From: Candidatus Poribacteria bacterium
GTDB lineage: Bacteria; Poribacteria; WGA-4E; JAJDTR01
DNA length: 64,000 bases
Assembly (NCBI GenBank): GCA_965222225.1
Contig: CBDCTK010000002.1
Span: forward strand, 4,896,001 to 4,960,000
Direction of reading: 5' to 3'
Shown here: positions 1 to 64,000 of the stretch, one piece after another
Numbering within the stretch: the first letter of the stretch is position 1
Layout of the letters: the number at the start of each line of letters is the position of its first letter
The notes under the pieces: model-generated
The model's input: only the letters and a program-made list of their open reading frames with translations
Database searches by the model: none
Told to the model about the DNA's origin: nothing
Made by a program: the position numbers and the translations under genes

Positions 1-1
1 G

Positions 2-500
2 AAATTAATCTCTCTTCGAGACAATGAGAAGATTCTAGAACAAGACAACACATTGCCATCCTTCAAAAAAGCAAATACTGTGGAAGAACGCTTTGCTGCT
101 TGGCGTGATACCTACCAACTGGAAGCAACACAAGTTGGCATCTTCGAAGAAAACATCCAAGCCTATCAAATAGGCAAAGACCACTACACCTATGACCACG
201 ACACTAAACCTATTGACGCTGAACAACAGAAAGGTCAATACCATGAGTTTCGAACCATCCTGAGACAACACAACATCGCTAGGCGGGAAAACGCTTTTGA
301 AGTGCTTGTTAATCTGTTTTTGTGCAAACTCGTGGACGAAGAAGAGAACAAATCCAACCTAAAGTTTTATTGGAAAGGCATCGCTTATGACGATTACTAC
401 GATTTTTTTGACAGACTGCAAAACCTTTTTCAAAAGGGCATGGATAAGTATCTCAAACAGAAAATCAGCTACATCAGCAACGACCAAATTGATTCCGTTT
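2..500 (+). pseudogene. 5' part (open at window edge) of a fused restriction-modification R-M-S protein, frameshifted at ~497-500
   Basis: Frame is open from base 2 (KLISLRDNEKIL...ENAFEVLVNLFLCKLVDEEE...). Protein-like sequence continues in the -1 frame from 499 (FWTVRNKPNATKKQIQAYFRELKFF) into the 592..3264 ORF. Confidence 0.8.
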
Positions 501-591
501 CTGGACAGTCAGAAACAAGCCAAATGCTACAAAGAAACAGATTCAAGCCTATTTTCGAGAACTCAAGTTTTTCACCAATTCAGCTTTTTCG

Positions 592-3264
592 TTGCTTGAT
601 ACCCACAATGAAAAACTATTTCTCAAGAACGTCAAAGTTTTGTTACAGATTGTACAAATGTGGCAAGGTTTACGTCTCAAAACCGAGGGGCAAAATCAGT
701 TCTTGGGCGACATGTTTGAACTATTTCTCGACGACGGTATCAAGCAATCCGAAGGTCAGTTTTTCACGCCTCTACCGATCTGTAAGTTCATTATTAGTTC
801 TTTGCCACTCGCTCAGAAAATTGCAGGTAGTACAGAACCTATTAAAGCCATTGATTTTGCCTGTGGATCAGGGCATTTCCTAAATGAATACGCGCATCAA
901 ATAGAGCCATTGGTGGATACACACGGAGGCAGTTTAAGCGACTATTACAGCCAAATCATAGGAGTTGAAAAAGAAGATCGCTTGGCAAAGGTTGCCAAGG
1001 TCGCCTCTTATATGCATGGACAAGAACATATTCGGATACTGGATGCTGACGCATTAGGTTCTCATGCCGAAATCCCACTAGGAACTTTTGATGTCTTGGC
1101 GGCGAATCCACCCTTTTCAGTGGATGGGTTTTTGCAAACTCTAAGCGACGAAGATAAAAAAAAGTTTGTGCTCATTCAAGCTATCGGTCAGAATTGGGAT
1201 ACCAATACCATTCAATGCTTCTTTATAGAACGGATGCAGCACTTGATGGCTCCCGGTGGTGTGGCTGGCGTTATTGTCCCTTCCAGCATTTTGTCTAATC
1301 CTAATGCGATTTATATCCAGACGCGAGAGTTACTTCTACAATTTTTTGATGTCGTAAGCATCGCCGAACTCGGCGGAGGCACCTTTGGCAAAACAACCAC
1401 TAATACGGTGGTTCTTTTTTTGAGACGTAAGGCTTACAAACCGGAAGCCGCCGAACACTACGCCAATCGAGTGAATGATGTTTTCGAAGGTGAATACGAC
1501 GACGTGTATCAAGATATGTACCTAATAGAGGCCTATTGCAGCCATATTGAAGTTCCTTTTGAACAATACACTAAGCTCTTCGCCCAAACCAGCCTAGATC
1601 CACTTACCGAGCTATTCCAGTACGACATTTTCAAGGCCTACCAGCAAGACTTTTACGAAAGCACAGAAATCAAAAACCGGAAAAAATCGAAGGCTTTCAA
1701 GAAATTAAAGGGGAAGGAGCAAGCCGCAGAACTCGAATCGCGTTTTATCGCTTACTTGCACGCAATTGAAAAAGACAAATTCTTGTATTTCATCCTGGCA
1801 TATCAGCAAGAAAACAGTGTGCTGATTGTCAATTCGCCGAATACGGACAAAGAACGAAAGCAATTCCTAGGCTACGGGTGGAGCGATGCCAAAGGAAATG
1901 AGGGCATAAAATACAACGTTGGTGAAACGGTCAACGATATTGTTACCCCCTTATTCGATCCGAGAGATTTTGACAATCAAATCAAAATCAACACAGCAAT
2001 TAGAAAGAACTTTAACGGCGAGCCCATTGACTTGCCCAAACATAGTCGCTATACTAAACTCGAAGACATGTTGGATTTTGGTCGCACCAATTTTCGCAAA
2101 GTCATTCATCTAAATCCAAAGGAGAAGATCGAAATCAAAACCCAGTGGTCACTGGCGAAGTTCGGTGAAATTTGCAAGCTACAGGGCGGCAACACGTTCC
2201 AAGAAATCTATCAAGGAAATACGGATTGTACACAGATACCTTTTTTCAAGGTATCTGATATGAACACTCCTGAGAATTATAAGTTCATGACAGTAGCTAA
2301 CAACTATGTGGATGCAACGGTCTTTACGAAACAGATTAGGGCAACACTGTTTGAAAGGCATTCCATTGTTTTTCCGAAAGTCGGAATGTCTATCCACACG
2401 GATAAGAAAAGAATTCTCGGTCATCCTAGTGGATTAGATAACAATATAATGGGCGTAACTGTAAAAGACCAAAATTCACTATTGCCCCTATTTTTGCTTG
2501 AAGTGTTTCAACAGTTCATTCGTCTGAGCGCAATTTCTTCAAATGCAAACCCTCCATCACTTTCAGAGGATAACCTCAGGCACGTAGAAATCCCTCTTCC
2601 CCCACTTGACGTCCAACAGTTGATTGTCGACGAATGCGATACGGTTGATAGGGAAACTGAAAATTTCCACCAGGTCCTCGCCACCACAAAACAGCGAATC
2701 CAGGATTTAGTTACTTCAGCCGAAAGAACATCAACGCTAAACCAAGTGGTATACCGCATACCGGACATTGTTAATCCGAAAGAAAAACAAGGCTACGTAA
2801 TCTATATCGGTTTAGAACACATTCAGAGTCAAACAGGCATCCTGTCAGGCGATCCCCGGTCTGATTTTTCCAAGATAGCGAGTAACAAAAATGTCTTTCG
2901 AGTCGGTGATATTCTGTATGGCAAGTTGAGACCTAATTTGAATAAGGTCTATTTGGCGAACATGGATGGAATTTGCTCAACAGACATACTTGTGCTTAGA
3001 CCATTTCAACCAACCGTTGGGGTGTTTTACAAGCACTTTTTTCTCTCTGAAGAATTTAACTCTGATGTGCTTAGGACTGTTATCGGCCAACAACTGCCGA
3101 GAACATCTTGGGAAGAAATTGAAAGAATTCCTGTTCCCGAGCCTGATGTTGGGTCTCAGTTAGTAGCAGAAATCAAACAATTGGAATCAGAAATTACCCA
3201 AGCTCAGGCGGTGATTGACAAAGCCGCCGAGAGGAAAAACGCCATCCTCGCGCACTATCTATAG
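592..3264 (+). CDS. N6-adenine DNA methyltransferase fused to HsdS-like target recognition domains (Type IIG / Type I-like R-M-S fusion, C-terminal part)
   Basis: GQFFTP, motif I DFACGSGHFL and motif IV NPPF. Two HsdS-like TRD units follow (IPLPPLDVQQLIV linker; GDILYGKLRPNLNK...CSTDI). Confidence 0.9.
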   Translation: MLDTHNEKLFLKNVKVLLQIVQMWQGLRLKTEGQNQFLGDMFELFLDDGIKQSEGQFFTPLPICKFIISSLPLAQKIAGSTEPIKAIDFACGSGHFLNEYAHQIEPLVDTHGGSLSDYYSQIIGVEKEDRLAKVAKVASYMHGQEHIRILDADALGSHAEIPLGTFDVLAANPPFSVDGFLQTLSDEDKKKFVLIQAIGQNWDTNTIQCFFIERMQHLMAPGGVAGVIVPSSILSNPNAIYIQTRELLLQFFDVVSIAELGGGTFGKTTTNTVVLFLRRKAYKPEAAEHYANRVNDVFEGEYDDVYQDMYLIEAYCSHIEVPFEQYTKLFAQTSLDPLTELFQYDIFKAYQQDFYESTEIKNRKKSKAFKKLKGKEQAAELESRFIAYLHAIEKDKFLYFILAYQQENSVLIVNSPNTDKERKQFLGYGWSDAKGNEGIKYNVGETVNDIVTPLFDPRDFDNQIKINTAIRKNFNGEPIDLPKHSRYTKLEDMLDFGRTNFRKVIHLNPKEKIEIKTQWSLAKFGEICKLQGGNTFQEIYQGNTDCTQIPFFKVSDMNTPENYKFMTVANNYVDATVFTKQIRATLFERHSIVFPKVGMSIHTDKKRILGHPSGLDNNIMGVTVKDQNSLLPLFLLEVFQQFIRLSAISSNANPPSLSEDNLRHVEIPLPPLDVQQLIVDECDTVDRETENFHQVLATTKQRIQDLVTSAERTSTLNQVVYRIPDIVNPKEKQGYVIYIGLEHIQSQTGILSGDPRSDFSKIASNKNVFRVGDILYGKLRPNLNKVYLANMDGICSTDILVLRPFQPTVGVFYKHFFLSEEFNSDVLRTVIGQQLPRTSWEEIERIPVPEPDVGSQLVAEIKQLESEITQAQAVIDKAAERKNAILAHYL

Positions 3265-3317
3265 GAGTTCCAATTGTCAAACTTTGCGAATCTCATCAAG
3301 CTCCTTTAGGTTTGTCC

Positions 3318-4199
3318 ATGACTGAAATCAACAACAATAAACACCGCAAACAGAACGAAGTATGCTACCAGACAATCGCTGAGTTTCTGGAAAAGACTCC
3401 TCCAAATCAACTTAGGCAGATATCGGACTTGGTGGCACCAGAATACGTAGGTGGTCAGTTCGGTTATTATACCAAATTAAACACTCGCACGCTGCAACTT
3501 TACTGTACACACGCCTCATGCACCCGAACAATGAATTTCCGTTGCATTGATATTTCAAACGACGCGAGACATTTTATGACAGATAAAGTTGCTTCATTCT
3601 ATATCACATATCAATGCTCAAATTGTCAAATAGAGCAAAAAGTGTTCTCTTTGGCAGCACGAATTTGCAGAATAGGAGAGCCTAAGGGCGAATGCTACAA
3701 ATACGGCGAATTTCCGCCGTATGGCCCCCATGTTCCTCCCAAACTTGTTAAGCTTGTTGGTTCCGAGCGTGACACCTTTATAAAGGGACACCGTTGCGAG
3801 GCACAGGGGCTTGGCATTGGTGCTTTTACCTATTATCGAAGGGTCGTAGAAAACAAAAAAAATAGTATTCTGGGAGAGATTGTCACAGTGTCGGAGAATA
3901 TGGGCGTACCTGAGGCTAAGATAAAAACATTGCGTGAAGCTATTAAAGAAACTCGGTTCAGTAAGGCGCTTGATTTGGCAAAGAATGTCATGCCCGAAAG
4001 TCTATTGATTGAAGGCCACAATCCGATGCGATTATTGTATCGTGCGCTAAGCAAGGGCGTGCATGAATTGACTGACGAGGAATGTTTGGTGCGTGCCAGT
4101 AGCGTGAGGGAGATATTGGGTGAACTATCTGAAAGGTTATCATTCTTATTGAAAAACAAAGCAGAACTGAAGAAGGCTGTTTCCACATTAACGCGATAG
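3318..4199 (+). CDS. Hypothetical protein with Cys clusters and a DUF4145/HEPN-like C-terminal domain
   Basis: CxxxxC and CxxC in the N-half. C-terminal GAFTYYRRVVE helix and R-x6-H (RALSKGVH). Lies directly behind the R-M gene. Confidence 0.55.
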   Translation: MTEINNNKHRKQNEVCYQTIAEFLEKTPPNQLRQISDLVAPEYVGGQFGYYTKLNTRTLQLYCTHASCTRTMNFRCIDISNDARHFMTDKVASFYITYQCSNCQIEQKVFSLAARICRIGEPKGECYKYGEFPPYGPHVPPKLVKLVGSERDTFIKGHRCEAQGLGIGAFTYYRRVVENKKNSILGEIVTVSENMGVPEAKIKTLREAIKETRFSKALDLAKNVMPESLLIEGHNPMRLLYRALSKGVHELTDEECLVRASSVREILGELSERLSFLLKNKAELKKAVSTLTR

Positions 4200-4530
4200 T
4201 ATAGCAGTAAACAAAGGGACAGACTGTACTGAAAGCAACTACGCTATCCCTTTCTTGAGTTTAGTTGTCTTCCAGTATCACGGGTAATTGGCCAAGGCGC
4301 CGAGAGACCAAGAATTCTTATTTCGCAAACTATCTATGTAGACCTAATATATCCCATCAGCGGTAATTCTGTTACAAGCCGGTAATTCTAAATGGCTATT
4401 GCAGATTATAGTAACAGAGTAATGTGGGGTTTTGAGCGGTTTTCGCTGGTTCAAAGTCATCTCCCGAAGGTGAACAAACTCATGATTAAAAAATTAACAA
4501 CTTCCGTAGCCTTTGAAAGCGCCAGCGGCG

Positions 4531-4581
4531 GTCAAGTGACTGAACAGGGAACGCGATAGTAAATCCCGTGCGATAGAGAAC
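4531..4581 (+). repeat. 34-bp GA-hairpin mini-repeat (one full unit plus a right half)
   Basis: GTC-aagtgactgaacagggaac-gcgatagtaa-ATC followed by gtgcgatagag; matches the units at 7305, 13664, 20120, 28506 and 48130. Confidence 0.75.
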
Positions 4582-4775
4582 TTTAAGGTTGCACAATATC
4601 AGAAACCGCTGACGACTTTTTCAATAGTCAACCAAAAAGTTAGACAATCAAAATCTCTCCCTCCTTGCATTCAACGTTTGATTCACACCATTTGTTATGC
4701 TACTTAAATGTACAAAGTCGAGTTTAATTGGAATACATATGAGCTAACGATGTGTTCTCCTAATGCGGAAAGAGA

Positions 4776-6239
4776 ATGAAGAACATGGAAAAAGAGATAC
4801 CATTAAACAAGATTGACGATTACCGTTGGCGCATCCCGAAAAGCTATCAGGAAGGCATGCGCGTCGATGGGATTGTCTACGCAAATGAAAAACTGCTCCG
4901 ACAGGCAAAGAGCGACGAGGCACTGCAGCAAGTCGCAAATGTAGCGCATCTCCCCGGAATCGTCAAACACTCGCTAGCCATGCCGGATTTGCACTGGGGC
5001 TACGGCTTTGTAATCGGCGGTGTCGCTGCCACAGATCCTCGTGCGGATGGCGTTGTGTCGCCAGGTGGCATTGGGTACGACCTCAATTGCGGCGTGCGTC
5101 TGATCCGCACGAATATAAAGGCTTCCCAATTGAAGGGCAGGACTCGAAACCTCGTCGACAGACTTTTTGAGAATATCCCCTGCGGCGTCGGTTCTAGTGG
5201 CAAGATTCGCCTCTCAATTCAAGAAGAACAGAAGATGCTTGAGAAGGGATCTCGTTGGGCGATCGAACGGGGGTACGGCATACCTGAAGATCTCGGATTC
5301 ACGGAAGCGAACGGACGTCTCGCGTCTGCAGATGCTACCGCCGCGAGCAAACGCGCCCTTGAGCGCGGGAAGAATCAACTTGGCACACTCGGCTCGGGGA
5401 ATCATTTTCTGGAAGTGCAACTGGTAGACCGCATCCTTTATCGGGAGGCGGCGGATGCTATGGGCTTGACCGAAGGACAGGTTTGTGTGATGATTCATAC
5501 CGGATCGCGAGGTTTCGGCTATCAGGTTTGCGATGAGCATGTCAAGACGTGGGTTAAGGTCGCGCAAAAGTACGGCATTGACCTCCCTGACCGTCAACTG
5601 GCAGCTGCGCCAATTAACTCGCCGGAAGGGCAGGATTATCTTGCCGCGATGGCGTGCGGAGCCAACTATGCTTGGAATAATCGGCAGTGCATCACCCACT
5701 GGGTACGGCAAGTGTTCATGGATTTCTTCGACACCAGCCGAAATGAGCTAGGATTGGAATTGGTGTACGATGTGGCGCACAACATCGGTAAGTTTGAAAA
5801 ACACAAGGTTGATGGGGTTAAACGGGAACTGTTTGTGCATCGAAAGGGAGCAACACGCGCCTTCCCGGCGGGACACCCGGAAATTCCCGAGAAGTACAAG
5901 AAGATTGGCCAACCGGTTCTGATCCCCGGCGATATGGGGACTGCTTCCTATGTGCTCGTGGGAAGCCCAGCCGCGATGGAACAAACCTGGGGCACAACGT
6001 GCCACGGCGCGGGAAGAATGCTATCTCGTCGGAAGGCAATTGAAGCGACAAAGGGGCGGGCAATTGATCGAGAACTTGAAAAACAAGGCATTTTTGTGCG
6101 TGCCGAGGGTCGTCGAACCTTGCATGAGGAGGTCCCGGAAGCCTACAAAGATGTCGATGAAGTTGTCAAAGTGGTTGATGCAGCCGGGCTGTCACGGCGC
6201 GTCGCTCGGCTGCGTCCTATTGGTGTAATCAAGGGATAA
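4776..6239 (+). CDS. rtcB: RNA ligase RtcB
   Basis: AMPDLHWGYGF, GYDLNCG, GSGNHFLE, HTGSRG, HRKGAT and HGAGR motifs. Confidence 0.97.
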   Translation: MKNMEKEIPLNKIDDYRWRIPKSYQEGMRVDGIVYANEKLLRQAKSDEALQQVANVAHLPGIVKHSLAMPDLHWGYGFVIGGVAATDPRADGVVSPGGIGYDLNCGVRLIRTNIKASQLKGRTRNLVDRLFENIPCGVGSSGKIRLSIQEEQKMLEKGSRWAIERGYGIPEDLGFTEANGRLASADATAASKRALERGKNQLGTLGSGNHFLEVQLVDRILYREAADAMGLTEGQVCVMIHTGSRGFGYQVCDEHVKTWVKVAQKYGIDLPDRQLAAAPINSPEGQDYLAAMACGANYAWNNRQCITHWVRQVFMDFFDTSRNELGLELVYDVAHNIGKFEKHKVDGVKRELFVHRKGATRAFPAGHPEIPEKYKKIGQPVLIPGDMGTASYVLVGSPAAMEQTWGTTCHGAGRMLSRRKAIEATKGRAIDRELEKQGIFVRAEGRRTLHEEVPEAYKDVDEVVKVVDAAGLSRRVARLRPIGVIKG

Positions 6240-6247
6240 TCGCCCAA

Positions 6248-7222
6248 TTACGCCTTGTAGAGATGCCTCACGTAACTTTGATAGCCGTTAAACATGTCCG
6301 TCGATCGACGCTCGCCAGTGCCAATCATACGTTCCGATGCTTGCGACCAGCGAGGATGAGGAACGGTCGGATTCACATTTGCCCAAAAATCGTATTCTCG
6401 TGGCGCCAACGTGTTCCAGAAGGTGCGCGGCTTACGTTTGGTGAATTCGATACTGACAATCGACTTGATGCTCTTGAAACCGTATTTCCACGGTACAATC
6501 AGACGGATCGGAGCGCCGTGTTGTTTGGGGAGAACATGACCGTAAATGCCTGTAGCAAGCAAGGTAAGTTCGTTCATTGCCTCTTCAATGGTCAATCCCT
6601 CAAAATAGGGCCACGGCAAACGACCTTGCTTCTGTTGAGGTGCTTCGTTTGGACGAAGGAATGTGAGCATTTTCACGTATTTCGCAGATGACTTGGGCTG
6701 CACCAAATTGACCAACTCCTTCATGGGAAAGCCGATCCACGGCACCACCATCGCCCACGCCTCGACGCAGCGAAAGCGGTAGATCCGTTCTTCAAGGGGC
6801 ATTTTCTTGACGAGGTCGCTGATGTCGACCGTCATTGGATTTTCTACCTGTCCCGTGATTTCAATCTCCCACGGGCGTGTCTGAAACTTGTCGACCAATT
6901 TCCACACGCGATCTTTGGTGGACGTGAATTCATAAAAATTGTTGTAAGACCCGGCAACAACCTCATCGGTAAACTCAGCATCCACGGTAAAGTTTTCATT
7001 GTGTGGCACATCAATTTTCTGTGCTTGTGCTTCCTTGAGTTGCTCCTCCACACCTTTTCCCTGTGCCCAAGCGCAGCCGTTCATTAACGTCAGTGCGCCA
7101 GCCCCCGCCAAGCCCATATTCTTCATAAACTCGCGTCGGCTAACGTAATCCGATTCCGGCGTTACTTGGTTTTCAGGAATCTCCCATCCTTTGGGAATTT
7201 TAATCAGCATATTTACACGCAA
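6248..7222 (-). CDS. msrP: Protein-methionine-sulfoxide reductase catalytic subunit MsrP (Tat-exported molybdoenzyme)
   Basis: Tat motif SRREFMK; YNNFYEF, RFRCVEAW, PWKYGFKSIK and HPRWSQASER. The start is probably the ATG at 7210. Confidence 0.95.
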   Translation of the reverse strand: MRVNMLIKIPKGWEIPENQVTPESDYVSRREFMKNMGLAGAGALTLMNGCAWAQGKGVEEQLKEAQAQKIDVPHNENFTVDAEFTDEVVAGSYNNFYEFTSTKDRVWKLVDKFQTRPWEIEITGQVENPMTVDISDLVKKMPLEERIYRFRCVEAWAMVVPWIGFPMKELVNLVQPKSSAKYVKMLTFLRPNEAPQQKQGRLPWPYFEGLTIEEAMNELTLLATGIYGHVLPKQHGAPIRLIVPWKYGFKSIKSIVSIEFTKRKPRTFWNTLAPREYDFWANVNPTVPHPRWSQASERMIGTGERRSTDMFNGYQSYVRHLYKA

Positions 7223-7232
7223 CCTTTCCTAA

Positions 7233-7441
7233 TACTATTTCGCGTCATTAAATAATAGTGCGTATGATGCTCAATTGTATCATTCTCTTTCTCCGTAGGC
7301 GGGCATCAAACGACCGAAAAGGGAGTGCAATAGAGATCCCCTTGCCCGCCTTGCGCAGTGACAAAGCACCTTACACCACTCTACACAAGTTTCTTTACTT
7401 GATCTGCGCAATCAATGCACTTGAATATTCGAGAAATGGTA
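7233..7441. mobile_element. MITE-like element with TACYATTTC terminal inverted repeats, carrying a GTAG-REP and a GA-hairpin unit
   Basis: Left end TACTATTTC (7233), right end GAAATGGTA (7433-7441). The body aligns by eye with 28580-28700 and 48014-48253. Confidence 0.6.
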
Positions 7442-7575
7442 TAAAAATACATGCAACGGTTCTCGGAATACCGTTCGGCTCCCGCGTTCTTGCACACGTC
7501 TACACACACTTGACACAGAAATGTTCCGGCAGTAGGTTTGGTTGTATGGTCAATACAACTAAAAATCTTACATTT

Positions 7576-7602
7576 CTGTAGGAGCAAAACTCGCTCCTAC
7601 AG
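7576..7602. repeat. GTAG-family REP-like palindrome
   Basis: CTGTAGGAGC-aaaactc-GCTCCTACAG; a near-identical half lies at 53507-53524. Confidence 0.7.
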
Positions 7603-7722
7603 TAGGCTTGCCACAACAATCTTCAATCGTCATATCGCCCATCTCTATTCTACCAACGGGACGACGTATGAAAACCGGGGATTTAGGTTCATATAACGCT
7701 GATAGTGAATCATGAAATTTGT

Positions 7723-7751
7723 TTGACAGAGCACCTCTGACAAGGTACTAT
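7723..7751 (+). promoter_or_regulatory. sigma70-type promoter of the dppA-like gene
   Basis: TTGACA-N17-TACTAT about 70 bp upstream of the ATG; AGGAG RBS. Confidence 0.6.
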
Positions 7752-7819
7752 TTTTGGTTGAAGCCGACCTTATTTTCTAACAACATAACGAGATTTGTCA
7801 ACTGCAAAGGAGCCAAACT

Positions 7820-9397
7820 ATGTATAGACGCCTTCAGGCACTTATTACAGCGGTTTTATTAGTTTCAGCATATCCGGTAGATGCTGCCGAGAACGCCCCA
7901 GTAATTGGAGGCACACTGATTTTTGGTCGCGGCGGGGATTCTGTGGGGTTGGACCCAGCCCATGAAGAGGATGGCGAGTCCTTCAAGGTTTGCGAGAATG
8001 TCTACGACACGCTGGTACAATATCAAGACGAAAGCACGGAGGTTGAACCTGCGTTAGCCGCATCGTGGGAATCGTCGGCTGATGGACTGAGGTGGACATT
8101 CCACCTGCGGGTAGGCGTAAAGTTTCACGACGGTACGGCTTTCAACGCGGATGCTGTGCTATTCTCTTTGAACCGCCAACATGATCCGAGCCACCCGTTC
8201 CACAAAGTCGGAGGCACGTCCATATACTGGTCGGACACCGGGTTGGCAGATACCGTTGATAAGATTGTCGCCTTGGACGATTATACTGTCCAGATTGTTC
8301 TCAACCATCCCTATGCTCCTTTCATCGCTACGTTAGCCATGGGACCGTTTGCAATTGTCAGCCCAAGCGCCGTCAAAAAGTGGCGGGAGGATTACACCAA
8401 TCACCCCGTTGGCACGGGAGCGTTCAAATTTGTGCGTTGGGATCGAGGAGATAAGGTTGTTCTCGAAGTGAACAAGGATTACTGGGGCGGGCGCCCAAAT
8501 TTGGACCGCATCATTTTCCGATCAATTCCTGACAATTCCGTGCGGCTCATCGAATTGCAGAACGGCAGCATTCATGCCATGGAGTTCCCCAATCCTGATG
8601 ATTTGCCCCAAATCCGCGAAGATCCAAACCTCGCCGTCGTTGAGGGACCTGGTATGAATGTGGGTTACCTCGCAATGAATGTGGATAAGAAACCGTTGGA
8701 TAACCTCAAGGTTCGTTTGGCAATCAACCATGCCATAAACAAGCCGGCAATTGTCGGACATCTCTATCAAGGAATGGGCATACCCGCAAAGAATCCCATT
8801 CCACCGACGATGTGGGGGTACGATGATGGGATTGAGGATTACGCCTACAATCCGGAGAAATCAAAGCAATTGTTGGGGGAAGCCGGATATCCGGACGGCT
8901 TTACGACAACCTTATGGGCATTGCCGGTGCCGAGGCCCTATATCCCCAATGGTCGAGCGCTGGCAGAGGTGATTCAATCCGATCTGCGGCGTGTCGGGAT
9001 TGAGACGAAGATTGTGACCTTCGACTGGGGCACGTACCTCGAAAAAACAAAACATGGCGAGCATGACATCGCCATGCTGGGCTGGTCTGCAGACTTGGGG
9101 GATCCCGATAATTTCTTTTACTACCTTTTGAGCAAATCCGCAGCCGAAAAGCCGGCGGGCAACATCTCCTTTTATCGGAGTGACGCCATGCAGGAAATCC
9201 TCGATCAAGCGAGGTCAATCACCGACCGGGAAAAGCGAATTGAACTGTACAAGAAAGCGCAGGAAATCTTCCACAACGATGTGCCATGGGTGCCAATCGC
9301 GCATTCCAAGAAAGCGGTGATTACTAACAAGCGGGTGAAAAATCTAAAATTACATCCGACGGCGTGGCGATATTTCAGGCAGATTTGGCTTGAGTGA
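7820..9397 (+). CDS. ABC transporter peptide/nickel substrate-binding protein (family 5, DppA-like)
   Basis: Signal peptide, PALAASWESS, GVKFHDGT, PVGTGAFKF, PRPYIPN and GWSADLGDPDNF. Confidence 0.93.
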   Translation: MYRRLQALITAVLLVSAYPVDAAENAPVIGGTLIFGRGGDSVGLDPAHEEDGESFKVCENVYDTLVQYQDESTEVEPALAASWESSADGLRWTFHLRVGVKFHDGTAFNADAVLFSLNRQHDPSHPFHKVGGTSIYWSDTGLADTVDKIVALDDYTVQIVLNHPYAPFIATLAMGPFAIVSPSAVKKWREDYTNHPVGTGAFKFVRWDRGDKVVLEVNKDYWGGRPNLDRIIFRSIPDNSVRLIELQNGSIHAMEFPNPDDLPQIREDPNLAVVEGPGMNVGYLAMNVDKKPLDNLKVRLAINHAINKPAIVGHLYQGMGIPAKNPIPPTMWGYDDGIEDYAYNPEKSKQLLGEAGYPDGFTTTLWALPVPRPYIPNGRALAEVIQSDLRRVGIETKIVTFDWGTYLEKTKHGEHDIAMLGWSADLGDPDNFFYYLLSKSAAEKPAGNISFYRSDAMQEILDQARSITDREKRIELYKKAQEIFHNDVPWVPIAHSKKAVITNKRVKNLKLHPTAWRYFRQIWLE

Positions 9398-9451
9398 TGG
9401 GGACAGTAAGAACGACGGTTCCGGCACAATCCCCGCGAATTGCGGCAGCGG

Positions 9452-9538
9452 TTTCTCGTCAGGTGCAAGTATCTGGCAGGGAACGGTGAGATGGTGGGTG
9501 TAGATGTGGTGTTTTCCTTTGAAATCAAGAGTGGGTAG
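9452..9538 (-). pseudogene. Remnant of the N-terminus of a Type III R-M Mod (site-specific DNA methyltransferase) gene
   Basis: The minus strand reads (L)PTLDFKGKHHIYTHHLTVPCQILAPDEK after an AGAAGGAG RBS. This resembles the MPTLxFKGK..HHLTVP start of Mod subunits; the start codon is degraded and similarity is lost after ~29 codons. Confidence 0.6.
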
Positions 9539-9576
9539 GTTCGCTCTCCTTCTCTGGTGCTAAATGTTCATTCGTC

Positions 9577-10419
9577 CTATATGAGTTTGTTTAGATCAAT
9601 CGGCAATTCTGCCTGCTTCATTTCTTTAGCCAACCTCAATTGCCATCCATCGGGACTATCCATGGACACATAGAGTATTCCGTAGATATCTGAAGGTAGT
9701 TCAACCTCCTCTTTATGAAGGACACAAATGCGCTCCCGACCTAGTTTTCCCATGAAATAGCCGAGTTCCAAGATAACATTTTGGCGTGCCCTGGGTTTGG
9801 TTTGCTCTTTGTCATCTTTTCGCGCGCCAACATCGTCGGGCGTCAGCAAGATTATTGCATATCCTGCCTCTCTAGCATGCGCTTCAAACTTCTCAATGAT
9901 TGTATGGCCTTCATTTGCCTTTTCATCAAGTATGATTGGATTTAAGTCAAACGTCTTAACGAAATTCACCATGGCGAGTCTAGCCACTTCGTCATGTCCA
10001 TGGACGATAAAAACATCGTCTCCAAGGTTGCACACCGGATTGTCTGAAACCTTGTTGTTGCGGGTGCGCCGGGAAATATCTGAATGTGCGTCAAATAGTT
10101 CGAGTCGGTCTCGAATTCCTTCCAGGCTACTTATACTTTCTCCCATATCTGATTGATACGCCGCGTAATATGGTTCTGTACAGAATTGGTGATAAAAATT
10201 AATGTACCCTACGATGTCCGGATTATCGAATAGCCGTGCCAATAAATCTAGGTTGTATCTCGACCAATTGTTAGCTTCTAGACGCAATTTGTCCAATTCC
10301 TCGTCTGAATCAATTGTCCGATCAGTACGGAGCCATCGTCCTTTCTCGAGTTGTCTCTCAATCTTCGTTTCGGCGTATTCCTTACTCATAATTAACCTTG
10401 GCAGGTTTTGTTCTCCCAT
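9577..10419 (-). CDS. CAP12/Pycsar-type TIR-domain (predicted nucleotide-binding) protein with an uncharacterised N-terminal domain
   Basis: VFIVHGHDE, TIIEKFE, AIILLTPDD and RARQNVILELGYFMGKLGRER. Confidence 0.9.
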   Translation of the reverse strand: MGEQNLPRLIMSKEYAETKIERQLEKGRWLRTDRTIDSDEELDKLRLEANNWSRYNLDLLARLFDNPDIVGYINFYHQFCTEPYYAAYQSDMGESISSLEGIRDRLELFDAHSDISRRTRNNKVSDNPVCNLGDDVFIVHGHDEVARLAMVNFVKTFDLNPIILDEKANEGHTIIEKFEAHAREAGYAIILLTPDDVGARKDDKEQTKPRARQNVILELGYFMGKLGRERICVLHKEEVELPSDIYGILYVSMDSPDGWQLRLAKEMKQAELPIDLNKLI

Positions 10420-10483
10420 AATTTTTCCTCCATTCTTGCACTAGCCCGACGCGGGGCATTAACGAGTAGTCTTAATTCTGTGT

Positions 10484-11632
10484 TTAAGGTCTCGAACGTG
10501 GCATCAGCTCATAAACCACAATATGCTCCCATTTACGTTTGGATCGATGAGTTGCGACACGTTTGGTTTGCCGGCTTTCCACGCCAAATCCAGCGTTGTT
10601 GATGATATTCTCCAGATTTTGGATGGCTTTGGGACCAGAGGCGTCCGCATATCCAAGGAGTATCCGTCCATCCGGCTTTAGATGTTGAGGAACCTCGTCG
10701 AAGAACCTGCGTAAAATACGCTGGTCTTCGTCGTGAATGGCGAATTCCGCGCGATTACGCGCCCGCGAAACCACCCACGGGGCATTAAAAATAAGGAGAT
10801 CGAAACAATGTTCTGACGGAACCGCCTCAAAAAGATCGCCAGACGGCAATAGCTGAATTAATCCCGCATGATTTTGGCAACGACTCATGTTGACTCGGGT
10901 CGTCGCAACCGCTTCGGGCAAGAGATCCGACGCGTGAATCTTTACCTCCAAATCTGCCAACTCCTGCGCTGCCAATAGCGTCAAGCATCCACTCCCACAT
11001 CCTATCTCTAATACTTCCGCACATTGTGGGAGATGCATCTTGATTGCCTGAAGTCCATCTTGAAAACAGGCGATTGTCTCCTGTGAACGCGGCGGGAGTA
11101 CGTTCTCGAACGCGGCTAACGAGGTGCCGAGGGCGGGAATGGGGTATTCTTGACAAAGCGCCGTCTTGAGTTTCTGAATTATTGCAATCGGCAGTAGAAA
11201 TGGACGCTGGTTGTTCGCGCCCGGATTTTCCCCGACTAACTCAAGCAAATACGGGAGATTCGGAGGTGGATCGATTTGCAGATTGCCCGCCTCATCCGCA
11301 TAACACATCAGGCGTGACATCGCAGAGACGCTTTCGCTGGGGTTCGGGCGTTTATCGCGCGGGTTGAAATCTCGTCGGCGTTTCGGCTTCACTATTCTTG
11401 GTGCGAGTTCTTTCTTCTTGCGATCGGCATAATCCAAAACCTCCACAATCCGATCCCACTTGCCGGAGAGCACCGCCACACCACCACGCCGAAGGTGGGT
11501 GAAGATGCGATCGAGTTGCCCAAGATTGCTGTCTGAAAAATGTCTAAGGGAGGTATCGTCCGAGGCGAGTTCTCTGAATTGCGCTGGGATAAAGACCTCG
11601 CCTAGGTCGCTGACTACATGAAAGGCGTGCAT
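10484..11632 (-). CDS. Class I SAM-dependent methyltransferase (HemK/MTS-like)
   Basis: LEIGCGSG motif I, GDLFEAV and FDLLIFNAPW motif IV-like. Confidence 0.85.
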   Translation of the reverse strand: MHAFHVVSDLGEVFIPAQFRELASDDTSLRHFSDSNLGQLDRIFTHLRRGGVAVLSGKWDRIVEVLDYADRKKKELAPRIVKPKRRRDFNPRDKRPNPSESVSAMSRLMCYADEAGNLQIDPPPNLPYLLELVGENPGANNQRPFLLPIAIIQKLKTALCQEYPIPALGTSLAAFENVLPPRSQETIACFQDGLQAIKMHLPQCAEVLEIGCGSGCLTLLAAQELADLEVKIHASDLLPEAVATTRVNMSRCQNHAGLIQLLPSGDLFEAVPSEHCFDLLIFNAPWVVSRARNRAEFAIHDEDQRILRRFFDEVPQHLKPDGRILLGYADASGPKAIQNLENIINNAGFGVESRQTKRVATHRSKRKWEHIVVYELMPRSRP

Positions 11633-11730
11633 CGGGATGGGGTGATGCTGAATTGGTTCGAAATCAAACGATTTGACTTGTCAGAGAAACCGGGTTTTCC
11701 TACAACCCTAATTTTCTTCTCACGTTACTC

Positions 11731-12780
11731 TCACGAGACTGAAACAATCTGTCCTGTTTTAACCGATTCGGCTTCTTTGTGACAGAGTGCTAGTGCGTCT
11801 CTTGCACCGACCCCTGATAGCGCTGTGGGTTCGTAACCGCCATTGATTGAATCAACCGCGTACTGAATTTCATCGGTGAAGGCGTCTATGGGGCCCGCTG
11901 CACCGAGATCGACCTGCTTAACCTCTCCCGCCTCTGTGAGCAGCGTCAGTGGTATCGAAGTCGCAGGCTGACCGCCGAGCGTGGCAAACTCATAAAGCAA
12001 GGTGGCTTTCTCAAGGTAAATCTCAAAACCGTGCGAAAATGCCCGTCCGCTTTGGGACATCCCTCCCGATGAGCAGCTAATTGAGAGGTCTCTGTCGTTA
12101 TAGATGTATTGCGTCGTCAGAGACGCGGCAAAATTGCCGGTTGCCAGCACCCCTTGGGAGAATACGGCGTTGGGCATCCCGCAAAGGAGCTGGATGAAGT
12201 GTGTATCATGTATATGTAGGTCGATCCCCGGTCCGCCGCTTCTCTCCAATTCTTCCGAATCGTATGTTTTCTTCGACTTGGAGGTGACTCGTTTGAAATG
12301 CGCACCGAGTAATTGTCCGTAACCGCCGCTCTCGACAGCGTTTTTTGCATAAGCGAACTCTGCGAAGAAAGGAAGTACATGTGCGACCATGAAGTGCCGC
12401 CCACTCGCTATTCCAACCTCGACCATCTCGGTGGCATCGTCGAGCCGAATCGAAATCGGTTTCTCAACGAGCACATGTTTTCCAGCTTCAAGCGCCGCGA
12501 TACTAACTGCTTTGTGCAATTGTACTGGCAGACAGATATCTACCAAGTCAACATCCGGATCGGCTAGGAAATCTTCAATTCGATTGTATCTCCGAAGATG
12601 AGAGAGATTCTCAATACCGCCGCGCGGACCGAAATTTCCTTGAATGGATGTCCAATCGCCATCAAGTTTTTTCGGGTCGCGAGTGCAGATCGCGACGACC
12701 TCGGCACCCGAAACCTTCCTGATGCCATAGTAATGAATCATCCCCATGAATCCGATGCCGACAATTCCGATTCGTACCAA
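11731..12780 (-). CDS. Gfo/Idh/MocA family oxidoreductase
   Basis: GIVGIGFMG, HVLVEKP and DLHIHD; TTG start at 12780 with an AGGAGG RBS. Confidence 0.92.
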   Translation of the reverse strand: MVRIGIVGIGFMGMIHYYGIRKVSGAEVVAICTRDPKKLDGDWTSIQGNFGPRGGIENLSHLRRYNRIEDFLADPDVDLVDICLPVQLHKAVSIAALEAGKHVLVEKPISIRLDDATEMVEVGIASGRHFMVAHVLPFFAEFAYAKNAVESGGYGQLLGAHFKRVTSKSKKTYDSEELERSGGPGIDLHIHDTHFIQLLCGMPNAVFSQGVLATGNFAASLTTQYIYNDRDLSISCSSGGMSQSGRAFSHGFEIYLEKATLLYEFATLGGQPATSIPLTLLTEAGEVKQVDLGAAGPIDAFTDEIQYAVDSINGGYEPTALSGVGARDALALCHKEAESVKTGQIVSVS

Positions 12781-12788
12781 TTTTCCTC

Positions 12789-13625
12789 CTAAGAACTCTC
12801 CGCCGACGCCAACACTTGGTGGACCATTTCCTCCCATCGACCTTCAAATTTTTCGCCAAATTCGGCTTCGCCTCCCGTCGCGCGGGGACCTCGCAGCATT
12901 GGCCGAGTCATTTTCTCCTTCTCCCAAATCTCCAAACCGCCGTAATTGTTGTGAAGAAAATGAAGGGCAACGCCTGCCCGATCCTTATCGGAGAGATTGG
13001 TTTTCGTGCAATGCGCCACGCCGTAACAAAAAAACACAACTCCGCCTGCTTTCAATTCGACGGGGACAGCACGGTGTTCCGGTGGATCGCATCGGATGTG
13101 ATGGTCGCTGAACGGGTCTCGGTAGTGATGGTAGGATTCCCGGTGGCTGCCGGGGATTACGTGAAGACATCCGTTTTCAACGTTCGCGTCATGAATTGCA
13201 ATCCACATCGCGGTGCCGCGCAGCGGGTCGGCAATCTTGAAGTAGGCGTTGTCCTGATGCCAGTTTGTACCGATTCCCACCTTGGGCGGTTTCCAAAAGG
13301 CTTGATCCAGTTCCAACATGAAATCGTCCCCGATGAGTTGCTCCACGACGGATAGCACTTTCGCGTTGAATACGAGCGCCTTGTGGAGATCGCTTCGATT
13401 GTTCAACGGAATTACTTGGAGGTTCTGCCGTTCGCCATAATTGTCACGTTTTGTTCCATTCTCTTGAACAGCGCAGTTGATTCCTGTCCCGTGTTTCAAT
13501 TCGACATCGTAGATTCGCTCTAGTTCAAACCGAAGCGCCCGTGCCTCTCGCGGCGTAAAGAATCCCTCGAAGCAGATACAGCCGTCATTTCGGAACCGAA
13601 GAAGTTGTGCTTTGGATAATTGCAT
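12789..13625 (-). CDS. Phytanoyl-CoA dioxygenase (PhyH) family Fe(II)/2OG oxygenase
   Basis: WHQD, NGCLHVIPGSH, distal H (VAHCT) and R (DRAG). Confidence 0.92.
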   Translation of the reverse strand: MQLSKAQLLRFRNDGCICFEGFFTPREARALRFELERIYDVELKHGTGINCAVQENGTKRDNYGERQNLQVIPLNNRSDLHKALVFNAKVLSVVEQLIGDDFMLELDQAFWKPPKVGIGTNWHQDNAYFKIADPLRGTAMWIAIHDANVENGCLHVIPGSHRESYHHYRDPFSDHHIRCDPPEHRAVPVELKAGGVVFFCYGVAHCTKTNLSDKDRAGVALHFLHNNYGGLEIWEKEKMTRPMLRGPRATGGEAEFGEKFEGRWEEMVHQVLASAESS

Positions 13626-13653
13626 TTATCGAAGAAATTGCTTCCTCACTTTG

Positions 13654-13816
13654 GTAGGGTGGGATCAAACGAGTGAATAACGAGTGCGATAGAAATCCCC
13701 TCAAATGAGTGAATAGCGATCAACTGAGTGGTTAACGAGGGATCAAGCGAATGGATAATGAGTGCGATAGTGAATCCCCATAGAAGATCCCGTGCGAAAG
13801 AGGTCCCCTGCCAACC
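13654..13816 (+). repeat. GTAG-REP containing an array of GA-hairpin mini-repeats
   Basis: GTAGGGTGGG...CTGCCAACC encloses full units at 13664-13697 and 13742-13776 plus partial units. Confidence 0.75.
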
Positions 13817-13918
13817 ATCCGACGCTATTGGTATCCAATACGCACCTTCAATATCCTCCTGAGAAACCGATGGATGCTGCCGAGATTTCTCCACAAAACT
13901 CGGTTTCTTCAGATTTTC

Positions 13919-15331
13919 CTACGCATCGGGTCTAAGTGCTCCCGGCACAATGATAGAATCAACCATGCCGTGCAAAATCTTTTTGTCCGCGGGACACACC
14001 ACCGCTTGAATTCCGCCAAGCCGAACCTTATCTCCTGTCACGAAATAGTAGGGACGCAGGAGAGGTCTTCCAACTATCTCCCGCACTTCGCTTCGAGCAA
14101 AATCGTAGTAATTCATCCGGACGCGCTTGGCTTTGTGAAATTTTTGCAAAACATAGGGTGTTTGCTCAAAGCTAACCAAGGCGTTTTCCACGGCGGTTGT
14201 CCAATCCTCGATAGAGAGGTCGTGTCCAATCGCCACACCTCGGCTTCCCCACGCCAGTTCCGAAAACCCCGATGGCTTAAGAACCAGTTCACGTTCGCGT
14301 TGGGTACCGGAGATAATCTGACGCCAATCCGTAACGGGCAGATTACCAATCTCAAGTCCCGGTATTACGGCATGCGGTGGGAGTGACCGAGGATCCAGCA
14401 ACCATGTCTGGGGAATAACCTCTCGCAAGAAGGGGTAGATCTTTTTGCCAAGTTCTCTGCGCCAGAAGGGTTCAAGCATGGGGTGGCAGAACAGAGCAAA
14501 TAGTGACTTTTCCTCCAGATAGGATTTCGGAGGAGGTGTCATCACAATCGTGCGCTTCTTTGCGGCGTATATCATTAGCTCAACCTTCGGTATATTCGGC
14601 AGATCAAACAACTCAAAGAAGCGATATAGAACGTCGATTTGAACGTTCCCATGTGCGGTTTCAAGATACAATCCCCGCTCTGTAAAAACTATTTCATGAG
14701 GTTTTACAGTGTGTGCGTTCAGACAATTCTCGCGCAGAATAGACGCAAACCATTCCATTTCGGACCGGTAATCTCCGGCTTCGTCCGAAACAACAATTGC
14801 CAAGGTTGGGCATTCCTGCTTTGCGGTAAAGCGAATCATATCCGCGAAGGCGAGTATTATTCCATTACTTCCACCTGTAACATTGTAGTCAAGCTGCCCG
14901 TAGTGAGTCGCCAGATTTGCCGTGAATCCAATCCCGCCCGGGACAGAATCCAACTCGGTGATGACCATTCCGTTGTTTGCAGGTATAATATCGGGACGAA
15001 TGACCTGTGGCAGTTGGCTCTTAAAGCGATTCATTCGCCCCTGTTGTACTACTGTTTCTGGCTTGCCCTGATCGAGGTAAGCTGCAATCCACGAAGGCTG
15101 AATGCCGCGTGCGCTCTGCGAATAAAGTAGATTGCATGCTTGATAAAATCGCAATAGATGTCCACCGAGTTCATCAAACCATTCCAGCTCGGTTTGAGAA
15201 ATCCAGAACGGCTCCGGGGAAATTCGCCAGGCGGTGTTGCTATCGGGATGGGTATTTCTTTGCTCGCCGGTGAACAGTCCTCCCTCTGGCATTTGGCTGT
15301 TAATAAACAGGCATTTTTCTTTACTATCCAA
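13919..15331 (-). CDS. Uncharacterised ATP-grasp-like ligase (glutathionylspermidine synthase / circularly permuted ATP-grasp-like)
   Basis: VIRPDII, ITELDSVPGGIG, LYRFFELFD, LKPSGFSELAWGSRGV and YVLQKF. Confidence 0.6.
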   Translation of the reverse strand: MDSKEKCLFINSQMPEGGLFTGEQRNTHPDSNTAWRISPEPFWISQTELEWFDELGGHLLRFYQACNLLYSQSARGIQPSWIAAYLDQGKPETVVQQGRMNRFKSQLPQVIRPDIIPANNGMVITELDSVPGGIGFTANLATHYGQLDYNVTGGSNGIILAFADMIRFTAKQECPTLAIVVSDEAGDYRSEMEWFASILRENCLNAHTVKPHEIVFTERGLYLETAHGNVQIDVLYRFFELFDLPNIPKVELMIYAAKKRTIVMTPPPKSYLEEKSLFALFCHPMLEPFWRRELGKKIYPFLREVIPQTWLLDPRSLPPHAVIPGLEIGNLPVTDWRQIISGTQRERELVLKPSGFSELAWGSRGVAIGHDLSIEDWTTAVENALVSFEQTPYVLQKFHKAKRVRMNYYDFARSEVREIVGRPLLRPYYFVTGDKVRLGGIQAVVCPADKKILHGMVDSIIVPGALRPDA

Positions 15332-15830
15332 ACTGAAACTCCTGTAGAATACCGATAGACGGGCTTAACTTAGAAAAGGGAATTATATGAGGACCGTATG
15401 ACTCGCCCGATTGTAGCGGAAAACAACCGTCGAGTCCCAAGAATCGCGATTTGATTTTACGGGCAGTGAATATATCACTATAACACCGAGCAAAAGTGGT
15501 GTCAACCCTATTTCCTCGCGGATCAGCGACGTGAACCATCATCGATTGTCAGATGGCAATAGATTACCCATGCGCAAAGCCGGCTTGGGATGATAAAATA
15601 GAGATTCAATGGTAAGTGATTTGCACGACTTGATTGACACGTCGACTCTTTGATAGCCAATATTGCATTTTGCTGTATGTTCAAAACATTTAGTCCGACT
15701 ACGCATTGACGGAAACACAATTCCCGGCGCCGGATGAATCGTGGTTGAATTGATGTGCGTTAGTCTTACTACTAGAGAGCCGGAATATTAGACCGCGATA
15801 GTCACCCGAGACAAAAGGAGGAAAAGACTG

Positions 15831-16019
15831 ATGGCACCCGGGCTTACTGAAATCTTAATTGTCCTATTGATTGTGGTTCTTCTCTTCGGAGCGAAGCGAA
15901 TCCCCGGACTTGCGCGCGGAATTGGAAAAAGCATAACATCGTTCAAAGCCGGAATGCGTGAGCAACCGGAAGATGAGAAAGTTGAGGAAGAATCGAAAGC
16001 CGAAAAGAAAACGTCATAA
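15831..16019 (+). CDS. tatA: Twin-arginine translocase TatA/TatE
   Basis: N-terminal TM helix, LLFGAKRIPGLARGIGKSITSFK; AGGAGG RBS. Confidence 0.95.
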   Translation: MAPGLTEILIVLLIVVLLFGAKRIPGLARGIGKSITSFKAGMREQPEDEKVEEESKAEKKTS

Positions 16020-16055
16020 TGACCAATTGCGTTGTCAAGCCACAGAGGGAAAAAC

Positions 16056-16373
16056 ATGAAGGAGAAACTACCCGATTTTCTTGAGGGAGTCATTAAGCAA
16101 TATCCGGAGGTATGGAAAGCATATCAGGATTTTGGTGAAGCGTGTAGCGACGCGGGACCACTGGACGAGAAGACAGTGCGGCTCGTTAAACTTGCGCTTG
16201 CCGTTGGCGCAAAGTCGGAGGGGGCAGTACACTCGCATACTCGTCGTGCCTTGAAACAGGGAATAAGCCCCGAGGAGTTGCGGCAAGTCGCGCTACTTGC
16301 GGTAACGTCCATCGGTTGGTCTCCAAGCATGGCGGCGCTCTCTTGGGTTCAGGATGTGGTTGACCAAAGTTGA
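16056..16373 (+). CDS. Carboxymuconolactone decarboxylase (AhpD-like) family protein
   Basis: GPLDEKTVRLVKLALAVG...HSHTRRALKQGISPEEL. Confidence 0.88.
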   Translation: MKEKLPDFLEGVIKQYPEVWKAYQDFGEACSDAGPLDEKTVRLVKLALAVGAKSEGAVHSHTRRALKQGISPEELRQVALLAVTSIGWSPSMAALSWVQDVVDQS

Positions 16374-16413
16374 GGGCAAAATGCGTTAATCATAGCGTCG
16401 TCGAGAGGGAATT

Positions 16414-17046
16414 GTGTCACGAAGGGGACTATTCATCACATTCGAAGGTGTGGAGGGGGCGGGAAAATCAACACAAATCCGGCGACTAGCCGCGAGCCTA
16501 GAAAAAGAAGAGGTTTCGGTGTTGGTTACGCGCGAGCCCGGCGGGACCCCGATTTCGGAACGCATTCGTGAGGTATTGTTAGAGCGTGAGCATCACAAGA
16601 TGGTAAGTACCACCGAGCTGCTGTTGTACGCGGCCGCACGATCGCAACATGTTGCGCAATGCATCGCTCCCGCCCTCGCGGAGGGACAGATTGTAATCTC
16701 GGATCGATTTGGGGATGCAATGGTTGCTTACCAAGGGCATGGACGCGGACTGGACCTTGAACTCATTCATCACCTAAATCGTGTTGCAACAGACGGATTA
16801 GTGCCGGATTTGACGATTGTTTTAGATGTACCGGTTAAGGTCGGTAGGGAGCGAACGCGTCGCAGGCGGCGTGCGTTGGATCGCTTGGAGTTGGAGGATT
16901 TTGAGTTTCATCAACGTGTTCGGGAAGGCTACCTTACCATTGCTAAAGAGGAACCGCACCGTGTCAGAGTGATACACTCCGAGCAAAATTTTAAACTAGT
17001 GCGTGACGAAATTCGAGAGCTCGTAACCCGACGCATCACGAGTTAA
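16414..17046 (+). CDS. tmk: Thymidylate kinase
   Basis: FITFEGVEGAGKST, TREPGGT, SDRF and AYQG. Confidence 0.97.
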   Translation: MSRRGLFITFEGVEGAGKSTQIRRLAASLEKEEVSVLVTREPGGTPISERIREVLLEREHHKMVSTTELLLYAAARSQHVAQCIAPALAEGQIVISDRFGDAMVAYQGHGRGLDLELIHHLNRVATDGLVPDLTIVLDVPVKVGRERTRRRRRALDRLELEDFEFHQRVREGYLTIAKEEPHRVRVIHSEQNFKLVRDEIRELVTRRITS

Positions 17047-17070
17047 AACTTTCCAACCTTGTATAAACCT

Positions 17071-18045
17071 ATGGAACAGCCAATCGTTGGCCACGAACAG
17101 ATAATCACTCAACTTCACCATGCATTCCGATCGAACCGAATTGCTGGGGCATACCTGTTCGTCGGTCCCGCTGGCGTGGGCAAAGAAACGGTTGCGATTC
17201 ATTTCGCAAAATCTATCAATTGTCTCGAATTCGGTGAAAGTGCATGCGGAGACTGCATTTCCTGCCGAAAGACCGATGTCGGAAATCACCCCGACACACA
17301 AATCGTTAGCCCATCGGGAGCCTGGATAAGAATTGATCAGGTTCGCGAACTGCAAAAACGCATTGTCTACCGTCCGCTTGAGGGCGCACGCAAGATTGTT
17401 ATTCTGAGAGAAGCGGAACGCATGAATCTGGAAGCCGCGAATTGCCTTCTCAAAACGCTTGAAGAGCCACCTGCCGAATCGGTGTTGATACTGCTGACCG
17501 CTAATCTTGACGCACTGCTCCCGACAATCCGCTCGCGATGCCAGATTATCAAGTTTAATCCGCTGCCACCCAATGAATTGGCAGTTTATTTGAATGAGCG
17601 GTTTCATCTTGGAGAGCGTGAAGCGTTGTCCGTTGCCACACTTGCCGGTGGCGCAGTTGGCAAGGCTTTGACTCATCTTGAATCCCGCGATGGGGAAGAA
17701 TCCGAGACCGATCAACCTGTGGATGAAGAGATTCCTGAAATCCTTACTTCGACGGATAAGCTTGCCGTTTTTCGGATCGCTGAACATTATAGTGGTAATC
17801 CCGATCGATTGGACACCCTAGTCGAATGGTATCGAGATCTATTGCTTTTGCATCAAAATGCGCCTGCCGATCTGCTAACGCACATTTACCATGTGGATGC
17901 GCTCAAACAGCTTGTTCCCCGCTATTCGCGATACCATCTTCGGTCGGCAATCAAGACTATTTTCGAGACAAAAAATGCACTCAGCCGCAACATCAATGCG
18001 ACGCTGGCATTAGAGGTAATGACCCTGAAGCTGATGAGCGATTGA
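17071..18045 (+). CDS. holB: DNA polymerase III subunit delta'
   Basis: Zn-finger ACGDCISC, HPD, AANCLLKTLEEPP and TIRSRC; follows tmk. Confidence 0.95.
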   Translation: MEQPIVGHEQIITQLHHAFRSNRIAGAYLFVGPAGVGKETVAIHFAKSINCLEFGESACGDCISCRKTDVGNHPDTQIVSPSGAWIRIDQVRELQKRIVYRPLEGARKIVILREAERMNLEAANCLLKTLEEPPAESVLILLTANLDALLPTIRSRCQIIKFNPLPPNELAVYLNERFHLGEREALSVATLAGGAVGKALTHLESRDGEESETDQPVDEEIPEILTSTDKLAVFRIAEHYSGNPDRLDTLVEWYRDLLLLHQNAPADLLTHIYHVDALKQLVPRYSRYHLRSAIKTIFETKNALSRNINATLALEVMTLKLMSD

Positions 18046-18069
18046 ACTTAAGGAGAAGAACGCAAAACC

Positions 18070-19980
18070 ATGGGAAAATTCTACATAACGACACCGATTT
18101 ACTATGCCAACGCCGAACCACACGCGGGACATGCGTATACGACGATTGCTGCTGATGTGCTGGCGAGATACCACCGTCTCAAAGGGGACGAGGTATTCTT
18201 CCTGACTGGCGTAGATGAACACGGGGAAAATATCCAAAAAGTTGCCGACCAGAACAAAATCTCGCCACAAGCCTACTGCGATCAGATCGCTCCGACATTT
18301 ACGACGCTTTGGATGAGATTAAATATCTCTTACGACATCTTTCTGCGTACAACGAGCGAGTTGCACAAGAGCGGTGTAACAAGGTTTCTTAACACGCTCT
18401 ACGAAACGGGGGATATATACAAGGGCAAGTATGAAGGATACTACTGTCGTCCGTGTGAGCGTTTTTTCACCGAGAAGGAGCAGGGAGAGGACAAAATTTG
18501 TCCAATCCACAAATTACGCTTGGAGTGGGTAGAGGAAGACAACTATTTCTTTGCACTATCAAAATATCAGAATCGATTGATTAAACACATTCATGAGAAC
18601 CCTGAATTCATCCAACCGGTAGCCCGTTGCAACGAGATACTAAGTGTGCTGGAGTCGGGGTTGGAGGACGTGAGCATCTCGCGAGCATCAGTTTCATGGG
18701 GTATTCCTTTGCCGTTCGATACCGAGCACATCTCTTATGTTTGGATTGAGGCATTGAGTAACTATGTAACCGCACTAGGTTATGCTGGGGACGAGGAGCG
18801 TTTTCGAACATTCTGGCCCGCCGATGTCCACTTGATGGCGAAGGATATCACTCGCTTTCACGCGATCATTTGGCCCGCCATGCTCATGGCAGTCGATCTA
18901 CCTCTCCCGAAACGCGTTGTGGCCCATGGGTGGCTAACAAAAGATGGAGAAGCCTTGAGTAAGACGCGCGGCATCTACATTGATATGAATACCGACATTG
19001 CAACCTATGGGCTAGATGCATTCCGATACTACCTACTGCGTGAATTCAGTTTCGGAAACGATGGAGACTACCGACCAAACCGCCTTCATGCTCGTTACAA
19101 TGCCGACCTTGCAAACGACCTTGGGAATTTGCTAAACCGGACGCTCGGTCTTGTGTCCAAGAATTTTGACGGAATTCCCGAACCGACCGCATCGAACAGC
19201 TTGGACGATGAAGTCATCCAGATGGCAAAGGAAACGGTTTCCAAGGTCGATTCGCTGATGAACCAACTGGCTTTTGATATGGCGTTGGAGGCGATATGGG
19301 AATTTGTTCGACGCGTGAATCGCTACATCCATCAAACGGAGGTCTGGACGCTTGCAAAATCGGAAGAATCAAAAGGACGTATGGGAACCATACTCTATAA
19401 TAGTATGGAAGCTTTACGGATAATCGCGGTGTTGATTTCGCCGTTCATGCCCGCCACGGCGAGCCGTATCTGTCGCCAAATCGGACTTGATGATTCCTCG
19501 GATGTTCAGGGTTTGAATACGATTGCAGCGTGGGGCGGATTGCAATCAGGGGGCGCTATTGGCAAGCCTGAACCGATTTTTCCACGCATAGAGACGAAAA
19601 AGCAGAAGGCACGGGACAAAGCCTCTGCCGCCCAAGCGCCGCCTGCTGAGGAAACCCGCTTGGTCTCGATTGATGAATTTCAGAATCTTGACCTCCGCGT
19701 TGCCACAATAATTGAAGCCGAGAAAATCCCTCAGGCGGACAAACTTCTGAAATTGTGCGTCGATCTTGGTGACGAGAAACGCCAGGTGGTTGCCGGCATT
19801 GCTGAGCACTACGAGCCGGATGAACTGATTGGAAAGCAAGTTGTCTTGGTGGCAAACCTTCAGCCTGCCAAGATACGTGGGATTGAGTCACAGGGAATGG
19901 TATTGGCTGCCGCTAGAGAGAAAGATCTTGTGCTAGGAACGTTTGACAAGCTGGTGGCTCCAGGTACGAGGGTTCGATGA
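18070..19980 (+). CDS. metG: Methionine--tRNA ligase
   Basis: YITTPIYYANAEPHAGH, ALSKT (KMSKS variant), C-terminal tRNA-binding OB domain. Confidence 0.97.
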   Translation: MGKFYITTPIYYANAEPHAGHAYTTIAADVLARYHRLKGDEVFFLTGVDEHGENIQKVADQNKISPQAYCDQIAPTFTTLWMRLNISYDIFLRTTSELHKSGVTRFLNTLYETGDIYKGKYEGYYCRPCERFFTEKEQGEDKICPIHKLRLEWVEEDNYFFALSKYQNRLIKHIHENPEFIQPVARCNEILSVLESGLEDVSISRASVSWGIPLPFDTEHISYVWIEALSNYVTALGYAGDEERFRTFWPADVHLMAKDITRFHAIIWPAMLMAVDLPLPKRVVAHGWLTKDGEALSKTRGIYIDMNTDIATYGLDAFRYYLLREFSFGNDGDYRPNRLHARYNADLANDLGNLLNRTLGLVSKNFDGIPEPTASNSLDDEVIQMAKETVSKVDSLMNQLAFDMALEAIWEFVRRVNRYIHQTEVWTLAKSEESKGRMGTILYNSMEALRIIAVLISPFMPATASRICRQIGLDDSSDVQGLNTIAAWGGLQSGGAIGKPEPIFPRIETKKQKARDKASAAQAPPAEETRLVSIDEFQNLDLRVATIIEAEKIPQADKLLKLCVDLGDEKRQVVAGIAEHYEPDELIGKQVVLVANLQPAKIRGIESQGMVLAAAREKDLVLGTFDKLVAPGTRVR

Positions 19981-20119
19981 TGTTGTTTCCCGGTTAATTG
20001 GACAAGATCTACGTGAAATTGACAGATGCTCGGTAATTCAATGCCATAGGCAATGCCATTTCCCTATATTTACCGTGGATTAACAGCATCAGCCAAGTCC
20101 TTCCTATACTCGGCAAGCC

Positions 20120-20153
20120 GATCGCTATCGCCCTCGTCATTCACTCGGCTGAT
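20120..20153 (-). repeat. 34-bp GA-hairpin mini-repeat
   Basis: Minus strand ATC-agccgagtgaatgacgagg-gcgatagcg-ATC. Confidence 0.75.
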
Positions 20154-20333
20154 TCCCTCTGGGCGCTTTCGTGCGCGTGGGATTGGCATCGCAATTCGCT
20201 GTCGCCCCGCTGGGGCTTCTGATGTGTGACGAATCGGCGTTGTTATTCACTCTGAAAATCTCATTTTAGATTTGATGATGGTCGATCGCCTAGAATCAGG
20301 TGGAATTACCCCGAATGAGCAATTGATGTTGGC

Positions 20334-20362
20334 TTGTGTTTTTCCCATCCTTGTGATATAAT
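20334..20362 (+). promoter_or_regulatory. sigma70-type promoter (extended -10)
   Basis: TTGTGT-N17-TATAAT with TG at -15/-14, upstream of the ThuA gene. Confidence 0.55.
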
Positions 20363-20397
20363 GCGGCAAACTGAACGCTCAATGAGGTGTAGACAAT

Positions 20398-21033
20398 ATG
20401 GCAAAGATAAACACGCTTGTGTTTTGCGGTGGTGAAATTCATGACTGGAAGGGCTGTGGCGACGAAATAGTCAAATCTCTGTCCCCGCGCGAAGAGTTTC
20501 AGATTACAAGAGTCGATGAAAATCTTGACGCACTAATCTCGCCGAATCTGGACAGTTACGATCTGATTGTCTTTTACTATACGGTAGGTGAAATCACGGA
20601 CGCGCAAAAAAACGGATTACTAAACCATATTGCCTCGGGAAAAGGATACGTCGGCATCCACTCGGCAGCCGATTCATTTCGCGGGTGTCCGGAATATCGT
20701 GCAATGGTTGGTGGACATTTCGTTACGCATCCGCGCTACCGCGACTATCAGGTGAATGTCGTCAACGAGGAGCATCCAATCACCGAAGGAATTGTAGAAT
20801 TCATGGTGAGGGATGAGCAGTACATTGTAGACTACGATCCACGAGTAAATGTCTTAGCATCCGCCCTATGGCAAGGACGCGCGATGCCCGTTGTGTGGAC
20901 AAAAGATTGGGGTAAAGGGCGCGTGTTCTATCTCGCGCTTGGTCATGATGCAGCCGCATGCCGCCATGAGACGTTCGGCACACTTCTACAACGTGGCTCA
21001 TTGTGGGCAGGTGCGCCTAGCGAAGGAGAATAA
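20398..21033 (+). CDS. ThuA (trehalose utilisation)-like domain protein
   Basis: GYVGIHSA, GGHFVTHP, DEQY and GRVFYLALGH. Confidence 0.9.
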   Translation: MAKINTLVFCGGEIHDWKGCGDEIVKSLSPREEFQITRVDENLDALISPNLDSYDLIVFYYTVGEITDAQKNGLLNHIASGKGYVGIHSAADSFRGCPEYRAMVGGHFVTHPRYRDYQVNVVNEEHPITEGIVEFMVRDEQYIVDYDPRVNVLASALWQGRAMPVVWTKDWGKGRVFYLALGHDAAACRHETFGTLLQRGSLWAGAPSEGE

Positions 21034-21096
21034 CCACCTCCCGGTTCTTTACTGGGTCGTTAGTAAATCTCCGAGTTCCTGGTCCTGGCTCTTGGG

Positions 21097-21729
21097 ATGA
21101 AAAGGAAGATTACCGACATCCAGTTTGAGGAAGACGATTCCTCAAACTGTACTATTTACATGAATAATGTCCCTTTTGCCACGGTAGAGGTGGGATTCAT
21201 TGCGAAGCTGGGGCTGCGGATTGGTCTGCAGATTGAAGAGATTGTTATCCGGAAACTCATTGCAGCGGACGAGGTGATAAAAGCAAGGGATTATGCGCTT
21301 GGGCTGCTATTGAACGGTACTCACACCAAGGAGCAGATGATTCAGGCGCTGGAAAATGGCGGTTTTTGCGATTATGTAGTCAACGAGACGCTCGAAAACC
21401 TTGAACAACTTGGTCATATAAAGGACGAGAAATACGCAAAAAATTGGGTCAACAATCGTCGGCGTACAAGACCGACGAGCAAGATGGTAATGAGGCGCGA
21501 GTTGACCGGCCAGGGAGTTGACAAATCCACGGTGGAGCGTGTCTTGGCTAAGATTGATGATGCGGACGAAGCGGCCCTAGCACTGCAGTTGGCAAGAAAA
21601 CAGGCAAACCGCTACAAGTCTCTTTCCCCGCATGTCGCTAAACGAAGATTATATGCTTTCCTCATCAGGCGTGGTTTCAACCATGAAACGATTGGGCAAG
21701 TTATGCGGCAGGTCTTAGCAATGGAGTAA
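21097..21729 (+). CDS. recX: Regulatory protein RecX
   Basis: Three-helix repeats; IKDEKYA, RRELTGQGV and FLIRRGF; upstream of alaS. Confidence 0.85.
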   Translation: MKRKITDIQFEEDDSSNCTIYMNNVPFATVEVGFIAKLGLRIGLQIEEIVIRKLIAADEVIKARDYALGLLLNGTHTKEQMIQALENGGFCDYVVNETLENLEQLGHIKDEKYAKNWVNNRRRTRPTSKMVMRRELTGQGVDKSTVERVLAKIDDADEAALALQLARKQANRYKSLSPHVAKRRLYAFLIRRGFNHETIGQVMRQVLAME

Positions 21730-21751
21730 AGCCGCCAGAGGTAAATCAGGA

Positions 21752-24403
21752 ATGACATCAGACGAAATTAGGTCGAGTTTTATTGACTATTTCCGCAGGC
21801 GTGGCCACACAGTGGTTCCTAGCGCACCGCTCATACCGGCGGACGATCCGACGCTTTTGTTCACCAATGCCGGGATGAATCAGTTCAAAGATGTGTTTCT
21901 GGGAATTGGTAACCGCGACTACAAACGGGCAGTGGATACGCAGAAGTGTATGCGCGTGAGCGGCAAACACAATGATCTGGAAGAAGTCGGCTACTCCAAA
22001 TCTCATCACACCTTCTTTGAGATGTTAGGTAACTGGTCATTCGGAGACTACTACAAGCGGGAAGCTATTGCCTTCGCTTGGGAATTGGTAACAGAGATTT
22101 GGAATATGCCTAAAGATAAGCTATGGGCAAGCGTTCATCTTGATGACGATGAGTCGGAAAATCTCTGGTACGAGGAAACGGACCTAAGCGCCGGACATGT
22201 GCGTCGATTTGACGATAAAGATAACTTCTGGCAGATGGCAGATACGGGGCCTTGCGGACCGAATTCGGAGCTTCATATCGATCTTGGCCCGGAAGCTTGT
22301 CCAACTCCGGACAAAGAGCATACGTGTGCGGTAAATGCGTGCGATCGCTACCGTGAATTTTGGAATCTGGTATTCATCCAATATAACCGTGACGAGAGAG
22401 GCACACTCCATCCTTTGCCGGAAACCCATGTCGATACCGGAATGGGATTCGAGCGCGCAGTTGCAATCTTGCAGGGGGTCGATTCGAATTACAAGACTGA
22501 CGTGTATACGCCCCTGATTGATGCCATCGCAAATCTTACAGATCGGGAATACTCTGATGGTGATGGCGGGGTTCCTCACCGCGTTATTGCGGATCACTCC
22601 CGTTGCCTTACATTTGCGATAGGTGATGGAGTTATGCCTTCCAACGAAGGACGCGGCTACGTGATTCGCCGACTTCTGCGCCGCGCGGTATTATACGGAA
22701 AACGGCTGGGAAAAGATCAGCCATTCATCTATCAGATTGTCGATAAAGTTGTGGACTTGCTGGGGAACACGTTCCCGGAAGTGCGACTACGCCAAGATTT
22801 CGTCAAGCGGATTGTTGAAGGCGAAGAGAGGCGATTCCACCAAACGTTGGGCCGCGGGTTGGACCTCCTTGATGCGTCGCTTGAATCTTTGAAATCTTCA
22901 AACCAATCCGTCCTGGCAGGCGATCGGGCTTTTGAGCTGTATGACACGTTCGGGTTTCCACTAGATATGACGCGCATACTCACCAAGGAACGAGGGGTCT
23001 CTGTTGATGCGCAGGGGTTTAAGAAAAGTATGTCCCGACAGCGTGAGCGAAGTCGCGCCAATTGGAAAGCGGCGGGCGGCGCTGATAAAGGGCAAGAAAT
23101 CTACGCCGAAGTCCTCAGCGAATCAGGGAAAACAGAATTCCTCGGATACGAGGAGCACACTGCCGAAGCAGAAATCGTCGCTTTGATACAAGCGAATGAA
23201 CTCGTGTCTGGCGTAACCAAAGGTGGCAATGTCTCGGTTGTTTTGAATCGCACTCCGTTCTATGGTGAATCAGGGGGACAGATTGGAGATGCGGGAACCA
23301 TCGAAGGACGACAAGCGGCACTTGAAGTCGTTACGACCAGTAAACCTGCGCCCGACCTATTTCTGCACGAATGTAAGGTCGTTGAAGGCGAGATTACCGC
23401 TGCATCGACAGTAGAAGCAAAAATCAATGCGGATCGTCGAGGGCATATTGCTGTGAGCCACACTGTGACACATATCCTTCACAGTGCATTGCGCAATACA
23501 CTCGGTGACCATGTTGGACAAGCAGGCTCACTTGTAGAACCGGGCAGGCTGCGTTTTGACTTCACTCACTTTGAAGCGGTTTCACCCAACCTGCTTCATG
23601 ACATTGAAGCGTACATCAATGAAAAAATTCGATTGAATGATTCGCTTGAGATTGATTTCATGCCTTTGCAGCGGGCTAAGGACAGAGGCGCGCTTGCCTT
23701 TTTCGGTGATAAATACGGTGAAATCGTCCGTCTCGTGCAAATTGGCGACTACAGCAAAGAGTTGTGTGGTGGGACTCATGTCAACGCGACAGGTGAGATT
23801 GGTCTGGTAAAGCTCGTCAATGAAAGCAGTATTGCCGCCGGCGTGCGTCGCATTGAGGCGTTAACCGGAGAGAAAGCCTATCAAAATGTCCGTTCTCAAG
23901 ATGATGCGCTTTCACACCTTGCGGATTTACTCAAGACACCGACACACCACTTAACAAAGCGAGTGGAAGCCCTTCTTCAAGAAAATAGGTTGCTTGAAGG
24001 GCAGCTTGAAGTTCTGAAGGGCCAACTGGCAAAATCAAGCATCGCAGACCTAACTCAAGACGCTGCCGTCGTTAATGGATTCAAGGTTGTTGCATCAATC
24101 GTCGAAAATACGGACAGAAACGGACTTCGCCGTCTTGTCGATGAATTGAAGGAGCGAATTGTATCGGGAGTAGTAGTTCTCGCGGCGGTAGACGGGGATG
24201 GAGCAACCTTCGTGGCAGGAGTGACGTCTAATCTTGCAGGAGAAACCGGATTGCATGCGGGGAAAATCATTCAGGAGGTTGTCCGCATCGCTGATGGACG
24301 TGGAGGTGGACGTCCAGATCTCGCTCAGGGCGGATGCAAAGACACACGTGAGGTAAAGAACGCAATTGACGAAGTCGTCAAGATAGTTGCAAACCAAGCG
24401 TAG
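21752..24403 (+). CDS. alaS: Alanine--tRNA ligase
   Basis: DPTLLFTNAGMNQFK, HHTFFEMLGNWSFGDY, ELCGGTH and GGGRPDLAQGG. Confidence 0.98.
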   Translation: MTSDEIRSSFIDYFRRRGHTVVPSAPLIPADDPTLLFTNAGMNQFKDVFLGIGNRDYKRAVDTQKCMRVSGKHNDLEEVGYSKSHHTFFEMLGNWSFGDYYKREAIAFAWELVTEIWNMPKDKLWASVHLDDDESENLWYEETDLSAGHVRRFDDKDNFWQMADTGPCGPNSELHIDLGPEACPTPDKEHTCAVNACDRYREFWNLVFIQYNRDERGTLHPLPETHVDTGMGFERAVAILQGVDSNYKTDVYTPLIDAIANLTDREYSDGDGGVPHRVIADHSRCLTFAIGDGVMPSNEGRGYVIRRLLRRAVLYGKRLGKDQPFIYQIVDKVVDLLGNTFPEVRLRQDFVKRIVEGEERRFHQTLGRGLDLLDASLESLKSSNQSVLAGDRAFELYDTFGFPLDMTRILTKERGVSVDAQGFKKSMSRQRERSRANWKAAGGADKGQEIYAEVLSESGKTEFLGYEEHTAEAEIVALIQANELVSGVTKGGNVSVVLNRTPFYGESGGQIGDAGTIEGRQAALEVVTTSKPAPDLFLHECKVVEGEITAASTVEAKINADRRGHIAVSHTVTHILHSALRNTLGDHVGQAGSLVEPGRLRFDFTHFEAVSPNLLHDIEAYINEKIRLNDSLEIDFMPLQRAKDRGALAFFGDKYGEIVRLVQIGDYSKELCGGTHVNATGEIGLVKLVNESSIAAGVRRIEALTGEKAYQNVRSQDDALSHLADLLKTPTHHLTKRVEALLQENRLLEGQLEVLKGQLAKSSIADLTQDAAVVNGFKVVASIVENTDRNGLRRLVDELKERIVSGVVVLAAVDGDGATFVAGVTSNLAGETGLHAGKIIQEVVRIADGRGGGRPDLAQGGCKDTREVKNAIDEVVKIVANQA

Positions 24404-24459
24404 GGATTTACCCAATATAGAACAAAGTCAGAGGATTTTAGCTTCGTAGGAGGAAAAAC

Positions 24460-25002
24460 ATGGAATGGTCGATGGTGGCTTCAGTATTTTGGAAAGTGTT
24501 AGTCGGGATCTTGTTACTTGTACTTAGTGTTCTGGCCGGATATTTGTGCTCTGCCTTGGGAAGCATACGCAATTCTCTTGAGAACATCCAAAACACCATG
24601 AAATCGACAGAGGGTTTGATTGATACGGAAGTTACAACCTTGATCAGGGATGTCAATCACATTGTAACAGAGGTCAAAAACGAATTGCCGGAATTACTGG
24701 AAAATATCAATGGAATTGCGGCGTCTGTCCAAGAGATGAGCAAAGCAGAGATCCGACCGACGGCGCGGAACATCCAGCAGATGACGGAAACGATAAATCA
24801 GAATGTTGCGAAGCTGGATGAATTAGTTAATGTCGTTGTGGATTTTTCGCAACAGACAGTTAAGCGTGCTGGATATTATCGCGATCAGTTCTCTGCTCCC
24901 ATCACCGACATCATCAGTGCGTGGGAGGGATTTAAACGAGGATTTGAGATGTTTAGCCGGTTTCGCAAAGCTGGGAAATCGGACTCGGGAAGTAATTCCT
25001 GA
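24460..25002 (+). CDS. DUF948/YtxG-like membrane-anchored coiled-coil protein
   Basis: N-terminal TM helix plus coiled coil; upstream of a YtxH gene. Confidence 0.65.
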   Translation: MEWSMVASVFWKVLVGILLLVLSVLAGYLCSALGSIRNSLENIQNTMKSTEGLIDTEVTTLIRDVNHIVTEVKNELPELLENINGIAASVQEMSKAEIRPTARNIQQMTETINQNVAKLDELVNVVVDFSQQTVKRAGYYRDQFSAPITDIISAWEGFKRGFEMFSRFRKAGKSDSGSNS

Positions 25003-25245
25003 AACCCACAATGAGGTACGTGTGTGAAATGATTTGCAACGAGCAACGCATGTGGTTGTCTCCGTCCGAGGATTTCACGTTGAAACTGTAGTTGGTGCAA
25101 TCAGTTGTTGGTTTTACAAAAATTCAACGCAGAAATTGCACTTGTTGAAACCATGGACAGGATGAATCAGTTAATAGATATGAACCATGAATGGATCAAT
25201 GAATCTGTGAAGAGATTCATTTAACAATTAGCAAGGAGGAATAAA

Positions 25246-25653
25246 ATGGATAACGAAGGAAGAGACAATGGATTGGGTACCTTCCTTGCCTTTTTTGTGG
25301 GTGCTATAACAGGTGCATGCTTGGGCTTGCTCTTGGCACCTACTTCAGGCCGCGAAACACGAAAGAGAATTCATGATGCGTCTGCGGAAGCCAAAGAACG
25401 CACGGTGGACGTTGCCCACAGAGCAACTGAAACGGCGAGAGAGAGTGTCCACGAATTTGTCGATCTCGGAAAGGAACAGATTCATGATACGGCGCAGAAT
25501 GTAAGAACGGCAGTTGACGCTGGCAAAAAAGCCTTCATGGAAAAGAAGGCGGAGATTGGTAGCGTTCTCTCTCGTGCCGGTGAGGCGGCCGATCAGGATG
25601 GCAATGACGAGACCGTTGTTGTAGACAAAGACAGCGAGCAAAGCGCAAGCTAA
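25246..25653 (+). CDS. YtxH domain protein
   Basis: GAITGACLGLLLAPTSGRETRKRI signature; AAGGAGG RBS. Confidence 0.9.
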   Translation: MDNEGRDNGLGTFLAFFVGAITGACLGLLLAPTSGRETRKRIHDASAEAKERTVDVAHRATETARESVHEFVDLGKEQIHDTAQNVRTAVDAGKKAFMEKKAEIGSVLSRAGEAADQDGNDETVVVDKDSEQSAS

Positions 25654-25679
25654 CTGTAAGGCGGCCTATAGAGATCGCA

Positions 25680-25720
25680 AAGGGCAAAGCAATCATTCCG
25701 TGCTTTGTCCTTATTTTTTT
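25680..25720 (+). terminator. Intrinsic terminator after the YtxH gene
   Basis: AGGGCAAAGCA-loop-TGCTTTGTCCT followed by a T-tract. Confidence 0.75.
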
Positions 25721-25796
25721 CTACCGCAACCTCGAAATATGGGACTCGTGGGAACCGCCTTTCCTAAGTTCTCCTTTACCGGATTTTAATTTCGTT

Positions 25797-26558
25797 ATGA
25801 ATGTCGAAAGGCTCAAGGCACTTCTTGAAGATGTAAAACACGGGGAGATTGAGATTAGTGATGCCTTACAATCTCTGCGCCATCTTCCGTTTGAAGACCT
25901 TGGATTCTCAAAGATAGATCACCACCGACAACTGCGGAAGGGGTTTCCCGAGGTGATTTTTTGTCAAGGCAAGACTACGGCACAGGTGAAAGAGATTGGC
26001 AAACGAATCTTGGATGCCGGGGAACCGCTGCTAGCTACTCGTGCCACACCGGAAATGTACGAAGCGGTAAAAACCGTGCATGCAGCCGCTCGTTTTAACG
26101 AACCTGGTAGGACAATCACCGTTGAACAGTCGCAGAGTCCACTGCGAGAGGGAGTGTTGCTCGTGTCCGCGGGTACGTCAGATATCCCGGTTGCCGAGGA
26201 GGCAGCCGAAACCGCTCAAATCATGGGGAACCGTGTTGAACGTCTTTACGATGTTGGCGTGGCAGGACTACACCGACTCCTTGGTAACCACGAAAAGCTC
26301 TTTGAGGCGAATGTCATAATTGTCGTAGCGGGAATGGAAGGAGCATTGCCAAGCGTAGTCGGAGGATTGGTTGATAAGCCCGTCGTTGCTGTACCGACGA
26401 GTGTTGGCTATGGCGCAAGCTTGGGTGGGATGGCGGCGCTGCTGAGCATGTTAAATACGTGTGCCTCTGGCGTAACGGTCGTAAATATAGACAACGGATT
26501 TGGAGCCGGATACAGTGCATCGCTAATCAATCGGTTATCTGATACTACCGCAGAATAG
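25797..26558 (+). CDS. larB: Nickel pincer cofactor biosynthesis protein LarB (PurE-like)
   Basis: DHHRQLRKGFPEVIF, AGTSDIPVAEEA, DVGVAGLHRL, PTSVGYG and VVNIDNGFGA. Confidence 0.93.
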   Translation: MNVERLKALLEDVKHGEIEISDALQSLRHLPFEDLGFSKIDHHRQLRKGFPEVIFCQGKTTAQVKEIGKRILDAGEPLLATRATPEMYEAVKTVHAAARFNEPGRTITVEQSQSPLREGVLLVSAGTSDIPVAEEAAETAQIMGNRVERLYDVGVAGLHRLLGNHEKLFEANVIIVVAGMEGALPSVVGGLVDKPVVAVPTSVGYGASLGGMAALLSMLNTCASGVTVVNIDNGFGAGYSASLINRLSDTTAE

Positions 26559-26599
26559 AACGAGTTACATCCGATTTGATTTGTCTTTGGCTTGTGCCC

Positions 26600-27349
26600 T
26601 CAACCGGCTGTATACCCGCCGTCAATAGGTAAAGCGATTCCGGTAACGAATGCAGACTCATCCGACGCAAGGTACAGCGCCCCGTAAGCAATGTCCAGCG
26701 GTTGTGCAAGTCGTCCCAGCGGGTGCTGATCTGCAAGCGCTTTGTATTTGGCTGGCGTCTCAACGATGTTTCGAATAATCGGCGTATCTGTATAACCCGG
26801 GCAGATACAGTTGACGCGAATGTTAGTTTCGGCGTAATCAAGTGCCATTCCGCGCGTCAGATTGACTATCCCTCCCTTGGATGCAACATAAGCGGCGCGG
26901 TTCGGTCCGCCGACGATGCCATAAATTGAGGCCGTGTTGATAATCGAACCTCCGCCGTTCGCTATCATCGCCGGTATCGCATACTTGGAGCCCAAGTATG
27001 CCCCCTTCAAGTTGATATCAATGCAGCGATCCCAGTCATCCTCCGGTAAGTCGGCAACAGCCAAACGCATCGCAATTCCCGCGTTATTGAAAAGCACGTC
27101 CAGTTTGCCGTAGTTACTGATTGTTGCGCTCACCATACCCTGAATATCGCTAGCAGAGGTCACGTCCGTGTGGACATATATGGCGTCACCGCCTGCGGCA
27201 CGAATCTGTTCAACCGTATCATTGCCCGCACTATCCGCCACGTCCGCTACGGTAACCCTTGCGCCCTCTTTGGCGAATGTAAGCGCGGTTGCCTCTCCAA
27301 TTCCTGACCCAGCACCGGTGACAATTGCAACTTTACTTTTAAGTCTCAT
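26600..27349 (-). CDS. Short-chain dehydrogenase/reductase (FabG-like)
   Basis: TGAGSGIG, NNAG and YVASK (YxxxK). Confidence 0.95.
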   Translation of the reverse strand: MRLKSKVAIVTGAGSGIGEATALTFAKEGARVTVADVADSAGNDTVEQIRAAGGDAIYVHTDVTSASDIQGMVSATISNYGKLDVLFNNAGIAMRLAVADLPEDDWDRCIDINLKGAYLGSKYAIPAMIANGGGSIINTASIYGIVGGPNRAAYVASKGGIVNLTRGMALDYAETNIRVNCICPGYTDTPIIRNIVETPAKYKALADQHPLGRLAQPLDIAYGALYLASDESAFVTGIALPIDGGYTAG

Positions 27350-27458
27350 AGATTCTGTGTGCGCCGATGACCTTCAGATTTTAATGAGGGTTTTCGCTAC
27401 GCCTCCGTTGTCTGTTTAGCTGGAATTTGTGCGCATTGCTTTATAGCTATAAGGAAAA

Positions 27459-28232
27459 TCACTCTTCAGCAACTACCGGATTTCTCAAGGTTCCTATCCC
27501 CTCCACCTCGATTTCGACAACATCGCCGGGGACGAAGGGGCCAACTCCGGATGGTGTGCCGGTCATAATCACGTCGCCGGGGAGCATCGTGAAGGCGGCG
27601 CTGATATACGAAATCAGCTCGGCGACAGAAAAAATGAGATCGGATGTACGTTCGTTCTGTTTCACTTGACCGTTTAATCGAGCTTGCACCTGAAGATTCC
27701 CCGGATCCAAATCGGTTGTTATGCAAGGCCCAAGCGGGCAAAATGTATCAAATCCTTTACCGATAAGCATGGCACCCATTTCCATTTCGGCAAACTGAAT
27801 TGTCCGCTCGCTGACATCGTTTCCGCACGTATAGCCCAGCACATAGTCAAGTGCTTTTGCTTCCGACACACGTCGTGCGGGCGATCCAATGACCACAGCT
27901 AGTTCAGCCTCATAATGTACATTTTTTCCTTGACGCGGGTAGATGATTGTCTCGTCTGGACCGATGGCAGTAGTGGAAGGCTTCATAAACAGCATAGGCT
28001 TGGTAGGGAGCTCCTTGCCAACCTCGCGAGCATGTTCTGCATAGTTTAGACCTACGCCGATAATCCTCGGCGCTTCCACCGGCGCTAGTAACTGCACATT
28101 TCTCAGATGAGTGAAAGTGCCGCTTGGATTAAGAGCCTCGAACGGCGAACCGACTAATTCACGGATGGTGCCATCTTCTTCCATGATGCCGAAGTTGATG
28201 ATTCCGTCAGCGCGATAGCGCACAATTTTCAT
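27459..28232 (-). CDS. Fumarylacetoacetate hydrolase family protein
   Basis: GLNYAEH, HYEAEL, NDVSER, KGFDTF and PGDVIMTGTP. Confidence 0.95.
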   Translation of the reverse strand: MKIVRYRADGIINFGIMEEDGTIRELVGSPFEALNPSGTFTHLRNVQLLAPVEAPRIIGVGLNYAEHAREVGKELPTKPMLFMKPSTTAIGPDETIIYPRQGKNVHYEAELAVVIGSPARRVSEAKALDYVLGYTCGNDVSERTIQFAEMEMGAMLIGKGFDTFCPLGPCITTDLDPGNLQVQARLNGQVKQNERTSDLIFSVAELISYISAAFTMLPGDVIMTGTPSGVGPFVPGDVVEIEVEGIGTLRNPVVAEE

Positions 28233-28450
28233 GTCCGTATCTCCTTACGTGACACGCGCGTTTATCGCGAGTGCACTGTAAATAAACTTCGATGATCTCG
28301 CTCGCAGTGGAGTCACAAATTCGCGGCGCACCAAGAAAATTTATTCGAATTTGGAGATTAAAACTGAGGCGGCATTCCTTGATGCGATTGAAATGGTTCT
28401 CGATCCGTTATAATTCTTAGGACATACACAGTAACAGGAGCATACTACAA

Positions 28451-28702
28451 TAGGCGTGGATCAACCGAGTGAATAACCAGGGATCAAGAGTATGGATAAT
28501 CACCGATCAACTGACTGGTTAAGGAAGGCGATAGTAAATCTTGATAGAGTTCCCATAGGGAACGCGATAGAGATTTTAGTGCGATAGAAATCTCCTTGCC
28601 CCGCCGACTTTGCGTGGAGATAAGGCTTCTTACTCCGCTCCATGTACGTTTCTTCACTTGATCCGCGTAATCAATGCACTAGTGTTTTAGATAGATGGTA
28701 TA
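28451..28702 (+). repeat. REP with stacked GA-hairpin mini-repeats plus the right arm of the MITE-like element
   Basis: TAGGCGTGG...TTGCCCCGCC encloses two left halves, one full unit (28506-28540) and right halves. 28580-28700 aligns with 7325-7441. Confidence 0.75.
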
Positions 28703-28730
28703 AAAAAACATTGTATCGGGATTTCGACTC

Positions 28731-31205
28731 CTAGTCAATGGGAATCGTTCCATTCGCCGAAGAAGAGGAAGATTGATTCATGTCTCCCGATGAATCACGT
28801 TTCAAAGTGAGGTAGAAACGACTGCCTTTACCAATTTCGCTTTTCGCCCAGATTTGACCACCGTGCAGTTCGACTAGATTCTTGACAATCGGCAATCCTA
28901 AACCGATTCCACCGACAGAACCGCTTTTGGAATTAGTTGCCCGGTGAAAGCGATCAAAAATGAAGTTCACATCCGTGTCGGGAATGCCCACTCCCGTATC
29001 TTCAATACACACTTGGATTTCTTGCTTGGATGGAACTGCGACACTCACTTGAATGCGTCCGTCATGTCCGGTATATTTGACGCCGTTATCCAGCAGATTC
29101 GTCAAGATCTGTTTCATCTTGTCAGTGTCCACCAATGCGATGACATCGGGAGGGCAGTCGAGTCTAACACAAATCCCTTTCTGACTTGCCGCCGATTGCA
29201 TCCCGTCAACCGCTTCCTCAAGAATGGGTCGAAGCTGGAGCGGTTCTAGCTGCAGCGTCATCTTTCCCGACTCGATGCGTGAAAGGTCGAGCAAGTCGTT
29301 GATGAGTCGAATCAATCGATCGCAATTTTCCTCCACACGTAGCAAATAATCCTCTTGTTTTTCCGAAATCTTGCCTCCAACACCATCTAGCATGTTATCC
29401 ACAAAACCCTTAATATGCGTTAATGGGGTTCGGAGTTCATGAGAGACGTTGTCGAGAAACTGAGATTTGAGACGGTCCAACTGCATAAGTTGGTCGTGAC
29501 TATCTTTGAGGGCATCGGAAATATTGTTGAAATCTGAAACAAGATCCTTGCCCATTTCATTTCCAAACCAAGTTTCAGATTGCCCATTAGCTGGCATTAT
29601 ACCCCCGTAAGTATTTAGGTAGGTCGCCATCAATTGCTTGCGTGCCTGCTCCATCGCCTCTGTCCGAGCGTTCAACTGGGCGTACAGCGTTGCGTTTTCG
29701 ACTGCCGTGGCGCCTTGATGCGCGAGAATCCCAAGCAGGTCGAGATCCGATTGGGTGTAAGGTTCTTCCGATAGTTTCTCGCCGAGCACAAGCAGTCCAA
29801 CAAGATTTTCTTGATTTTTCGTTCGCGTCACAAAAGGAATCCACACCGCAGAGCCCAGCAGAGATAGAAGATTGTCTGATGAAGCGTCCGAAGGTGCCTC
29901 TATATTGAGTATTTCAATGCTATTCTCATCAAATGGTATGTTTGTAAAATCGAGAGGTTTTTTCGTGCTTTTCAACAAATCTACCAATGGTTGCGACAAC
30001 CTCAGATGTGTTCCGGTAGGTAGCATTTCCATACCGACATATGCCTCGGGCAAAAATTGCGACTCATCGGAAGACGTCCGCTGCATCAAAACACCTCGAC
30101 TAATATGCATCGCTTCGGTTACTTGTCGCAAGAGAGTGTAAACGAGGATTTCCAAGTCGAGGATGGAATGAAGCGTCTGGCTCAATGTTAAAAGCGTCTG
30201 GCGGTAATTGTATGCTTCACGGTCAAATGCACGATCTATCAGCTTCTGAATACGAGTCTTGGCGGGCGCAAAAAGCAGTGCGGCTGTGAGCACGGATACC
30301 GCGGTCAACGCCCATGAACGGGTCGGCCTATGGAAAAACAGTGTTAAGCCTTGAATACACAACAGATAGATGACTAACGCGAAACCGCTTACCAGCGTGT
30401 AAACCACGCTCCGATTGATGATTAACTCGATATTCATCAACCGGTGTCGAATGATTGCGACGACGTAGCATGTTGGAATTAAGCACAGCGTGTAGGCAGA
30501 GAACCGTACAGAGGGAATTGAAATGTCCGTTACTCTAGGTATAGCTAGGAAGATTGCTTGTGGTAGTGTGCCGGCAACGATTCCAAGTAACAACCATCGC
30601 GCTTGGCGGCGTTGAGACGCCGAGGGTGCCGCGAAACACGTATGCAATAGTAACAGTTGCCCAATAGTCGAATAGAGGAAAAGAAAACCGACCGCAACAC
30701 CTTCCAAGGACGGAAGTTGTATGAGAAAAAACTCTCGATCGTAGTTTTGTCCGCTGAAGTAGAGAAACGTCATGGCGAAGACAAGGACAACACCCGGTAC
30801 GTAAAGAATTTTCAACAACCATGTGTGGTGCTGAACTATACGCTTCTCTGATGGGAAGATGGCAAAGCAGTGGAGAAAAAGGCAGGGCAGAATGGCTGCC
30901 GCGACAAATTGCGCAATTGGCACAATTCGACTACTTAACGTTCCTTCATTGACAGAGAATGTTGCGTCAACGGAGCAGGCGCTCATGAAGCCCAGACTCA
31001 TCAGGTAGGAAATTCGTGCAGCACGATTGTCAGGCTGCTGCATCCACGCGAGCGCTGCCACCACCCAAGTGAGGAGCCCGACTAGATAAAAATAGCTTGT
31101 TTCAGGAGTATCGCGTGCTTCGGCGAAGCTCCGTGTCCCGACGATGAGGTAGACGCCGGAAGCGGCAATGTAGAATACGGTGGTAAGATCGCGTTGGATT
31201 TTCAT
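28731..31205 (-). CDS. Membrane sensor histidine kinase (multi-TM, GAF, HisKA, HATPase)
   Basis: H-box VSHELRTPL, N-box NLLDNGVKY, DTGVGI and GLGLPIV; GAF-like segment LVGLLVLGEK. Confidence 0.93.
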   Translation of the reverse strand: MKIQRDLTTVFYIAASGVYLIVGTRSFAEARDTPETSYFYLVGLLTWVVAALAWMQQPDNRAARISYLMSLGFMSACSVDATFSVNEGTLSSRIVPIAQFVAAAILPCLFLHCFAIFPSEKRIVQHHTWLLKILYVPGVVLVFAMTFLYFSGQNYDREFFLIQLPSLEGVAVGFLFLYSTIGQLLLLHTCFAAPSASQRRQARWLLLGIVAGTLPQAIFLAIPRVTDISIPSVRFSAYTLCLIPTCYVVAIIRHRLMNIELIINRSVVYTLVSGFALVIYLLCIQGLTLFFHRPTRSWALTAVSVLTAALLFAPAKTRIQKLIDRAFDREAYNYRQTLLTLSQTLHSILDLEILVYTLLRQVTEAMHISRGVLMQRTSSDESQFLPEAYVGMEMLPTGTHLRLSQPLVDLLKSTKKPLDFTNIPFDENSIEILNIEAPSDASSDNLLSLLGSAVWIPFVTRTKNQENLVGLLVLGEKLSEEPYTQSDLDLLGILAHQGATAVENATLYAQLNARTEAMEQARKQLMATYLNTYGGIMPANGQSETWFGNEMGKDLVSDFNNISDALKDSHDQLMQLDRLKSQFLDNVSHELRTPLTHIKGFVDNMLDGVGGKISEKQEDYLLRVEENCDRLIRLINDLLDLSRIESGKMTLQLEPLQLRPILEEAVDGMQSAASQKGICVRLDCPPDVIALVDTDKMKQILTNLLDNGVKYTGHDGRIQVSVAVPSKQEIQVCIEDTGVGIPDTDVNFIFDRFHRATNSKSGSVGGIGLGLPIVKNLVELHGGQIWAKSEIGKGSRFYLTLKRDSSGDMNQSSSSSANGTIPID

Positions 31206-31335
31206 CGCGAAGTTTCGGAGGGTATAGAATCAGCTAGTGTAACTTTCGTTTCTTTACATCAGTACATCTACTTGTCGGTTTATTATGATTAGGTAAATAT
31301 TCTTGAAAAGATTATCTTTTATGCGTCAATTCACA

Positions 31336-32127
31336 TCACGTTTCGATATCTTGTATAAACGCCCGTGTTTGCGGCACGTCGTCTGTCCACAATCTTCGAA
31401 TTCCATTCTTCAGTGCCCACTCAACATCACGCCGGTTCCGAACGAATCCGCCTTCTATGGAGATTCCTTCCGCGTTGAGTTGCCCAACTTTTCGAGGCAG
31501 CGACCGAGTGATCAGGTTGTATAAAGCAAAATGATTCAAGCCGCTCCATCCGATAATAATTCGGTTTGCGTTGATGAGTTTGGCGGATCTGAGAAAATTT
31601 GCCATTGGATTGAGAATAATCGCACTTGTATTGATATTGGGCGCGATTTGCTTGACGTGAGTTAGCACCTGCCGGTGCATATAAAACGTCAACACACTTA
31701 TCTTATCTTCAAGGTTAAATCGCTGTATCCGATCTACCAAAATAGAGGTGAGTTTTTCCGAGCTGCATTTCGGCTCTACGAAGCAGGGCAGCCCTGTCTC
31801 TTCAACAAACGCCAACATTTGGTCGAGGTGTGCCACGGGCTGCTTCGAATCCAGTACATTGAGATTCTGAACATCTACCCAGTCCAATTCACGAAGCGGC
31901 GTCGCACAGCCCGTCACCGGTTCAATGTTGTCATCGTCGAACTTCGCGTGAATTAGAATCGGCACCTCGTCCCGCGTTAGACAGACATCGCACTCGAAGG
32001 CGTCTGCCCCGTCATCAAGCGTTTTTTGAAACGCGGAGATAGTATTTTCGGGAGCGCGCCCCATCCCGCCGCGATGGGCAAGTATCTTGACATCTGTCTG
32101 CATTTTTTGTTGATTACTATAGGTCAT
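31336..32127 (-). CDS. Glycerophosphodiester phosphodiesterase family protein
   Basis: ILAHRGG, PENTISAF, ECDV and WTDD. Confidence 0.88.
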   Translation of the reverse strand: MTYSNQQKMQTDVKILAHRGGMGRAPENTISAFQKTLDDGADAFECDVCLTRDEVPILIHAKFDDDNIEPVTGCATPLRELDWVDVQNLNVLDSKQPVAHLDQMLAFVEETGLPCFVEPKCSSEKLTSILVDRIQRFNLEDKISVLTFYMHRQVLTHVKQIAPNINTSAIILNPMANFLRSAKLINANRIIIGWSGLNHFALYNLITRSLPRKVGQLNAEGISIEGGFVRNRRDVEWALKNGIRRLWTDDVPQTRAFIQDIET

Positions 32128-32187
32128 CCGAGGGGATATTACTCTCCCGGGATGTTATGCTATTCTGTATTGTAGAAGTTTCGCGGT

Positions 32188-33228
32188 TTACGGTTGGCAG
32201 ACATGCACCTTGATTGACCCCGATTGCTTGTCTGCGGCGGTCTTGAATGCTTCGGCAATCTCCATCAGTGGAAAGCGGTGCGTTACCAGTTTCTTTGCGT
32301 CAACCTTCCCCGAGTCGATCAGTTCTATGGCGGCTTCAAAGTCTGTTTCCATCCCGCTGAAACCGTAGCAGCTAGAACCAGTGACAGTTGCTTCTGACCA
32401 GACAACTCGGGAAAGATTCACTTCGAGCGGCTTAAAATATCCTGCGACAAGAACAACGAAACCACATGGCCGCACCATCGCCATCGCAGCGTCAAAATTC
32501 TGACCGCCCCCCACAGTCTCTATCACGGCGTCCATGCCTAGACCACCAGTGATATCGTCGACGTATTTCGCAACATCGGTCTCGCGAACGTTCACAATGT
32601 GATCTGCCCCAAATTCCTTGGCTAGTTGCGCCTGTCGCTCATATTTCACGGTAATTAACGTCTCCTTAGCGCCGACTGCAATCGCATCGGCCAAGCAGAG
32701 CTGACCAATTGTCCCACCGCCTATTATTGCGACAGTGCTCCGGGCGTTGACATTTGCCCGTGCCACAGCTCGATGTGAAACCGCGAGTGGTTCAACGAGC
32801 GTTCCATCTTCAAAACTCATGTAATCAGGCAATTTGAATAATCCTGATTCATGAAGGATAGTATATTCGGCGAATCCGCCATGTGCTTCATGTGAGATCC
32901 ACTTTCTTGCTTTACAGTGATTATAATGGCCCTTTCGGCAGAAAACGCATTTTCCGCAGTGTGAGAAACATTCAGCCGTAGCCTTATCGCCGACTTTGAA
33001 CTTGGTGACACCCTCGCCCAGCTCTGTAACGACACCGCACGTCTCATGGCCGGCTGCCAACGTATCAGACTGTGGCCACTCGCCAAAATAACTGTGAAGA
33101 TCGCTTCCGCAGACTCCGGTCTGCTTGGTATCTAGTACGATATAGCCCGGTGCCGGTTTAATCCAGTCAACCTCCCGAATCCCAATTTTCTCAACCCCTG
33201 AGTAAATCGCCGCTTTCATCTTGTTCAT
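32188..33228 (-). CDS. Zinc-dependent alcohol/sugar dehydrogenase (MDR family)
   Basis: CGSDLH, GHE, CGKCVFC...C and GGGTIG. Confidence 0.94.
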   Translation of the reverse strand: MNKMKAAIYSGVEKIGIREVDWIKPAPGYIVLDTKQTGVCGSDLHSYFGEWPQSDTLAAGHETCGVVTELGEGVTKFKVGDKATAECFSHCGKCVFCRKGHYNHCKARKWISHEAHGGFAEYTILHESGLFKLPDYMSFEDGTLVEPLAVSHRAVARANVNARSTVAIIGGGTIGQLCLADAIAVGAKETLITVKYERQAQLAKEFGADHIVNVRETDVAKYVDDITGGLGMDAVIETVGGGQNFDAAMAMVRPCGFVVLVAGYFKPLEVNLSRVVWSEATVTGSSCYGFSGMETDFEAAIELIDSGKVDAKKLVTHRFPLMEIAEAFKTAADKQSGSIKVHVCQP

Positions 33229-33326
33229 GGAAGTGTCCCCTCTCATAAGCGCGTTAAGTGGCATTCGCGTCGTTTGGATTATATCAAGAGTAGAAATGGT
33301 TTGCAATCATTTTCCAAAGAATCGCG

Positions 33327-33356
33327 TTGACATAATTGTTTCATACCTGCTATTCT
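33327..33356 (+). promoter_or_regulatory. sigma70-type promoter
   Basis: TTGACA-N18-TATTCT with an extended TG. Confidence 0.45.
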
Positions 33357-33481
33357 TCCGTAAGTCGCGCATTTGGGTTCGACCTCCCATTATTGTTGAA
33401 CATCATCTGGAAGCGTCAAAGATGAACCAATCCAAATCGGATGAGGACGGACCGATAACTGGTGAGCGAGAGGGAAATTTC

Positions 33482-35482
33482 ATGCAAACAAAGCTCGTAC
33501 CTATTCGAATGGTAATTGCAGCAATACTATTGCTATTCACATGCTTGGCTTATGGTCAAGGACGGCTTGCTACTGTTTATCTAAAAAACGGAGACCGTCT
33601 TACAGGACACTGGCTGGCATCTGACGACACGGTGGTTCACATCGCTTTTCAAGAGAAAAAACTTAAAATTGATTTAGACGTAATCTCGACAATTCGTTTC
33701 GCTACAGATTTAAGTCTTGTCCCTGACGCTCAAGCCGAGAAACATTTTCGTAACGCTAAGGCGTTGTTGGAGCTAGGACTACACGAGAAGGCTAAAAGAC
33801 AATTCGAGGCGGCAATCGAAGAATTTCCAAAGTATGCTGATGCGCACTATAATCTTGGGCTACTGCTCAAAGAGGCTGGAGCTATTGATGAAGCATTGGG
33901 CTATTTTGGGCGGGTTGCCAAGATTGCCCCACATTCCTACAATCTTGCCGAGGATATCAAGACTGCAGCAGATAGTTATCTTGCAGCGGAAGCATTCCGC
34001 AAGGCTGCCGATGCATACGTACTTATATTTAATCACTATCCAACTCACTCGGAGGCTGAACATGCGGGCTATACAGCTGGATTCATATTGACGGAGCAGT
34101 TGCAGGAGACTGCTGAAGCGTTGAAAATCCTGCAAGAAGCGACGCAGCGCTTCCCCGAATCGGGCGATTTGGAAAAAGCAAAGTATTTCATTGGAGTGTT
34201 GCAGTCAAGGATTGGACAACCACAGATTGCGGTGGAAACGCTAACCACCTTTATGCAAGAACACCCGGACAGCGAATGGCTCGATGATGCTTATCTTGCC
34301 CGAGGCTCCGTATATCAGCAACTTCGTATGAACAAAGAAGCTCTTGATGATTTCTCCGTAGCTAATGCAATTACAACTGATCCGCGGTTGATACCCATTA
34401 TACAGAAGAAGCGCGAAGAATGTGCATGGACGATATACACCGTGTCGGACAATCTCCCAAGCAATAATATCCAAGCCATCGCGGTTAGTGGAAATGATTT
34501 GTGGGTGGGAACCCCCAAAGGGTTGGCAAGAGTCGACATAGGTCTCGGTAGGTGGCAACTGCGTCCTGAGAACGGAATTGAACTAATCAATGGGCTCAAC
34601 CCGAACGTACCAACCAATGTGCGCGCGTTAGCAGTCTACGCGCCAACTATTGAAGTGCCAAGCCCTATTGGAAATGATGAAAGTTCTCCACCTGTGATCG
34701 AAGAAGTGGACGAGGACATTGAAGTGTGGATCGGAACACTAAATCAAGGTGTAATCCGTTATAACCCGGCGGCAGGTATAACCCACGTCAATTACAACAC
34801 ACTGAACGGGTTGCCGCACAATCAAATCTTCGACATTGAGTTTGGTTCTGACGACGTGTGGGTCGCTACGTTTTCCGGAGTTGCTCGATATTCTCGGTCA
34901 AACGATGAATGGATAGTCTATGATCGGACGACTGATGGACTTCCCGCTGACAACATTGTCGCGTTGGCTGTCACGCCGGAATCCGTCTGGGCAGGCACTT
35001 CAGACGCCGGAATCGCTATTTTTGACCTGGTATATGATCCATCATGGCGTAGCTCAAACTTGCACGATATGGTTCCCGAAGTTGGCGGCAATTCATTTGC
35101 AAGTTTCGATGTCGGTGGTCAAAGTGTGTTTTTCACTTGGTATAGTCAAGAGGAAAAAGAGAACGGATATGCCGAAGTCGACTGGAAGGGCCTACAAGGG
35201 ATGGGGATGCCGGTCGTTCAAACGGATATTGTACCTATTGAAGATATATATATTGCAGTCGGGCAAGCCGACGCCATGATGACATCGCCGCCATTGTGGA
35301 TTGCTACCAACGATGCCGTGTTTTTCAAGTCTGAGAGCGGGTGGGATTCGATTGGTTACCCCGTGGGCCAAATTGGAGATACAGTCACAGTCAATTGTAT
35401 TGAGCTGGGTAATGAGACCGCTTGGATAGGCACTTCTAACGGACTCGCGAAAATCGACACTAACGCGGTCGGCACACGATGA
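33482..35482 (+). CDS. Secreted TPR-repeat plus beta-propeller (two-component regulator propeller-like) protein
   Basis: Signal peptide; TPR/BamD-like repeats (AHYNLGLL, ERFPES-like helices); propeller repeats GLPHNQIFDI, GLPADNIVAL and WIGTSNGL. Confidence 0.8.
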   Translation: MQTKLVPIRMVIAAILLLFTCLAYGQGRLATVYLKNGDRLTGHWLASDDTVVHIAFQEKKLKIDLDVISTIRFATDLSLVPDAQAEKHFRNAKALLELGLHEKAKRQFEAAIEEFPKYADAHYNLGLLLKEAGAIDEALGYFGRVAKIAPHSYNLAEDIKTAADSYLAAEAFRKAADAYVLIFNHYPTHSEAEHAGYTAGFILTEQLQETAEALKILQEATQRFPESGDLEKAKYFIGVLQSRIGQPQIAVETLTTFMQEHPDSEWLDDAYLARGSVYQQLRMNKEALDDFSVANAITTDPRLIPIIQKKREECAWTIYTVSDNLPSNNIQAIAVSGNDLWVGTPKGLARVDIGLGRWQLRPENGIELINGLNPNVPTNVRALAVYAPTIEVPSPIGNDESSPPVIEEVDEDIEVWIGTLNQGVIRYNPAAGITHVNYNTLNGLPHNQIFDIEFGSDDVWVATFSGVARYSRSNDEWIVYDRTTDGLPADNIVALAVTPESVWAGTSDAGIAIFDLVYDPSWRSSNLHDMVPEVGGNSFASFDVGGQSVFFTWYSQEEKENGYAEVDWKGLQGMGMPVVQTDIVPIEDIYIAVGQADAMMTSPPLWIATNDAVFFKSESGWDSIGYPVGQIGDTVTVNCIELGNETAWIGTSNGLAKIDTNAVGTR

Positions 35483-36117
35483 AGTTAACAGGCTTCTCGC
35501 TCACGCCGAATCATTTCGCGCGAATTGATGAGACTGCCGATTCCCTCTTTTACAATGTTCCCCGCATTGTTACCCACATTGATGATAATGGGATTAGGTC
35601 GATTCAAGCGTTTCTCGAATCCCAGCTTCCGAAGTATGCGACAATCCTGGATCTTATGAGTAGCGCATTCTCGCATTTGCCTGATGGATTTCCGTGTCAA
35701 CGAGCGGTCGGATTGGGATTAAACGAGGTCGAACTTCAAGCAAATCAAGTGCTCGATGAGTATGTAATCCACGATCTCAACGTTGAGCCAAACCTTCCGT
35801 TTACCGATGCAGAATTTGCTGGCGTCCTTGTGATCGCTTCGGTGCAATACCTCACGAAACCGGTGAAAGTCTTTCGTGAAGTACAGCGAATACTACAACC
35901 GAATGGGTCGTTCATCGTCATCTTCTCTAACCGGATGTTCGCGACGAAGGCGGTAGCCATCTGGCGCATGACCTCCGATGAAGGACATGTTGACCTCGTG
36001 ACACATTATTTCTATCAAGCTGGCGGTTTTCAAAAAATTACATTCTTGGATAAGACGCCGCCTGTAGAGGCGTATACTGATCCTGTCTACATCGTCATGG
36101 CGAGAAAACAATTGTGA
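35479..36117 (+). CDS. SAM-dependent methyltransferase (type 11-like)
   Basis: FYNVPRIVTHIDD, LDLMSS, HDLN and FSNRMF. Confidence 0.88.
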   Translation: MKLTGFSLTPNHFARIDETADSLFYNVPRIVTHIDDNGIRSIQAFLESQLPKYATILDLMSSAFSHLPDGFPCQRAVGLGLNEVELQANQVLDEYVIHDLNVEPNLPFTDAEFAGVLVIASVQYLTKPVKVFREVQRILQPNGSFIVIFSNRMFATKAVAIWRMTSDEGHVDLVTHYFYQAGGFQKITFLDKTPPVEAYTDPVYIVMARKQL

Positions 36118-36187
36118 CGCTGGCATCGGTAACTTGTACTTGCACCATCGCCGGTTGAATGAGAGTCAAACATAAGGGGCATGAATC

Positions 36188-37278
36188 TTGACTGCACAGA
36201 ATCGGGGAAATTCACGCGTTTATATCGGCACGTACACTTGGAACGAGAGCGAAGGCATTTACGTCTACCGCCTTGACAGTTCATCAGGTACCTTGACGTA
36301 TGAAAGTAAAGCAACTGGTTTGGAGAATCCGACTTTCTTAGCCGTTGAACCTCAAGGGCGCTGTCTTTCCGCGGTAAGTGAGATTCATGCGTTTGAGGGA
36401 CAACCTGGTGGGGTGGTGAGTGCCTTTGGGATTAACCCGACCACCGGCGAACTGACTTATCTCAACCGTCAGCCATCAGGTGGTGCCGAACCGTGCCATT
36501 TAAGCGTAGATGCAACCGGAAAATATGTGCTCGTTGCAAATTATACTGGGGGGAGTGTGGCAGTGTTCCCCATACGGGAGAATGGAGAACTGGGTGAAAT
36601 CTGCGATCTCGTTCATCATGAAGGATCTAGCGTTAACGAAGAACGACAGACAAGTCCGCACCCGCATTCAGTGATGATAGATCCGACGAACCGTTATGTT
36701 TTCGTTCCCGATCTCGGAATTGACAACGTCATGATTTACAAGCTTGATTTGGTTAACGGCAAGCTAATCCCTAATGCCCAGGCTTCGGTTCAGGTCCAAG
36801 CCGGAGCAGGTCCCCGCCATTTCGATTTCCATCCAGTTTTTGATATGCTTATCTTATAAATGAACTCGACTGCACACTTACCGCGTTTGCCTACGAAGAA
36901 TCCAGCGGATCGCTGAAGGAATTCCAGACAGTCTCAACATTGCCAGACGATTTTGAAGGAGTGAGTCACTGCGCGGACGTGCACGTCCACCCATCGGGTA
37001 AATTCGTTTATGGTTCAAATCGCGGTCATGATAGCATTGCGATGTTTCGTATTGCCGAAGAAACGGGAACGCTTACATATCTGGGATGCGAGTCAACTCA
37101 GGGCAAGACACCGCGAAATTTTGCATTGGACTCGGAAGGCGGTTTTCTTTATGCAGCCAACCACGATTCGGACAATATCGTCACATTCCAAATTGACGAA
37201 GAAACCGGCAGGCTCATATCAACAGGTGTGGTCGCAAACGCGCCGACGGCTTCTTGTTTGAAAATTATCTCGTCATAA
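36188..37278 (+). pseudogene. pgl: 6-phosphogluconolactonase (Pgl/YbhE lactonase family), frameshifted at ~36841
   Basis: YIGTYT, PCHL, HPHS and GPRH in the first frame; YAYLINELD, SNRGHDS and PRNF continue in the -1 frame. Confidence 0.85.
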
Positions 37279-37456
37279 CTTGGCTATTGAACATAATTCT
37301 AACTGCGGAGAGACTCAACTCAGGAGAAATAGCGTGTGGTTGATTGAGGCAAGACGGAGGTATGTCCCTACAGATTCACATAACTACACATCAAATTCCT
37401 ACTAAGCTTTTCTTAAAATGTTTGCTACATATTCGATCAAAGGAGATTCAAAGTTA

Positions 37457-38647
37457 ATGACTACAGCTGAAATCAAAGAGATGGCAACCACATATATCAT
37501 GAATACCTACGGTGAGCGCGATTTGGCGTTTGTGCGTGGGGAAGGTCCCTATTTATGGGATGCGGATGGGAAGAAATATCTCGATTTTCTTGGCGGTCTG
37601 GCGGTTAACGGTTTGGGGCATTGTCATCCGAATGTCGTTGCCGCGATTCGGGAGCAGGCAGGCAAGTTGCTACATGTTTCTAATCTATATTACATTGAAC
37701 CGCAGGCCAAATTAGCGAAACTACTCATTGATAATTCTGATTTGGATCAGTGTTTCTTCTGTAATAGCGGTGCGGAAGCGAATGAAGCGGCAATAAAACT
37801 GGCGAGAAAGTATGCCACGGATCGAGGCAAGGCACACGCTCACGAAATCATTACAATGGAGAATTCGTTCCATGGGCGCACAATGGCGACTATCACTGCG
37901 ACTGCACAGACAAAATATCACAAGGGATTTGAACCAATGCTTCCCGGATTTACCTATGTTCCGTTCGATGATTTGGAGGCAACGGAAGCCGCGGTCAATG
38001 AGAATACGTGCGCGATCCTTGTAGAGGCAATTCAGTCCGAAGGCGGTGTCAATGTTCCGAGCGAAGACTATATTCAGGGATTGCGTAGCATATGTGACGC
38101 GCACGGTTTGCTTCTCATTCTTGATGAGGTTCAGACGGCAATGGGCCGTCTTGGAACCTTCTTCGGTTATCAGAGCTACGGGGTGGTGCCCGATGTTTTG
38201 ACAATGGCAAAATCTCTCGGTGGAGGTGTCCCGATTGGTGCCATGCTTGCGAATAAGCATATAGCGGACAGCTTCGTCCCGGGTACGCATGCGGCGACGT
38301 TTGGAGGCAACCCACTGGTCACGACTGCCGCATGTGCATCTATCCAGACAATTCTTGACGAAAATCTCGCTGCAAATGCCATCGAAATGGGAAACTATTT
38401 GGCATACGAAATATCACAACTCAAAGACAAATGTCCGATCGTAGAAGTGCGAGGCAAAGGTTTATTGCGTGGATTGGTGATGTCTGTCGATGCTAAACCA
38501 CTTGCCGCGAAATGCGCAGATAACGGTTTAATCACAATTTGTACCAACGATTACGTACTCCGGTTTCTGCCGCCACTCAATATCACGATTAGCCACGTTG
38601 ATGAAGCAGTCGCGATTCTTGAGAGGTCAATGGCTGAGGTATTTTAA
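37457..38647 (+). CDS. argD: Acetylornithine aminotransferase
   Basis: NSGAEANE, FHGRT, DEVQT, AKSLGGG and TFGGNPL. Confidence 0.93.
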   Translation: MTTAEIKEMATTYIMNTYGERDLAFVRGEGPYLWDADGKKYLDFLGGLAVNGLGHCHPNVVAAIREQAGKLLHVSNLYYIEPQAKLAKLLIDNSDLDQCFFCNSGAEANEAAIKLARKYATDRGKAHAHEIITMENSFHGRTMATITATAQTKYHKGFEPMLPGFTYVPFDDLEATEAAVNENTCAILVEAIQSEGGVNVPSEDYIQGLRSICDAHGLLLILDEVQTAMGRLGTFFGYQSYGVVPDVLTMAKSLGGGVPIGAMLANKHIADSFVPGTHAATFGGNPLVTTAACASIQTILDENLAANAIEMGNYLAYEISQLKDKCPIVEVRGKGLLRGLVMSVDAKPLAAKCADNGLITICTNDYVLRFLPPLNITISHVDEAVAILERSMAEVF

Positions 38648-38650
38648 CGT

Positions 38651-39529
38651 GTGGAGTCAGGTTGGATTGACAGGATGAATCATACGGCATCACGGATTGC
38701 CTTTCATGTTTCACGTTCCCATAACTGTGTCGTGATAATTGTTTTTCTTATTTCAACCTTGGTTGGTTGTGGTAGCAAAACGGTCAAATTATCTCCTGCT
38801 GACAGAGAGTTGTTGAATCCTATCCTCACCCGCCTTCAATTAAACTATGACCTCACATCAACAGTACGAATCCTACAGATGGTTGTAACCATTGAAGACA
38901 AGGACAATAAAGAGGAGCTTCGAGAATCACTTTGGTATAAGCGTTCATTGAAAGACGGCGATTTTCTCCACATACAAGCGCTGGGCCCATTGAACGAACC
39001 ACGAGTGATTGCTATCGCTGCCAGAGACCACCTCCTGCTCTACTTTGCCAATGAGCAGGAAGCAATCTTTGAACGCCTAGAAGATGGGGTGTTAAGAGAG
39101 GTTTTCGGTATGGATTTAAGAATCTCGGATGTTCGCAGTGCCATTTTTGCAAATCCCTTCCTTGATGGACGTACGAACGAATTGGTGTTGGCATCCTCTG
39201 GTGCCAAGTATGTGGTGAAACGCCCGGGAGTCAAATCCGGGCACCTGGAAGAGATTACCGTCCTAGTACGAGATGGTGGACCCGCTGTTAGCCATTGGAA
39301 GATTCGAGATCAGGATGAGAACATAATTCAGCGAGTCGAATTTTCCGATTATCGCGATGTAGGTGGAGTACTCCGCCCTCACCGTGTCGAGATTGAACGT
39401 CCAAAAGAGCACACGCGCGTCGTATTGAAGATTATCAAGCCAGAAATTAATGTTGAGATTAATGACAGCAAATTTGACTTCAAGCCATTTCTCACAGAAT
39501 CTACAACGATTCGGACGCTTCAGAAGTGA
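38651..39529 (+). CDS. Lipoprotein, LolA/LolB-like (DUF4292-like); start uncertain
   Basis: Lipobox LVGC, beta-rich body, C-terminal NVEINDSKF; position upstream of ispE mirrors lolB-ispE. Confidence 0.6.
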   Translation: MESGWIDRMNHTASRIAFHVSRSHNCVVIIVFLISTLVGCGSKTVKLSPADRELLNPILTRLQLNYDLTSTVRILQMVVTIEDKDNKEELRESLWYKRSLKDGDFLHIQALGPLNEPRVIAIAARDHLLLYFANEQEAIFERLEDGVLREVFGMDLRISDVRSAIFANPFLDGRTNELVLASSGAKYVVKRPGVKSGHLEEITVLVRDGGPAVSHWKIRDQDENIIQRVEFSDYRDVGGVLRPHRVEIERPKEHTRVVLKIIKPEINVEINDSKFDFKPFLTESTTIRTLQK

Positions 39530-39595
39530 CGGTGTAGGTCGAAGCAATTTTCTTGTCGGCCTTTCCGCTAGCCAACGCAGCATTTCCCCACCGCC

Positions 39596-40477
39596 ATGGC
39601 AAAATCATTGCTCATTCATGCTCACGCGAAAATCAACCTGTATCTCAATGTAACCGGTAAGCGTCCTGATGGTTATCATAATCTTGAAACAATTTTCCAC
39701 TCAATTCAACTCCACGACGATGTCATTCTCCGACCACTTGCGAGACGGGAAATTTTAATACGGTGCGACCACCCATTGGTACCGTGTGACACGCGAAATC
39801 TGGGATATCGAGCTGCTCAACTACTGATAAATCATACCGACACTATGTGCGGCGTTGAAGTCTCAATCAAGAAACGGATACCGGTGGCTGCGGGACTTGC
39901 GGGTGGCAGCGCAAATGCCGCAGCCGTTCTATGGGGCATGAATCAGCTGTTTGAATTCGGATTAACCCAAACCGACTTAATGTGCTTAGGTTTGCAATTA
40001 GGTGCGGATGTTCCGTTTTGCCTACTCGGTGGCGCTGCAATTGGTCGCGGAGTTGGAGAGATTCTAACCCCTTTACCCTCGCTAGAGGAGACTTACTTGC
40101 TGTTGGCAAACCCAGGGATTGAGGTAAGAACAAGCTGGGTCTTCCAGCATCTCCATTTTGCGTTGACTAACAAATCCGCAGATGATATAATTCTGCGAGG
40201 TTGCCTTGAGAATGGGGACCGGCGTGGTGTGGCTGAGAACATGTACAATTGCTTGGAAGTTCCGGTGTTTCTGAAATTTCCCGATGTTGAATCGCTCAAG
40301 TGTAAATTGGCGGGTTGCCACGGGAGCTATGGAGCGTTAATGTCGGGTAGCGGTGCGACTGTATTCTCTATCATGCGGGACGCCGCGAGCGCGCGCCAGG
40401 TTGCATCTAGATTTTGCGATAGATTGACATTCTGTACTGCAACACTCACGAGCGGTGCTAGCTTGTATCCGGCTTAA
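39596..40477 (+). CDS. ispE: 4-diphosphocytidyl-2-C-methyl-D-erythritol kinase
   Basis: AKINLYL, GYHNL, PVAAGLAGGS, LGADVPF and MSGSG. Confidence 0.96.
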   Translation: MAKSLLIHAHAKINLYLNVTGKRPDGYHNLETIFHSIQLHDDVILRPLARREILIRCDHPLVPCDTRNLGYRAAQLLINHTDTMCGVEVSIKKRIPVAAGLAGGSANAAAVLWGMNQLFEFGLTQTDLMCLGLQLGADVPFCLLGGAAIGRGVGEILTPLPSLEETYLLLANPGIEVRTSWVFQHLHFALTNKSADDIILRGCLENGDRRGVAENMYNCLEVPVFLKFPDVESLKCKLAGCHGSYGALMSGSGATVFSIMRDAASARQVASRFCDRLTFCTATLTSGASLYPA

Positions 40478-40549
40478 TGGGCGGTCGCCAAGTGGTAAGG
40501 CACGGGTCTTTGGAACCCGCATTCGTAGGTTCGAGTCCTACCCGCCCAG
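40478..40549 (+). tRNA. tRNA-Gln (anticodon TTG), CCA not encoded
   Basis: Acceptor stem TGGGCGG/CCGCCCA, D-loop AAGTGGTAA, anticodon arm CGGGT-CTTTGGA-ACCCG, T-arm GTAGG-TTCGAGT-CCTAC. Confidence 0.97.
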
Positions 40550-40757
40550 CACTCCAAGGGAAGTCCGTTATTATAGCGCTGGCTAATCCGATTTCGTTCC
40601 CACCTTTGATGAGCGTATCATTTCTAGAGTTGGCGCTATCATCACAATCAAGAAAACAGGCATTTTTCGCTGACAAAGAGCCGATGATGTCTGCGGGACA
40701 AGAAGCATTGTAGCAAATTTTGATCTTTACGGAAAAAAATGACTGGGAGCAAAATAC

Positions 40758-41420
40758 ATGCAACAGGTAAGACTAGAAGTTGAAAAGCGGAATACCTTTG
40801 GCAAGGGAAATGCTCGTGCGCTTCGGCGTGGGGGTTCGATCCCGGCTGTGCTATATGGGCGTCACGACGACGTGATTCCACTTCGGATTGATGAGCATGT
40901 TTTCCGTACATTCCTTCGGAAAAACAGTGAAAATGTGCTTATCGACCTGGACATAAAGGGGCACGGTACCGAGACAGCCATGATTCGAGAGATTCAGCAA
41001 CATCCCGTAATTAAGCGAACCTTGCTACACGCGGATTTCGTGCGTGTGTCTTTAGATGAACCGGTAACTGCAGCTATTCCGATTGTTCTAATCGGTACGC
41101 CTTTAGGTGTTCGAGAGAGTGATGGGGTACTGGAGTTTCCTCTCCGAGATCTGACAGTTCACTGTTTGCCTGGGCTCCTGCCCGATGAGATTCAAGTGGA
41201 CGTAAATGAATTAGACGTGAATGAAATTATCCACGTTGGGGATTTGGCCGTGGCTGAAGGGATTCAGGTATTGGATGATTCGCAAACCATGATTATCGCA
41301 GTCAGCCCACCAAAGGTTGAGGAAGTGGAAGCCGAAGAAATTGAGGGCGAAGAGGTGCTAGAACCCGAGCAGGAAGAACCTGAACTGATTACCCGTAAAC
41401 GTAGTGACGATGAAGAATGA
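40758..41420 (+). CDS. rplY: 50S ribosomal protein L25/Ctc
   Basis: RALRRGGSIPAVLYG, HADF, acidic tail. Confidence 0.95.
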   Translation: MQQVRLEVEKRNTFGKGNARALRRGGSIPAVLYGRHDDVIPLRIDEHVFRTFLRKNSENVLIDLDIKGHGTETAMIREIQQHPVIKRTLLHADFVRVSLDEPVTAAIPIVLIGTPLGVRESDGVLEFPLRDLTVHCLPGLLPDEIQVDVNELDVNEIIHVGDLAVAEGIQVLDDSQTMIIAVSPPKVEEVEAEEIEGEEVLEPEQEEPELITRKRSDDEE

Positions 41421-42550
41421 AGCTGGGCCGACGTTGTTTATACACTACCATCGCTTTGTGGACGTCAGTTGCTCTTAGTTTCCAGCAATCCCCCTCGATT
41501 CGTTTTGTGGATCGAGGGGGAAAGATGCTCGCCCAAGTTGAAACGGTCACCCGAGACGGAGTGCTGTATTTGCCAGTTATTGCGCTGCGTCGAATCGTTG
41601 ATTCCGACATGAGGAGGAAATACGACCTCACCGGCAAACTCACCCTAGTTCTCAATCAAAAACGTATCGAGTTGCACCTAGGAAAACCGTCCGCCACGGT
41701 TGCTGGGCAGCCAGTGCCAATAACACTATCCCACCCGCCGTTGGTCATCGACCAACGACCAATGCTCCCAATTACATTTTTTACAGAACTACTTCCCAAC
41801 ATATACGATCTTGAAGTGGCTTACAACCCTGAGCTTCAACGCGTGCGTATCGTGGAGACGAAGGATACACGTCCACTTGCAGGGCCACAAGAAGGGTTTC
41901 TTGTTGTCGTTAACCCGGGGCATGGAGGAACAGACAGGGGATATCAGGGAAGTGACGGCGTACTTGAGAAGGAAATTACACTAGCGATAGCTAAGCATGT
42001 TGAAGCCTATTGCCAACAGAATGGAATCCGGGTTGTACTCACACGAGAAGGGGATTATGAGAGACGTCCACTAGAACGTGTACAAATTGCGAATCAAAGC
42101 GGAGGCCAACTTTTCCTGAGCCTACATTGCAATGCTTCTTATACGGCTGAAGCGGAGGGCATTCACTTATACGTCAATAGTTCAGTGTGGCACCGCCAAT
42201 CGGACAATTCTACATCTTCTACCGGTAATGTACCCTATCACAGAGAAATTACGACACTTTCCCAAGAGGATTTCCTGGATCAAAGTCGAGGCCTTGCATC
42301 CATTTTTCGAGAGCAGTTGAAAACTTCTACGGAAGGCCTTACCCCATTGACAGAGATTCCGCTGACAACTTTGTCCGAGGTTTATATGCCTGCTCTCTTG
42401 ATTGAGCTTGGTTACTTATCGAATGCAGCAGATCAAGAAAAGCTTACCGACTTTGGCAGCCAAGAAGCCATAGCGGGAAGCATTGGGGCAGCAATTGTGG
42501 AGTATCGAAACGCACTCAAAACCGGACAGAATTCCAACAATGGCGAATAA
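41417..42550 (+). CDS. N-acetylmuramoyl-L-alanine amidase (Amidase_3) with an N-terminal stalk domain
   Basis: PGHGG, EKEITL, SLHCNA and LIELGYLSN. Confidence 0.88.
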   Translation: MKLGRRCLYTTIALWTSVALSFQQSPSIRFVDRGGKMLAQVETVTRDGVLYLPVIALRRIVDSDMRRKYDLTGKLTLVLNQKRIELHLGKPSATVAGQPVPITLSHPPLVIDQRPMLPITFFTELLPNIYDLEVAYNPELQRVRIVETKDTRPLAGPQEGFLVVVNPGHGGTDRGYQGSDGVLEKEITLAIAKHVEAYCQQNGIRVVLTREGDYERRPLERVQIANQSGGQLFLSLHCNASYTAEAEGIHLYVNSSVWHRQSDNSTSSTGNVPYHREITTLSQEDFLDQSRGLASIFREQLKTSTEGLTPLTEIPLTTLSEVYMPALLIELGYLSNAADQEKLTDFGSQEAIAGSIGAAIVEYRNALKTGQNSNNGE

Positions 42551-43163
42551 GTCTAAACGAGGACGGTTAAAATTCAAATTGCTTCTCGGTGCTGTCGTTG
42601 CTGCTGCTCTTGCTCTAGTCTCTGCATTTCTCTTTTTTAACCGTGCGGAAGTATTGCCACCTCGACCACCGCTGCCACCTGCTGCAAGTTCTCCGAATAC
42701 CTCCCCACCACTCCAACAAATCAAGCTAGTTTTTTTTCAACCGGAATCGCTTGAACTCGTTGACTTTGTACGGGAGTTGCGTCTATCTAACGACAACCCT
42801 GAGCGCCTTAAACAAATTATCAATGCACTCCTTGAAGGGCCTCCACCTACCTTGATGAACACTATCCCCAAGGGGACGCTTCTATACGAGGTGTATCTTG
42901 ACGAGCAGTCCACCGCTTACTTGGATTTTTCGGGCGCCTTAAGCGCCGCGCATATCGGTGGTACCACAGCGGAATCACTGACTGTTCAGACAATTCTAAA
43001 AACAGTCCAATCAAATTTTGGCGAAGACATACAGAATGCGCAACTACTCATTGAAGGCCAAGAAGTTGATACGATTGCTGGGCACGTTGATATTTCAAAG
43101 CCTTTATCATTAGCGGCAATTCTACAAGAGGACCGAGGCCAATCGTATAAGGGGTTGCAGTAA
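42540..43163 (+). CDS. GerMN domain protein
   Basis: N-terminal TM helix; IINALLEGP, AYLDFS and TIAGHVDIS. Confidence 0.85.
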   Translation: MANKSKRGRLKFKLLLGAVVAAALALVSAFLFFNRAEVLPPRPPLPPAASSPNTSPPLQQIKLVFFQPESLELVDFVRELRLSNDNPERLKQIINALLEGPPPTLMNTIPKGTLLYEVYLDEQSTAYLDFSGALSAAHIGGTTAESLTVQTILKTVQSNFGEDIQNAQLLIEGQEVDTIAGHVDISKPLSLAAILQEDRGQSYKGLQ

Positions 43164-43220
43164 CCAGAAAATCTTTTCGTTGCACTACTGGATTAGTGAA
43201 TCTCTGGAGTCCATCAAATC

Positions 43221-43823
43221 ATGTTTCGGCTGAAAAACAGAGTCATAGCATGTAACCCGTGTAAATTGATTGTTGGTCTCGGAAACCCGGGGCGACGGTA
43301 CGAGATGACAAAGCACAATGTTGGTTTTTGGGTCATTGACGAGCTTTTGCAGAGATGTGGAATTGGGAAGTTGAGAGGAATGTGTGGAGCACTTGCGGGT
43401 ACGACGAAATGGGACGGGGACGAACCAATATACGCTAAACCAACTACCTACATGAACAACAGCGGCGAGGCAGTTGCCGCGTTGGTTCACAGATTCAATC
43501 TCTCATTCTCCGATTTGTGCGTTGTATACGACGATCTTAACCTGGAGATTGGGGTATTGCGATTGCGAAAGAAAGGTAGCGATGGCGGACACAACGGCAT
43601 GAAGTCGATTATTCGTTACCTTAACACAGAAGAATTCCCTCGCTTGCGAATAGGCATTGGTGCGCCAACCCATAGTCAAATTGATTATGTGTTGAGTGAG
43701 TTTGATGAACTCGACCAAGTTAGGATAAACCATGTTGTTCAACGGGCTGCGGACGCGGTCGAAATGCTAATAGAAGACGGAATTCAGACTGCGATTAATC
43801 AATTTAACGGCAGAATTGAGTGA
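43221..43823 (+). CDS. pth: Peptidyl-tRNA hydrolase
   Basis: GLGNPG, HNVGF, KPTTYMN, DDL and GGHNG. Confidence 0.96.
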   Translation: MFRLKNRVIACNPCKLIVGLGNPGRRYEMTKHNVGFWVIDELLQRCGIGKLRGMCGALAGTTKWDGDEPIYAKPTTYMNNSGEAVAALVHRFNLSFSDLCVVYDDLNLEIGVLRLRKKGSDGGHNGMKSIIRYLNTEEFPRLRIGIGAPTHSQIDYVLSEFDELDQVRINHVVQRAADAVEMLIEDGIQTAINQFNGRIE

Positions 43824-44053
43824 CTGACTGGCACATGCGAGTGATAAGAATGCATACAGACAACACGCGCTGATGTGTTTTCGTTATTCATTTTGGTTGG
43901 AGGATCGGAGTTGATAAGGTACTGCCAGCACTTTAACATACATTACCCAGAGTAAGCATCATGTATTCTGTTCACGAACAAAATAGCCGAAATAGTTGGT
44001 GAAGAGACCGATAGACATTCCTATTGGTTGCGCGACCCCAAGGAATTTGACAC

Positions 44054-45565
44054 ATGAAGCATACTGAATTTATTGTTATATGTCTCGTTGCCATATTGAC
44101 AGGGGCATCGTTAGGAGGCGCGGTAGACATAGATCCGGCAGAGGTAGAGAAAATGTTTCGCTTACCGCAGGATGATTGGTTGAATTTAGAACTAATGGGC
44201 ACAAAAGCCGGTTACGCGCACATTTATATGGATAGTGCGGTTTACGAAGGCGAAGATGTTCTACGAACACGCATTGACATGGTCATTGAGGTGAAACGAG
44301 GGGACTGGGGGTTGCGCTTTGAGAACACCCGAATCTCCTATATAGGGATGGATCTCATCCCCCGCCATTTTGTTTTGACCTCGAATGAAACTGGTGCCGA
44401 GAAGCGAGTTGAAGGACGTGTTAAGGAGGGGATTGCCTACATAGAAACCACGCTTGCCGGAAAAACAACACAATCCGAAAAACCGATTCCACCTGACGCT
44501 ATTTTCGAGCAGACAATCCCTTATCTCCTGCTCAAAGAAGGCATATCGGTTGAGGATGAGTATCAACTACAGATTTTCAACCTCGATCTCCTCCAATCTG
44601 TGGGCACAAGGGTCAAAGTCGTCCGTGAAGACCAAATCGATTGTGAAGGACAGGGCGTGCCTGTTTATGTGGTCGAATATACAATGGACATAATGGGAGG
44701 TCTAACGACTGTAGCATGGATTAGTTCGGAAGGTCGGACGTACCGGACAGAAATTCCCTTGACGGGTTTCCCTTTGGTACTGACAAAGACCGATATGCAG
44801 ACCGCACTAGGAGAAACAGGGCAAGTCGATGTGATTTTGAACACCAAGATTTATCCACAAGGAAAGCGACCGATAGCCAATTCGCCGCATCTGAAAGCCG
44901 CACTACGATTGGCAAAAGGAATTTTGAGGGAAGCTGTGAAGACTGACCACCGACAGAGTATAATCAGTGCCGAGGATAATCCTAATATCGGAGTTTTGGA
45001 AATCAATGTTCCACCGGTTGACCTCTCGAATACGCCGTCGTTACCGCTTTCTTTGGAGGAATCGCAGATTGAACTTGCGCAATTTCTTAAACCGAGTGTA
45101 TACATTCAGGCGGACCATTCTGCGATTCACGCGAAAGCGGTTGAAATCTTGAACGGGGAAACCAACTCGTGGAAGGCGGCTAAAAAATTGTGTCACTGGG
45201 TTCACGAGAACGTTTCCGACAAAAATCTGCAAACGGGTTTCGGTTCCTCACTACAAACTCTTGAATCCTTGGAAGGGGATTGCACGGAGCATACGGTACT
45301 TTTCATTGCACTGGCACGCTCGGCAGGTATTCCGGCGCGCATCTGCGCGGGAATCGTATTTCAGCGAGATGCGTTCTATTACCATTTCTGGCCCGAGGTC
45401 TACGCGGGTGAATGGATAGCAATGGAGCCAACGCTCGGGAAGCTTCAAGCCGATGCCAATCACATCCAACTGGCGGGCAGCACATTGGAATCCGACTCCA
45501 TGCTGGAGTATGGCGAAGGTGTTCTGCGGACGTTGAATCAACTAGAGATTGAGGTGATTGAATGA
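44054..45565 (+). CDS. Secreted transglutaminase-like domain protein
   Basis: Signal peptide; GDCTEH, HFWPEVY and WIAMEPT. Confidence 0.85.
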   Translation: MKHTEFIVICLVAILTGASLGGAVDIDPAEVEKMFRLPQDDWLNLELMGTKAGYAHIYMDSAVYEGEDVLRTRIDMVIEVKRGDWGLRFENTRISYIGMDLIPRHFVLTSNETGAEKRVEGRVKEGIAYIETTLAGKTTQSEKPIPPDAIFEQTIPYLLLKEGISVEDEYQLQIFNLDLLQSVGTRVKVVREDQIDCEGQGVPVYVVEYTMDIMGGLTTVAWISSEGRTYRTEIPLTGFPLVLTKTDMQTALGETGQVDVILNTKIYPQGKRPIANSPHLKAALRLAKGILREAVKTDHRQSIISAEDNPNIGVLEINVPPVDLSNTPSLPLSLEESQIELAQFLKPSVYIQADHSAIHAKAVEILNGETNSWKAAKKLCHWVHENVSDKNLQTGFGSSLQTLESLEGDCTEHTVLFIALARSAGIPARICAGIVFQRDAFYYHFWPEVYAGEWIAMEPTLGKLQADANHIQLAGSTLESDSMLEYGEGVLRTLNQLEIEVIE

Positions 45566-45678
45566 GGAATTTCTATGATTCGACAACCAGTACCTATCAA
45601 TATGCCATTTACACAAATACCGTTTTGATGGCGATGCATTGGACCAACGAATAATTCGACGTAACACTGAAGGGAACA

Positions 45679-46800
45679 TTGATGCTTAAAGGATTGTTCA
45701 AACGAAAAAGGGATGATGAAGAGAAACAACCGCTACGAGAACAGCGAGAGAACGCAGATTTTACTGCTAAATCGGACATGGGGCAAGTCCACGATGGGCC
45801 GCCTGACACTCTGCCTCCCGCACTAAACGACGACCTTGCAGGGAAAACAGGTTGGTTAAGTCGCCTCAAAGCCGGTTTGTCGAAAACGCGAAACAACCTC
45901 ATGGGTCAAATCGAGAATTTGCTTCGCGTTGGCAGGAAGATTGATGAAGAACTGCTGGAGGAGATAGAAGAGATTCTGATCCAAGCCGATGTCGGTATTG
46001 ACACGACGCTGTTGCTGATGGACAATGTTCGGGTGAGAGTGAAATCTCGAGGGCTGAGTGATTCAGCGGTCTTGGGGGAAATTATTAAACAGGAGATTCT
46101 CAATATCCTTGGAGACGACAAGCCGCTGGATATTGACGCTGCGTCTCCATACACGATACTTGTGCTTGGCGTGAATGGCGCTGGCAAAACCACCACAATT
46201 GGCAAACTCGCACATCGCTTCAAGTCCGAGGGAAAGCACGTCCTGATTGCAGCCGGTGACACTTTCCGTGCGGCAGCCGCCGATCAACTCTCAATCTGGT
46301 CGGACCGCGCTAATGTTGACTTGATACGTGGCAGTGATGGATCGGATCCGGCGTCGGTCATCTTTGACGCGGTTCAGGCTGCCAAATCCCGTCACGCGGA
46401 TGTCTTGATTGCCGACACTGCCGGACGGCTTCATACAAAAAGACCGTTGATGGACGAATTATCAAAGATTGGACGTGTGATGGCGCGTGACCTTCCGGGG
46501 GCGCCCCACGAGGTGTTGCTTGTGATTGACGGAACAGCGGGACAGAATGCCATTATCCAGGCGAAGGTTTTTAATGAGGCCGTTCCAGTGACTGGCGTGG
46601 CTGTCACGAAATTGGATGGAACCGCTAAAGGTGGCATTGTTATTGCCGTGAAAGGAGAAATCGGTGCCCCCGTGAAGTTGATTGGCATCGGAGAGAAACT
46701 GGACGATTTACAAGATTTTTCTGCAACGGAATTTGTGGACGCACTCTTTGTGCGAGACGAAACTCCCCGAGAGGACTTAAGAGTAGCCAGAAATACTTGA
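45679..46800 (+). CDS. ftsY: SRP receptor FtsY
   Basis: GVNGAGKTTT, DTFRAAA, DTAGR and TKLDGTAKGG. Confidence 0.97.
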   Translation: MMLKGLFKRKRDDEEKQPLREQRENADFTAKSDMGQVHDGPPDTLPPALNDDLAGKTGWLSRLKAGLSKTRNNLMGQIENLLRVGRKIDEELLEEIEEILIQADVGIDTTLLLMDNVRVRVKSRGLSDSAVLGEIIKQEILNILGDDKPLDIDAASPYTILVLGVNGAGKTTTIGKLAHRFKSEGKHVLIAAGDTFRAAAADQLSIWSDRANVDLIRGSDGSDPASVIFDAVQAAKSRHADVLIADTAGRLHTKRPLMDELSKIGRVMARDLPGAPHEVLLVIDGTAGQNAIIQAKVFNEAVPVTGVAVTKLDGTAKGGIVIAVKGEIGAPVKLIGIGEKLDDLQDFSATEFVDALFVRDETPREDLRVARNT

Positions 46801-46847
46801 CTGTGAAAACACCAAAAATCTTTACTACGTGAAGGAATATTCTAACA

Positions 46848-47957
46848 TTGGCCTCAAAAGATGAACTTAAGTCGATTCTGAATGCCCCAATATTTCTGGC
46901 GCCAAATACATTTCTACATTTCTATGGCGGCGGAAAACTACGGGCGGAATTCATGGGGGAACCTGAACCTAAAGATGATTACCGATCTGAAGAATGGATG
47001 TTTTCAACAAATCGCGCAATCACTCCAGGCCGCGATAATCCACCGGATAAAGGGTTTAGTCGCATTCAACTTCCAGGCGGCGAAATGGTGTTGCTCAAGC
47101 ACCTGTTGGAGGCGTTTCCCAATGAAACGCTGGGTGAGCGCCATGTCGATAAATTCGGTCCGAATTTGGGAGTGCTCCTCAAAATCTTTGATGTCGGCGA
47201 CAATTCCCACATTCCTATCCACTGGCACCCCGCACCCGAGTTCGCCCAAGAACACCTCAATTCCCCGTTCGGCAAAACCGAGGCGTGGATTATCATTGGG
47301 ACAAGACCCGGCGCGAAGGCTTGGATTGGATGCAAGGAGACCCTTTCAAGGGCGGAATTTGCGGAGTTGATGCACGGGCAGGACATTGAATCTTTGCGCA
47401 GTTTGATGCACTTTCTAGAGCCGAAAGTTGGCGAGGTCATTTACGTTCCACCCGGCGTCATCCATTCGCTCGGCAGCGGCTTGTGTGTTCTTGAGCCGCA
47501 AGAGCCAACTGACTGGAGTATTCTAGCCGAATGGGAGGGATTCCCATATGAGAGTGAGGACGGGACGCTCGGGCTGGGCTGGGATCTGGCGCTTAAAGCG
47601 GCAGATTTTAACAAGCTTGAGGTAGATGAATTGAATGGCTATATCAAGCGGACGCCGGAAAAGATTCGAGGAGAAAACGGAAACCACGAGGAACGGCTAC
47701 TTCCTGACGAGGCAACGCCATATTTTCAGGCATCACGTTTAATCATCGATTCAAAGCTGAACATGCCTGCGGGGAGAGGATTTCACTGCCTCGTAATCTT
47801 ACAAGGTCGAGGTAAACTGAGTGGCACGTTTGATGATATTCCGATTGAGCGTGGAAAATCGGCCTTTATTCCTGCCTGCCTCTCAGCGTACGACATTGTC
47901 AACGCGGGTGACATGCCGATGGAAGTCGTCTGCTGCTATCCACCAGCCGTGACTTAA
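46848..47957 (+). CDS. Class I mannose-6-phosphate isomerase-like cupin
   Basis: PIHWHP, KTEAW, IHSLG and EPQEPTD. Confidence 0.8.
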   Translation: MASKDELKSILNAPIFLAPNTFLHFYGGGKLRAEFMGEPEPKDDYRSEEWMFSTNRAITPGRDNPPDKGFSRIQLPGGEMVLLKHLLEAFPNETLGERHVDKFGPNLGVLLKIFDVGDNSHIPIHWHPAPEFAQEHLNSPFGKTEAWIIIGTRPGAKAWIGCKETLSRAEFAELMHGQDIESLRSLMHFLEPKVGEVIYVPPGVIHSLGSGLCVLEPQEPTDWSILAEWEGFPYESEDGTLGLGWDLALKAADFNKLEVDELNGYIKRTPEKIRGENGNHEERLLPDEATPYFQASRLIIDSKLNMPAGRGFHCLVILQGRGKLSGTFDDIPIERGKSAFIPACLSAYDIVNAGDMPMEVVCCYPPAVT

Positions 47958-48013
47958 CCTGCTGGCTGTGCCGTGAATACGCTCTAGAGATTTGGCATTC
48001 CGTCCGTTACTTG

Positions 48014-48253
48014 TACCATTTCGTTTGAATAACGTTGCGTATAATGTTTTGCAATTATACTACTATGAAGAAACCAATGCCAACCATTACCTTGTACACC
48101 AACCCTGGTAGGCGGGGATCAAGCGAACGATCAACTGAACGAATAGTGAAGGCGATAGTAAATCCTGTAGTGAGTGCGATAGAGATCTTATTGCCCCGCA
48201 TTGGAGACACTTGATTGACGCCAGCAATGCACTACGAATCTAGGGAAATGGTA
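48014..48253. mobile_element. MITE-like element (TACCATTTC...GAAATGGTA) carrying a GTAG-REP with nested GA-hairpin units
   Basis: Perfect 9-bp terminal inverted repeats; REP GTAGGCGGGG...CCCCGC at 48108-48199; unit 48130-48164 nested inside unit 48118-48187. Confidence 0.7.
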
Positions 48254-49573
48254 TTAGAATGCCCCCATGAATTTGGCTTGCCGCGCTTTTTCTTCGTCCA
48301 CGAAACTCAATAGAATGAGGCCCACGACAAAAAAGAGCATTAGAGAAATGATGGAAAGCCGTGCGGTTCCGGTCACCTGCCGGATGACTGCAAATGCGAT
48401 GGGCCCCCAAATCGCGGAAAATTTTGCAAACACAGAGTAGAATCCGTAAAACTCGGCGCTAGCTTCCTCTGGTACCATGGAGCCGTACAGAGAGCGGCTC
48501 AATGCTTGTGAGCCTCCGAGCACAACCCCGACGATGACGCCCAATACGAAAAATTCAGTGGCGGAATGCAGAAAATAGGCGTAGGTGACAACACCGCTCC
48601 AAAGGACGAGTGACAGCATCACCGCCCGCTTCGCTCCAATTTTGCCCCCTAGCCACCCGAATAAGGGCGCACCAGCCGCAGCGATAATCTGGATGACTAG
48701 CAGTGTTACCATTAACACGGTAACAGATAGATTCAACTCTTCTGTTCCGTAGATTGATGCCATGCTAATTACGGTCTGGATGCCATCGTTATAAACCATA
48801 AACGCAATCAAAAAAAGCAGAAGATGCTTGAACTGTCGAACCTTTCTCGCCGTTTTGAGCGTGCGTTCCACTCCGATGGCAATGTACGCTATGATTAAAG
48901 GTTTGGATTGGTGCTTTTCCGGAATCTCTTTTCTACCCTCGCCCTCCTTCAGTAATTTCAACGTGAAGAGTGTAAATCCGCCCCACCACAGCCCTGCCAT
49001 TGATATCCCGATGCGAGCGGCGAGTGCCTGTTCGATTCCGATTATCTTGTAACCAGCCACCAAGCCGAGAGCGATTGCAAATTGCAATCCCCCACCGACG
49101 TAGCCGAAAGAGAATCCCTTCGCCGAAACTCTGTCAAGTTTGTCCTCAGAGGCAATCTGAGGCAGAAACGCGTCGTAGAAGACATTTGCGCACACATAAC
49201 CGAATTGGGCAATAACAAAGATGATTACTGTTTTCCATATATCTCCCGACTGACAGAAATACAGCAGTGTGGTAAACAGACTGCCTGTATAGGCAAAGGA
49301 TAAGAGAAATTTCTTTTTCGCCGAAGAGAAGTCGGAAATGGCGCCGAGCACAGGGGCAAACAGAAATGCAAGAAACGCGGCAAAGCCAATCATGTACCCC
49401 CATAGAGAGGTGGCACTGATCGTGCTATTCCCGATTTGAACTCCTTCTGTTCCTACAATTACTCTCGCGAAGTAGCTTTGTAAGAGCCCAGCGACTACGG
49501 TTGTGACATAGGCAGAGTTTGCCCAGTCGTACATGCACCAACCGAAGATGGTCCGTTTCTCATTTTTAATCAT
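48254..49573 (-). CDS. MFS transporter (UMF1/ATG22-like)
   Basis: WCMYDWANSAY, FYDAFLP and QALSRSL; ~12 TM segments. Confidence 0.92.
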   Translation of the reverse strand: MIKNEKRTIFGWCMYDWANSAYVTTVVAGLLQSYFARVIVGTEGVQIGNSTISATSLWGYMIGFAAFLAFLFAPVLGAISDFSSAKKKFLLSFAYTGSLFTTLLYFCQSGDIWKTVIIFVIAQFGYVCANVFYDAFLPQIASEDKLDRVSAKGFSFGYVGGGLQFAIALGLVAGYKIIGIEQALAARIGISMAGLWWGGFTLFTLKLLKEGEGRKEIPEKHQSKPLIIAYIAIGVERTLKTARKVRQFKHLLLFLIAFMVYNDGIQTVISMASIYGTEELNLSVTVLMVTLLVIQIIAAAGAPLFGWLGGKIGAKRAVMLSLVLWSGVVTYAYFLHSATEFFVLGVIVGVVLGGSQALSRSLYGSMVPEEASAEFYGFYSVFAKFSAIWGPIAFAVIRQVTGTARLSIISLMLFFVVGLILLSFVDEEKARQAKFMGAF

Positions 49574-49626
49574 TGTGTCGAGATGGCACGGGTAACAATA
49601 CCTTGCCAGCGTTGCTTCAACGAAGA

Positions 49627-49866
49627 CTACTGAACCACATCTCCCTCAACGGGCTCAACTTCAACTTTGATGCTCCTGAGGTGATCCACCGCCCGCTCAA
49701 GCTCATCGCCTTCGCCCGTGATTTCCAGTACAACCCAACCGGCGTCGGTTGTCACGTTGGCTCGCCGGATGTTTGTTACTATATTGTACTGTTTCCCGAT
49801 GTTATAAATTACAGGTTCAGTGATCCGGCTTGGTGGGAAACTCAACCGTACTCTTAGGAAAGCCAT
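49627..49866 (-). CDS. NIL domain protein
   Basis: EPVIY...TNIRRANV...GWVVLEITG; AGAGG RBS. Confidence 0.85.
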   Translation of the reverse strand: MAFLRVRLSFPPSRITEPVIYNIGKQYNIVTNIRRANVTTDAGWVVLEITGEGDELERAVDHLRSIKVEVEPVEGDVVQ

Positions 49867-50073
49867 ATCTATTGCCTCTTAGAGGAAGTTTGTGGGGAAG
49901 TTAATTTCAATGGCGCTAATCTCAAGTGGAGAAAGGTAAACTAACCACAAATACGCAGAAAAGCGAATTCAGGAAGAAATGGGGTAAGAGAGAATTAATG
50001 TGTCGGGAGCAACGGTGTGAAGTGCGTGAATCTTTTGTTCAGAACAACTCGCCTGAAAGTATTGCCCAACCTT

Positions 50074-50544
50074 TTAAATATCACCCGCTGGGCTAATTGG
50101 AACTTCAACGAAATCCTCCGCGGTGTCATCCCAAGAGTACGCTCGCGCAACGTTAATTTGTCGATCGTAGAGCGAGATTACAACGTAGGTAATCTCCGGA
50201 TAATTCGGTATTCCCCAAGGCTCCGTCGCGTCGGTTTTGTCTTTCTCGGAGAAATAAGCGTCTTCATTTGGATGTGAATGGTAGAACGCCTTAATCTGCC
50301 TGCCTTCGGTGCCGACTTCTCTATGTATCTTGATAAGGTCGTTTGGATGCATCAAGTAAGCGGTGCGAGCGTCGCGCGGATATGACTCCGGGTCTTCAGC
50401 ATGGCGCTCATTCTGAACGTTCTTGCAGCGTCTGACGAACTCCTGAACTCCATCTGTCAAAATCGCACCGCAGCACTCATTCGGGAATTCCTTCATTGCG
50501 TGGGCGCAGATTTGATCTATGGTCTCGCTCCGCAACTCTAGCAC
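50074..50544 (-). CDS. JAMM/MPN+ metalloprotease (Mec-like CysO-cysteine peptidase)
   Basis: PNECCG and YHSHP-x6-S-x2-D JAMM motif. Confidence 0.92.
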   Translation of the reverse strand: MLELRSETIDQICAHAMKEFPNECCGAILTDGVQEFVRRCKNVQNERHAEDPESYPRDARTAYLMHPNDLIKIHREVGTEGRQIKAFYHSHPNEDAYFSEKDKTDATEPWGIPNYPEITYVVISLYDRQINVARAYSWDDTAEDFVEVPISPAGDI

Positions 50545-50676
50545 ATCAATGTCTCCATACTGAACACAATCCGATAAGGCACCGCCGGAAGTTGGGTATC
50601 AAAAGTGCTGAGGCCCAACGAGTGTACCTTTATCTTAGACGGGGAATCTACTTTGCCTCAGATGACGTAGTACATA

Positions 50677-50955
50677 CTAGCTCCCGCCCGCAATAGCGGG
50701 GATTATTGAGACTTCGTCACCATCGTTAACCGCAGTAATCTTTCCGTCCAAGAATCGAATATCTTCATCGTTGAGATAAATGTTGACGAAACGGCGGATA
50801 TTTCCAGCTTCGTCGCAGATTCGTTCTTTGATCCCCGCATGGTTGGCTTCAAGATTTTCAATGATGCTCTCAATGTTAGATCCATCGACCTCCACTTCGG
50901 CTTGATCGTTTGTAAGTTTCCTAAGTGGAGTTGGAATGCGTACTGTAACAGCCAT
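50677..50955 (-). CDS. MoaD/ThiS/CysO-family sulfur carrier (ubiquitin-like)
   Basis: IPTPLR, FVNIYLNDEDIR and C-terminal PAIAGGS. Confidence 0.93.
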   Translation of the reverse strand: MAVTVRIPTPLRKLTNDQAEVEVDGSNIESIIENLEANHAGIKERICDEAGNIRRFVNIYLNDEDIRFLDGKITAVNDGDEVSIIPAIAGGS

Positions 50956-50988
50956 GAAGTAAAATCCCTTCCTAATTTGGTTGATTTG

Positions 50989-51750
50989 TTATATCGCAAA
51001 GTGTAAACCACACTCTTTGTTGTTTTCGGATGACGCCGCGTTTTGCCAGCGCCATCGTCCTGCTCTCTTCGGTTCACCCGGCAGTATCCGCGTTGTACAG
51101 ACAACGCAACCGAGCGATTCAAAATAAGCCCCGTGCTCATCCGGTTTGAGTAGCGGATTCACCGGTACATCGTTTTGGCTTATAAACTGCCACACCTGTC
51201 CCTCAGTCCAGTGTGCTAACGGATTGACTTTCAAAACAGAGCGGCCGCCATGATTAATAAGTTCCGATTTGGGTGTGAGCCCTCTGTGTTCAGACTGATC
51301 TCGCCGCAGCCCGGTGAACCAGACATCAATGGTGTCTAATAGCCGTTGCATCGGTCTAACTTTTCTTATCTCACAACAAAAGTTCTGCTTATCTTTGCTG
51401 TCAAAAAACAGATGCTCGCCATGTTTTGACACCATTCGATCGACTTCCTCTGAATCCGGTTTGATTCGTTCGATTTGGATGTCGTAACGCGCCTCCACGT
51501 GTTCAAAGAACTCGTACGTCTCCGGAAATAAACGCAGAGTATCAAGGGTGCAGACACGAAACGGGAGGTTATTTTCATGTGCTAGGTGAATCAGCACCAT
51601 ACCGGACAGTTGTCCACTCGTCACAATTGCGGCACGCTCTTCGAAACGCTTGAATAAACTAAAGAGGATCTCCTTGGGATCTTCAGTCGAATTGACCTGA
51701 TAACAGAGATCTTCAGTAATGGGAGTTCGTGAATGAATGGGTTCAGTCAA
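50989..51750 (-). CDS. cysH: Adenylyl-sulfate (APS) reductase, [4Fe-4S] CysH type
   Basis: LDT, CC..RK, TGLRRDQ, SLGCVVCT, RAGRW and ECGLH. Confidence 0.92.
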   Translation of the reverse strand: MTEPIHSRTPITEDLCYQVNSTEDPKEILFSLFKRFEERAAIVTSGQLSGMVLIHLAHENNLPFRVCTLDTLRLFPETYEFFEHVEARYDIQIERIKPDSEEVDRMVSKHGEHLFFDSKDKQNFCCEIRKVRPMQRLLDTIDVWFTGLRRDQSEHRGLTPKSELINHGGRSVLKVNPLAHWTEGQVWQFISQNDVPVNPLLKPDEHGAYFESLGCVVCTTRILPGEPKRAGRWRWQNAASSENNKECGLHFAI

Positions 51751-51852
51751 CGAAAATATCCGCCCTTCTTCATGCAGTTTGGGGTTAAGTTCGTACGGAG
51801 TTAGCAGCCTTATCCTGCAAGAAAGTTAGTTCCTATTTTTGGGAATGAGCAC

Positions 51853-52803
51853 TCATGGCAATAAACTCATAATGTCGGTTTTGGGTTCAAAAAATTCACT
51901 CAAGCTAAAATACCGCTCCCCTGTATCGGGTAAGATGGTGACGACTGTTTTGTCTTCGCCGAGGTCTTTGGCGATTCTTAGTGCGGCATGGACGTTTGCA
52001 CCTGATGACATCCCGACGAGCAACCCCTCGGTTTTGGAAATGTGCTTCATCATCCGATATGCCTCTTCATCGGGCACGGTGAGTACTTGATCGATAATGT
52101 CTACGTTCAGGATCTCCGGGATTATTCCCGCACCGATACCGTCGATCCGCGTTGGCCCCGGTTCACCCCCCGAGATAACTGGTGAAACGTCCGGTTCGAC
52201 TGCAACCACTTGCACATCGGGATAGTGTGACTTGAGGACTTCGCCCACCCCGGTCAATGTACCACCCGTACCCACACCCGTAACAAAAAAGTCAACCGGA
52301 CGATCCAACGCCTTTATAATCTCGCGCGCTGTGGTCTTTCGATGAATCTCCGGGTTTGCCGGGTTCTTGAATTGATTGGGCATAAAGTGACGTGGATTCT
52401 GCCGCACAATTTCCTCTGCTTCCCCAATTGCGCCAGCCATCCCCGCATTCTCGGGAGTCAAAATAATCTTGGCACCAAAGGCAGACAGGAGCGTATGTTT
52501 CTCTTGGCTCACGTTCTCCGGCATAGTCAAAACCACAGGATACCCCCTTGCAATGCCGACAGCCGAAATTCCTAACCCCGTATTCCCGGCTGTTGGCTCG
52601 ACGATTGTATAACCCGATTTCAGTACCCCGCGTTCCTCCGCATCGGCAATCATCGCATGCGCAATTCGGTCCTTGATACTGCCGCCCGGGTTGTAGGATT
52701 CCAGTTTCGCCACAATCGTTGCGTCATTCTTTCTGCGCAGACGGTTAAGATGAACCAGAGGGGTATTTCCAATCAAATCAATAATGCTGTTAGCAAGTTT
52801 CAT
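51853..52803 (-). CDS. cysK: Cysteine synthase A
   Basis: IGNTPL, NPGGSIKDR, EPTAGNTG, GTGGT and PDTGERY. Confidence 0.93.
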   Translation of the reverse strand: MKLANSIIDLIGNTPLVHLNRLRRKNDATIVAKLESYNPGGSIKDRIAHAMIADAEERGVLKSGYTIVEPTAGNTGLGISAVGIARGYPVVLTMPENVSQEKHTLLSAFGAKIILTPENAGMAGAIGEAEEIVRQNPRHFMPNQFKNPANPEIHRKTTAREIIKALDRPVDFFVTGVGTGGTLTGVGEVLKSHYPDVQVVAVEPDVSPVISGGEPGPTRIDGIGAGIIPEILNVDIIDQVLTVPDEEAYRMMKHISKTEGLLVGMSSGANVHAALRIAKDLGEDKTVVTILPDTGERYFSLSEFFEPKTDIMSLLP

Positions 52804-52804
52804 A

Positions 52805-53257
52805 TCAGATTGAATAGGGAATTGAGTGCACAGGCCGAGCAAGCTGCTTGAACTTCCGGGCTTGACAACATAGTTCTTGCAATGTCTTTGCGTTTAAGAC
52901 GCTACAAATACCGCTCTCGATTTCCAGCAGCAAAGTTTCCATGCACCTGTTGGTTGCGTCACATTGTGAGGAGGCGTCAAAACTCTCCGTAAAATTGACG
53001 GGTCCCTCGACTGCTTCAAAGATGTCGCCGATGCGAATTTCGTTTGGAGGGAGGCCCAGGCTGTATCCGCCATCGGGCCCCCGACGACTCCTGGTCAAGC
53101 CGGACTGCTTGAGTTGAAGGAGTAACTTCTCAAGAAAAGGGCGCGAAATGCCGTGTTTCTCCGATAGTTCCGCTACCGAGACGAACTGTTGAGGATCTTG
53201 CAGCGCTAACTCTAGCATCGCTAGGACTGCATATTTTAACCGAGCGGATAGACGCAT
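52805..53257 (-). CDS. Rrf2 family transcriptional regulator (CymR/IscR-like)
   Basis: Winged helix with SRRGPDGGY and IFEAVEG; ATG at 53257 with an AAGGAG RBS. Confidence 0.92.
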   Translation of the reverse strand: MRLSARLKYAVLAMLELALQDPQQFVSVAELSEKHGISRPFLEKLLLQLKQSGLTRSRRGPDGGYSLGLPPNEIRIGDIFEAVEGPVNFTESFDASSQCDATNRCMETLLLEIESGICSVLNAKTLQELCCQARKFKQLARPVHSIPYSI

Positions 53258-53273
53258 CTTTACTCCTTCTCTA

Positions 53274-53329
53274 AAATCATGACTAATCTGGTCGAATATA
53301 ATTATAATGTATATGACCTGAAGAGTCAA
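53274..53329 (-). promoter_or_regulatory. sigma70 promoter and Rrf2-type operator of the cysteine operon
   Basis: Minus strand TTGACT-N17-TATAAT, followed by ATATTCGACCAGATTAGTCATGATTT (GAC-N7-GTC dyad resembling IscR type 1 sites). Confidence 0.65.
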
Positions 53330-53451
53330 ATTTATTTTGGCATTGTGCGAATCACTTATCTCCTTCGTATCTCATGAGCTCAACTTGGCACATTTCTAAG
53401 GTGGATACCAATCTCGATCATCAAATTAAGATGGACTTCCTGTATCATATT

Positions 53452-53524
53452 GTAGGGTGTGCACTGCGATAGAAATCCTCGCTGGACCGCGACTTCCTGT
53501 CGCGACCAAAACTCGCTTCTACAG
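53452..53524. repeat. Convergent GTAG-REP pair containing the right half of a GA-hairpin unit
   Basis: GTAGGG...TGCGATAGAAATCC...CGCGAC/GTCGCG hairpin...CAAAACTCGCTTCTACAG. Confidence 0.55.
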
Positions 53525-53616
53525 AAGACGCGCAATCTGAACAACGTAAGCCTTGTATGCAGAGTTCTTAGTTGCAATGACTATGCAATGACTATAAGAA
53601 AACTCGGTGTCTCTAA

Positions 53617-54852
53617 TTAGCCCTCCGCGACCCCTTGTTCAAAACAGACCTTACCAGAAACAATTGTCAAGATATTCCGTGCTGATTCATCAAGAATCTG
53701 TTGAATCACAGGCTGCCCGTCATTTGGTATGGCAATCCCAATCACATCCGCGTGCCAGCCTTTTTCCAATCTACCGACACGCTGTAGCGATAACGCCCTT
53801 GCACCATTGATGGTCACAAGGTCGATAATGGTCTCCGGTGGCAGGTCATCCTGCGTTTTCGCGAGGAATTTTAATTCGTCGAGCATACTGAGCGACCAGT
53901 TGCTGGCTAAACTATCTGTCCCGATTGCGACGTTGGTGCTGGCTTTGATGAGACGGGAAATGGGGTGCGAGGTGTGGTGGAAGTGGTGGTGGGCGCGAGG
54001 GCAGAATGCAACCGATGCCCCACTCGCGGCAAGGGTTTGGATGTCGGCGTCTGCGAGGTAGTTGCAGTGTGCGAGTAACGGGCGATACTCTAATGTGCCG
54101 ATATCCTTGAGGTATTGTACAGGAGAGCATCCGGGAGGCGTCCAATCGCTCATGGAAATACCAAAGGTGTTTAACAAATCGGCAAACTCCCCCGTGCCAG
54201 ATGCTAGAAATTCAATCTCATCTTTCGTCTCCGACAGATGAGTACACAACGGTAGATTGCGAGATTGAGCGAGTTCAAGGCAGTGGCGATAGAGTGTCGC
54301 GGATGTTGAGTATGGAGCGTGTGGCGAAACCGCAGGCTGAAACAATGCGTCTGGGTGGGGTGACGATGCAAAATATTCGTTTATGCGGTCAACGCCAATC
54401 TGTGTTCGCTCAGGTGAAAATCCTGTCGTCTCAAAGAAAACAACCGCACGAATTGGTGAATCTTTGTGAGTGTGAGCTGACTTTCCAAATCCATGAATGT
54501 CGCCAACCGTCGTAGCGCCTCCTGCCAAACTCATTTCAATCCCATCTTTGACGGCGGAATCCACCCATTCCGGGTCGGACTTATGATTCTGGATGAGCTG
54601 TAAAAGCCAGTCTGTAAATCGTGGAGTTCGTTGGATTAAGTCTTGATGGTGTGTCAGCTCAAGGTGCGTGTGCGCGTTCACCAATCCTGGCATGATAACC
54701 GCCTCACCCAGATCTCGTACCTTGGAGTTGTTCCCTTTCCTTACTGCTCCGTACGTGCCGATGTCCACAATCTGTGAACCATGGATAGCAATTGCCCCAT
54801 TTTCGATGACTTGGCGGCTATCTGGCAAGAGGTATTTTGCGCGTAATATCAA
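53617..54852 (-). CDS. Metal-dependent amidohydrolase/deaminase (MTA/SAH or aminodeoxyfutalosine deaminase-like)
   Basis: PGLVNAHTHLE, SPHAPYS, HLSE, AHCN and IGTDS. Confidence 0.9.
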   Translation of the reverse strand: MILRAKYLLPDSRQVIENGAIAIHGSQIVDIGTYGAVRKGNNSKVRDLGEAVIMPGLVNAHTHLELTHHQDLIQRTPRFTDWLLQLIQNHKSDPEWVDSAVKDGIEMSLAGGATTVGDIHGFGKSAHTHKDSPIRAVVFFETTGFSPERTQIGVDRINEYFASSPHPDALFQPAVSPHAPYSTSATLYRHCLELAQSRNLPLCTHLSETKDEIEFLASGTGEFADLLNTFGISMSDWTPPGCSPVQYLKDIGTLEYRPLLAHCNYLADADIQTLAASGASVAFCPRAHHHFHHTSHPISRLIKASTNVAIGTDSLASNWSLSMLDELKFLAKTQDDLPPETIIDLVTINGARALSLQRVGRLEKGWHADVIGIAIPNDGQPVIQQILDESARNILTIVSGKVCFEQGVAEG

Positions 54853-55140
54853 AGTTGGTTGGGCGTGAGAGATTGCGTGTGGAACGTACGATAGAATGGT
54901 AACTGTTTAGTCCATTAATATCAAGAGCAAATGTAGGGCAATCGCTTATGATTTTACAGGTATGGGGGCAAACAAGCGTTTGCCTTATTATCGTAGAGGC
55001 CCCCTTGTGGACTTAGCCACTACTTTCAGGTCCGTAATATTGGAATCCCCTAGGGAGATTGGATTTTCATCGCACGCCTTATCCTGCACTCGTTTTACTA
55101 ACCACGGACCACTAGCCACTTAACACTTACATTGAGTGTA

Positions 55141-56514
55141 CTATTGTCCTCGGATGACCACTTCTTCCCCGTTTCGTGTTTCAACCTCGCTCGGCTGATT
55201 CGTCCCGCGTTGACGCGTATAAAATTTCGGGGTTTCCTGAAATTTGTTCCGATAGTAGGTGACGGTGCGGCGGGCAATCTTGGTATCGTATTCGCGTTCA
55301 AGAATTTCGGAGAGCTCCGCATCATTGTAGGGCTTTTTTCGTGCGCCCGACCTCAGTTCTTGACGCTCCCGAACGGCAATCAAGCGCCGCAAGACATCTC
55401 CTTTGCTTTGGCAGAAGAATTTGAGTGGAAAGCTGCCGTCCGGCGTATCAACGTTTTTGTGCCGAAGGATGCGACTCACGGTGGATTCATGTTCGCCCAG
55501 TTCTTTGGAAACCTCCGCCTGAGTTAGCGGCTTAAGGTAGAGCGCGTCTCCGCTCACGAAATAACGGTACTGATATTCATAAAGGAACATCAGCACGCGA
55601 AACGTCAAGCTTTTTCGCTGGTTGATATGGCGTAAGATATCAGCCAAATGTGCACCATCCTCATCTGCTCCCGGATCGACAGATTCAAGCTCGTAACGGG
55701 AATTGTTCTCAATCCCCGATTCAACGTGAATCTCGGCGCGAGGCGGATTGTCAAAACGCCGAATTGTCGCAATAACCCCCGTTTCATGCATTGATGCGGG
55801 GTTAGTCGGCGTATCAACAACGGTCACCTGCATGGAACTGGCAATCTGGACACGATCTACGAGGTCAACAATCTCCCGAACCGCGCTTTGGGGGATTCCC
55901 AACGCACCCGTGATCCGCTCCGGCTCGGTATTGTCCCCCATGAAATATTGGACAAACTCCGATTGCGTAATTTCATACTCCTCCATCAATTCGGCGAGTG
56001 CTTCATATGCCTCTTCCGAATTGAGAAAATCCTGTGATGTCGGCGGTTCCCGAAAATCCGGGTCATCAAGCCGCATGTAATTCTCTTGGGTGTCCTCATT
56101 GCCCGCCCAAGCGCGCTTGAGATAGCGGCAGTATTCGAGGGCGTGAATGAGTTTGCCTCGTGGAACCCGATATTTTAGAGCGAGTTCCTTGACATGGCGC
56201 CGGGCATCTTCTCGGAAAAAGTCTGTCTGCCAGTCGGCACGTGCTTCAATATCGAACTCCTTCATAAATTCCACGAACTGCTGGTCTTGGAATTCTTCGT
56301 AAAGATGCCGAGGAATGCGTCCTTTGAAGTTTATTTTCCGTACATTGCCCGATTCAACGAGACGCTGAAAGGCTGGTTGTGATTCAACCTTCTCCACATA
56401 CTCTCGAAATTCCTGCTCATCTTGCGTGAGAAGATTTAAATATGCGTCAGGCGGGCGTGACGATTTTATTGTCGGAAGAACTGCAATTTGAGGTTTGGGA
56501 CCAACGATTCGCAT
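55141..56514 (-). CDS. Divergent sigma54 (RpoN)-like protein
   Basis: C-terminal LKPLTQAEVSKELGEHESTVSR HTH, TPDGSFPLKFF and an RpoN-box variant ARRTVTYYR; the N-terminal two-thirds are divergent. Confidence 0.8.
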   Translation of the reverse strand: MRIVGPKPQIAVLPTIKSSRPPDAYLNLLTQDEQEFREYVEKVESQPAFQRLVESGNVRKINFKGRIPRHLYEEFQDQQFVEFMKEFDIEARADWQTDFFREDARRHVKELALKYRVPRGKLIHALEYCRYLKRAWAGNEDTQENYMRLDDPDFREPPTSQDFLNSEEAYEALAELMEEYEITQSEFVQYFMGDNTEPERITGALGIPQSAVREIVDLVDRVQIASSMQVTVVDTPTNPASMHETGVIATIRRFDNPPRAEIHVESGIENNSRYELESVDPGADEDGAHLADILRHINQRKSLTFRVLMFLYEYQYRYFVSGDALYLKPLTQAEVSKELGEHESTVSRILRHKNVDTPDGSFPLKFFCQSKGDVLRRLIAVRERQELRSGARKKPYNDAELSEILEREYDTKIARRTVTYYRNKFQETPKFYTRQRGTNQPSEVETRNGEEVVIRGQ

Positions 56515-56541
56515 TTGTCCTTTCAGGGCGTCTCGGTGCGT

Positions 56542-57408
56542 TTATACTGGTTCTCTGAATTGCCTAATTTCCTGGTATTTCGCGTAATCTGGCGAGTGCT
56601 TGAGCTGATCGTCTATATCGGCGTGGCACATGATACACAAAACCTGAAGGTTATCGTCGCTGTTATTATATTTTAACCCGTTAATGTGGTGGACGTGTAG
56701 GAATCGTTTCTTACTATCTTCCCCTAGATAATCTTGACACTTTGAACACTTCCATCCTGCTTTTTCTCGAAAACGTAGAGACACTTGTTCCCAATCTTCT
56801 GTATAGGTATTCCGAGGTGCTGTTCCAACCGAATACTTCGGCGTTGCCGTGATTTGAGAGGCGTACTTGTCAAAGAATTCCTTGCGGTCGAATGTATCCC
56901 TAATCTCATTCTTGCGTCCAGAACTGGAGTAATCTTGGTAATTAAGCAGGCTTAGGCAATTCTTGCAAACGTGTAACTGGCACTCGATTCCTTCCCTAAT
57001 TAGCCTTCGTCCAAACCTCTCGAGAAAATTAACCGTAAACTTTCCATGAGTCCGATTAGTAACTACGTATCTTTCATCAAACTTGCCTTTACGCCTCATG
57101 TCCCGCAGTGTGGTACAGTCAGCAATGTGAAACTTACGCAAATCTTCTGGGCCTAAGTGTTCTATCACTTCCTGATCTCCAATATATTGGTCTCGGATAT
57201 AAACGATAACCGTCTTACCGTCGCATTTGAGCGTCTTTGTTTCAAGATCTACTTCAATGTCCGACAATGATGACTTCTCGATTTCAAAGATGTCAATCGG
57301 CTTCCATTCAGAGCCTCCAGAATTCCATGGGACTAAATCCGCCCCCATCTGTTGACGCATAGCATTTAATTCCTTGTTCTGTAGGAAATCAGGTAATTTG
57401 ATTTTCAT
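56542..57408 (-). CDS. zorE: Zorya type II effector ZorE (HNH nuclease)
   Basis: CxxC...HVHH...N...NL..LCIMCH HNH domain; ATGA overlap with the zorB stop. Confidence 0.82.
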   Translation of the reverse strand: MKIKLPDFLQNKELNAMRQQMGADLVPWNSGGSEWKPIDIFEIEKSSLSDIEVDLETKTLKCDGKTVIVYIRDQYIGDQEVIEHLGPEDLRKFHIADCTTLRDMRRKGKFDERYVVTNRTHGKFTVNFLERFGRRLIREGIECQLHVCKNCLSLLNYQDYSSSGRKNEIRDTFDRKEFFDKYASQITATPKYSVGTAPRNTYTEDWEQVSLRFREKAGWKCSKCQDYLGEDSKKRFLHVHHINGLKYNNSDDNLQVLCIMCHADIDDQLKHSPDYAKYQEIRQFREPV

Positions 57409-58148
57409 TCTTTCCTTTTCAGAATTTCTAAAATCCGTTTGTCCGCGTTAGTGCGCACACGAAATTCGACCCGTCTCGATTCTTGTGGGTTTTGCGTGCC
57501 ATCAAGATTACGGATCAGCTTGCTTGAAGATAAGCCGTTAGCAGTAAGATTATCCCTAATCCATTTTCTGTTTTGTTGAATCCGTGGATTCTTGATTTGG
57601 AGCACATAATTGAGAACGTGTCTTGTTCTGTCCTGTGACAACTCCATGTTAAGAATATAAGCGACCTCCTCTATATCTCTTACCCCTTCCCATTCGCTTG
57701 AAGTGTGACCTTCAATCCGAATTTCCGCGATGTCATCCTTGTATTTATACTCGCCATCATTAGTTTTGGTCTCGGATAAAATCTTGATGTAACGTGGGAA
57801 AAACTCATTCAATATCTTCCTGAAGAGTGGACGAACCTCTGCGCTACCCCTTGCAAATAATACTTCAGGTTCTTTGAATCGCATCGATAGCATGTCCTCA
57901 TCTAAGACAACGTTCCATTTAGTAAGGTCGTCTTTGAACTCGTCGTAAAGGTCGGCATACAGATCTGCCCTTAATTGCTCGTAAGTGACAACAATCTTGT
58001 CTATCGCATCTTTGTCTGCGCTGACATCTAACATGTAACTGATGGCAATGAAAAGGAAGATTACCATCAGCCCCGCCATCATATCAGAAATCGAAATCCA
58101 GTGTTCCTCAGTATCTTGTTGCTTGGTGGCTAGTATGCTATCGTTCAT
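57405..58148 (-). CDS. zorB: Zorya ZorB (MotB/OmpA-like)
   Basis: WISISDMMAGL TM helix with the conserved Asp; IEGHTS, NMELSQDR and SRRVEF peptidoglycan-binding domain. Confidence 0.9.
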   Translation of the reverse strand: MNDSILATKQQDTEEHWISISDMMAGLMVIFLFIAISYMLDVSADKDAIDKIVVTYEQLRADLYADLYDEFKDDLTKWNVVLDEDMLSMRFKEPEVLFARGSAEVRPLFRKILNEFFPRYIKILSETKTNDGEYKYKDDIAEIRIEGHTSSEWEGVRDIEEVAYILNMELSQDRTRHVLNYVLQIKNPRIQQNRKWIRDNLTANGLSSSKLIRNLDGTQNPQESRRVEFRVRTNADKRILEILKRKE

Positions 58149-58175
58149 CGCACTCCTCCAGAGCTTTGTTGTAAG

Positions 58176-59948
58176 TTATTCCAAGCGTCGCGCTATTTGA
58201 ACCACTCGGCGAAGTTGTTCCGTAAGAGGGGTGTAGTCAGCAACAAATCTACTGGAAAGACTAGCTAACTGTCGTCCAAGCGAGTTTATTGACTTTTCGA
58301 GTTCTTGTTGAAGAGCGGTATCCAAGCGTTGGAATTGCTGATCCATACGCTCTGTGCTGCCTTGGAAAAAGCGCTCAGTTTCAGACCGGAGGAGAGTTGA
58401 TTGTGCCTGTACTGTGTTCCCTAAGTCTCGTGTTAAATCCTCTATGGTGCGTTTCAATTGTTGAGAGATATTCTGGATAACAGATTCGACCTGAACTGTA
58501 ACATTCTGGAAGGCTTCTCTTTGCCTAGCCATATCTGCGTGTGAATTGTCTATGCTCTCCGTAACGTGCACTGAAAACTCTCTGACGGCTTCTTGGAGGC
58601 TTTGTACTGAGGCATGTGAATTGTCAATCGCTTCTCTAACTACAGTTGAAAAGCGATTGGCGATTTCTTCTAGTCGCCCGCTCGCGTTCTCTACCATCGT
58701 CTGAAGGTGTGTTGATTGATTTTGAAGCGTGTCCTCCAATCCTCGGTTCGTAGTAATGATAGTGGATTGAAGTTGTTGAGACTGATCTTCTAAAGCGCTT
58801 CTATAATCTTGAAACGCATCAGCAATGACCTGTTCAACCCGTTCGGAGGTTCTTTCAAAAACAGCTTCGGTTTGCTGTTGAATGCGATTACCTGTGTTTT
58901 CCACGGTTGTCCCAAGTTGCTGGGACTGATTGGCTAAGGCTTCTCTCTGGTTTTGCATGGAGGCGTGCGAATTGTCTATGGTCTCTTGGACAACAGTTGA
59001 AAAGCCATCCGTTAGCTGGTTTAACCGTGCCTCAATAATCGGAAACGCACTGCCAGCATTCTCAGCCAGTGTACTAAATGCTTCTAAATGCGTATCCAGT
59101 TGTCCTATTTGGTGTTGTAGTGCTCGAAGTATGGGGTCAAGTTGTTCTGCACTTGAAACGATGGCATCACTCCGATCAGCGATAATTGCCAGTGACTGGC
59201 GAGATTGTTCCACGCTTTCTGCCGCAATCCGGAACTGAGCAGCCAATTCATTCATCTGTTGCCGGTATTGTTCCTGCCAGTCGTTGATTCTTCCAACCGC
59301 TTCGTTCAATTGCCTGAAGTTATCTCCGAACTGTTCATTGATTTTCGCGTTGAAATCTCGCATAACTTCCTCAAGAGCTTCGATCAGCGCCTGAGTATTA
59401 TTCTCCGCCATCTGTTCTGCAAATTCGCTAAAGGCACGAACCAAATCATCCTGCTTGTCGGAAAAGGTTGTTCTCAACTTTTGCAACTGTGTCAAAACGG
59501 TACTGTCACCTTCTCCAGTTAATGATTTTTCAATAGATTGGAGAGATTCTCTGGTTTCCATACCTTCTTTTTGTTCAACTTCTAGGATATTCCTCAACAA
59601 GTCGGCTAGGTCATCAACCGTTGCACCGGAATAGGTTTCCGTTGATTCAGAATGTCTTCTCTGATTGTTTAGGTTTGACCATTTGAGGTAAATCGCCCCG
59701 GCGATGCCGGCAATGGAAGTGAAGAACGCCGCCTTCAAACCCTCAAGTAGCTTGGGCACGCTATTCTCAATATCCTTTGTATCGAAATTTAACAGGCCCC
59801 AAGCGATACCGACAAATGTTCCAAGTACACCGATGACGGTTACGATTGAGGCGATGGCATTGACTTGTTGGTGTCGAAATTTCCGAAACCGGTAGATTGC
59901 TACACCCATGAGTGCTAATGCTACGAAAATGATTAAGTACATGTCCAT
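58176..59948 (-). CDS. zorA: Zorya ZorA (MotA-like TM domain with a long helical tail)
   Basis: Three TM segments incl. GVLGTFVGI and AFFTSIAG; FGDNFRQLNEAV..WQEQYR; ~480-aa coiled-coil tail. Confidence 0.9.
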   Translation of the reverse strand: MDMYLIIFVALALMGVAIYRFRKFRHQQVNAIASIVTVIGVLGTFVGIAWGLLNFDTKDIENSVPKLLEGLKAAFFTSIAGIAGAIYLKWSNLNNQRRHSESTETYSGATVDDLADLLRNILEVEQKEGMETRESLQSIEKSLTGEGDSTVLTQLQKLRTTFSDKQDDLVRAFSEFAEQMAENNTQALIEALEEVMRDFNAKINEQFGDNFRQLNEAVGRINDWQEQYRQQMNELAAQFRIAAESVEQSRQSLAIIADRSDAIVSSAEQLDPILRALQHQIGQLDTHLEAFSTLAENAGSAFPIIEARLNQLTDGFSTVVQETIDNSHASMQNQREALANQSQQLGTTVENTGNRIQQQTEAVFERTSERVEQVIADAFQDYRSALEDQSQQLQSTIITTNRGLEDTLQNQSTHLQTMVENASGRLEEIANRFSTVVREAIDNSHASVQSLQEAVREFSVHVTESIDNSHADMARQREAFQNVTVQVESVIQNISQQLKRTIEDLTRDLGNTVQAQSTLLRSETERFFQGSTERMDQQFQRLDTALQQELEKSINSLGRQLASLSSRFVADYTPLTEQLRRVVQIARRLE

Positions 59949-60283
59949 ACTGGTAACTTCCTCCGTTTAAATCTGAAGTCTGTGTTTGGTTTAGCATGAC
60001 GTGTGAGTCGACCCATGACAAAATTCTATGGGACATTCATCGCAAAAATGGAGTTCCTAATTGTATCGCTTCATCATCACACTGTCAACAATCGATACAC
60101 GGCAGAATGGTGACACGACGATACACCGTAATCGTCTCAATTTGGTACTGTGGGTTGATGAATACCTTGTCCATCCGTGCTAGTGATGCCCTTTTTCTGT
60201 TGATCGGGGTAATTGCCCGTGATAGAATAAATTTGCGGGAGTACGAAGTCTCAACGGGAGCACTCATAACTCGGAGGGATACC

Positions 60284-60559
60284 ATGGCAGAACACCAAAA
60301 TGACAAAAATCAGGCGTATTGGCGGAAGAACCTCCACTATCTAGCTCGTCTGTTGACTGTATGGTTCATTGTGTCCTATGGCTGTGCGATTCTGTTCGTT
60401 GACTATCTCGACAAAATCAAGATTGGCGGATTTCGGCTCGGTTTCTGGTTTGCACAATAAGGATCTATCTATATCTTCGTAGTTCTGATTTTCATCTATG
60501 TCAAGTTGATGAATCGCTTGGATAAGAGTCACGATGTAGATGAAGAGGAGCGAAGCTGA
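60284..60559 (+). pseudogene. DUF4212-family small membrane partner of a solute symporter, with an in-frame TAA at 60458
   Basis: YWRKNL...GFWFAQ*GSIYIFVVLIFIYVKLMNRLD; the family motif is FWFAQQGS; GGAGG RBS. Confidence 0.85.
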
Positions 60560-60561
60560 TT

Positions 60562-62343
60562 ATGACCGTGCAAGCTTGGATATTCGTGATGGTAGGATTT
60601 ACCTTCGCGCTCTACGTCGGCGTAGCGATTCGATCGAGGGCAGGCTCAACGGGGGAGTTCTACGTTGCGGGTGGCAGTGTGCGTCCGGTAGTAAACGGCA
60701 TGGCGACAGCCGCAGACTGGATGAGCGCCGCATCGTTCATCTCCATGGCGGGGCTTATCTCGTTCATAGGACGCGACGGTTCCGTCTATCTGATGGGCTG
60801 GACTGGTGGCTACGTGTTACTAGCGTTGCTGCTGGCGCCATACCTGCGAAAGTTTGGGAAATATACCGTGCCGGACTTTGTGGGCGATAGGTATTACTCA
60901 AGAGCCGCTCGGGTGGTTGCCGTCGTCTGCGCGATTTTTGTATCGTTCACGTACGTCGCGGGGCAAATGCGCGGCGTAGGCATTGTGTTCTCACGATTCC
61001 TCAACGTTGAAATCACGTCGGGTGTCCTAATCGGCATGGGCATCGTGTTCTTTTACGCCGTGTTGGGGGGAATGAAGGGCATCACCTATACACAGGTCGT
61101 GCAATACTGCGTGCTAATCTTCGCCTATCTCGTGCCGGCAATCTTCATCTCCTTGTTGATGACCGGAAATATCATTCCGCAACTCGGATTCGGTGGGACG
61201 TTAGCGGACGGGTCAGGGGAGTTTTTACTTGATAGGCTGGACGGCTTGAGTCGGGATCTTGGATTCCATCTGTATACCGACGGGAGCAAGACGACGATAG
61301 ATGTGTTCTGCATCACGGCGGCGCTCATGGTCGGCACGGCAGGATTGCCGCACGTCATTGTACGCTTCTATACGGTGCCCAGAGTTGCTGCCGCGCGCAG
61401 TTCTGCGGGCTGGGCGCTGTTATTCATTGCCCTTCTTTACACCACCGCTCCCGCCGTAGCTGCGTTTGCGAGAACAAACCTACTGACAACAATTTCGGAG
61501 AAGAGCTATCAAGAAGTTCCGGACTGGTTCAAGAACTGGGAAGAAACCGGTTTATTGGCATGGGCGGACAAGAATTCGGATGGAAAGATACAATATGTGG
61601 CAGGTTCGGCAATTGACGGAAAGAAACCAATTTTTGGCAGTGGCAGGGGGGCTTCCGGTGAGCGCGTCGTCACGAACGCAAATCCAAATACAAAGAATGA
61701 ACTCTACGTAGACCGAGACATTATGGTGCTTGCAAACCCGGAAATCGCCAAACTGCCCAACTGGATTGTCGGTTTAGTCGCCGCGGGCGGCTTGGCAGCG
61801 GCGCTCTCCACCGCCGCAGGATTGCTGCTTGTCATTTCCACCTCGGTCGCGCATGACCTGCTCAAACGGGAGATCCGTCCGGAAATTAACGAAAAAAGGG
61901 AGTTGATCGCCGCGCGAATTGCCGCAGGCGTGGCGGTTTGTATTGCAGGCTACTTTGGCATCAATCCGCCCGGGTTCGTGGGTCAAGTCATCGCATTTGC
62001 GTTCGGTTTGGCGGCGGCGTCCTTTTTCCCTGCCATCGTCATGGGTATTTTCTCAAAGCGGATGAACAAGTTCGGCGCCATTAGCGGCATGATTGTCGGG
62101 ATTACCTTTACCGCGGGGTATATCATGTTCTTTAAGTTCATTCGACCCGAACTCAACACGTCCGGCCACTGGTTGCTAGGTATATCACCGGAAGGGATTG
62201 GGATCTTGGGAATGATACTCAATTTCGTGGTGTCTATCACGGTTTCGGCTCTAACCCCTCCGCCTCCGGGTGAAATTCAGGAGTTGGTTGAATATATTCG
62301 CGTTCCGCGAGGCGCCGGTGAGGCACGCGAATTATCCGTTTAA
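60562..62343 (+). CDS. Sodium:solute symporter, ActP-like (cation/acetate symporter family)
   Basis: NGMATAADWMSAASF, GTAGLPHV and AAALSTAAGLL; ~13-14 TM segments. Confidence 0.93.
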   Translation: MTVQAWIFVMVGFTFALYVGVAIRSRAGSTGEFYVAGGSVRPVVNGMATAADWMSAASFISMAGLISFIGRDGSVYLMGWTGGYVLLALLLAPYLRKFGKYTVPDFVGDRYYSRAARVVAVVCAIFVSFTYVAGQMRGVGIVFSRFLNVEITSGVLIGMGIVFFYAVLGGMKGITYTQVVQYCVLIFAYLVPAIFISLLMTGNIIPQLGFGGTLADGSGEFLLDRLDGLSRDLGFHLYTDGSKTTIDVFCITAALMVGTAGLPHVIVRFYTVPRVAAARSSAGWALLFIALLYTTAPAVAAFARTNLLTTISEKSYQEVPDWFKNWEETGLLAWADKNSDGKIQYVAGSAIDGKKPIFGSGRGASGERVVTNANPNTKNELYVDRDIMVLANPEIAKLPNWIVGLVAAGGLAAALSTAAGLLLVISTSVAHDLLKREIRPEINEKRELIAARIAAGVAVCIAGYFGINPPGFVGQVIAFAFGLAAASFFPAIVMGIFSKRMNKFGAISGMIVGITFTAGYIMFFKFIRPELNTSGHWLLGISPEGIGILGMILNFVVSITVSALTPPPPGEIQELVEYIRVPRGAGEARELSV

Positions 62344-62365
62344 GCGAATAGACTGATTCTATCTG

Positions 62366-63370
62366 ATGTCTAATTCTTCGCCTAGCCCCGATACGATTGA
62401 AAGATACGACAGCGCGCTCTTGCCAGCCTTGGCGTTATTGGCGGGGCGGCAACTCGATCTGTTCACACGACTCAAAGATGATCCAATGAGCGCCGAAGGC
62501 ATTGCCGAGGCTCTTGGCGTCAATGCGTCGAAACTGGAATTGCTTCTATGCGCGCTTGCTGCCGCGGGAGTATTGACCGTGGACGCCGGACTGTTTTCTA
62601 ACACTCCCGAAGCAAACCACTTCTTGGTGCGAGGTGAGCCAAACTATATCGGCGGGGGACGCGACATCGATCTGTGGGCGCATCTGCTAGGCACGGTGCT
62701 AAAGACGGCGGATTCCGTACGGACAGGATGCCCGCAAGCTCGGCATGACTACAGAAACATGCCGGCGGAGGAGTTGGAACGATTTTTCCGAAAGCTGCAT
62801 CCGGGCGCGCTAGCAGCCGGACGCGACCTTGTATCAAGGTATGATTTCTCCTCCTGTCGCAGGATGCTTGATGTTGGTGGTGGCTCTGGCGGACTTGCAA
62901 TTGCAGTGACGGAAGCGTGCCCTCACATTTGCGCGACTATAGTAGACCTTCCGACCGTAACCCCTTTTACTCAACAATTCGTCAATGAGTCTAGTGCCAA
63001 AGATCGGCTTCGCGTATTAACGGCAGATGTCGTGAATGAAAAGTTGACCGGCAGCTACAATCTTGCGGTGTTGAAAGCATTTACTCAAACCCTTTCGCGA
63101 AATGGAATACGGGGAGCTCTTGGAAATGTTAGTAATGTCATTGAACCGGGAGGCACGGTTTGTATCCTGGCACACATTTTAGACGACTCACGATTATCGC
63201 CGAGCGAAACGGCGGTATTCAATCTCGTTTTCCTGAATATTTATGAGGATGGACAAGCGTATACTGTGAGTGAGTATTATGAGTGGTTGGAAGAAGCCGG
63301 TTTTGGTGAAGTTGAACAGACATTTCTTGAGGGTGGTTCCAGACTTCTATTGGCTCGTAAGCCCAAATAG
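62366..63370 (+). CDS. O-methyltransferase (Methyltransf_2 with dimerisation domain)
   Basis: N-terminal wHTH dimerisation region, LDVGGGSG and DLP. Confidence 0.88.
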   Translation: MSNSSPSPDTIERYDSALLPALALLAGRQLDLFTRLKDDPMSAEGIAEALGVNASKLELLLCALAAAGVLTVDAGLFSNTPEANHFLVRGEPNYIGGGRDIDLWAHLLGTVLKTADSVRTGCPQARHDYRNMPAEELERFFRKLHPGALAAGRDLVSRYDFSSCRRMLDVGGGSGGLAIAVTEACPHICATIVDLPTVTPFTQQFVNESSAKDRLRVLTADVVNEKLTGSYNLAVLKAFTQTLSRNGIRGALGNVSNVIEPGGTVCILAHILDDSRLSPSETAVFNLVFLNIYEDGQAYTVSEYYEWLEEAGFGEVEQTFLEGGSRLLLARKPK

Positions 63371-63421
63371 CTTCTACTGCGGTGATAGCGAAGGTTTCAC
63401 CGAACACCAAAGATAATTATC

Positions 63422-64000
63422 ATGGCTCTTTTTGAACAGAACTATCAAGATGCGCGAAAACAGATTGCTCCGCTGGCACATCGGATGCGTCCGGAGTCAC
63501 TGGACGAATTCGTTGGTCAGGAGCATCTGTTGGGAAAAGATCGCCCGCTCCAAATTGCGATTGAAGAGGATTCGGTGTCCTCGTGCATTTTCTGGGGACC
63601 TCCCGGCTGCGGAAAAACAACCTTGGCTCATCTCGTCGCACAACGCACCGTGGCGCATTTTGAACCCCTCAATGCTAGTACGAGTGGAGTGCCTGAGCTG
63701 CGCAAACGGATTGCCGAAGCCGAAGAACGCCTGCGATACAACGTTCAGCGGACTATCCTTTTTCTAGATGAAATTCATCGATTCAACAAGGCGCAACAGG
63801 ATTTCCTACTCTCGTTTGTTGAAAATGGCACACTTGTGTTAATCGGTGCGACGACAGAGAACCCCTCTTTTGAGGTGAATGCGCCCCTGCTCTCGCGCAT
63901 GCAGGTTTACGTGTTTCAACCGCTGGAAGTTAACCATCTTCGCCGGTTGGTTGATCGGGCACTTGCTGACAAAGAACGTGGACTTGGCGAGTATGAAGCC
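63422..64000 (+). CDS. rarA: Replication-associated recombination protein A (partial, runs off the window)
   Basis: Translated by hand: [37 protein letters not shown] and GATTENPSF. Confidence 0.95.

Follow-up and report, generated by a model that had tools for sequence, protein, structure and literature searches.

Repeat units in the window

The window, a 64,000-nucleotide stretch of a Candidatus Poribacteria genome, harbours seven complete copies of a short hairpin repeat, as an earlier note had claimed. Scanning with the pattern ATCAANNGANNNNNNNNNGANNGCGATAG, allowing up to 2 mismatches, yielded matches at exactly 4531, 7305, 13664, 13742, 20125 (minus strand), 28506 and 48130, against a chance expectation of 0.04, and none of 100 shuffles reached 7. 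A scan with our own covariance model gave these units 47-66 bits, and any other match in the window 12.4 bits at most. The arms listed earlier are correct for all seven units, the 5-nt loop is present in 7/7, and all seven lie between long ORFs, in keeping with their description as intergenic. The inventory was nevertheless incomplete, as half-units and nested units in the window had been left out.

Unit 1 (4530..4567, plus strand) begins with GTCAA in place of ATCAA, has arms GTGACT/GGGAAC, a GAACA loop and the end GCGATAG-TAA-ATCCC (50.0 bits), and is followed by a stacked 3' half-module, GTGCGATAGAGAAC (4568..4581, plus strand), of class 'CCGTGCG', in which the tail of an outer unit resumes. 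Unit 2 (7304..7340, plus strand; arms ACGACC/GGGAGT, loop GAAAA, 53.9 bits), in which GCAATAG replaces GCGATAG, is held in the GTAGGCGGGC...GCCCGCC hairpin of a dispersed element of ~215 nt (7232..7449, plus strand) that is entirely missing from the orthologous site in two sister species. Unit 3 (13663..13700, plus strand; arms ACGAGT/ACGAGT, loop GAATA, 66.4 bits) is complete. Between it and unit 4 (13741..13779, plus strand; arms GCGAAT/ATGAGT, loop GGATA, 60.6 bits) are two stacked 5' half-modules, (C)TCAA-ATGAGT-GAATA-GC and G-ATCAA-CTGAGT-GGTTA-ACGAGG (13700..13740, plus strand), from outer units broken by unit 4. Two stacked 3' half-modules, ATAGAAGATCCC and GTGCGAAAGAGGTCCCC (13780..13808, plus strand), are the closing parts of these interrupted outer units.

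Unit 5 (20118..20154, minus strand) is decayed, with ATCAG, a GAATG loop and arms CCGAGT/ACGAGG (47.4 bits). Unit 6 (28505..28542, plus strand; arms CTGACT/AGGAAG, loop GGTTA, 47.1 bits) is preceded by two stacked 5' half-modules, the second one degenerate (28459..28504, plus strand), and followed by a run of stacked 3' half-modules, GATAGAGTTCCC, ATAGGGAAC, GCGATAGAGATTT and GTGCGATAGAAATCTCC (28543..28595, plus strand). Unit 7 (48130..48165, plus strand; arms CTGAAC/GTGAAG, 55.8 bits), 36 nt long from ATCAA to AATCC, is a clean insertion after the first loop G of an outer unit (48117..48190, plus strand). Excising 48130-48165 restores the latter as GATCAA-GCGAAC-GTGTA-GTGAGT-GCGATAG-AG-ATC, with 4/4 pairs. 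Lastly, a GTAG-tagged REP half, GTAGGGTGTGCACTGCG, is fused directly to a 3' half-module, ATAGAAATCC (53452..53480, plus strand).

Anatomy and covariation

The seven copies are members of a much larger family than first reported, as 727 exact and 1096 near-exact copies were counted in the genome. Sixty-eight identical 29-nt cores account for 451 copies in 297 unrelated flank contexts, and sequence identity among same-core copies ends at positions -1 and +7. From these edges and from nested removals, the unit is 36 nt long plus the G directly before it (36-37 bases). Its parts are, in order, ATCAA, a 17-nt hairpin (2 bp, GA/GA, 2 bp, with a G-R-N-Y-A loop), GCGATAG and a 7-nt tail (N2-3 followed by ATCC or ATCCC). 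Position -1 is a G in 669/727 units, with mostly GCG or GGG before the ATC start; the constant flanks are G-ATCAA and GCGATAG and contain no GTAG. Most well-paired modules (651/801) fall outside crude ORF calls, which cover 82% of the genome.

In the 727 exact copies, Watson-Crick or G-T pairing is seen at the four variable stem positions in 96.1, 95.9, 97.1 and 97.0% of cases, compared with 52, 53, 50 and 80% after shuffling of partners. Each of these pairs takes 3-4 pair types, and 162 distinct stems occur. A cross-genome set of 68 distinct sequences, from the 7 window units and 62 loci of other Poribacteria assemblies, shows 97.9% of cells paired, 107 double-sided changes as against 19.8 +/- 5.4 in shuffles (0/500 reach 107), and a covariation score of 0.601 versus 0.006-0.106 for slid controls. 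Both data sets thus bear out the proposed covarying hairpin; the ATC/GAT foot is invariant in the cross-genome set and hence silent on pairing, for or against. The suggestion that structure rather than sequence is under selection holds in that pairing is kept at four stem positions, with constant GA/GA, loop and foot letters, but it does not extend to individual copies, which are apparently not selected where they are located.

Nearest-neighbour folding of four units as RNA gives -4.8 to -7.0 kcal/mol, with z values of -0.7 to -0.9 for three of them and +0.08 for the other, and DNA parameters give about 0 to -1.6 kcal/mol. Such a weak fold makes a protein partner plausible. A search of the whole window against Rfam returned a tRNA as its sole match, and the best score around 13550-13900 was 22.5 bits, compared with a gathering score of 91. 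As no Rfam family matches the unit and literature searches did not find a published description of it, the idea that it may be undescribed stands.

Insertion, orientation and distribution

The 36-nt unit is pasted directly 3' of a G, without target duplication. In 19 cases, taking out an inner unit leaves an outer core that is intact and fully paired, with no duplicated letters, and in 17 of them the inner unit corresponds to the core plus 7 nt. It is located after the loop G in 13 nested cases and after the G following arm 2 in 4, so that 17/19 clean nested insertions directly follow one of two G positions. Units target GTAG-tagged REPs, the 215-nt element, the REP of a Y1 transposase, and their own loop and 3' foot, self-targeting of the latter two giving rise to nested and stacked copies. 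At the REP site CTGCG^CACC, 8-9 REP copies hold units with differing stems and 126 are empty. Many junctions are unclean, with 1-4 target letters seemingly missing relative to empty copies. Among 279 adjacent pairs of units within 300 nt, 212 share the same orientation, with a peak at 23 nt, 52 are convergent, 10 of them in a small peak at 37 nt, and 15 divergent.

Unit copies decay once inserted. Pairing at the variable positions is 96-97% in copies with no mismatch in the constant letters, 89-97% with one and 67-72% with two, and two pairs are broken in the orthologue of unit 5 from sister genome G010. Because pairing declines together with the constant letters and an orthologue with broken pairs exists, the hairpin structure seems to be required for propagation rather than for a local function. 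Presence of the unit also varies between orthologous sites. Short-read contigs of other samples end at units, and no polymorphism was seen in them; we infer mobility from static genomes.

Unit orientation is unrelated to gene direction, with 150 co-directional and 125 anti-directional clusters (p = 0.15). Neighbouring clusters are concordant in orientation up to about 20-50 kb (runs test z = -7.7). After correction of GC skew for gene orientation, unit orientation is anti-correlated with skew in genome G000 (r = -0.33 to -0.38; 0/2000 circular shifts reach these values) and in G031 (r = -0.40, p = 1e-5, evenly spaced 1.2-Mb sample); G115 shows the opposite sign, not significantly (r = +0.28, 700-kb sample). 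The GA strand is thus preferentially on the C-rich strand, and its complement, the TC strand, may therefore be the one that is exposed and recognised.

The hosts are some sponge-symbiont bacteria. All 80 matches listed in a scan of public genomes belong to Candidatus Poribacteria, with no cyanobacterial record among them. The unit is present in 17-19/151 genomes, reaches from hundreds up to about 1100 exact copies in a genome, and is abundant in two genera, across which the constant letters are kept; 100 genomes from a sister family of similar biology yielded none. Units and the REPs that they invade accompany heavy genome rearrangement between species.

Affinities and possible mode of mobility

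REPs and REPINs, which go with RAYT (Y1, HUH) transposases (Bertels & Rainey 2011, PMC3116915; Di Nocera 2013, PMC3733652; see also Nunvar 2010, PMC2817692), are short, imperfect, non-autonomous intergenic hairpins, found in hundreds of copies in Y1-encoding genomes. The unit resembles them in all these respects, being a short, imperfect extragenic palindrome in more than 100 copies, and it often lies beside or inside GTAG-tagged REPs. It differs in that it lacks a GTAG or CGTC tag of its own at one end, that its stems covary freely (162 combinations) around constant mismatches, and that it targets itself and forms stacks of a single orientation, inverted doublets not being the replicating form among the 279 adjacent pairs within 300 nt.

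Elements of another family, IS200/IS605, and their miniature derivatives transpose as single-stranded DNA through the Y1 enzyme TnpA, with a strand preference that depends on the composition of the DNA strand. The unit likewise has an imperfect hairpin instead of inverted terminal repeats, inserts directly 3' of a short target without duplication and shows a composition-linked bias. However, its single central hairpin contrasts with subterminal hairpins at both ends, its target is a single G and not a tetra- or pentanucleotide, its bias is opposite in polarity to that of IS608 and IS200/IS605 elements, and no tnpA is linked to it. Integron attC sites are recombination substrates set by a folded single strand of variable sequence with conserved unpaired bases. 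The unit resembles them in principle only; it is apparently shorter and seems to lack their R/L box consensus.

The repeats SDR1-8 of Nostoc punctiforme, described by Elhai et al. in 2008, are reportedly 21-27 nt long, keep a hairpin by compensatory changes, nest in themselves and are embedded in other repeats; spread through an RNA intermediate is said to have been proposed for them. No mechanism or enzyme is known to have emerged for these cyanobacterial repeats since 2008, and SDRs are not known to have a GA/GA core or a GC-skew link. The unit (36 nt) is similarly very small, with a compensated hairpin, and nests in itself and in other repeats. It is longer than SDRs and probably differs in sequence; moreover, since SDRs are reportedly confined to heterocyst-forming cyanobacteria and all 80 listed loci are poribacterial, it is not an SDR by taxon. 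A passage of Elhai 2015 (PMC4390886) reports that SDR5 inserts precisely at GCG^ATCGC of HIP1. Our unit follows a G, mostly in GCG or GGG, and starts with ATC.

The earlier note had named any RAYT/HUH protein of the genome as a candidate for binding or cleavage tests. Y1 genes are indeed present, at five loci, but the distributions of Y1 families over 151 genomes tie no such protein to the unit. A 157-aa Y1 protein, matching structures 2fyx, 2xm3 and 2a6m, is encoded by a gene flanked by inverted units in this genome, as is a RAYT remnant. Orthologues of the Y1 gene in 94/151 genomes carry a different REP phylum-wide, AAGCCCCAGCGGGGCGACAGGTGTATAG, within which the unit merely sits in this genus, and they do not track the unit. 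Nor do the other Y1 families, which are either widespread (107/151 genomes) or sporadic (4 and 20/151); a RAYT-like family carries GTAGGAGCGATCTCCAGGTCGCGA. Only one reverse transcriptase was found, a defence enzyme of AbiA type that is patchy and often stop-interrupted in relatives, and its distribution does not track the unit. The 122 genes flanked by units on both sides are ordinary and show no preferred arrangement, and no longer element bounded by unit ends was seen.

Our preferred reading, with a probability of roughly 0.55, is that the unit is a very small mobile DNA element which is non-autonomous and is recognised in the form of a single-stranded hairpin. A trans-acting protein would recognise one DNA strand folded as a weak, irregular hairpin, reading the constant letters of the foot, GA/GA and loop and requiring complementarity alone at the four other pairs, so that active lineages could move freely from one paired combination to another, with neutral decay of inserted copies. 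The most likely kind of protein would be a single-strand-specific HUH/Y1 enzyme.

It is rather unlikely that the unit is an ordinary REP, that is, the cognate hairpin of a genomic RAYT/Y1 transposase and hence a new REP-RAYT member. Its small size, palindrome-like form, intergenic location and repetition would fit, as would the inverted units around the 157-aa Y1 gene and RAYT remnant, arrays reading GTAGG-ATCAA-hairpin-GCGATAG, and a GTAG at most 16 nt upstream of 172/727 units, as opposed to roughly 5% expected from a 4-mer. That GTAG nevertheless belongs to host REPs or arrays and not to the unit's constant flanks, orthologues of the flanked Y1 gene and the RAYT-like family bear other REPs, and no cognate RAYT was found, with Y1 families in 94, 107, 4 and 20/151 genomes against 17-19/151 for the unit. 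In addition, 212/279 neighbouring units lie in the same orientation, stacked at 23 nt, and not in inverted doublets of fixed spacing.

An RNA-level element, either a transcribed structured motif or a repeat spreading via an RNA intermediate, appears less probable still. The minimum-energy RNA fold of the GA strand reproduces the covarying structure in 3/4 folded units (frequency 0.36-0.47), 13742 being the one that differs, and an RNA-library contig extends into a unit at 13664-13690; the contig counts for little, as it tells neither strand nor level and could stem from DNA carry-over. An RNA-level reading is opposed by unit orientation, which follows DNA strand composition and is independent of the direction of flanking genes, by AbiA being the only reverse transcriptase found, and by the lack of an Rfam counterpart. 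We regard as most improbable a host-selected site working in place, for instance as a terminator, as an mRNA stabiliser or as a site bound by a nucleoid or replication protein. The abundance and intergenic location of the unit, the constant letters kept in two genera and the regional orientation domains would agree with such a role, but the decay of copies, with pairing lost along with constant letters and broken in an orthologue, the variable occupancy of orthologous sites, the frequency of nested and truncated copies, the failure to find it in 100 sister-family genomes of similar biology and the lack of a link to gene direction all argue against it.

More tentatively, and with odds well below even, the unit might belong to neither REP-RAYT nor IS200/IS605 and represent a class of ultra-small mobile DNA that is new. 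It would be moved by an unrecognised enzyme or a replication-fork process pasting a 36-nt single-stranded hairpin beside an unpaired G, with a few constant unpaired letters recognised and stem letters free to vary if paired. The spread of tiny repeats of non-coding size in bacterial genomes is understood only in part; REPs, for their part, have RAYTs. This family offers an unusually clean system, with a defined 36-nt unit, precise insertion points and a measurable DNA-strand bias, in which the covarying structure tells which letters are read and which need only pair. In practical terms, the units break short-read assemblies of Poribacteria. If they do form a new class, they and the cyanobacterial SDRs would point to a mode of DNA mobility that is widespread but unexplained.

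Covariation and decay of the repeat units

The seven repeat units that the earlier note had described in the window were all recovered at their positions, with the arms, the 5-nt loop and the constant letters as reported. A search with the consensus at up to two mismatches returned exactly those seven sites in 64 kb, for 0.04 expected, and none of 100 shuffles reached seven. All seven units lie between long ORFs, in agreement with the proposed intergenic placement. The suggestion that the motif may be undescribed is consistent with the Rfam comparison, whose sole window match at gathering score is a tRNA gene (40478-40549), with nothing near threshold around one cluster searched under permissive settings.

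Each unit spans 36 nt plus a preceding G and comprises ATCAA, a 17-nt hairpin with GA/GA, GCGATAG and a 7-nt tail. The assembly of the window's genome (5.70 Mb in two contigs, 49.8% G+C) harbours 727 exact copies of the 29-nt core (ATCAA-NNGANN-N5-NNGANN-GCGATAG) and 1096 copies with up to two mismatches, compared with 0, 0, 2 and 43 matches to the reversed pattern at up to 0, 1, 2 and 3 mismatches. The two-mismatch matches include an identical longer repeat containing ACCAACTGATACCGGTATGATAGCAATAG, present at ~10-12 places in this genome (e.g. C2:263025, 288534 and 415585, C2 being the contig of the window), which probably represents an insertion sequence with no relation to the unit.

Watson-Crick or G-T pairing holds at the four variable pairs of the stem in 96.1, 95.9, 97.1 and 97.0% of the 727 exact copies, compared with 52, 53, 50 and 80% after partner shuffling. 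Three or four pair types occur at each variable pair, and the copies comprise 162 distinct stems and 311 distinct units, the commonest loops being GAATA (310 copies) and GGATA (213 copies). The base 5' of GA is A in 0/727 copies in either arm, and T is sporadic 3' of GA (3/727 and 5/727 in the two arms). The covariation was borne out in a cross-genome alignment of 68 distinct sequences, drawn from the seven window units and 62 loci of other Poribacteria assemblies. Pairing is present in 97.9% of its cells, and 107 double-sided changes were counted versus 19.8 ± 5.4 in shuffles, none of 500 of which reached that value. Structures slid by 1-3 columns scored 0.006-0.106, compared with 0.601 for the true register. 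The three foot pairs, ATC/GAT, are near-invariant (of 204 cells, one is G-T and one is unpaired) and carry no pairing evidence, because their letters essentially never vary.

With RNA parameters, the minimum fold of the GA strand corresponds to the covarying structure in three of the four units folded, while the unit at 13742 adopts another fold. The predicted structure consists of the foot, a 2x2 loop, 2 bp, GA/GA, 2 bp and the pentaloop; fold energies are only -4.8 to -7.0 kcal/mol, with z scores of -0.69 to -0.92, and of +0.08 for the unit at 28506. The complementary strands of the four units lack this fold under RNA parameters, and essentially no structure was predicted for either strand with DNA parameters. 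Tandem G.A pairs are poorly handled by nearest-neighbour folding models. As the predicted fold is weak, the evidence for the hairpin lies in covariation, not in energy, and a protein partner for it would be plausible.

Pairing declines with changes in the 16 constant letters: it amounts to 96-97% with none (n = 727), 89-97% with one (n = 234), 67-72% with two (n = 135, a class that still includes an unrelated repeated sequence) and ~50% with three (n = 131, ~43 of them expected by chance). Furthermore, the sister-species orthologue of the degenerate unit at 20120 has two broken pairs. Since pairing is lost alongside the constant letters and orthologous pairs are broken, we infer that the structure is needed for spreading, not for staying. 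The constant letters are almost unchanged and the stem letters near-evenly spread. Because structure matters for spread, with lineages free within pairing, this stem diversity agrees with a population of active lineages whose only constraint is pairing.

Dispersal, nesting and insertion sites

Larger dispersed repeats accompany some of the window units. That at 7305 is carried by an element of ~215 nt (window 7232-7449), which has a promoter-like end (TTGAAT...TATAAA) and a hairpin (GTAGGCGGGG...CCCCGCC). This element has 46 BLAST matches in its own genome and many in sister species, is missing from two sister species at the orthologous site, and some members of its family are devoid of the mini-unit (loop GGCGGGGCATCTTGCCCCGCC). 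A second dispersed repeat of ~125-200 nt (window 4532-4736) starts at the 4531 unit and is represented in five sister genomes by many copies of 72-85% identity. Comparison of identical cores in unrelated distal flanks (2239 pairs) delineated the unit, identity being high only for the G at -1 (0.89) and over positions +1 to +7, and at background level further out. Such identical cores, 68 in number, are represented by 451 copies across 297 unrelated contexts, and therefore the small unit itself disperses and is not merely carried by larger repeats.

Units are also found nested in one another, with 5' halves (G-ATCAA-hairpin) stacked at a spacing of 23 nt and 3' halves (..GCGATAG-NN-ATCCC) stacked behind. 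In 19 cases, in-silico excision of one complete inner unit left an outer core that is intact and fully paired; the excised piece measures 36 nt (core plus 7 nt) in 17 of these, and no letters are duplicated or lost at these nested insertions. In 13 cases the inner unit directly follows the G that opens the loop, and in 4 it follows the G that comes after arm 2. The window contains one case of this kind, in which removal of 48130-48165 yields GATCAA-GCGAAC-GTGTA-GTGAGT-GCGATAG-AG-ATC. We also noted a tandem array with a period of 38 nt (C2:1578373-1578620), made of GTAGG-ATCAA-hairpin-GCGATAG-TCTT with successive stems that differ.

Other insertions were found in a GTAG-tagged REP, GTAGGGTG-CGCACTGC-GCACCAGCC, of which the genome harbours 126 empty copies. 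Eight to nine copies hold units with differing stems at one shared point, CTGCG^CACC; in a further subfamily of ~25 copies with one common stem, unit and REP evidently spread jointly. Comparison of empty with filled REPs or orthologous sites showed 0-4 target letters missing, case by case, and a single junction rule for all insertions was rejected on these grounds, only the nested cases being clean. Host-hairpin loops were likewise discarded as a general target given their modest enrichment, as flanks pair over at least 7 bp in 46/727 units versus 17 in the control.

Taxonomic distribution and strand orientation

A scan covering prokaryotes at one genome per species yielded at least 125 stretches, and all 80 among the matches listed belong to Candidatus Poribacteria assemblies. 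This, together with the low number of HIP1 sites (120 in 5.7 Mb), led us to reject a cyanobacterial origin, suggested at first by a GATC/CGAT-rich look. A plasmid collection gave no unit match. Across 151 Poribacteria genomes, the exact core is present in all nine genomes of the window's genus (491-1123 copies each), in all four genomes of one genus in a second family (154-174 copies each), in one further genome with 17 copies and in five further ones with 1-3 each, and in none of the remainder. A covariance model agrees, with matches in 17/151 genomes and in none of 100 genomes of the largest family. One genome (G127) has 22 covariance-model matches on only 4 of ~130 contigs, which may represent binning contamination rather than a third lineage. 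Stems are less diverse in the second genus, where a single core accounts for 19 among the 100 matches listed. In public runs, short-read contigs end at units.

The units show no orientation preference relative to flanking genes (150 co-directional and 125 anti-directional clusters, p = 0.15). Of neighbouring cluster pairs up to 20 kb apart, 69-72% share orientation, compared with a baseline of 51% beyond 200 kb (runs test z = -7.7). In the window's genome, orientation anti-correlates with gene-orientation-corrected local GC skew (r = -0.33 to -0.38; 0/2000 circular shifts as low). The dnaA gene is located at the main skew switch, so skew polarity looks standard; a second DnaA-like gene (393-aa frame) is found at C2:602775-603212. 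In a second species, 60 evenly spaced 20-kb pieces with 111 clusters gave r = -0.40 (p = 1.3e-5) and a piece-level rho of -0.51. Because a third species gave the opposite, non-significant sign (r = +0.28, 36 clusters in a contiguous 700-kb sample), we consider the link between orientation and skew probable, not settled. A replichore-wide strand bias was not seen directly, as the genome has many skew switches. On C2, these many sign switches and a synteny with a sister species broken into blocks of ~100 kb point to heavy rearrangement, and the genomes of the compared species differ from one another by heavy rearrangement. Sister genomes seemed to contain a run of 27 copies on one strand, which was dismissed since the DNA of that region shows both orientations.

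The GA strand tends onto the C-rich strand, usually read as lagging-strand sequence; IS200/IS605 elements show the reverse strand polarity. The orientation may mean that the complementary TC strand is recognised on the exposed template, that the unit enters the nascent lagging strand, or that one orientation survives better.

Candidate enzymes and comparable repeats

The genome encodes five Y1 (PF01797) matches. A RAYT/HUH protein had been envisaged as the partner of the unit, and this was not supported: none of four Y1/RAYT families, followed across 151 genomes, tracks the unit distribution. The best match is a 157-aa protein of IS200 type (65.8 bits in NCBIfam for a cut-off of 55) that matches solved TnpA structures and whose gene is flanked by inverted units in this genome. 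Its orthologues, in 94/151 genomes, are flanked by another REP, AAGCCCCAGCGGGGCGACAGGTGTATAG, within which the unit merely sits in this genus. Beside the Y1 gene in other genera (loci L141, L149, L156 and L157), the REP AAGCCCCAGCGGGGCGA(A/C)AGGTGTATAG is arranged in direct arrays with a period of ~52 nt and variable spacers. A RAYT-like gene with an in-frame TAG (C2:3088870-3089350, L133) has inverted GTAGGAGCGATCTCCAGGTCGCGA repeats on its flanks; its family, in 107/151 genomes, carries GTAGGAGCGATCTCCAGGTCGCGA doublets themselves invaded by units. Inverted mini-units flank a truncated RAYT remnant (C2:3560325-3560519), and two further Y1 genes occur in 4/151 and 20/151 genomes.

The only RVT_1 match in the genome is an AbiA-family abortive-infection reverse transcriptase of 670 aa (C2:4499563-4501572, L302; TIGR04499, 290.7 bits). 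It is patchily distributed, with in-frame stops in four of seven near-full-length relatives and two more fragmentary. The region densest in units (1.53-1.58 Mb) was considered as a 'home' region and rejected, as it holds ordinary genes and no transposase; 28 of its 36 ORFs have Pfam matches, including haem and radical-SAM enzymes, ABC transporters and TPR proteins. The 122 genes that have units on both flanks were uninformative, with 31 convergent versus 29 divergent arrangements.

The unit resembles a REP or an IS200/IS605-type substrate in its single-strand hairpin, its insertion beside a fixed letter without duplication and its strand bias, but membership tests place it outside both systems. 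In behaviour it comes closest to the SDR repeats of Nostoc, which are reportedly very small and self-nesting, with a hairpin kept through compensatory changes. As stated in Elhai 2015 (PMC4390886), one SDR repeat inserts at GCG^ATCGC. Literature searches combining Poribacteria with extragenic, palindromic or repetitive elements returned nothing relevant, the matches being on CRISPR or an unrelated method paper. The unit family is real and striking, and apparently unpublished. We class it among very small non-autonomous mobile repeats, and its interest centres on what moves the unit.

Follow-up and report, generated by a model that had tools for sequence, protein, structure and literature searches.

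The nearest described elements to the repeat reported here are the small dispersed repeats (SDRs) of cyanobacteria. SDR1-8 of Nostoc punctiforme and relatives reportedly sit in MITEs and other repeats and nest mutually; they are said to be 21-27 nt long, to share a hairpin with compensatory changes and to belong to heterocyst-forming cyanobacteria. To our knowledge, the enzyme that moves them is not known. Elements of the IS200/IS605 group and their miniature derivatives are recognised as a folded single strand ('peel and paste'), have distinct left- and right-end hairpins and guide sequences, go in 3′ of a fixed short motif, duplicate no target letters, and show an orientation bias linked to the direction of replication. 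Integron attC sites are recombination sites set by the shape of a single-strand hairpin together with a few fixed unpaired bases; they measure 57-141 nt, contain RYYYAAC/GTTRRRY boxes and are accompanied by cassettes and an integrase. REP elements are described as having one end marked by a conserved tag, GTAG or CGTC (PMC3733652), and SDR5 is reported to insert precisely between the third and fourth letters of HIP1 GCGATCGC, i.e. GCG^ATCGC (PMC4390886).

The window analysed here is a stretch of 64,000 nucleotides from a Candidatus Poribacteria bacterium (hereafter G000). Reading of the sequence at positions 48118-48187 of the forward strand revealed two copies of a unit of approximately 35 nt, one lying in the loop of the other (Table 1). 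The unit follows the formula (G)ATCAA-XX-GA-YY-GNATA-Y'Y'-GA-X'X'-GCGATAG-AGATC. Read as nested, all four variable pairs form in the inner unit (48130-48164; CT/AG and AC/GT) and all four form in the outer unit (48118-48187; GC/GT, including one G-T, and AC/GT). The initial annotation had described a 34-bp unit with hairpin arms, inserted into the loop of another copy of itself. The nesting is confirmed, with both outer arms and the GCGATAG tail retained. The inner unit is indeed complete; its length, however, is 35 nt rather than 34, and its arms, whilst present, are not plain complements and consist of two Watson-Crick or G-T pairs on each side of a GA opposite GA. The doublet and its host MITE occupy the 296-nt gap separating two convergent genes, a 369-aa ORF and a 439-aa transporter. 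When up to one mismatch was allowed, the unit pattern matched six times in the window, against 0.00 expected from 100 shuffles. An Rfam search of the window returned no family except one tRNA gene (40478-40549). In our reading, which we consider probable, the locus holds a ~35-nt hairpin repeat as a doublet carried by a MITE, and each unit represents an inserted element that is very small and non-autonomous.

Table 1. Features of the nested doublet, its host element and flanking genes, and further units in the window (positions relative to the first letter of the window).
Feature	Position	Strand	Remarks
Flanking gene, 369-aa ORF	46848..47957	+	weak cupin matches, under curated cut-off
MITE-like host element, length ~240 nt (172 nt with empty hairpin)	48014..48253	+	18 paralogous copies in G000
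MITE left TIR, TACCATTTC	48014..48022	+	9 nt, 100% complementary to 48245-48253
MITE internal hairpin, GTAG tag plus left arm, GTAGGCGGGG	48108..48117	+	
Outer unit, left half, ATCAA-GC-GA-AC-G	48118..48129	+	uninterrupted in paralogue G000:C2:1200925
Inner unit, complete, ATCAA-CT-GA-AC-GAATA-GT-GA-AG-GCGATAG-TAAATC	48130..48164	+	exact unit-pattern match 48130-48158
Outer unit, remaining loop and right half, CTGTA-GT-GA-GT-GCGATAG-AGATC	48165..48187	+	outer arms pair 4/4 across inner unit
TTATT spacer, then MITE-hairpin right arm GCCCCGC	arm 48193..48199	+	
MITE right TIR, GAAATGGTA	48245..48253	+	9 nt, perfect
Flanking gene, 439-aa ATG22/MFS-type transporter	48254..49573	-	PF11700, E 8e-75
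Further unit, 1 mismatch	4531..4559	+	pattern match
Further unit, 1 mismatch	7305..7333	+	pattern match
Further unit (core)	13664..13692	+	pattern match
Further unit (core)	13742..13770	+	pattern match
Further unit, 1 mismatch	28506..28534	+	within multi-level nest of a MITE hairpin

The unit resembles the SDRs in that it nests in itself (136 of 719 copies in G000), forms a hairpin with compensatory changes and has no enzyme that we could find. Its insertion point is also similar to that of SDR5, lying after GCG or GGG with the letters past the cut reading ATC. However, the unit is 34-36 nt long, compared with the reported 21-27 nt, and comes from Poribacteria rather than cyanobacteria, a comparison made by description only. 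Moreover, the ATC is part of the Poribacteria unit and not of the host site, and the unit contains a tandem GA opposite GA and a GCGATAG bulge. HIP1 is not enriched in G000 (120 occurrences vs approximately 87 expected). The unit is similar to REP, BIME and REPIN sequences in being an extragenic imperfect palindrome of 20-40 nt that is present in hundreds of copies, and the genome has GTAG-tagged REPs together with Y1 genes that have inverted REPs of their own as flanks. Unlike a REP, the unit bears neither a GTAG nor a CGTC tag, beginning with (G)ATCAA and ending with GATC(C), and the GTAG at 48108 is that of the host hairpin. Its stems are hypervariable rather than conserved, it is a guest inside REPs, and, in a further departure from REP/RAYT systems, in which the repeats flank a RAYT gene and share its distribution, none of the four Y1 families examined is co-distributed with it. 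The initial annotation did not recognise the unit as a described element, and we likewise found no description of it in the literature searched; neither the 12-mer GCGATAGAGATC nor its complement gave a text match. The repeat family is of a kind already known and poorly understood, that of very small inserted repeats, here in a new phylum and with unusually clear structure and empty sites.

With 719 complete copies, the unit is the most abundant repeat of the 5.70-Mb genome, and GCGATAGAGATC is the commonest 12-mer there (284 copies). The frame ATCAA-NN-GA-NN-N5-NN-GA-NN-GCGATAG had 727 strict matches in G000, in which the four variable pairs were Watson-Crick or G-T in 96.1, 95.9, 97.1 and 97.0% of copies, each showing three to four pair types. 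Among the 2908 pair cells of these copies, G-T far outnumbered A-C (308 vs 35) and the pairing therefore belongs to the strand as written. An independent set of 75 units (72 distinct) was collected from relatives' genomes by a pattern that fixes the constant letters only. The inner helix of the 72 distinct units was 97.2% paired, with all four pairs varying on both sides; the covariation score was reached by 0 of 500 shuffles, and controls with slid partners paired at 24-42%. The terminal GATC...GATC pairs in 72/72 of these units and is often lengthened to GGGATC...GATCCC. Stem types X and Y occur in 54 combinations with a mutual information of 0.52 bits, compared with 0.08 expected; they are not independent and so subfamilies exist. 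With 7 fixed letters, the half-unit token ATCAA..GA.. gave 1340 isolated matches, most of them due to chance, and counts resting on this token alone were excluded.

The top strand of the canonical unit folds to exactly this hairpin (-16.6 kcal/mol with RNA parameters, z -2.4; -6.5 with DNA parameters), and in the fold of the bottom strand the inner helix is absent. This inner helix consists of 2+2 pairs around GA opposite GA, with little stability by nearest-neighbour rules, and the 92-nt stretch at the doublet locus was no more stable than its shuffles, whether folded as DNA or as RNA. From general knowledge of such motifs, a tandem sheared G.A pair would be expected to stabilise the inner helix.

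Across G000, the nested units (19% of the total) directly follow a partial outer unit. The inner unit comes after YY-G, in the loop, in 28 cases, after the loop in 21, after Y'Y'-G in 22, after X'X'-G in 61 and after the GCG of the tail in 4. Classified by position, outer type and inner type, these 136 cases give 116 distinct combinations, of which 104 were seen once, a diversity that points to numerous independent events. Among the loop-nested cases the prevailing design has an outer YY = AC/GT with an inner XX = CT/AG, and two combinations have 6 copies each. In the 17 strict loop-nested doublets, full pairing (4/4) of the inner arms is seen in 15, and the outer arms likewise reach 3/4 or more in 15. 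Outer-left with inner-right reaches at least 3/4 in only 1 of the 17, whilst inner-left with outer-right often reaches 3/4 and is less discriminating. The order is left1 left2 right2 right1 with matching arms, which slippage would not produce, in agreement with the initial annotation. A leftover extra tail was found at 92/136 nested units vs 122/521 solitary units. Since the extra tails of those 122 solitary units have no recognised outer left half, further processes, tail duplication or decay for example, also act. Unit tails (GATAG + A/G-ATCC) are also seen at many sites as extra copies or tandem runs without matching left halves, e.g. at C2:4635341 and from G000:C2:4960790 onward, and are left unexplained by nesting.

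The doublet seen in the window is not restricted to this locus. In the congener G005 it occurs in the same MITE family at a different locus; it occurs in three other host hairpins in G005 and G001, and again in G027, a genome of the second unit-bearing genus. The doublet, being present in other species and other hosts, therefore spreads as a whole. The nesting at 48130 thus probably arrived with the MITE, or as a ready-made doublet, and is older than the locus. The recurrence of the doublet in other genomes of the genus and in the second genus also makes an assembly artefact unlikely. The short-read contigs of four public runs do end inside the unit, none of them spanning the nest with 31 letters on both sides, as might be expected if the nest were an error of assembly or consensus in a highly repetitive stretch. 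However, genomes of other species and of another genus were assembled separately and contain the same doublet, and G000 has 17 to 28 such doublets whose varying stem letters still pair. We therefore regard an artefact as extremely improbable. Public runs containing the locus number 20, some of them labelled sponge metagenome; in the contigs of the four examined, no presence/absence allele of a single unit was seen. A 'GCGGA' joint (48126->48168) in the run contigs was considered as an empty allele and rejected, as it represents a solitary paralogue type.

The initial annotation placed the doublet in a GTAG hairpin inside a MITE-like element, and this is borne out by the terminal inverted repeats, the 18 paralogous copies and the absence of the element in congeners. 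The two flanking genes are neighbours in nine congeners. In G009 and G002 approximately 241 nt are missing, so that the matches abut, and G001 has a 33-nt spacer where the MITE sits in G000. Moreover, one contig of run X7 joins 47969 to 48254, omitting the MITE. The 240-nt element is thus confirmed as a MITE by its TIRs, its many non-coding copies and an empty orthologous site. Its empty hairpin reads GTAGGCGGGG-CATCTT-GCCCCGC (arm GGCGGGG). Six of the paralogues in G000 have this empty hairpin, 9 contain one unit and 3 contain two nested units. In the 9 copies with one unit, the unit lies at the same point of the empty hairpin and shows 7 different stem-type combinations. The 3 two-unit copies are nested at three different positions: in the window the inner unit is in the outer loop, at C2:4283648 it comes after Y'Y'-G, and at C2:2585991 it comes after X'X'-G, where the remaining outer tail CATAGAGATCC follows the inner unit. 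The right part of the MITE contains CTTGATTGACGCC (48210-48222) in 18/18 copies, which is 77% complementary to GGCGGGGATCAAG (48111-48123), a stretch made of the hairpin arm plus the 5′ end of the unit. This complementarity may be due to chance or may be the remnant of an old inverted unit.

Other repeats were also found both empty and filled. REP_A (GGGTGCG-CAC-TGCGCACC) is empty in 70 instances and holds one unit in 15; the corresponding numbers are 24 and 7 for REP_B, 82 and 5 for REP_C, and 20 and 2 for REP_F. The REP that flanks a Y1 gene (CCAGCGGGG-CG-ACAGGT) is empty in 21 instances and holds one unit in 4; most genomes have it empty, whilst G000 and G002 have it filled. At a gene end, G001 has an empty hairpin (GTAGGGTGGG-CA-CCGCCCACC) whose orthologue in G000 is filled. 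This is the one clean empty/filled pair in approximately 100 kb of synteny between these two genomes, over which intergenic repeats have been replaced wholesale at 81-89% identity. A claim of the initial annotation, that of a very small non-autonomous element, is thereby sustained, in that non-coding units are inserted in other hairpin repeats and in themselves. An orthologous MITE hairpin holds a three- to four-level stack of units in the window (28247-28731; G000:C2:4924247-4924731) and a different two-level stack in G001 (C1:530443-531231), its content having turned over between species. Units and inverted-unit composites are also inserted in the repeat hairpins of a CRISPR array (G000:C2:2705500-2707710) with a 37-nt repeat starting GTAGCAACCATTGCC and spacers of approximately 36 nt. 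Intact copies of this repeat number 8 in G000 vs 49 in G001 and 41 in G009.

A closer inspection of these sites did not bear out a further proposal, namely that the element targets ATC and is bounded by ATC direct repeats. The empty sites GGGTGCG-CAC, GGGTGGG-CACT, GGTCGGG-CTTCTAG and CCAGCGGGG-CG all lack ATC, and the repeated ATC belongs to the unit's own GATC/GATC end stem (72/72) rather than to a duplication. The letter preceding ATCAA is G in nearly all copies, and this G itself mostly follows C or G. Units thus appear to insert 3′ of G without target duplication. The empty loop is kept exactly at 1/15 filled REP_A sites (AGATC|CAC) and at 1/5 filled REP_C sites (AGTTC|CACT), and both filled REP_F sites (2/2) equal the empty site plus 35 nt, with one extra C. 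At the other filled sites 1-2 host letters are changed, for instance CCC for CAC in 11/15 REP_A and CC for CG in the Y1 REP, the altered C's extending the GGG...CCC end stem. That the host letter after the insert is often changed indicates that replacement or later change is involved. One unit type, AG/AT, occupies 12/15 filled REP_A sites. Two further ideas about targeting were rejected. Units do not always lie at the tip of a flanking stem, as no signal appeared at fixed offsets and the pairing is that of the unit's own GGGATC/GATCCC end. Nor do the stem letters guide the target: X and Y shared 0.27 and 0.23 bits with the two preceding letters (0.12 and 0.11 expected), a modest association which arises because composites spread together.

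These short and variable junctions, and the alteration of host letters beside the insert, would also be compatible with units that were never transposed. Mosaic arrays could instead have been built up, as in mosaic repeat clusters, when neighbouring or distant units recombined, switched template or slipped at short motifs common to them (GATC/GATA, GCGATAG, ATCC), with pairing restored by repair in extruded hairpins. The tandem runs of tails and the tails without a matching left half are in keeping with such a process, as are the stem types, which form subfamilies and yet mix (0.52 vs 0.08 bits; 54 combinations), and the failure to find an enzyme or a parent element. However, whole units of constant length are found at one point of otherwise empty, unrelated hairpins, these hosts include a CRISPR repeat and the REP of the Y1 gene, and some of the insertions are letter-perfect. 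The 116 distinct nested combinations also speak against a mosaic origin, as does the fact that the halves nest and do not alternate, with outer arms that match across the insert. We consider a mosaic origin quite unlikely and prefer insertion of whole units.

In total, 176 genomes of the Poribacteria phylum were scanned for the unit pattern. All genomes of the window's genus (10/10) contain approximately 400-980 matches, and all those of one genus of another family (4/4) contain approximately 130-160. The remaining genomes have 0 or a handful, and the reversed-pattern control gave 0 throughout. A scan of prokaryotes with one genome per species returned at least 104 stretches, and among the matches listed all were 'MAG: Candidatus Poribacteria bacterium'. 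Stray units were seen in otherwise unit-free genera (G057 contigs C72, C83, C91 and C116; G146 C61 and C362; G010 C38 and C42). As they sit on few small contigs of fragmented assemblies, we suspect that these may be mis-binned contigs. Stray contigs aside, the unit family is confined to two genera among the 176 phylum genomes.

Within G000, 663/717 units lie outside a crude ORF map which covers 79% of the genome. Unit orientation had no relation to that of neighbouring genes (717 units), nor, across genomic bins of G000, to gene-strand bias. It did track GC skew at the local scale, being anticorrelated with it over 47 bins of 100 kb (Spearman -0.51, p 2e-4), the written strand being the C-rich strand in 481/717 units. 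The link to skew could be the trace of a single-strand, replication-linked process, and we take it as a hint only, because G000 shows a weak, patchy skew and its units lie in clusters. Clustering on G000:C2 is strong, reaching 25 units per 10 kb at 2.70 Mb.

The persistence of the unit in 10/10 genomes of one genus and 4/4 of another might alternatively point to a selected function. The unit would then be a structured site, for instance a DNA hairpin to which a protein binds or a motif of a small RNA, that is multiplied passively with MITEs and REPs, the nesting being a by-product. Strong covariation and invariant unpaired letters accord with this, and composites do spread whole, as seen in the AG/AT type of 12/15 filled REP_A and in the recurring doublet. 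Against this reading, the units show no orientation to flanking genes, and Rfam gave nothing beyond the tRNA in the window. One and the same host family carries differing unit types or none, units disrupt CRISPR repeats, and the number of copies differs from genome to genome (approximately 130 to 980), most of the phylum having 0. We judge a selected site to be very unlikely as the explanation, and return to the units as inserted elements.

We then sought a gene that could mobilise the units, the initial annotation having suggested a search for HUH/Y1 transposases with units beside them. Y1 genes exist, but none of the four families examined tracks the units. G000 contains five Y1_Tnp matches, the best being a 157-aa IS200-like protein. 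Its gene is flanked by its own inverted repeat AAGCCCCAGCGGGGCGACAGGTGTATAG in 12/12 loci inspected, and the units near it merely sit inside AAGCCCCAGCGGGGCGACAGGTGTATAG repeats in some genomes. Moreover, this family is present in 105/176 phylum genomes, including many that are unit-free, and was not found in 2/4 unit carriers of the second genus. The distribution of three further Y1/RAYT-like families does not follow the units in a panel of 31 genomes. The Y1 gene has arrays of AAGCCCCAGCGGGGCGACAGGTGTATAG beside it at G000:C2:3078758-3082228 and at homologous loci in 11 other genomes. The gene (its family in 105/176 genomes) and AAGCCCCAGCGGGGCGACAGGTGTATAG form a RAYT/REPIN-like system without a GTAG tag.

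A search for a longer 'parent' element bounded by unit halves found none, and 4/4 arm matches were not enriched at 1-3 kb (8/74). Two half-pairs at an equal spacing of 1094 nt were considered as such an element and proved unrelated. Because CRISPR repeats had been invaded and the unit is of spacer-like length, Cas1-Cas2 was also considered as the integrase; Cas1-Cas2 prefers palindrome borders. This idea gained no support, the GTAGCAACCATTGCC-type CRISPR repeat family being present in 14/176 genomes, with 0 genomes of the second unit-bearing genus and 5/9 of the other genomes of the window's genus among them.

Taken together, the findings suggest the following. A MITE, probably already carrying the doublet, landed between the two convergent genes. 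Units go in 3′ of G, mostly where a stem has its edge (SG^C), apparently without target duplication, and the 3′ junction varies by 0-2 nt. As the unit itself offers several G sites, one following YY-G in the loop and others following Y'Y'-G and X'X'-G, units also land in units. A unit with another in its loop retains both arms, and the doublet itself has reached new hosts. The active form may be one folded strand, the top strand, with a GATC/GATC end stem, a GCGATAG internal loop and a 2+2-pair helix around the tandem G.A, G-T pairs being tolerated on this strand alone. A trans-acting enzyme would read the fixed unpaired letters and the shape, which would leave the stem letters free to vary.

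The nearest analogy for the mover would be a single-strand transposase of the HUH/Y1 type. Similar to IS200/IS605 elements, the units have a skew-linked orientation; they may also insert 3′ of G without target duplication, and recognition of a folded strand is presumed for them. In contrast to these elements, each unit has one hairpin, the target is just G or SG, the biased strand is C-rich and no cognate TnpA was found. The unit also shares with attC sites its freely varying stem letters and few fixed unpaired bases, but at 34-36 nt is shorter than the 57-141 nt of attC, and neither RYYYAAC/GTTRRRY boxes nor cassettes were seen with the units. One tentative possibility, which we think unlikely though worth stating, is a mover of a type with no established tie to transposition so far, distinct from all Y1 families of these genomes. 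Such an enzyme would recognise the 35-nt folded strand by its shape and a few fixed unpaired bases, and paste it 3′ of G at the edge of any hairpin, whether REP, MITE palindrome, CRISPR repeat or another unit.

How tiny non-coding repeats spread is a long-standing question, dating from the description of REPs and of the cyanobacterial SDRs. The sharply defined structure, free stem letters and defined empty and filled sites of the present family make this question testable. Moreover, there are 14 carrier genomes (two genera, with 130-980 copies each) and more than 150 genomes with none or a handful; owing to this contrast within one phylum, genomes could be compared to look for the mobilising gene. 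Practical interest would attach to an enzyme able to insert a 35-nt hairpin at the edges of hairpins. In the sponge-symbiont genomes that carry them, the units remodel intergenic DNA and fragment short-read assemblies, and a CRISPR array has been degraded by them. If an enzyme of the tentative new kind moves them, they would be among the smallest self-targeting mobile DNA known, mobile even with a 35-nt cargo in the loop.
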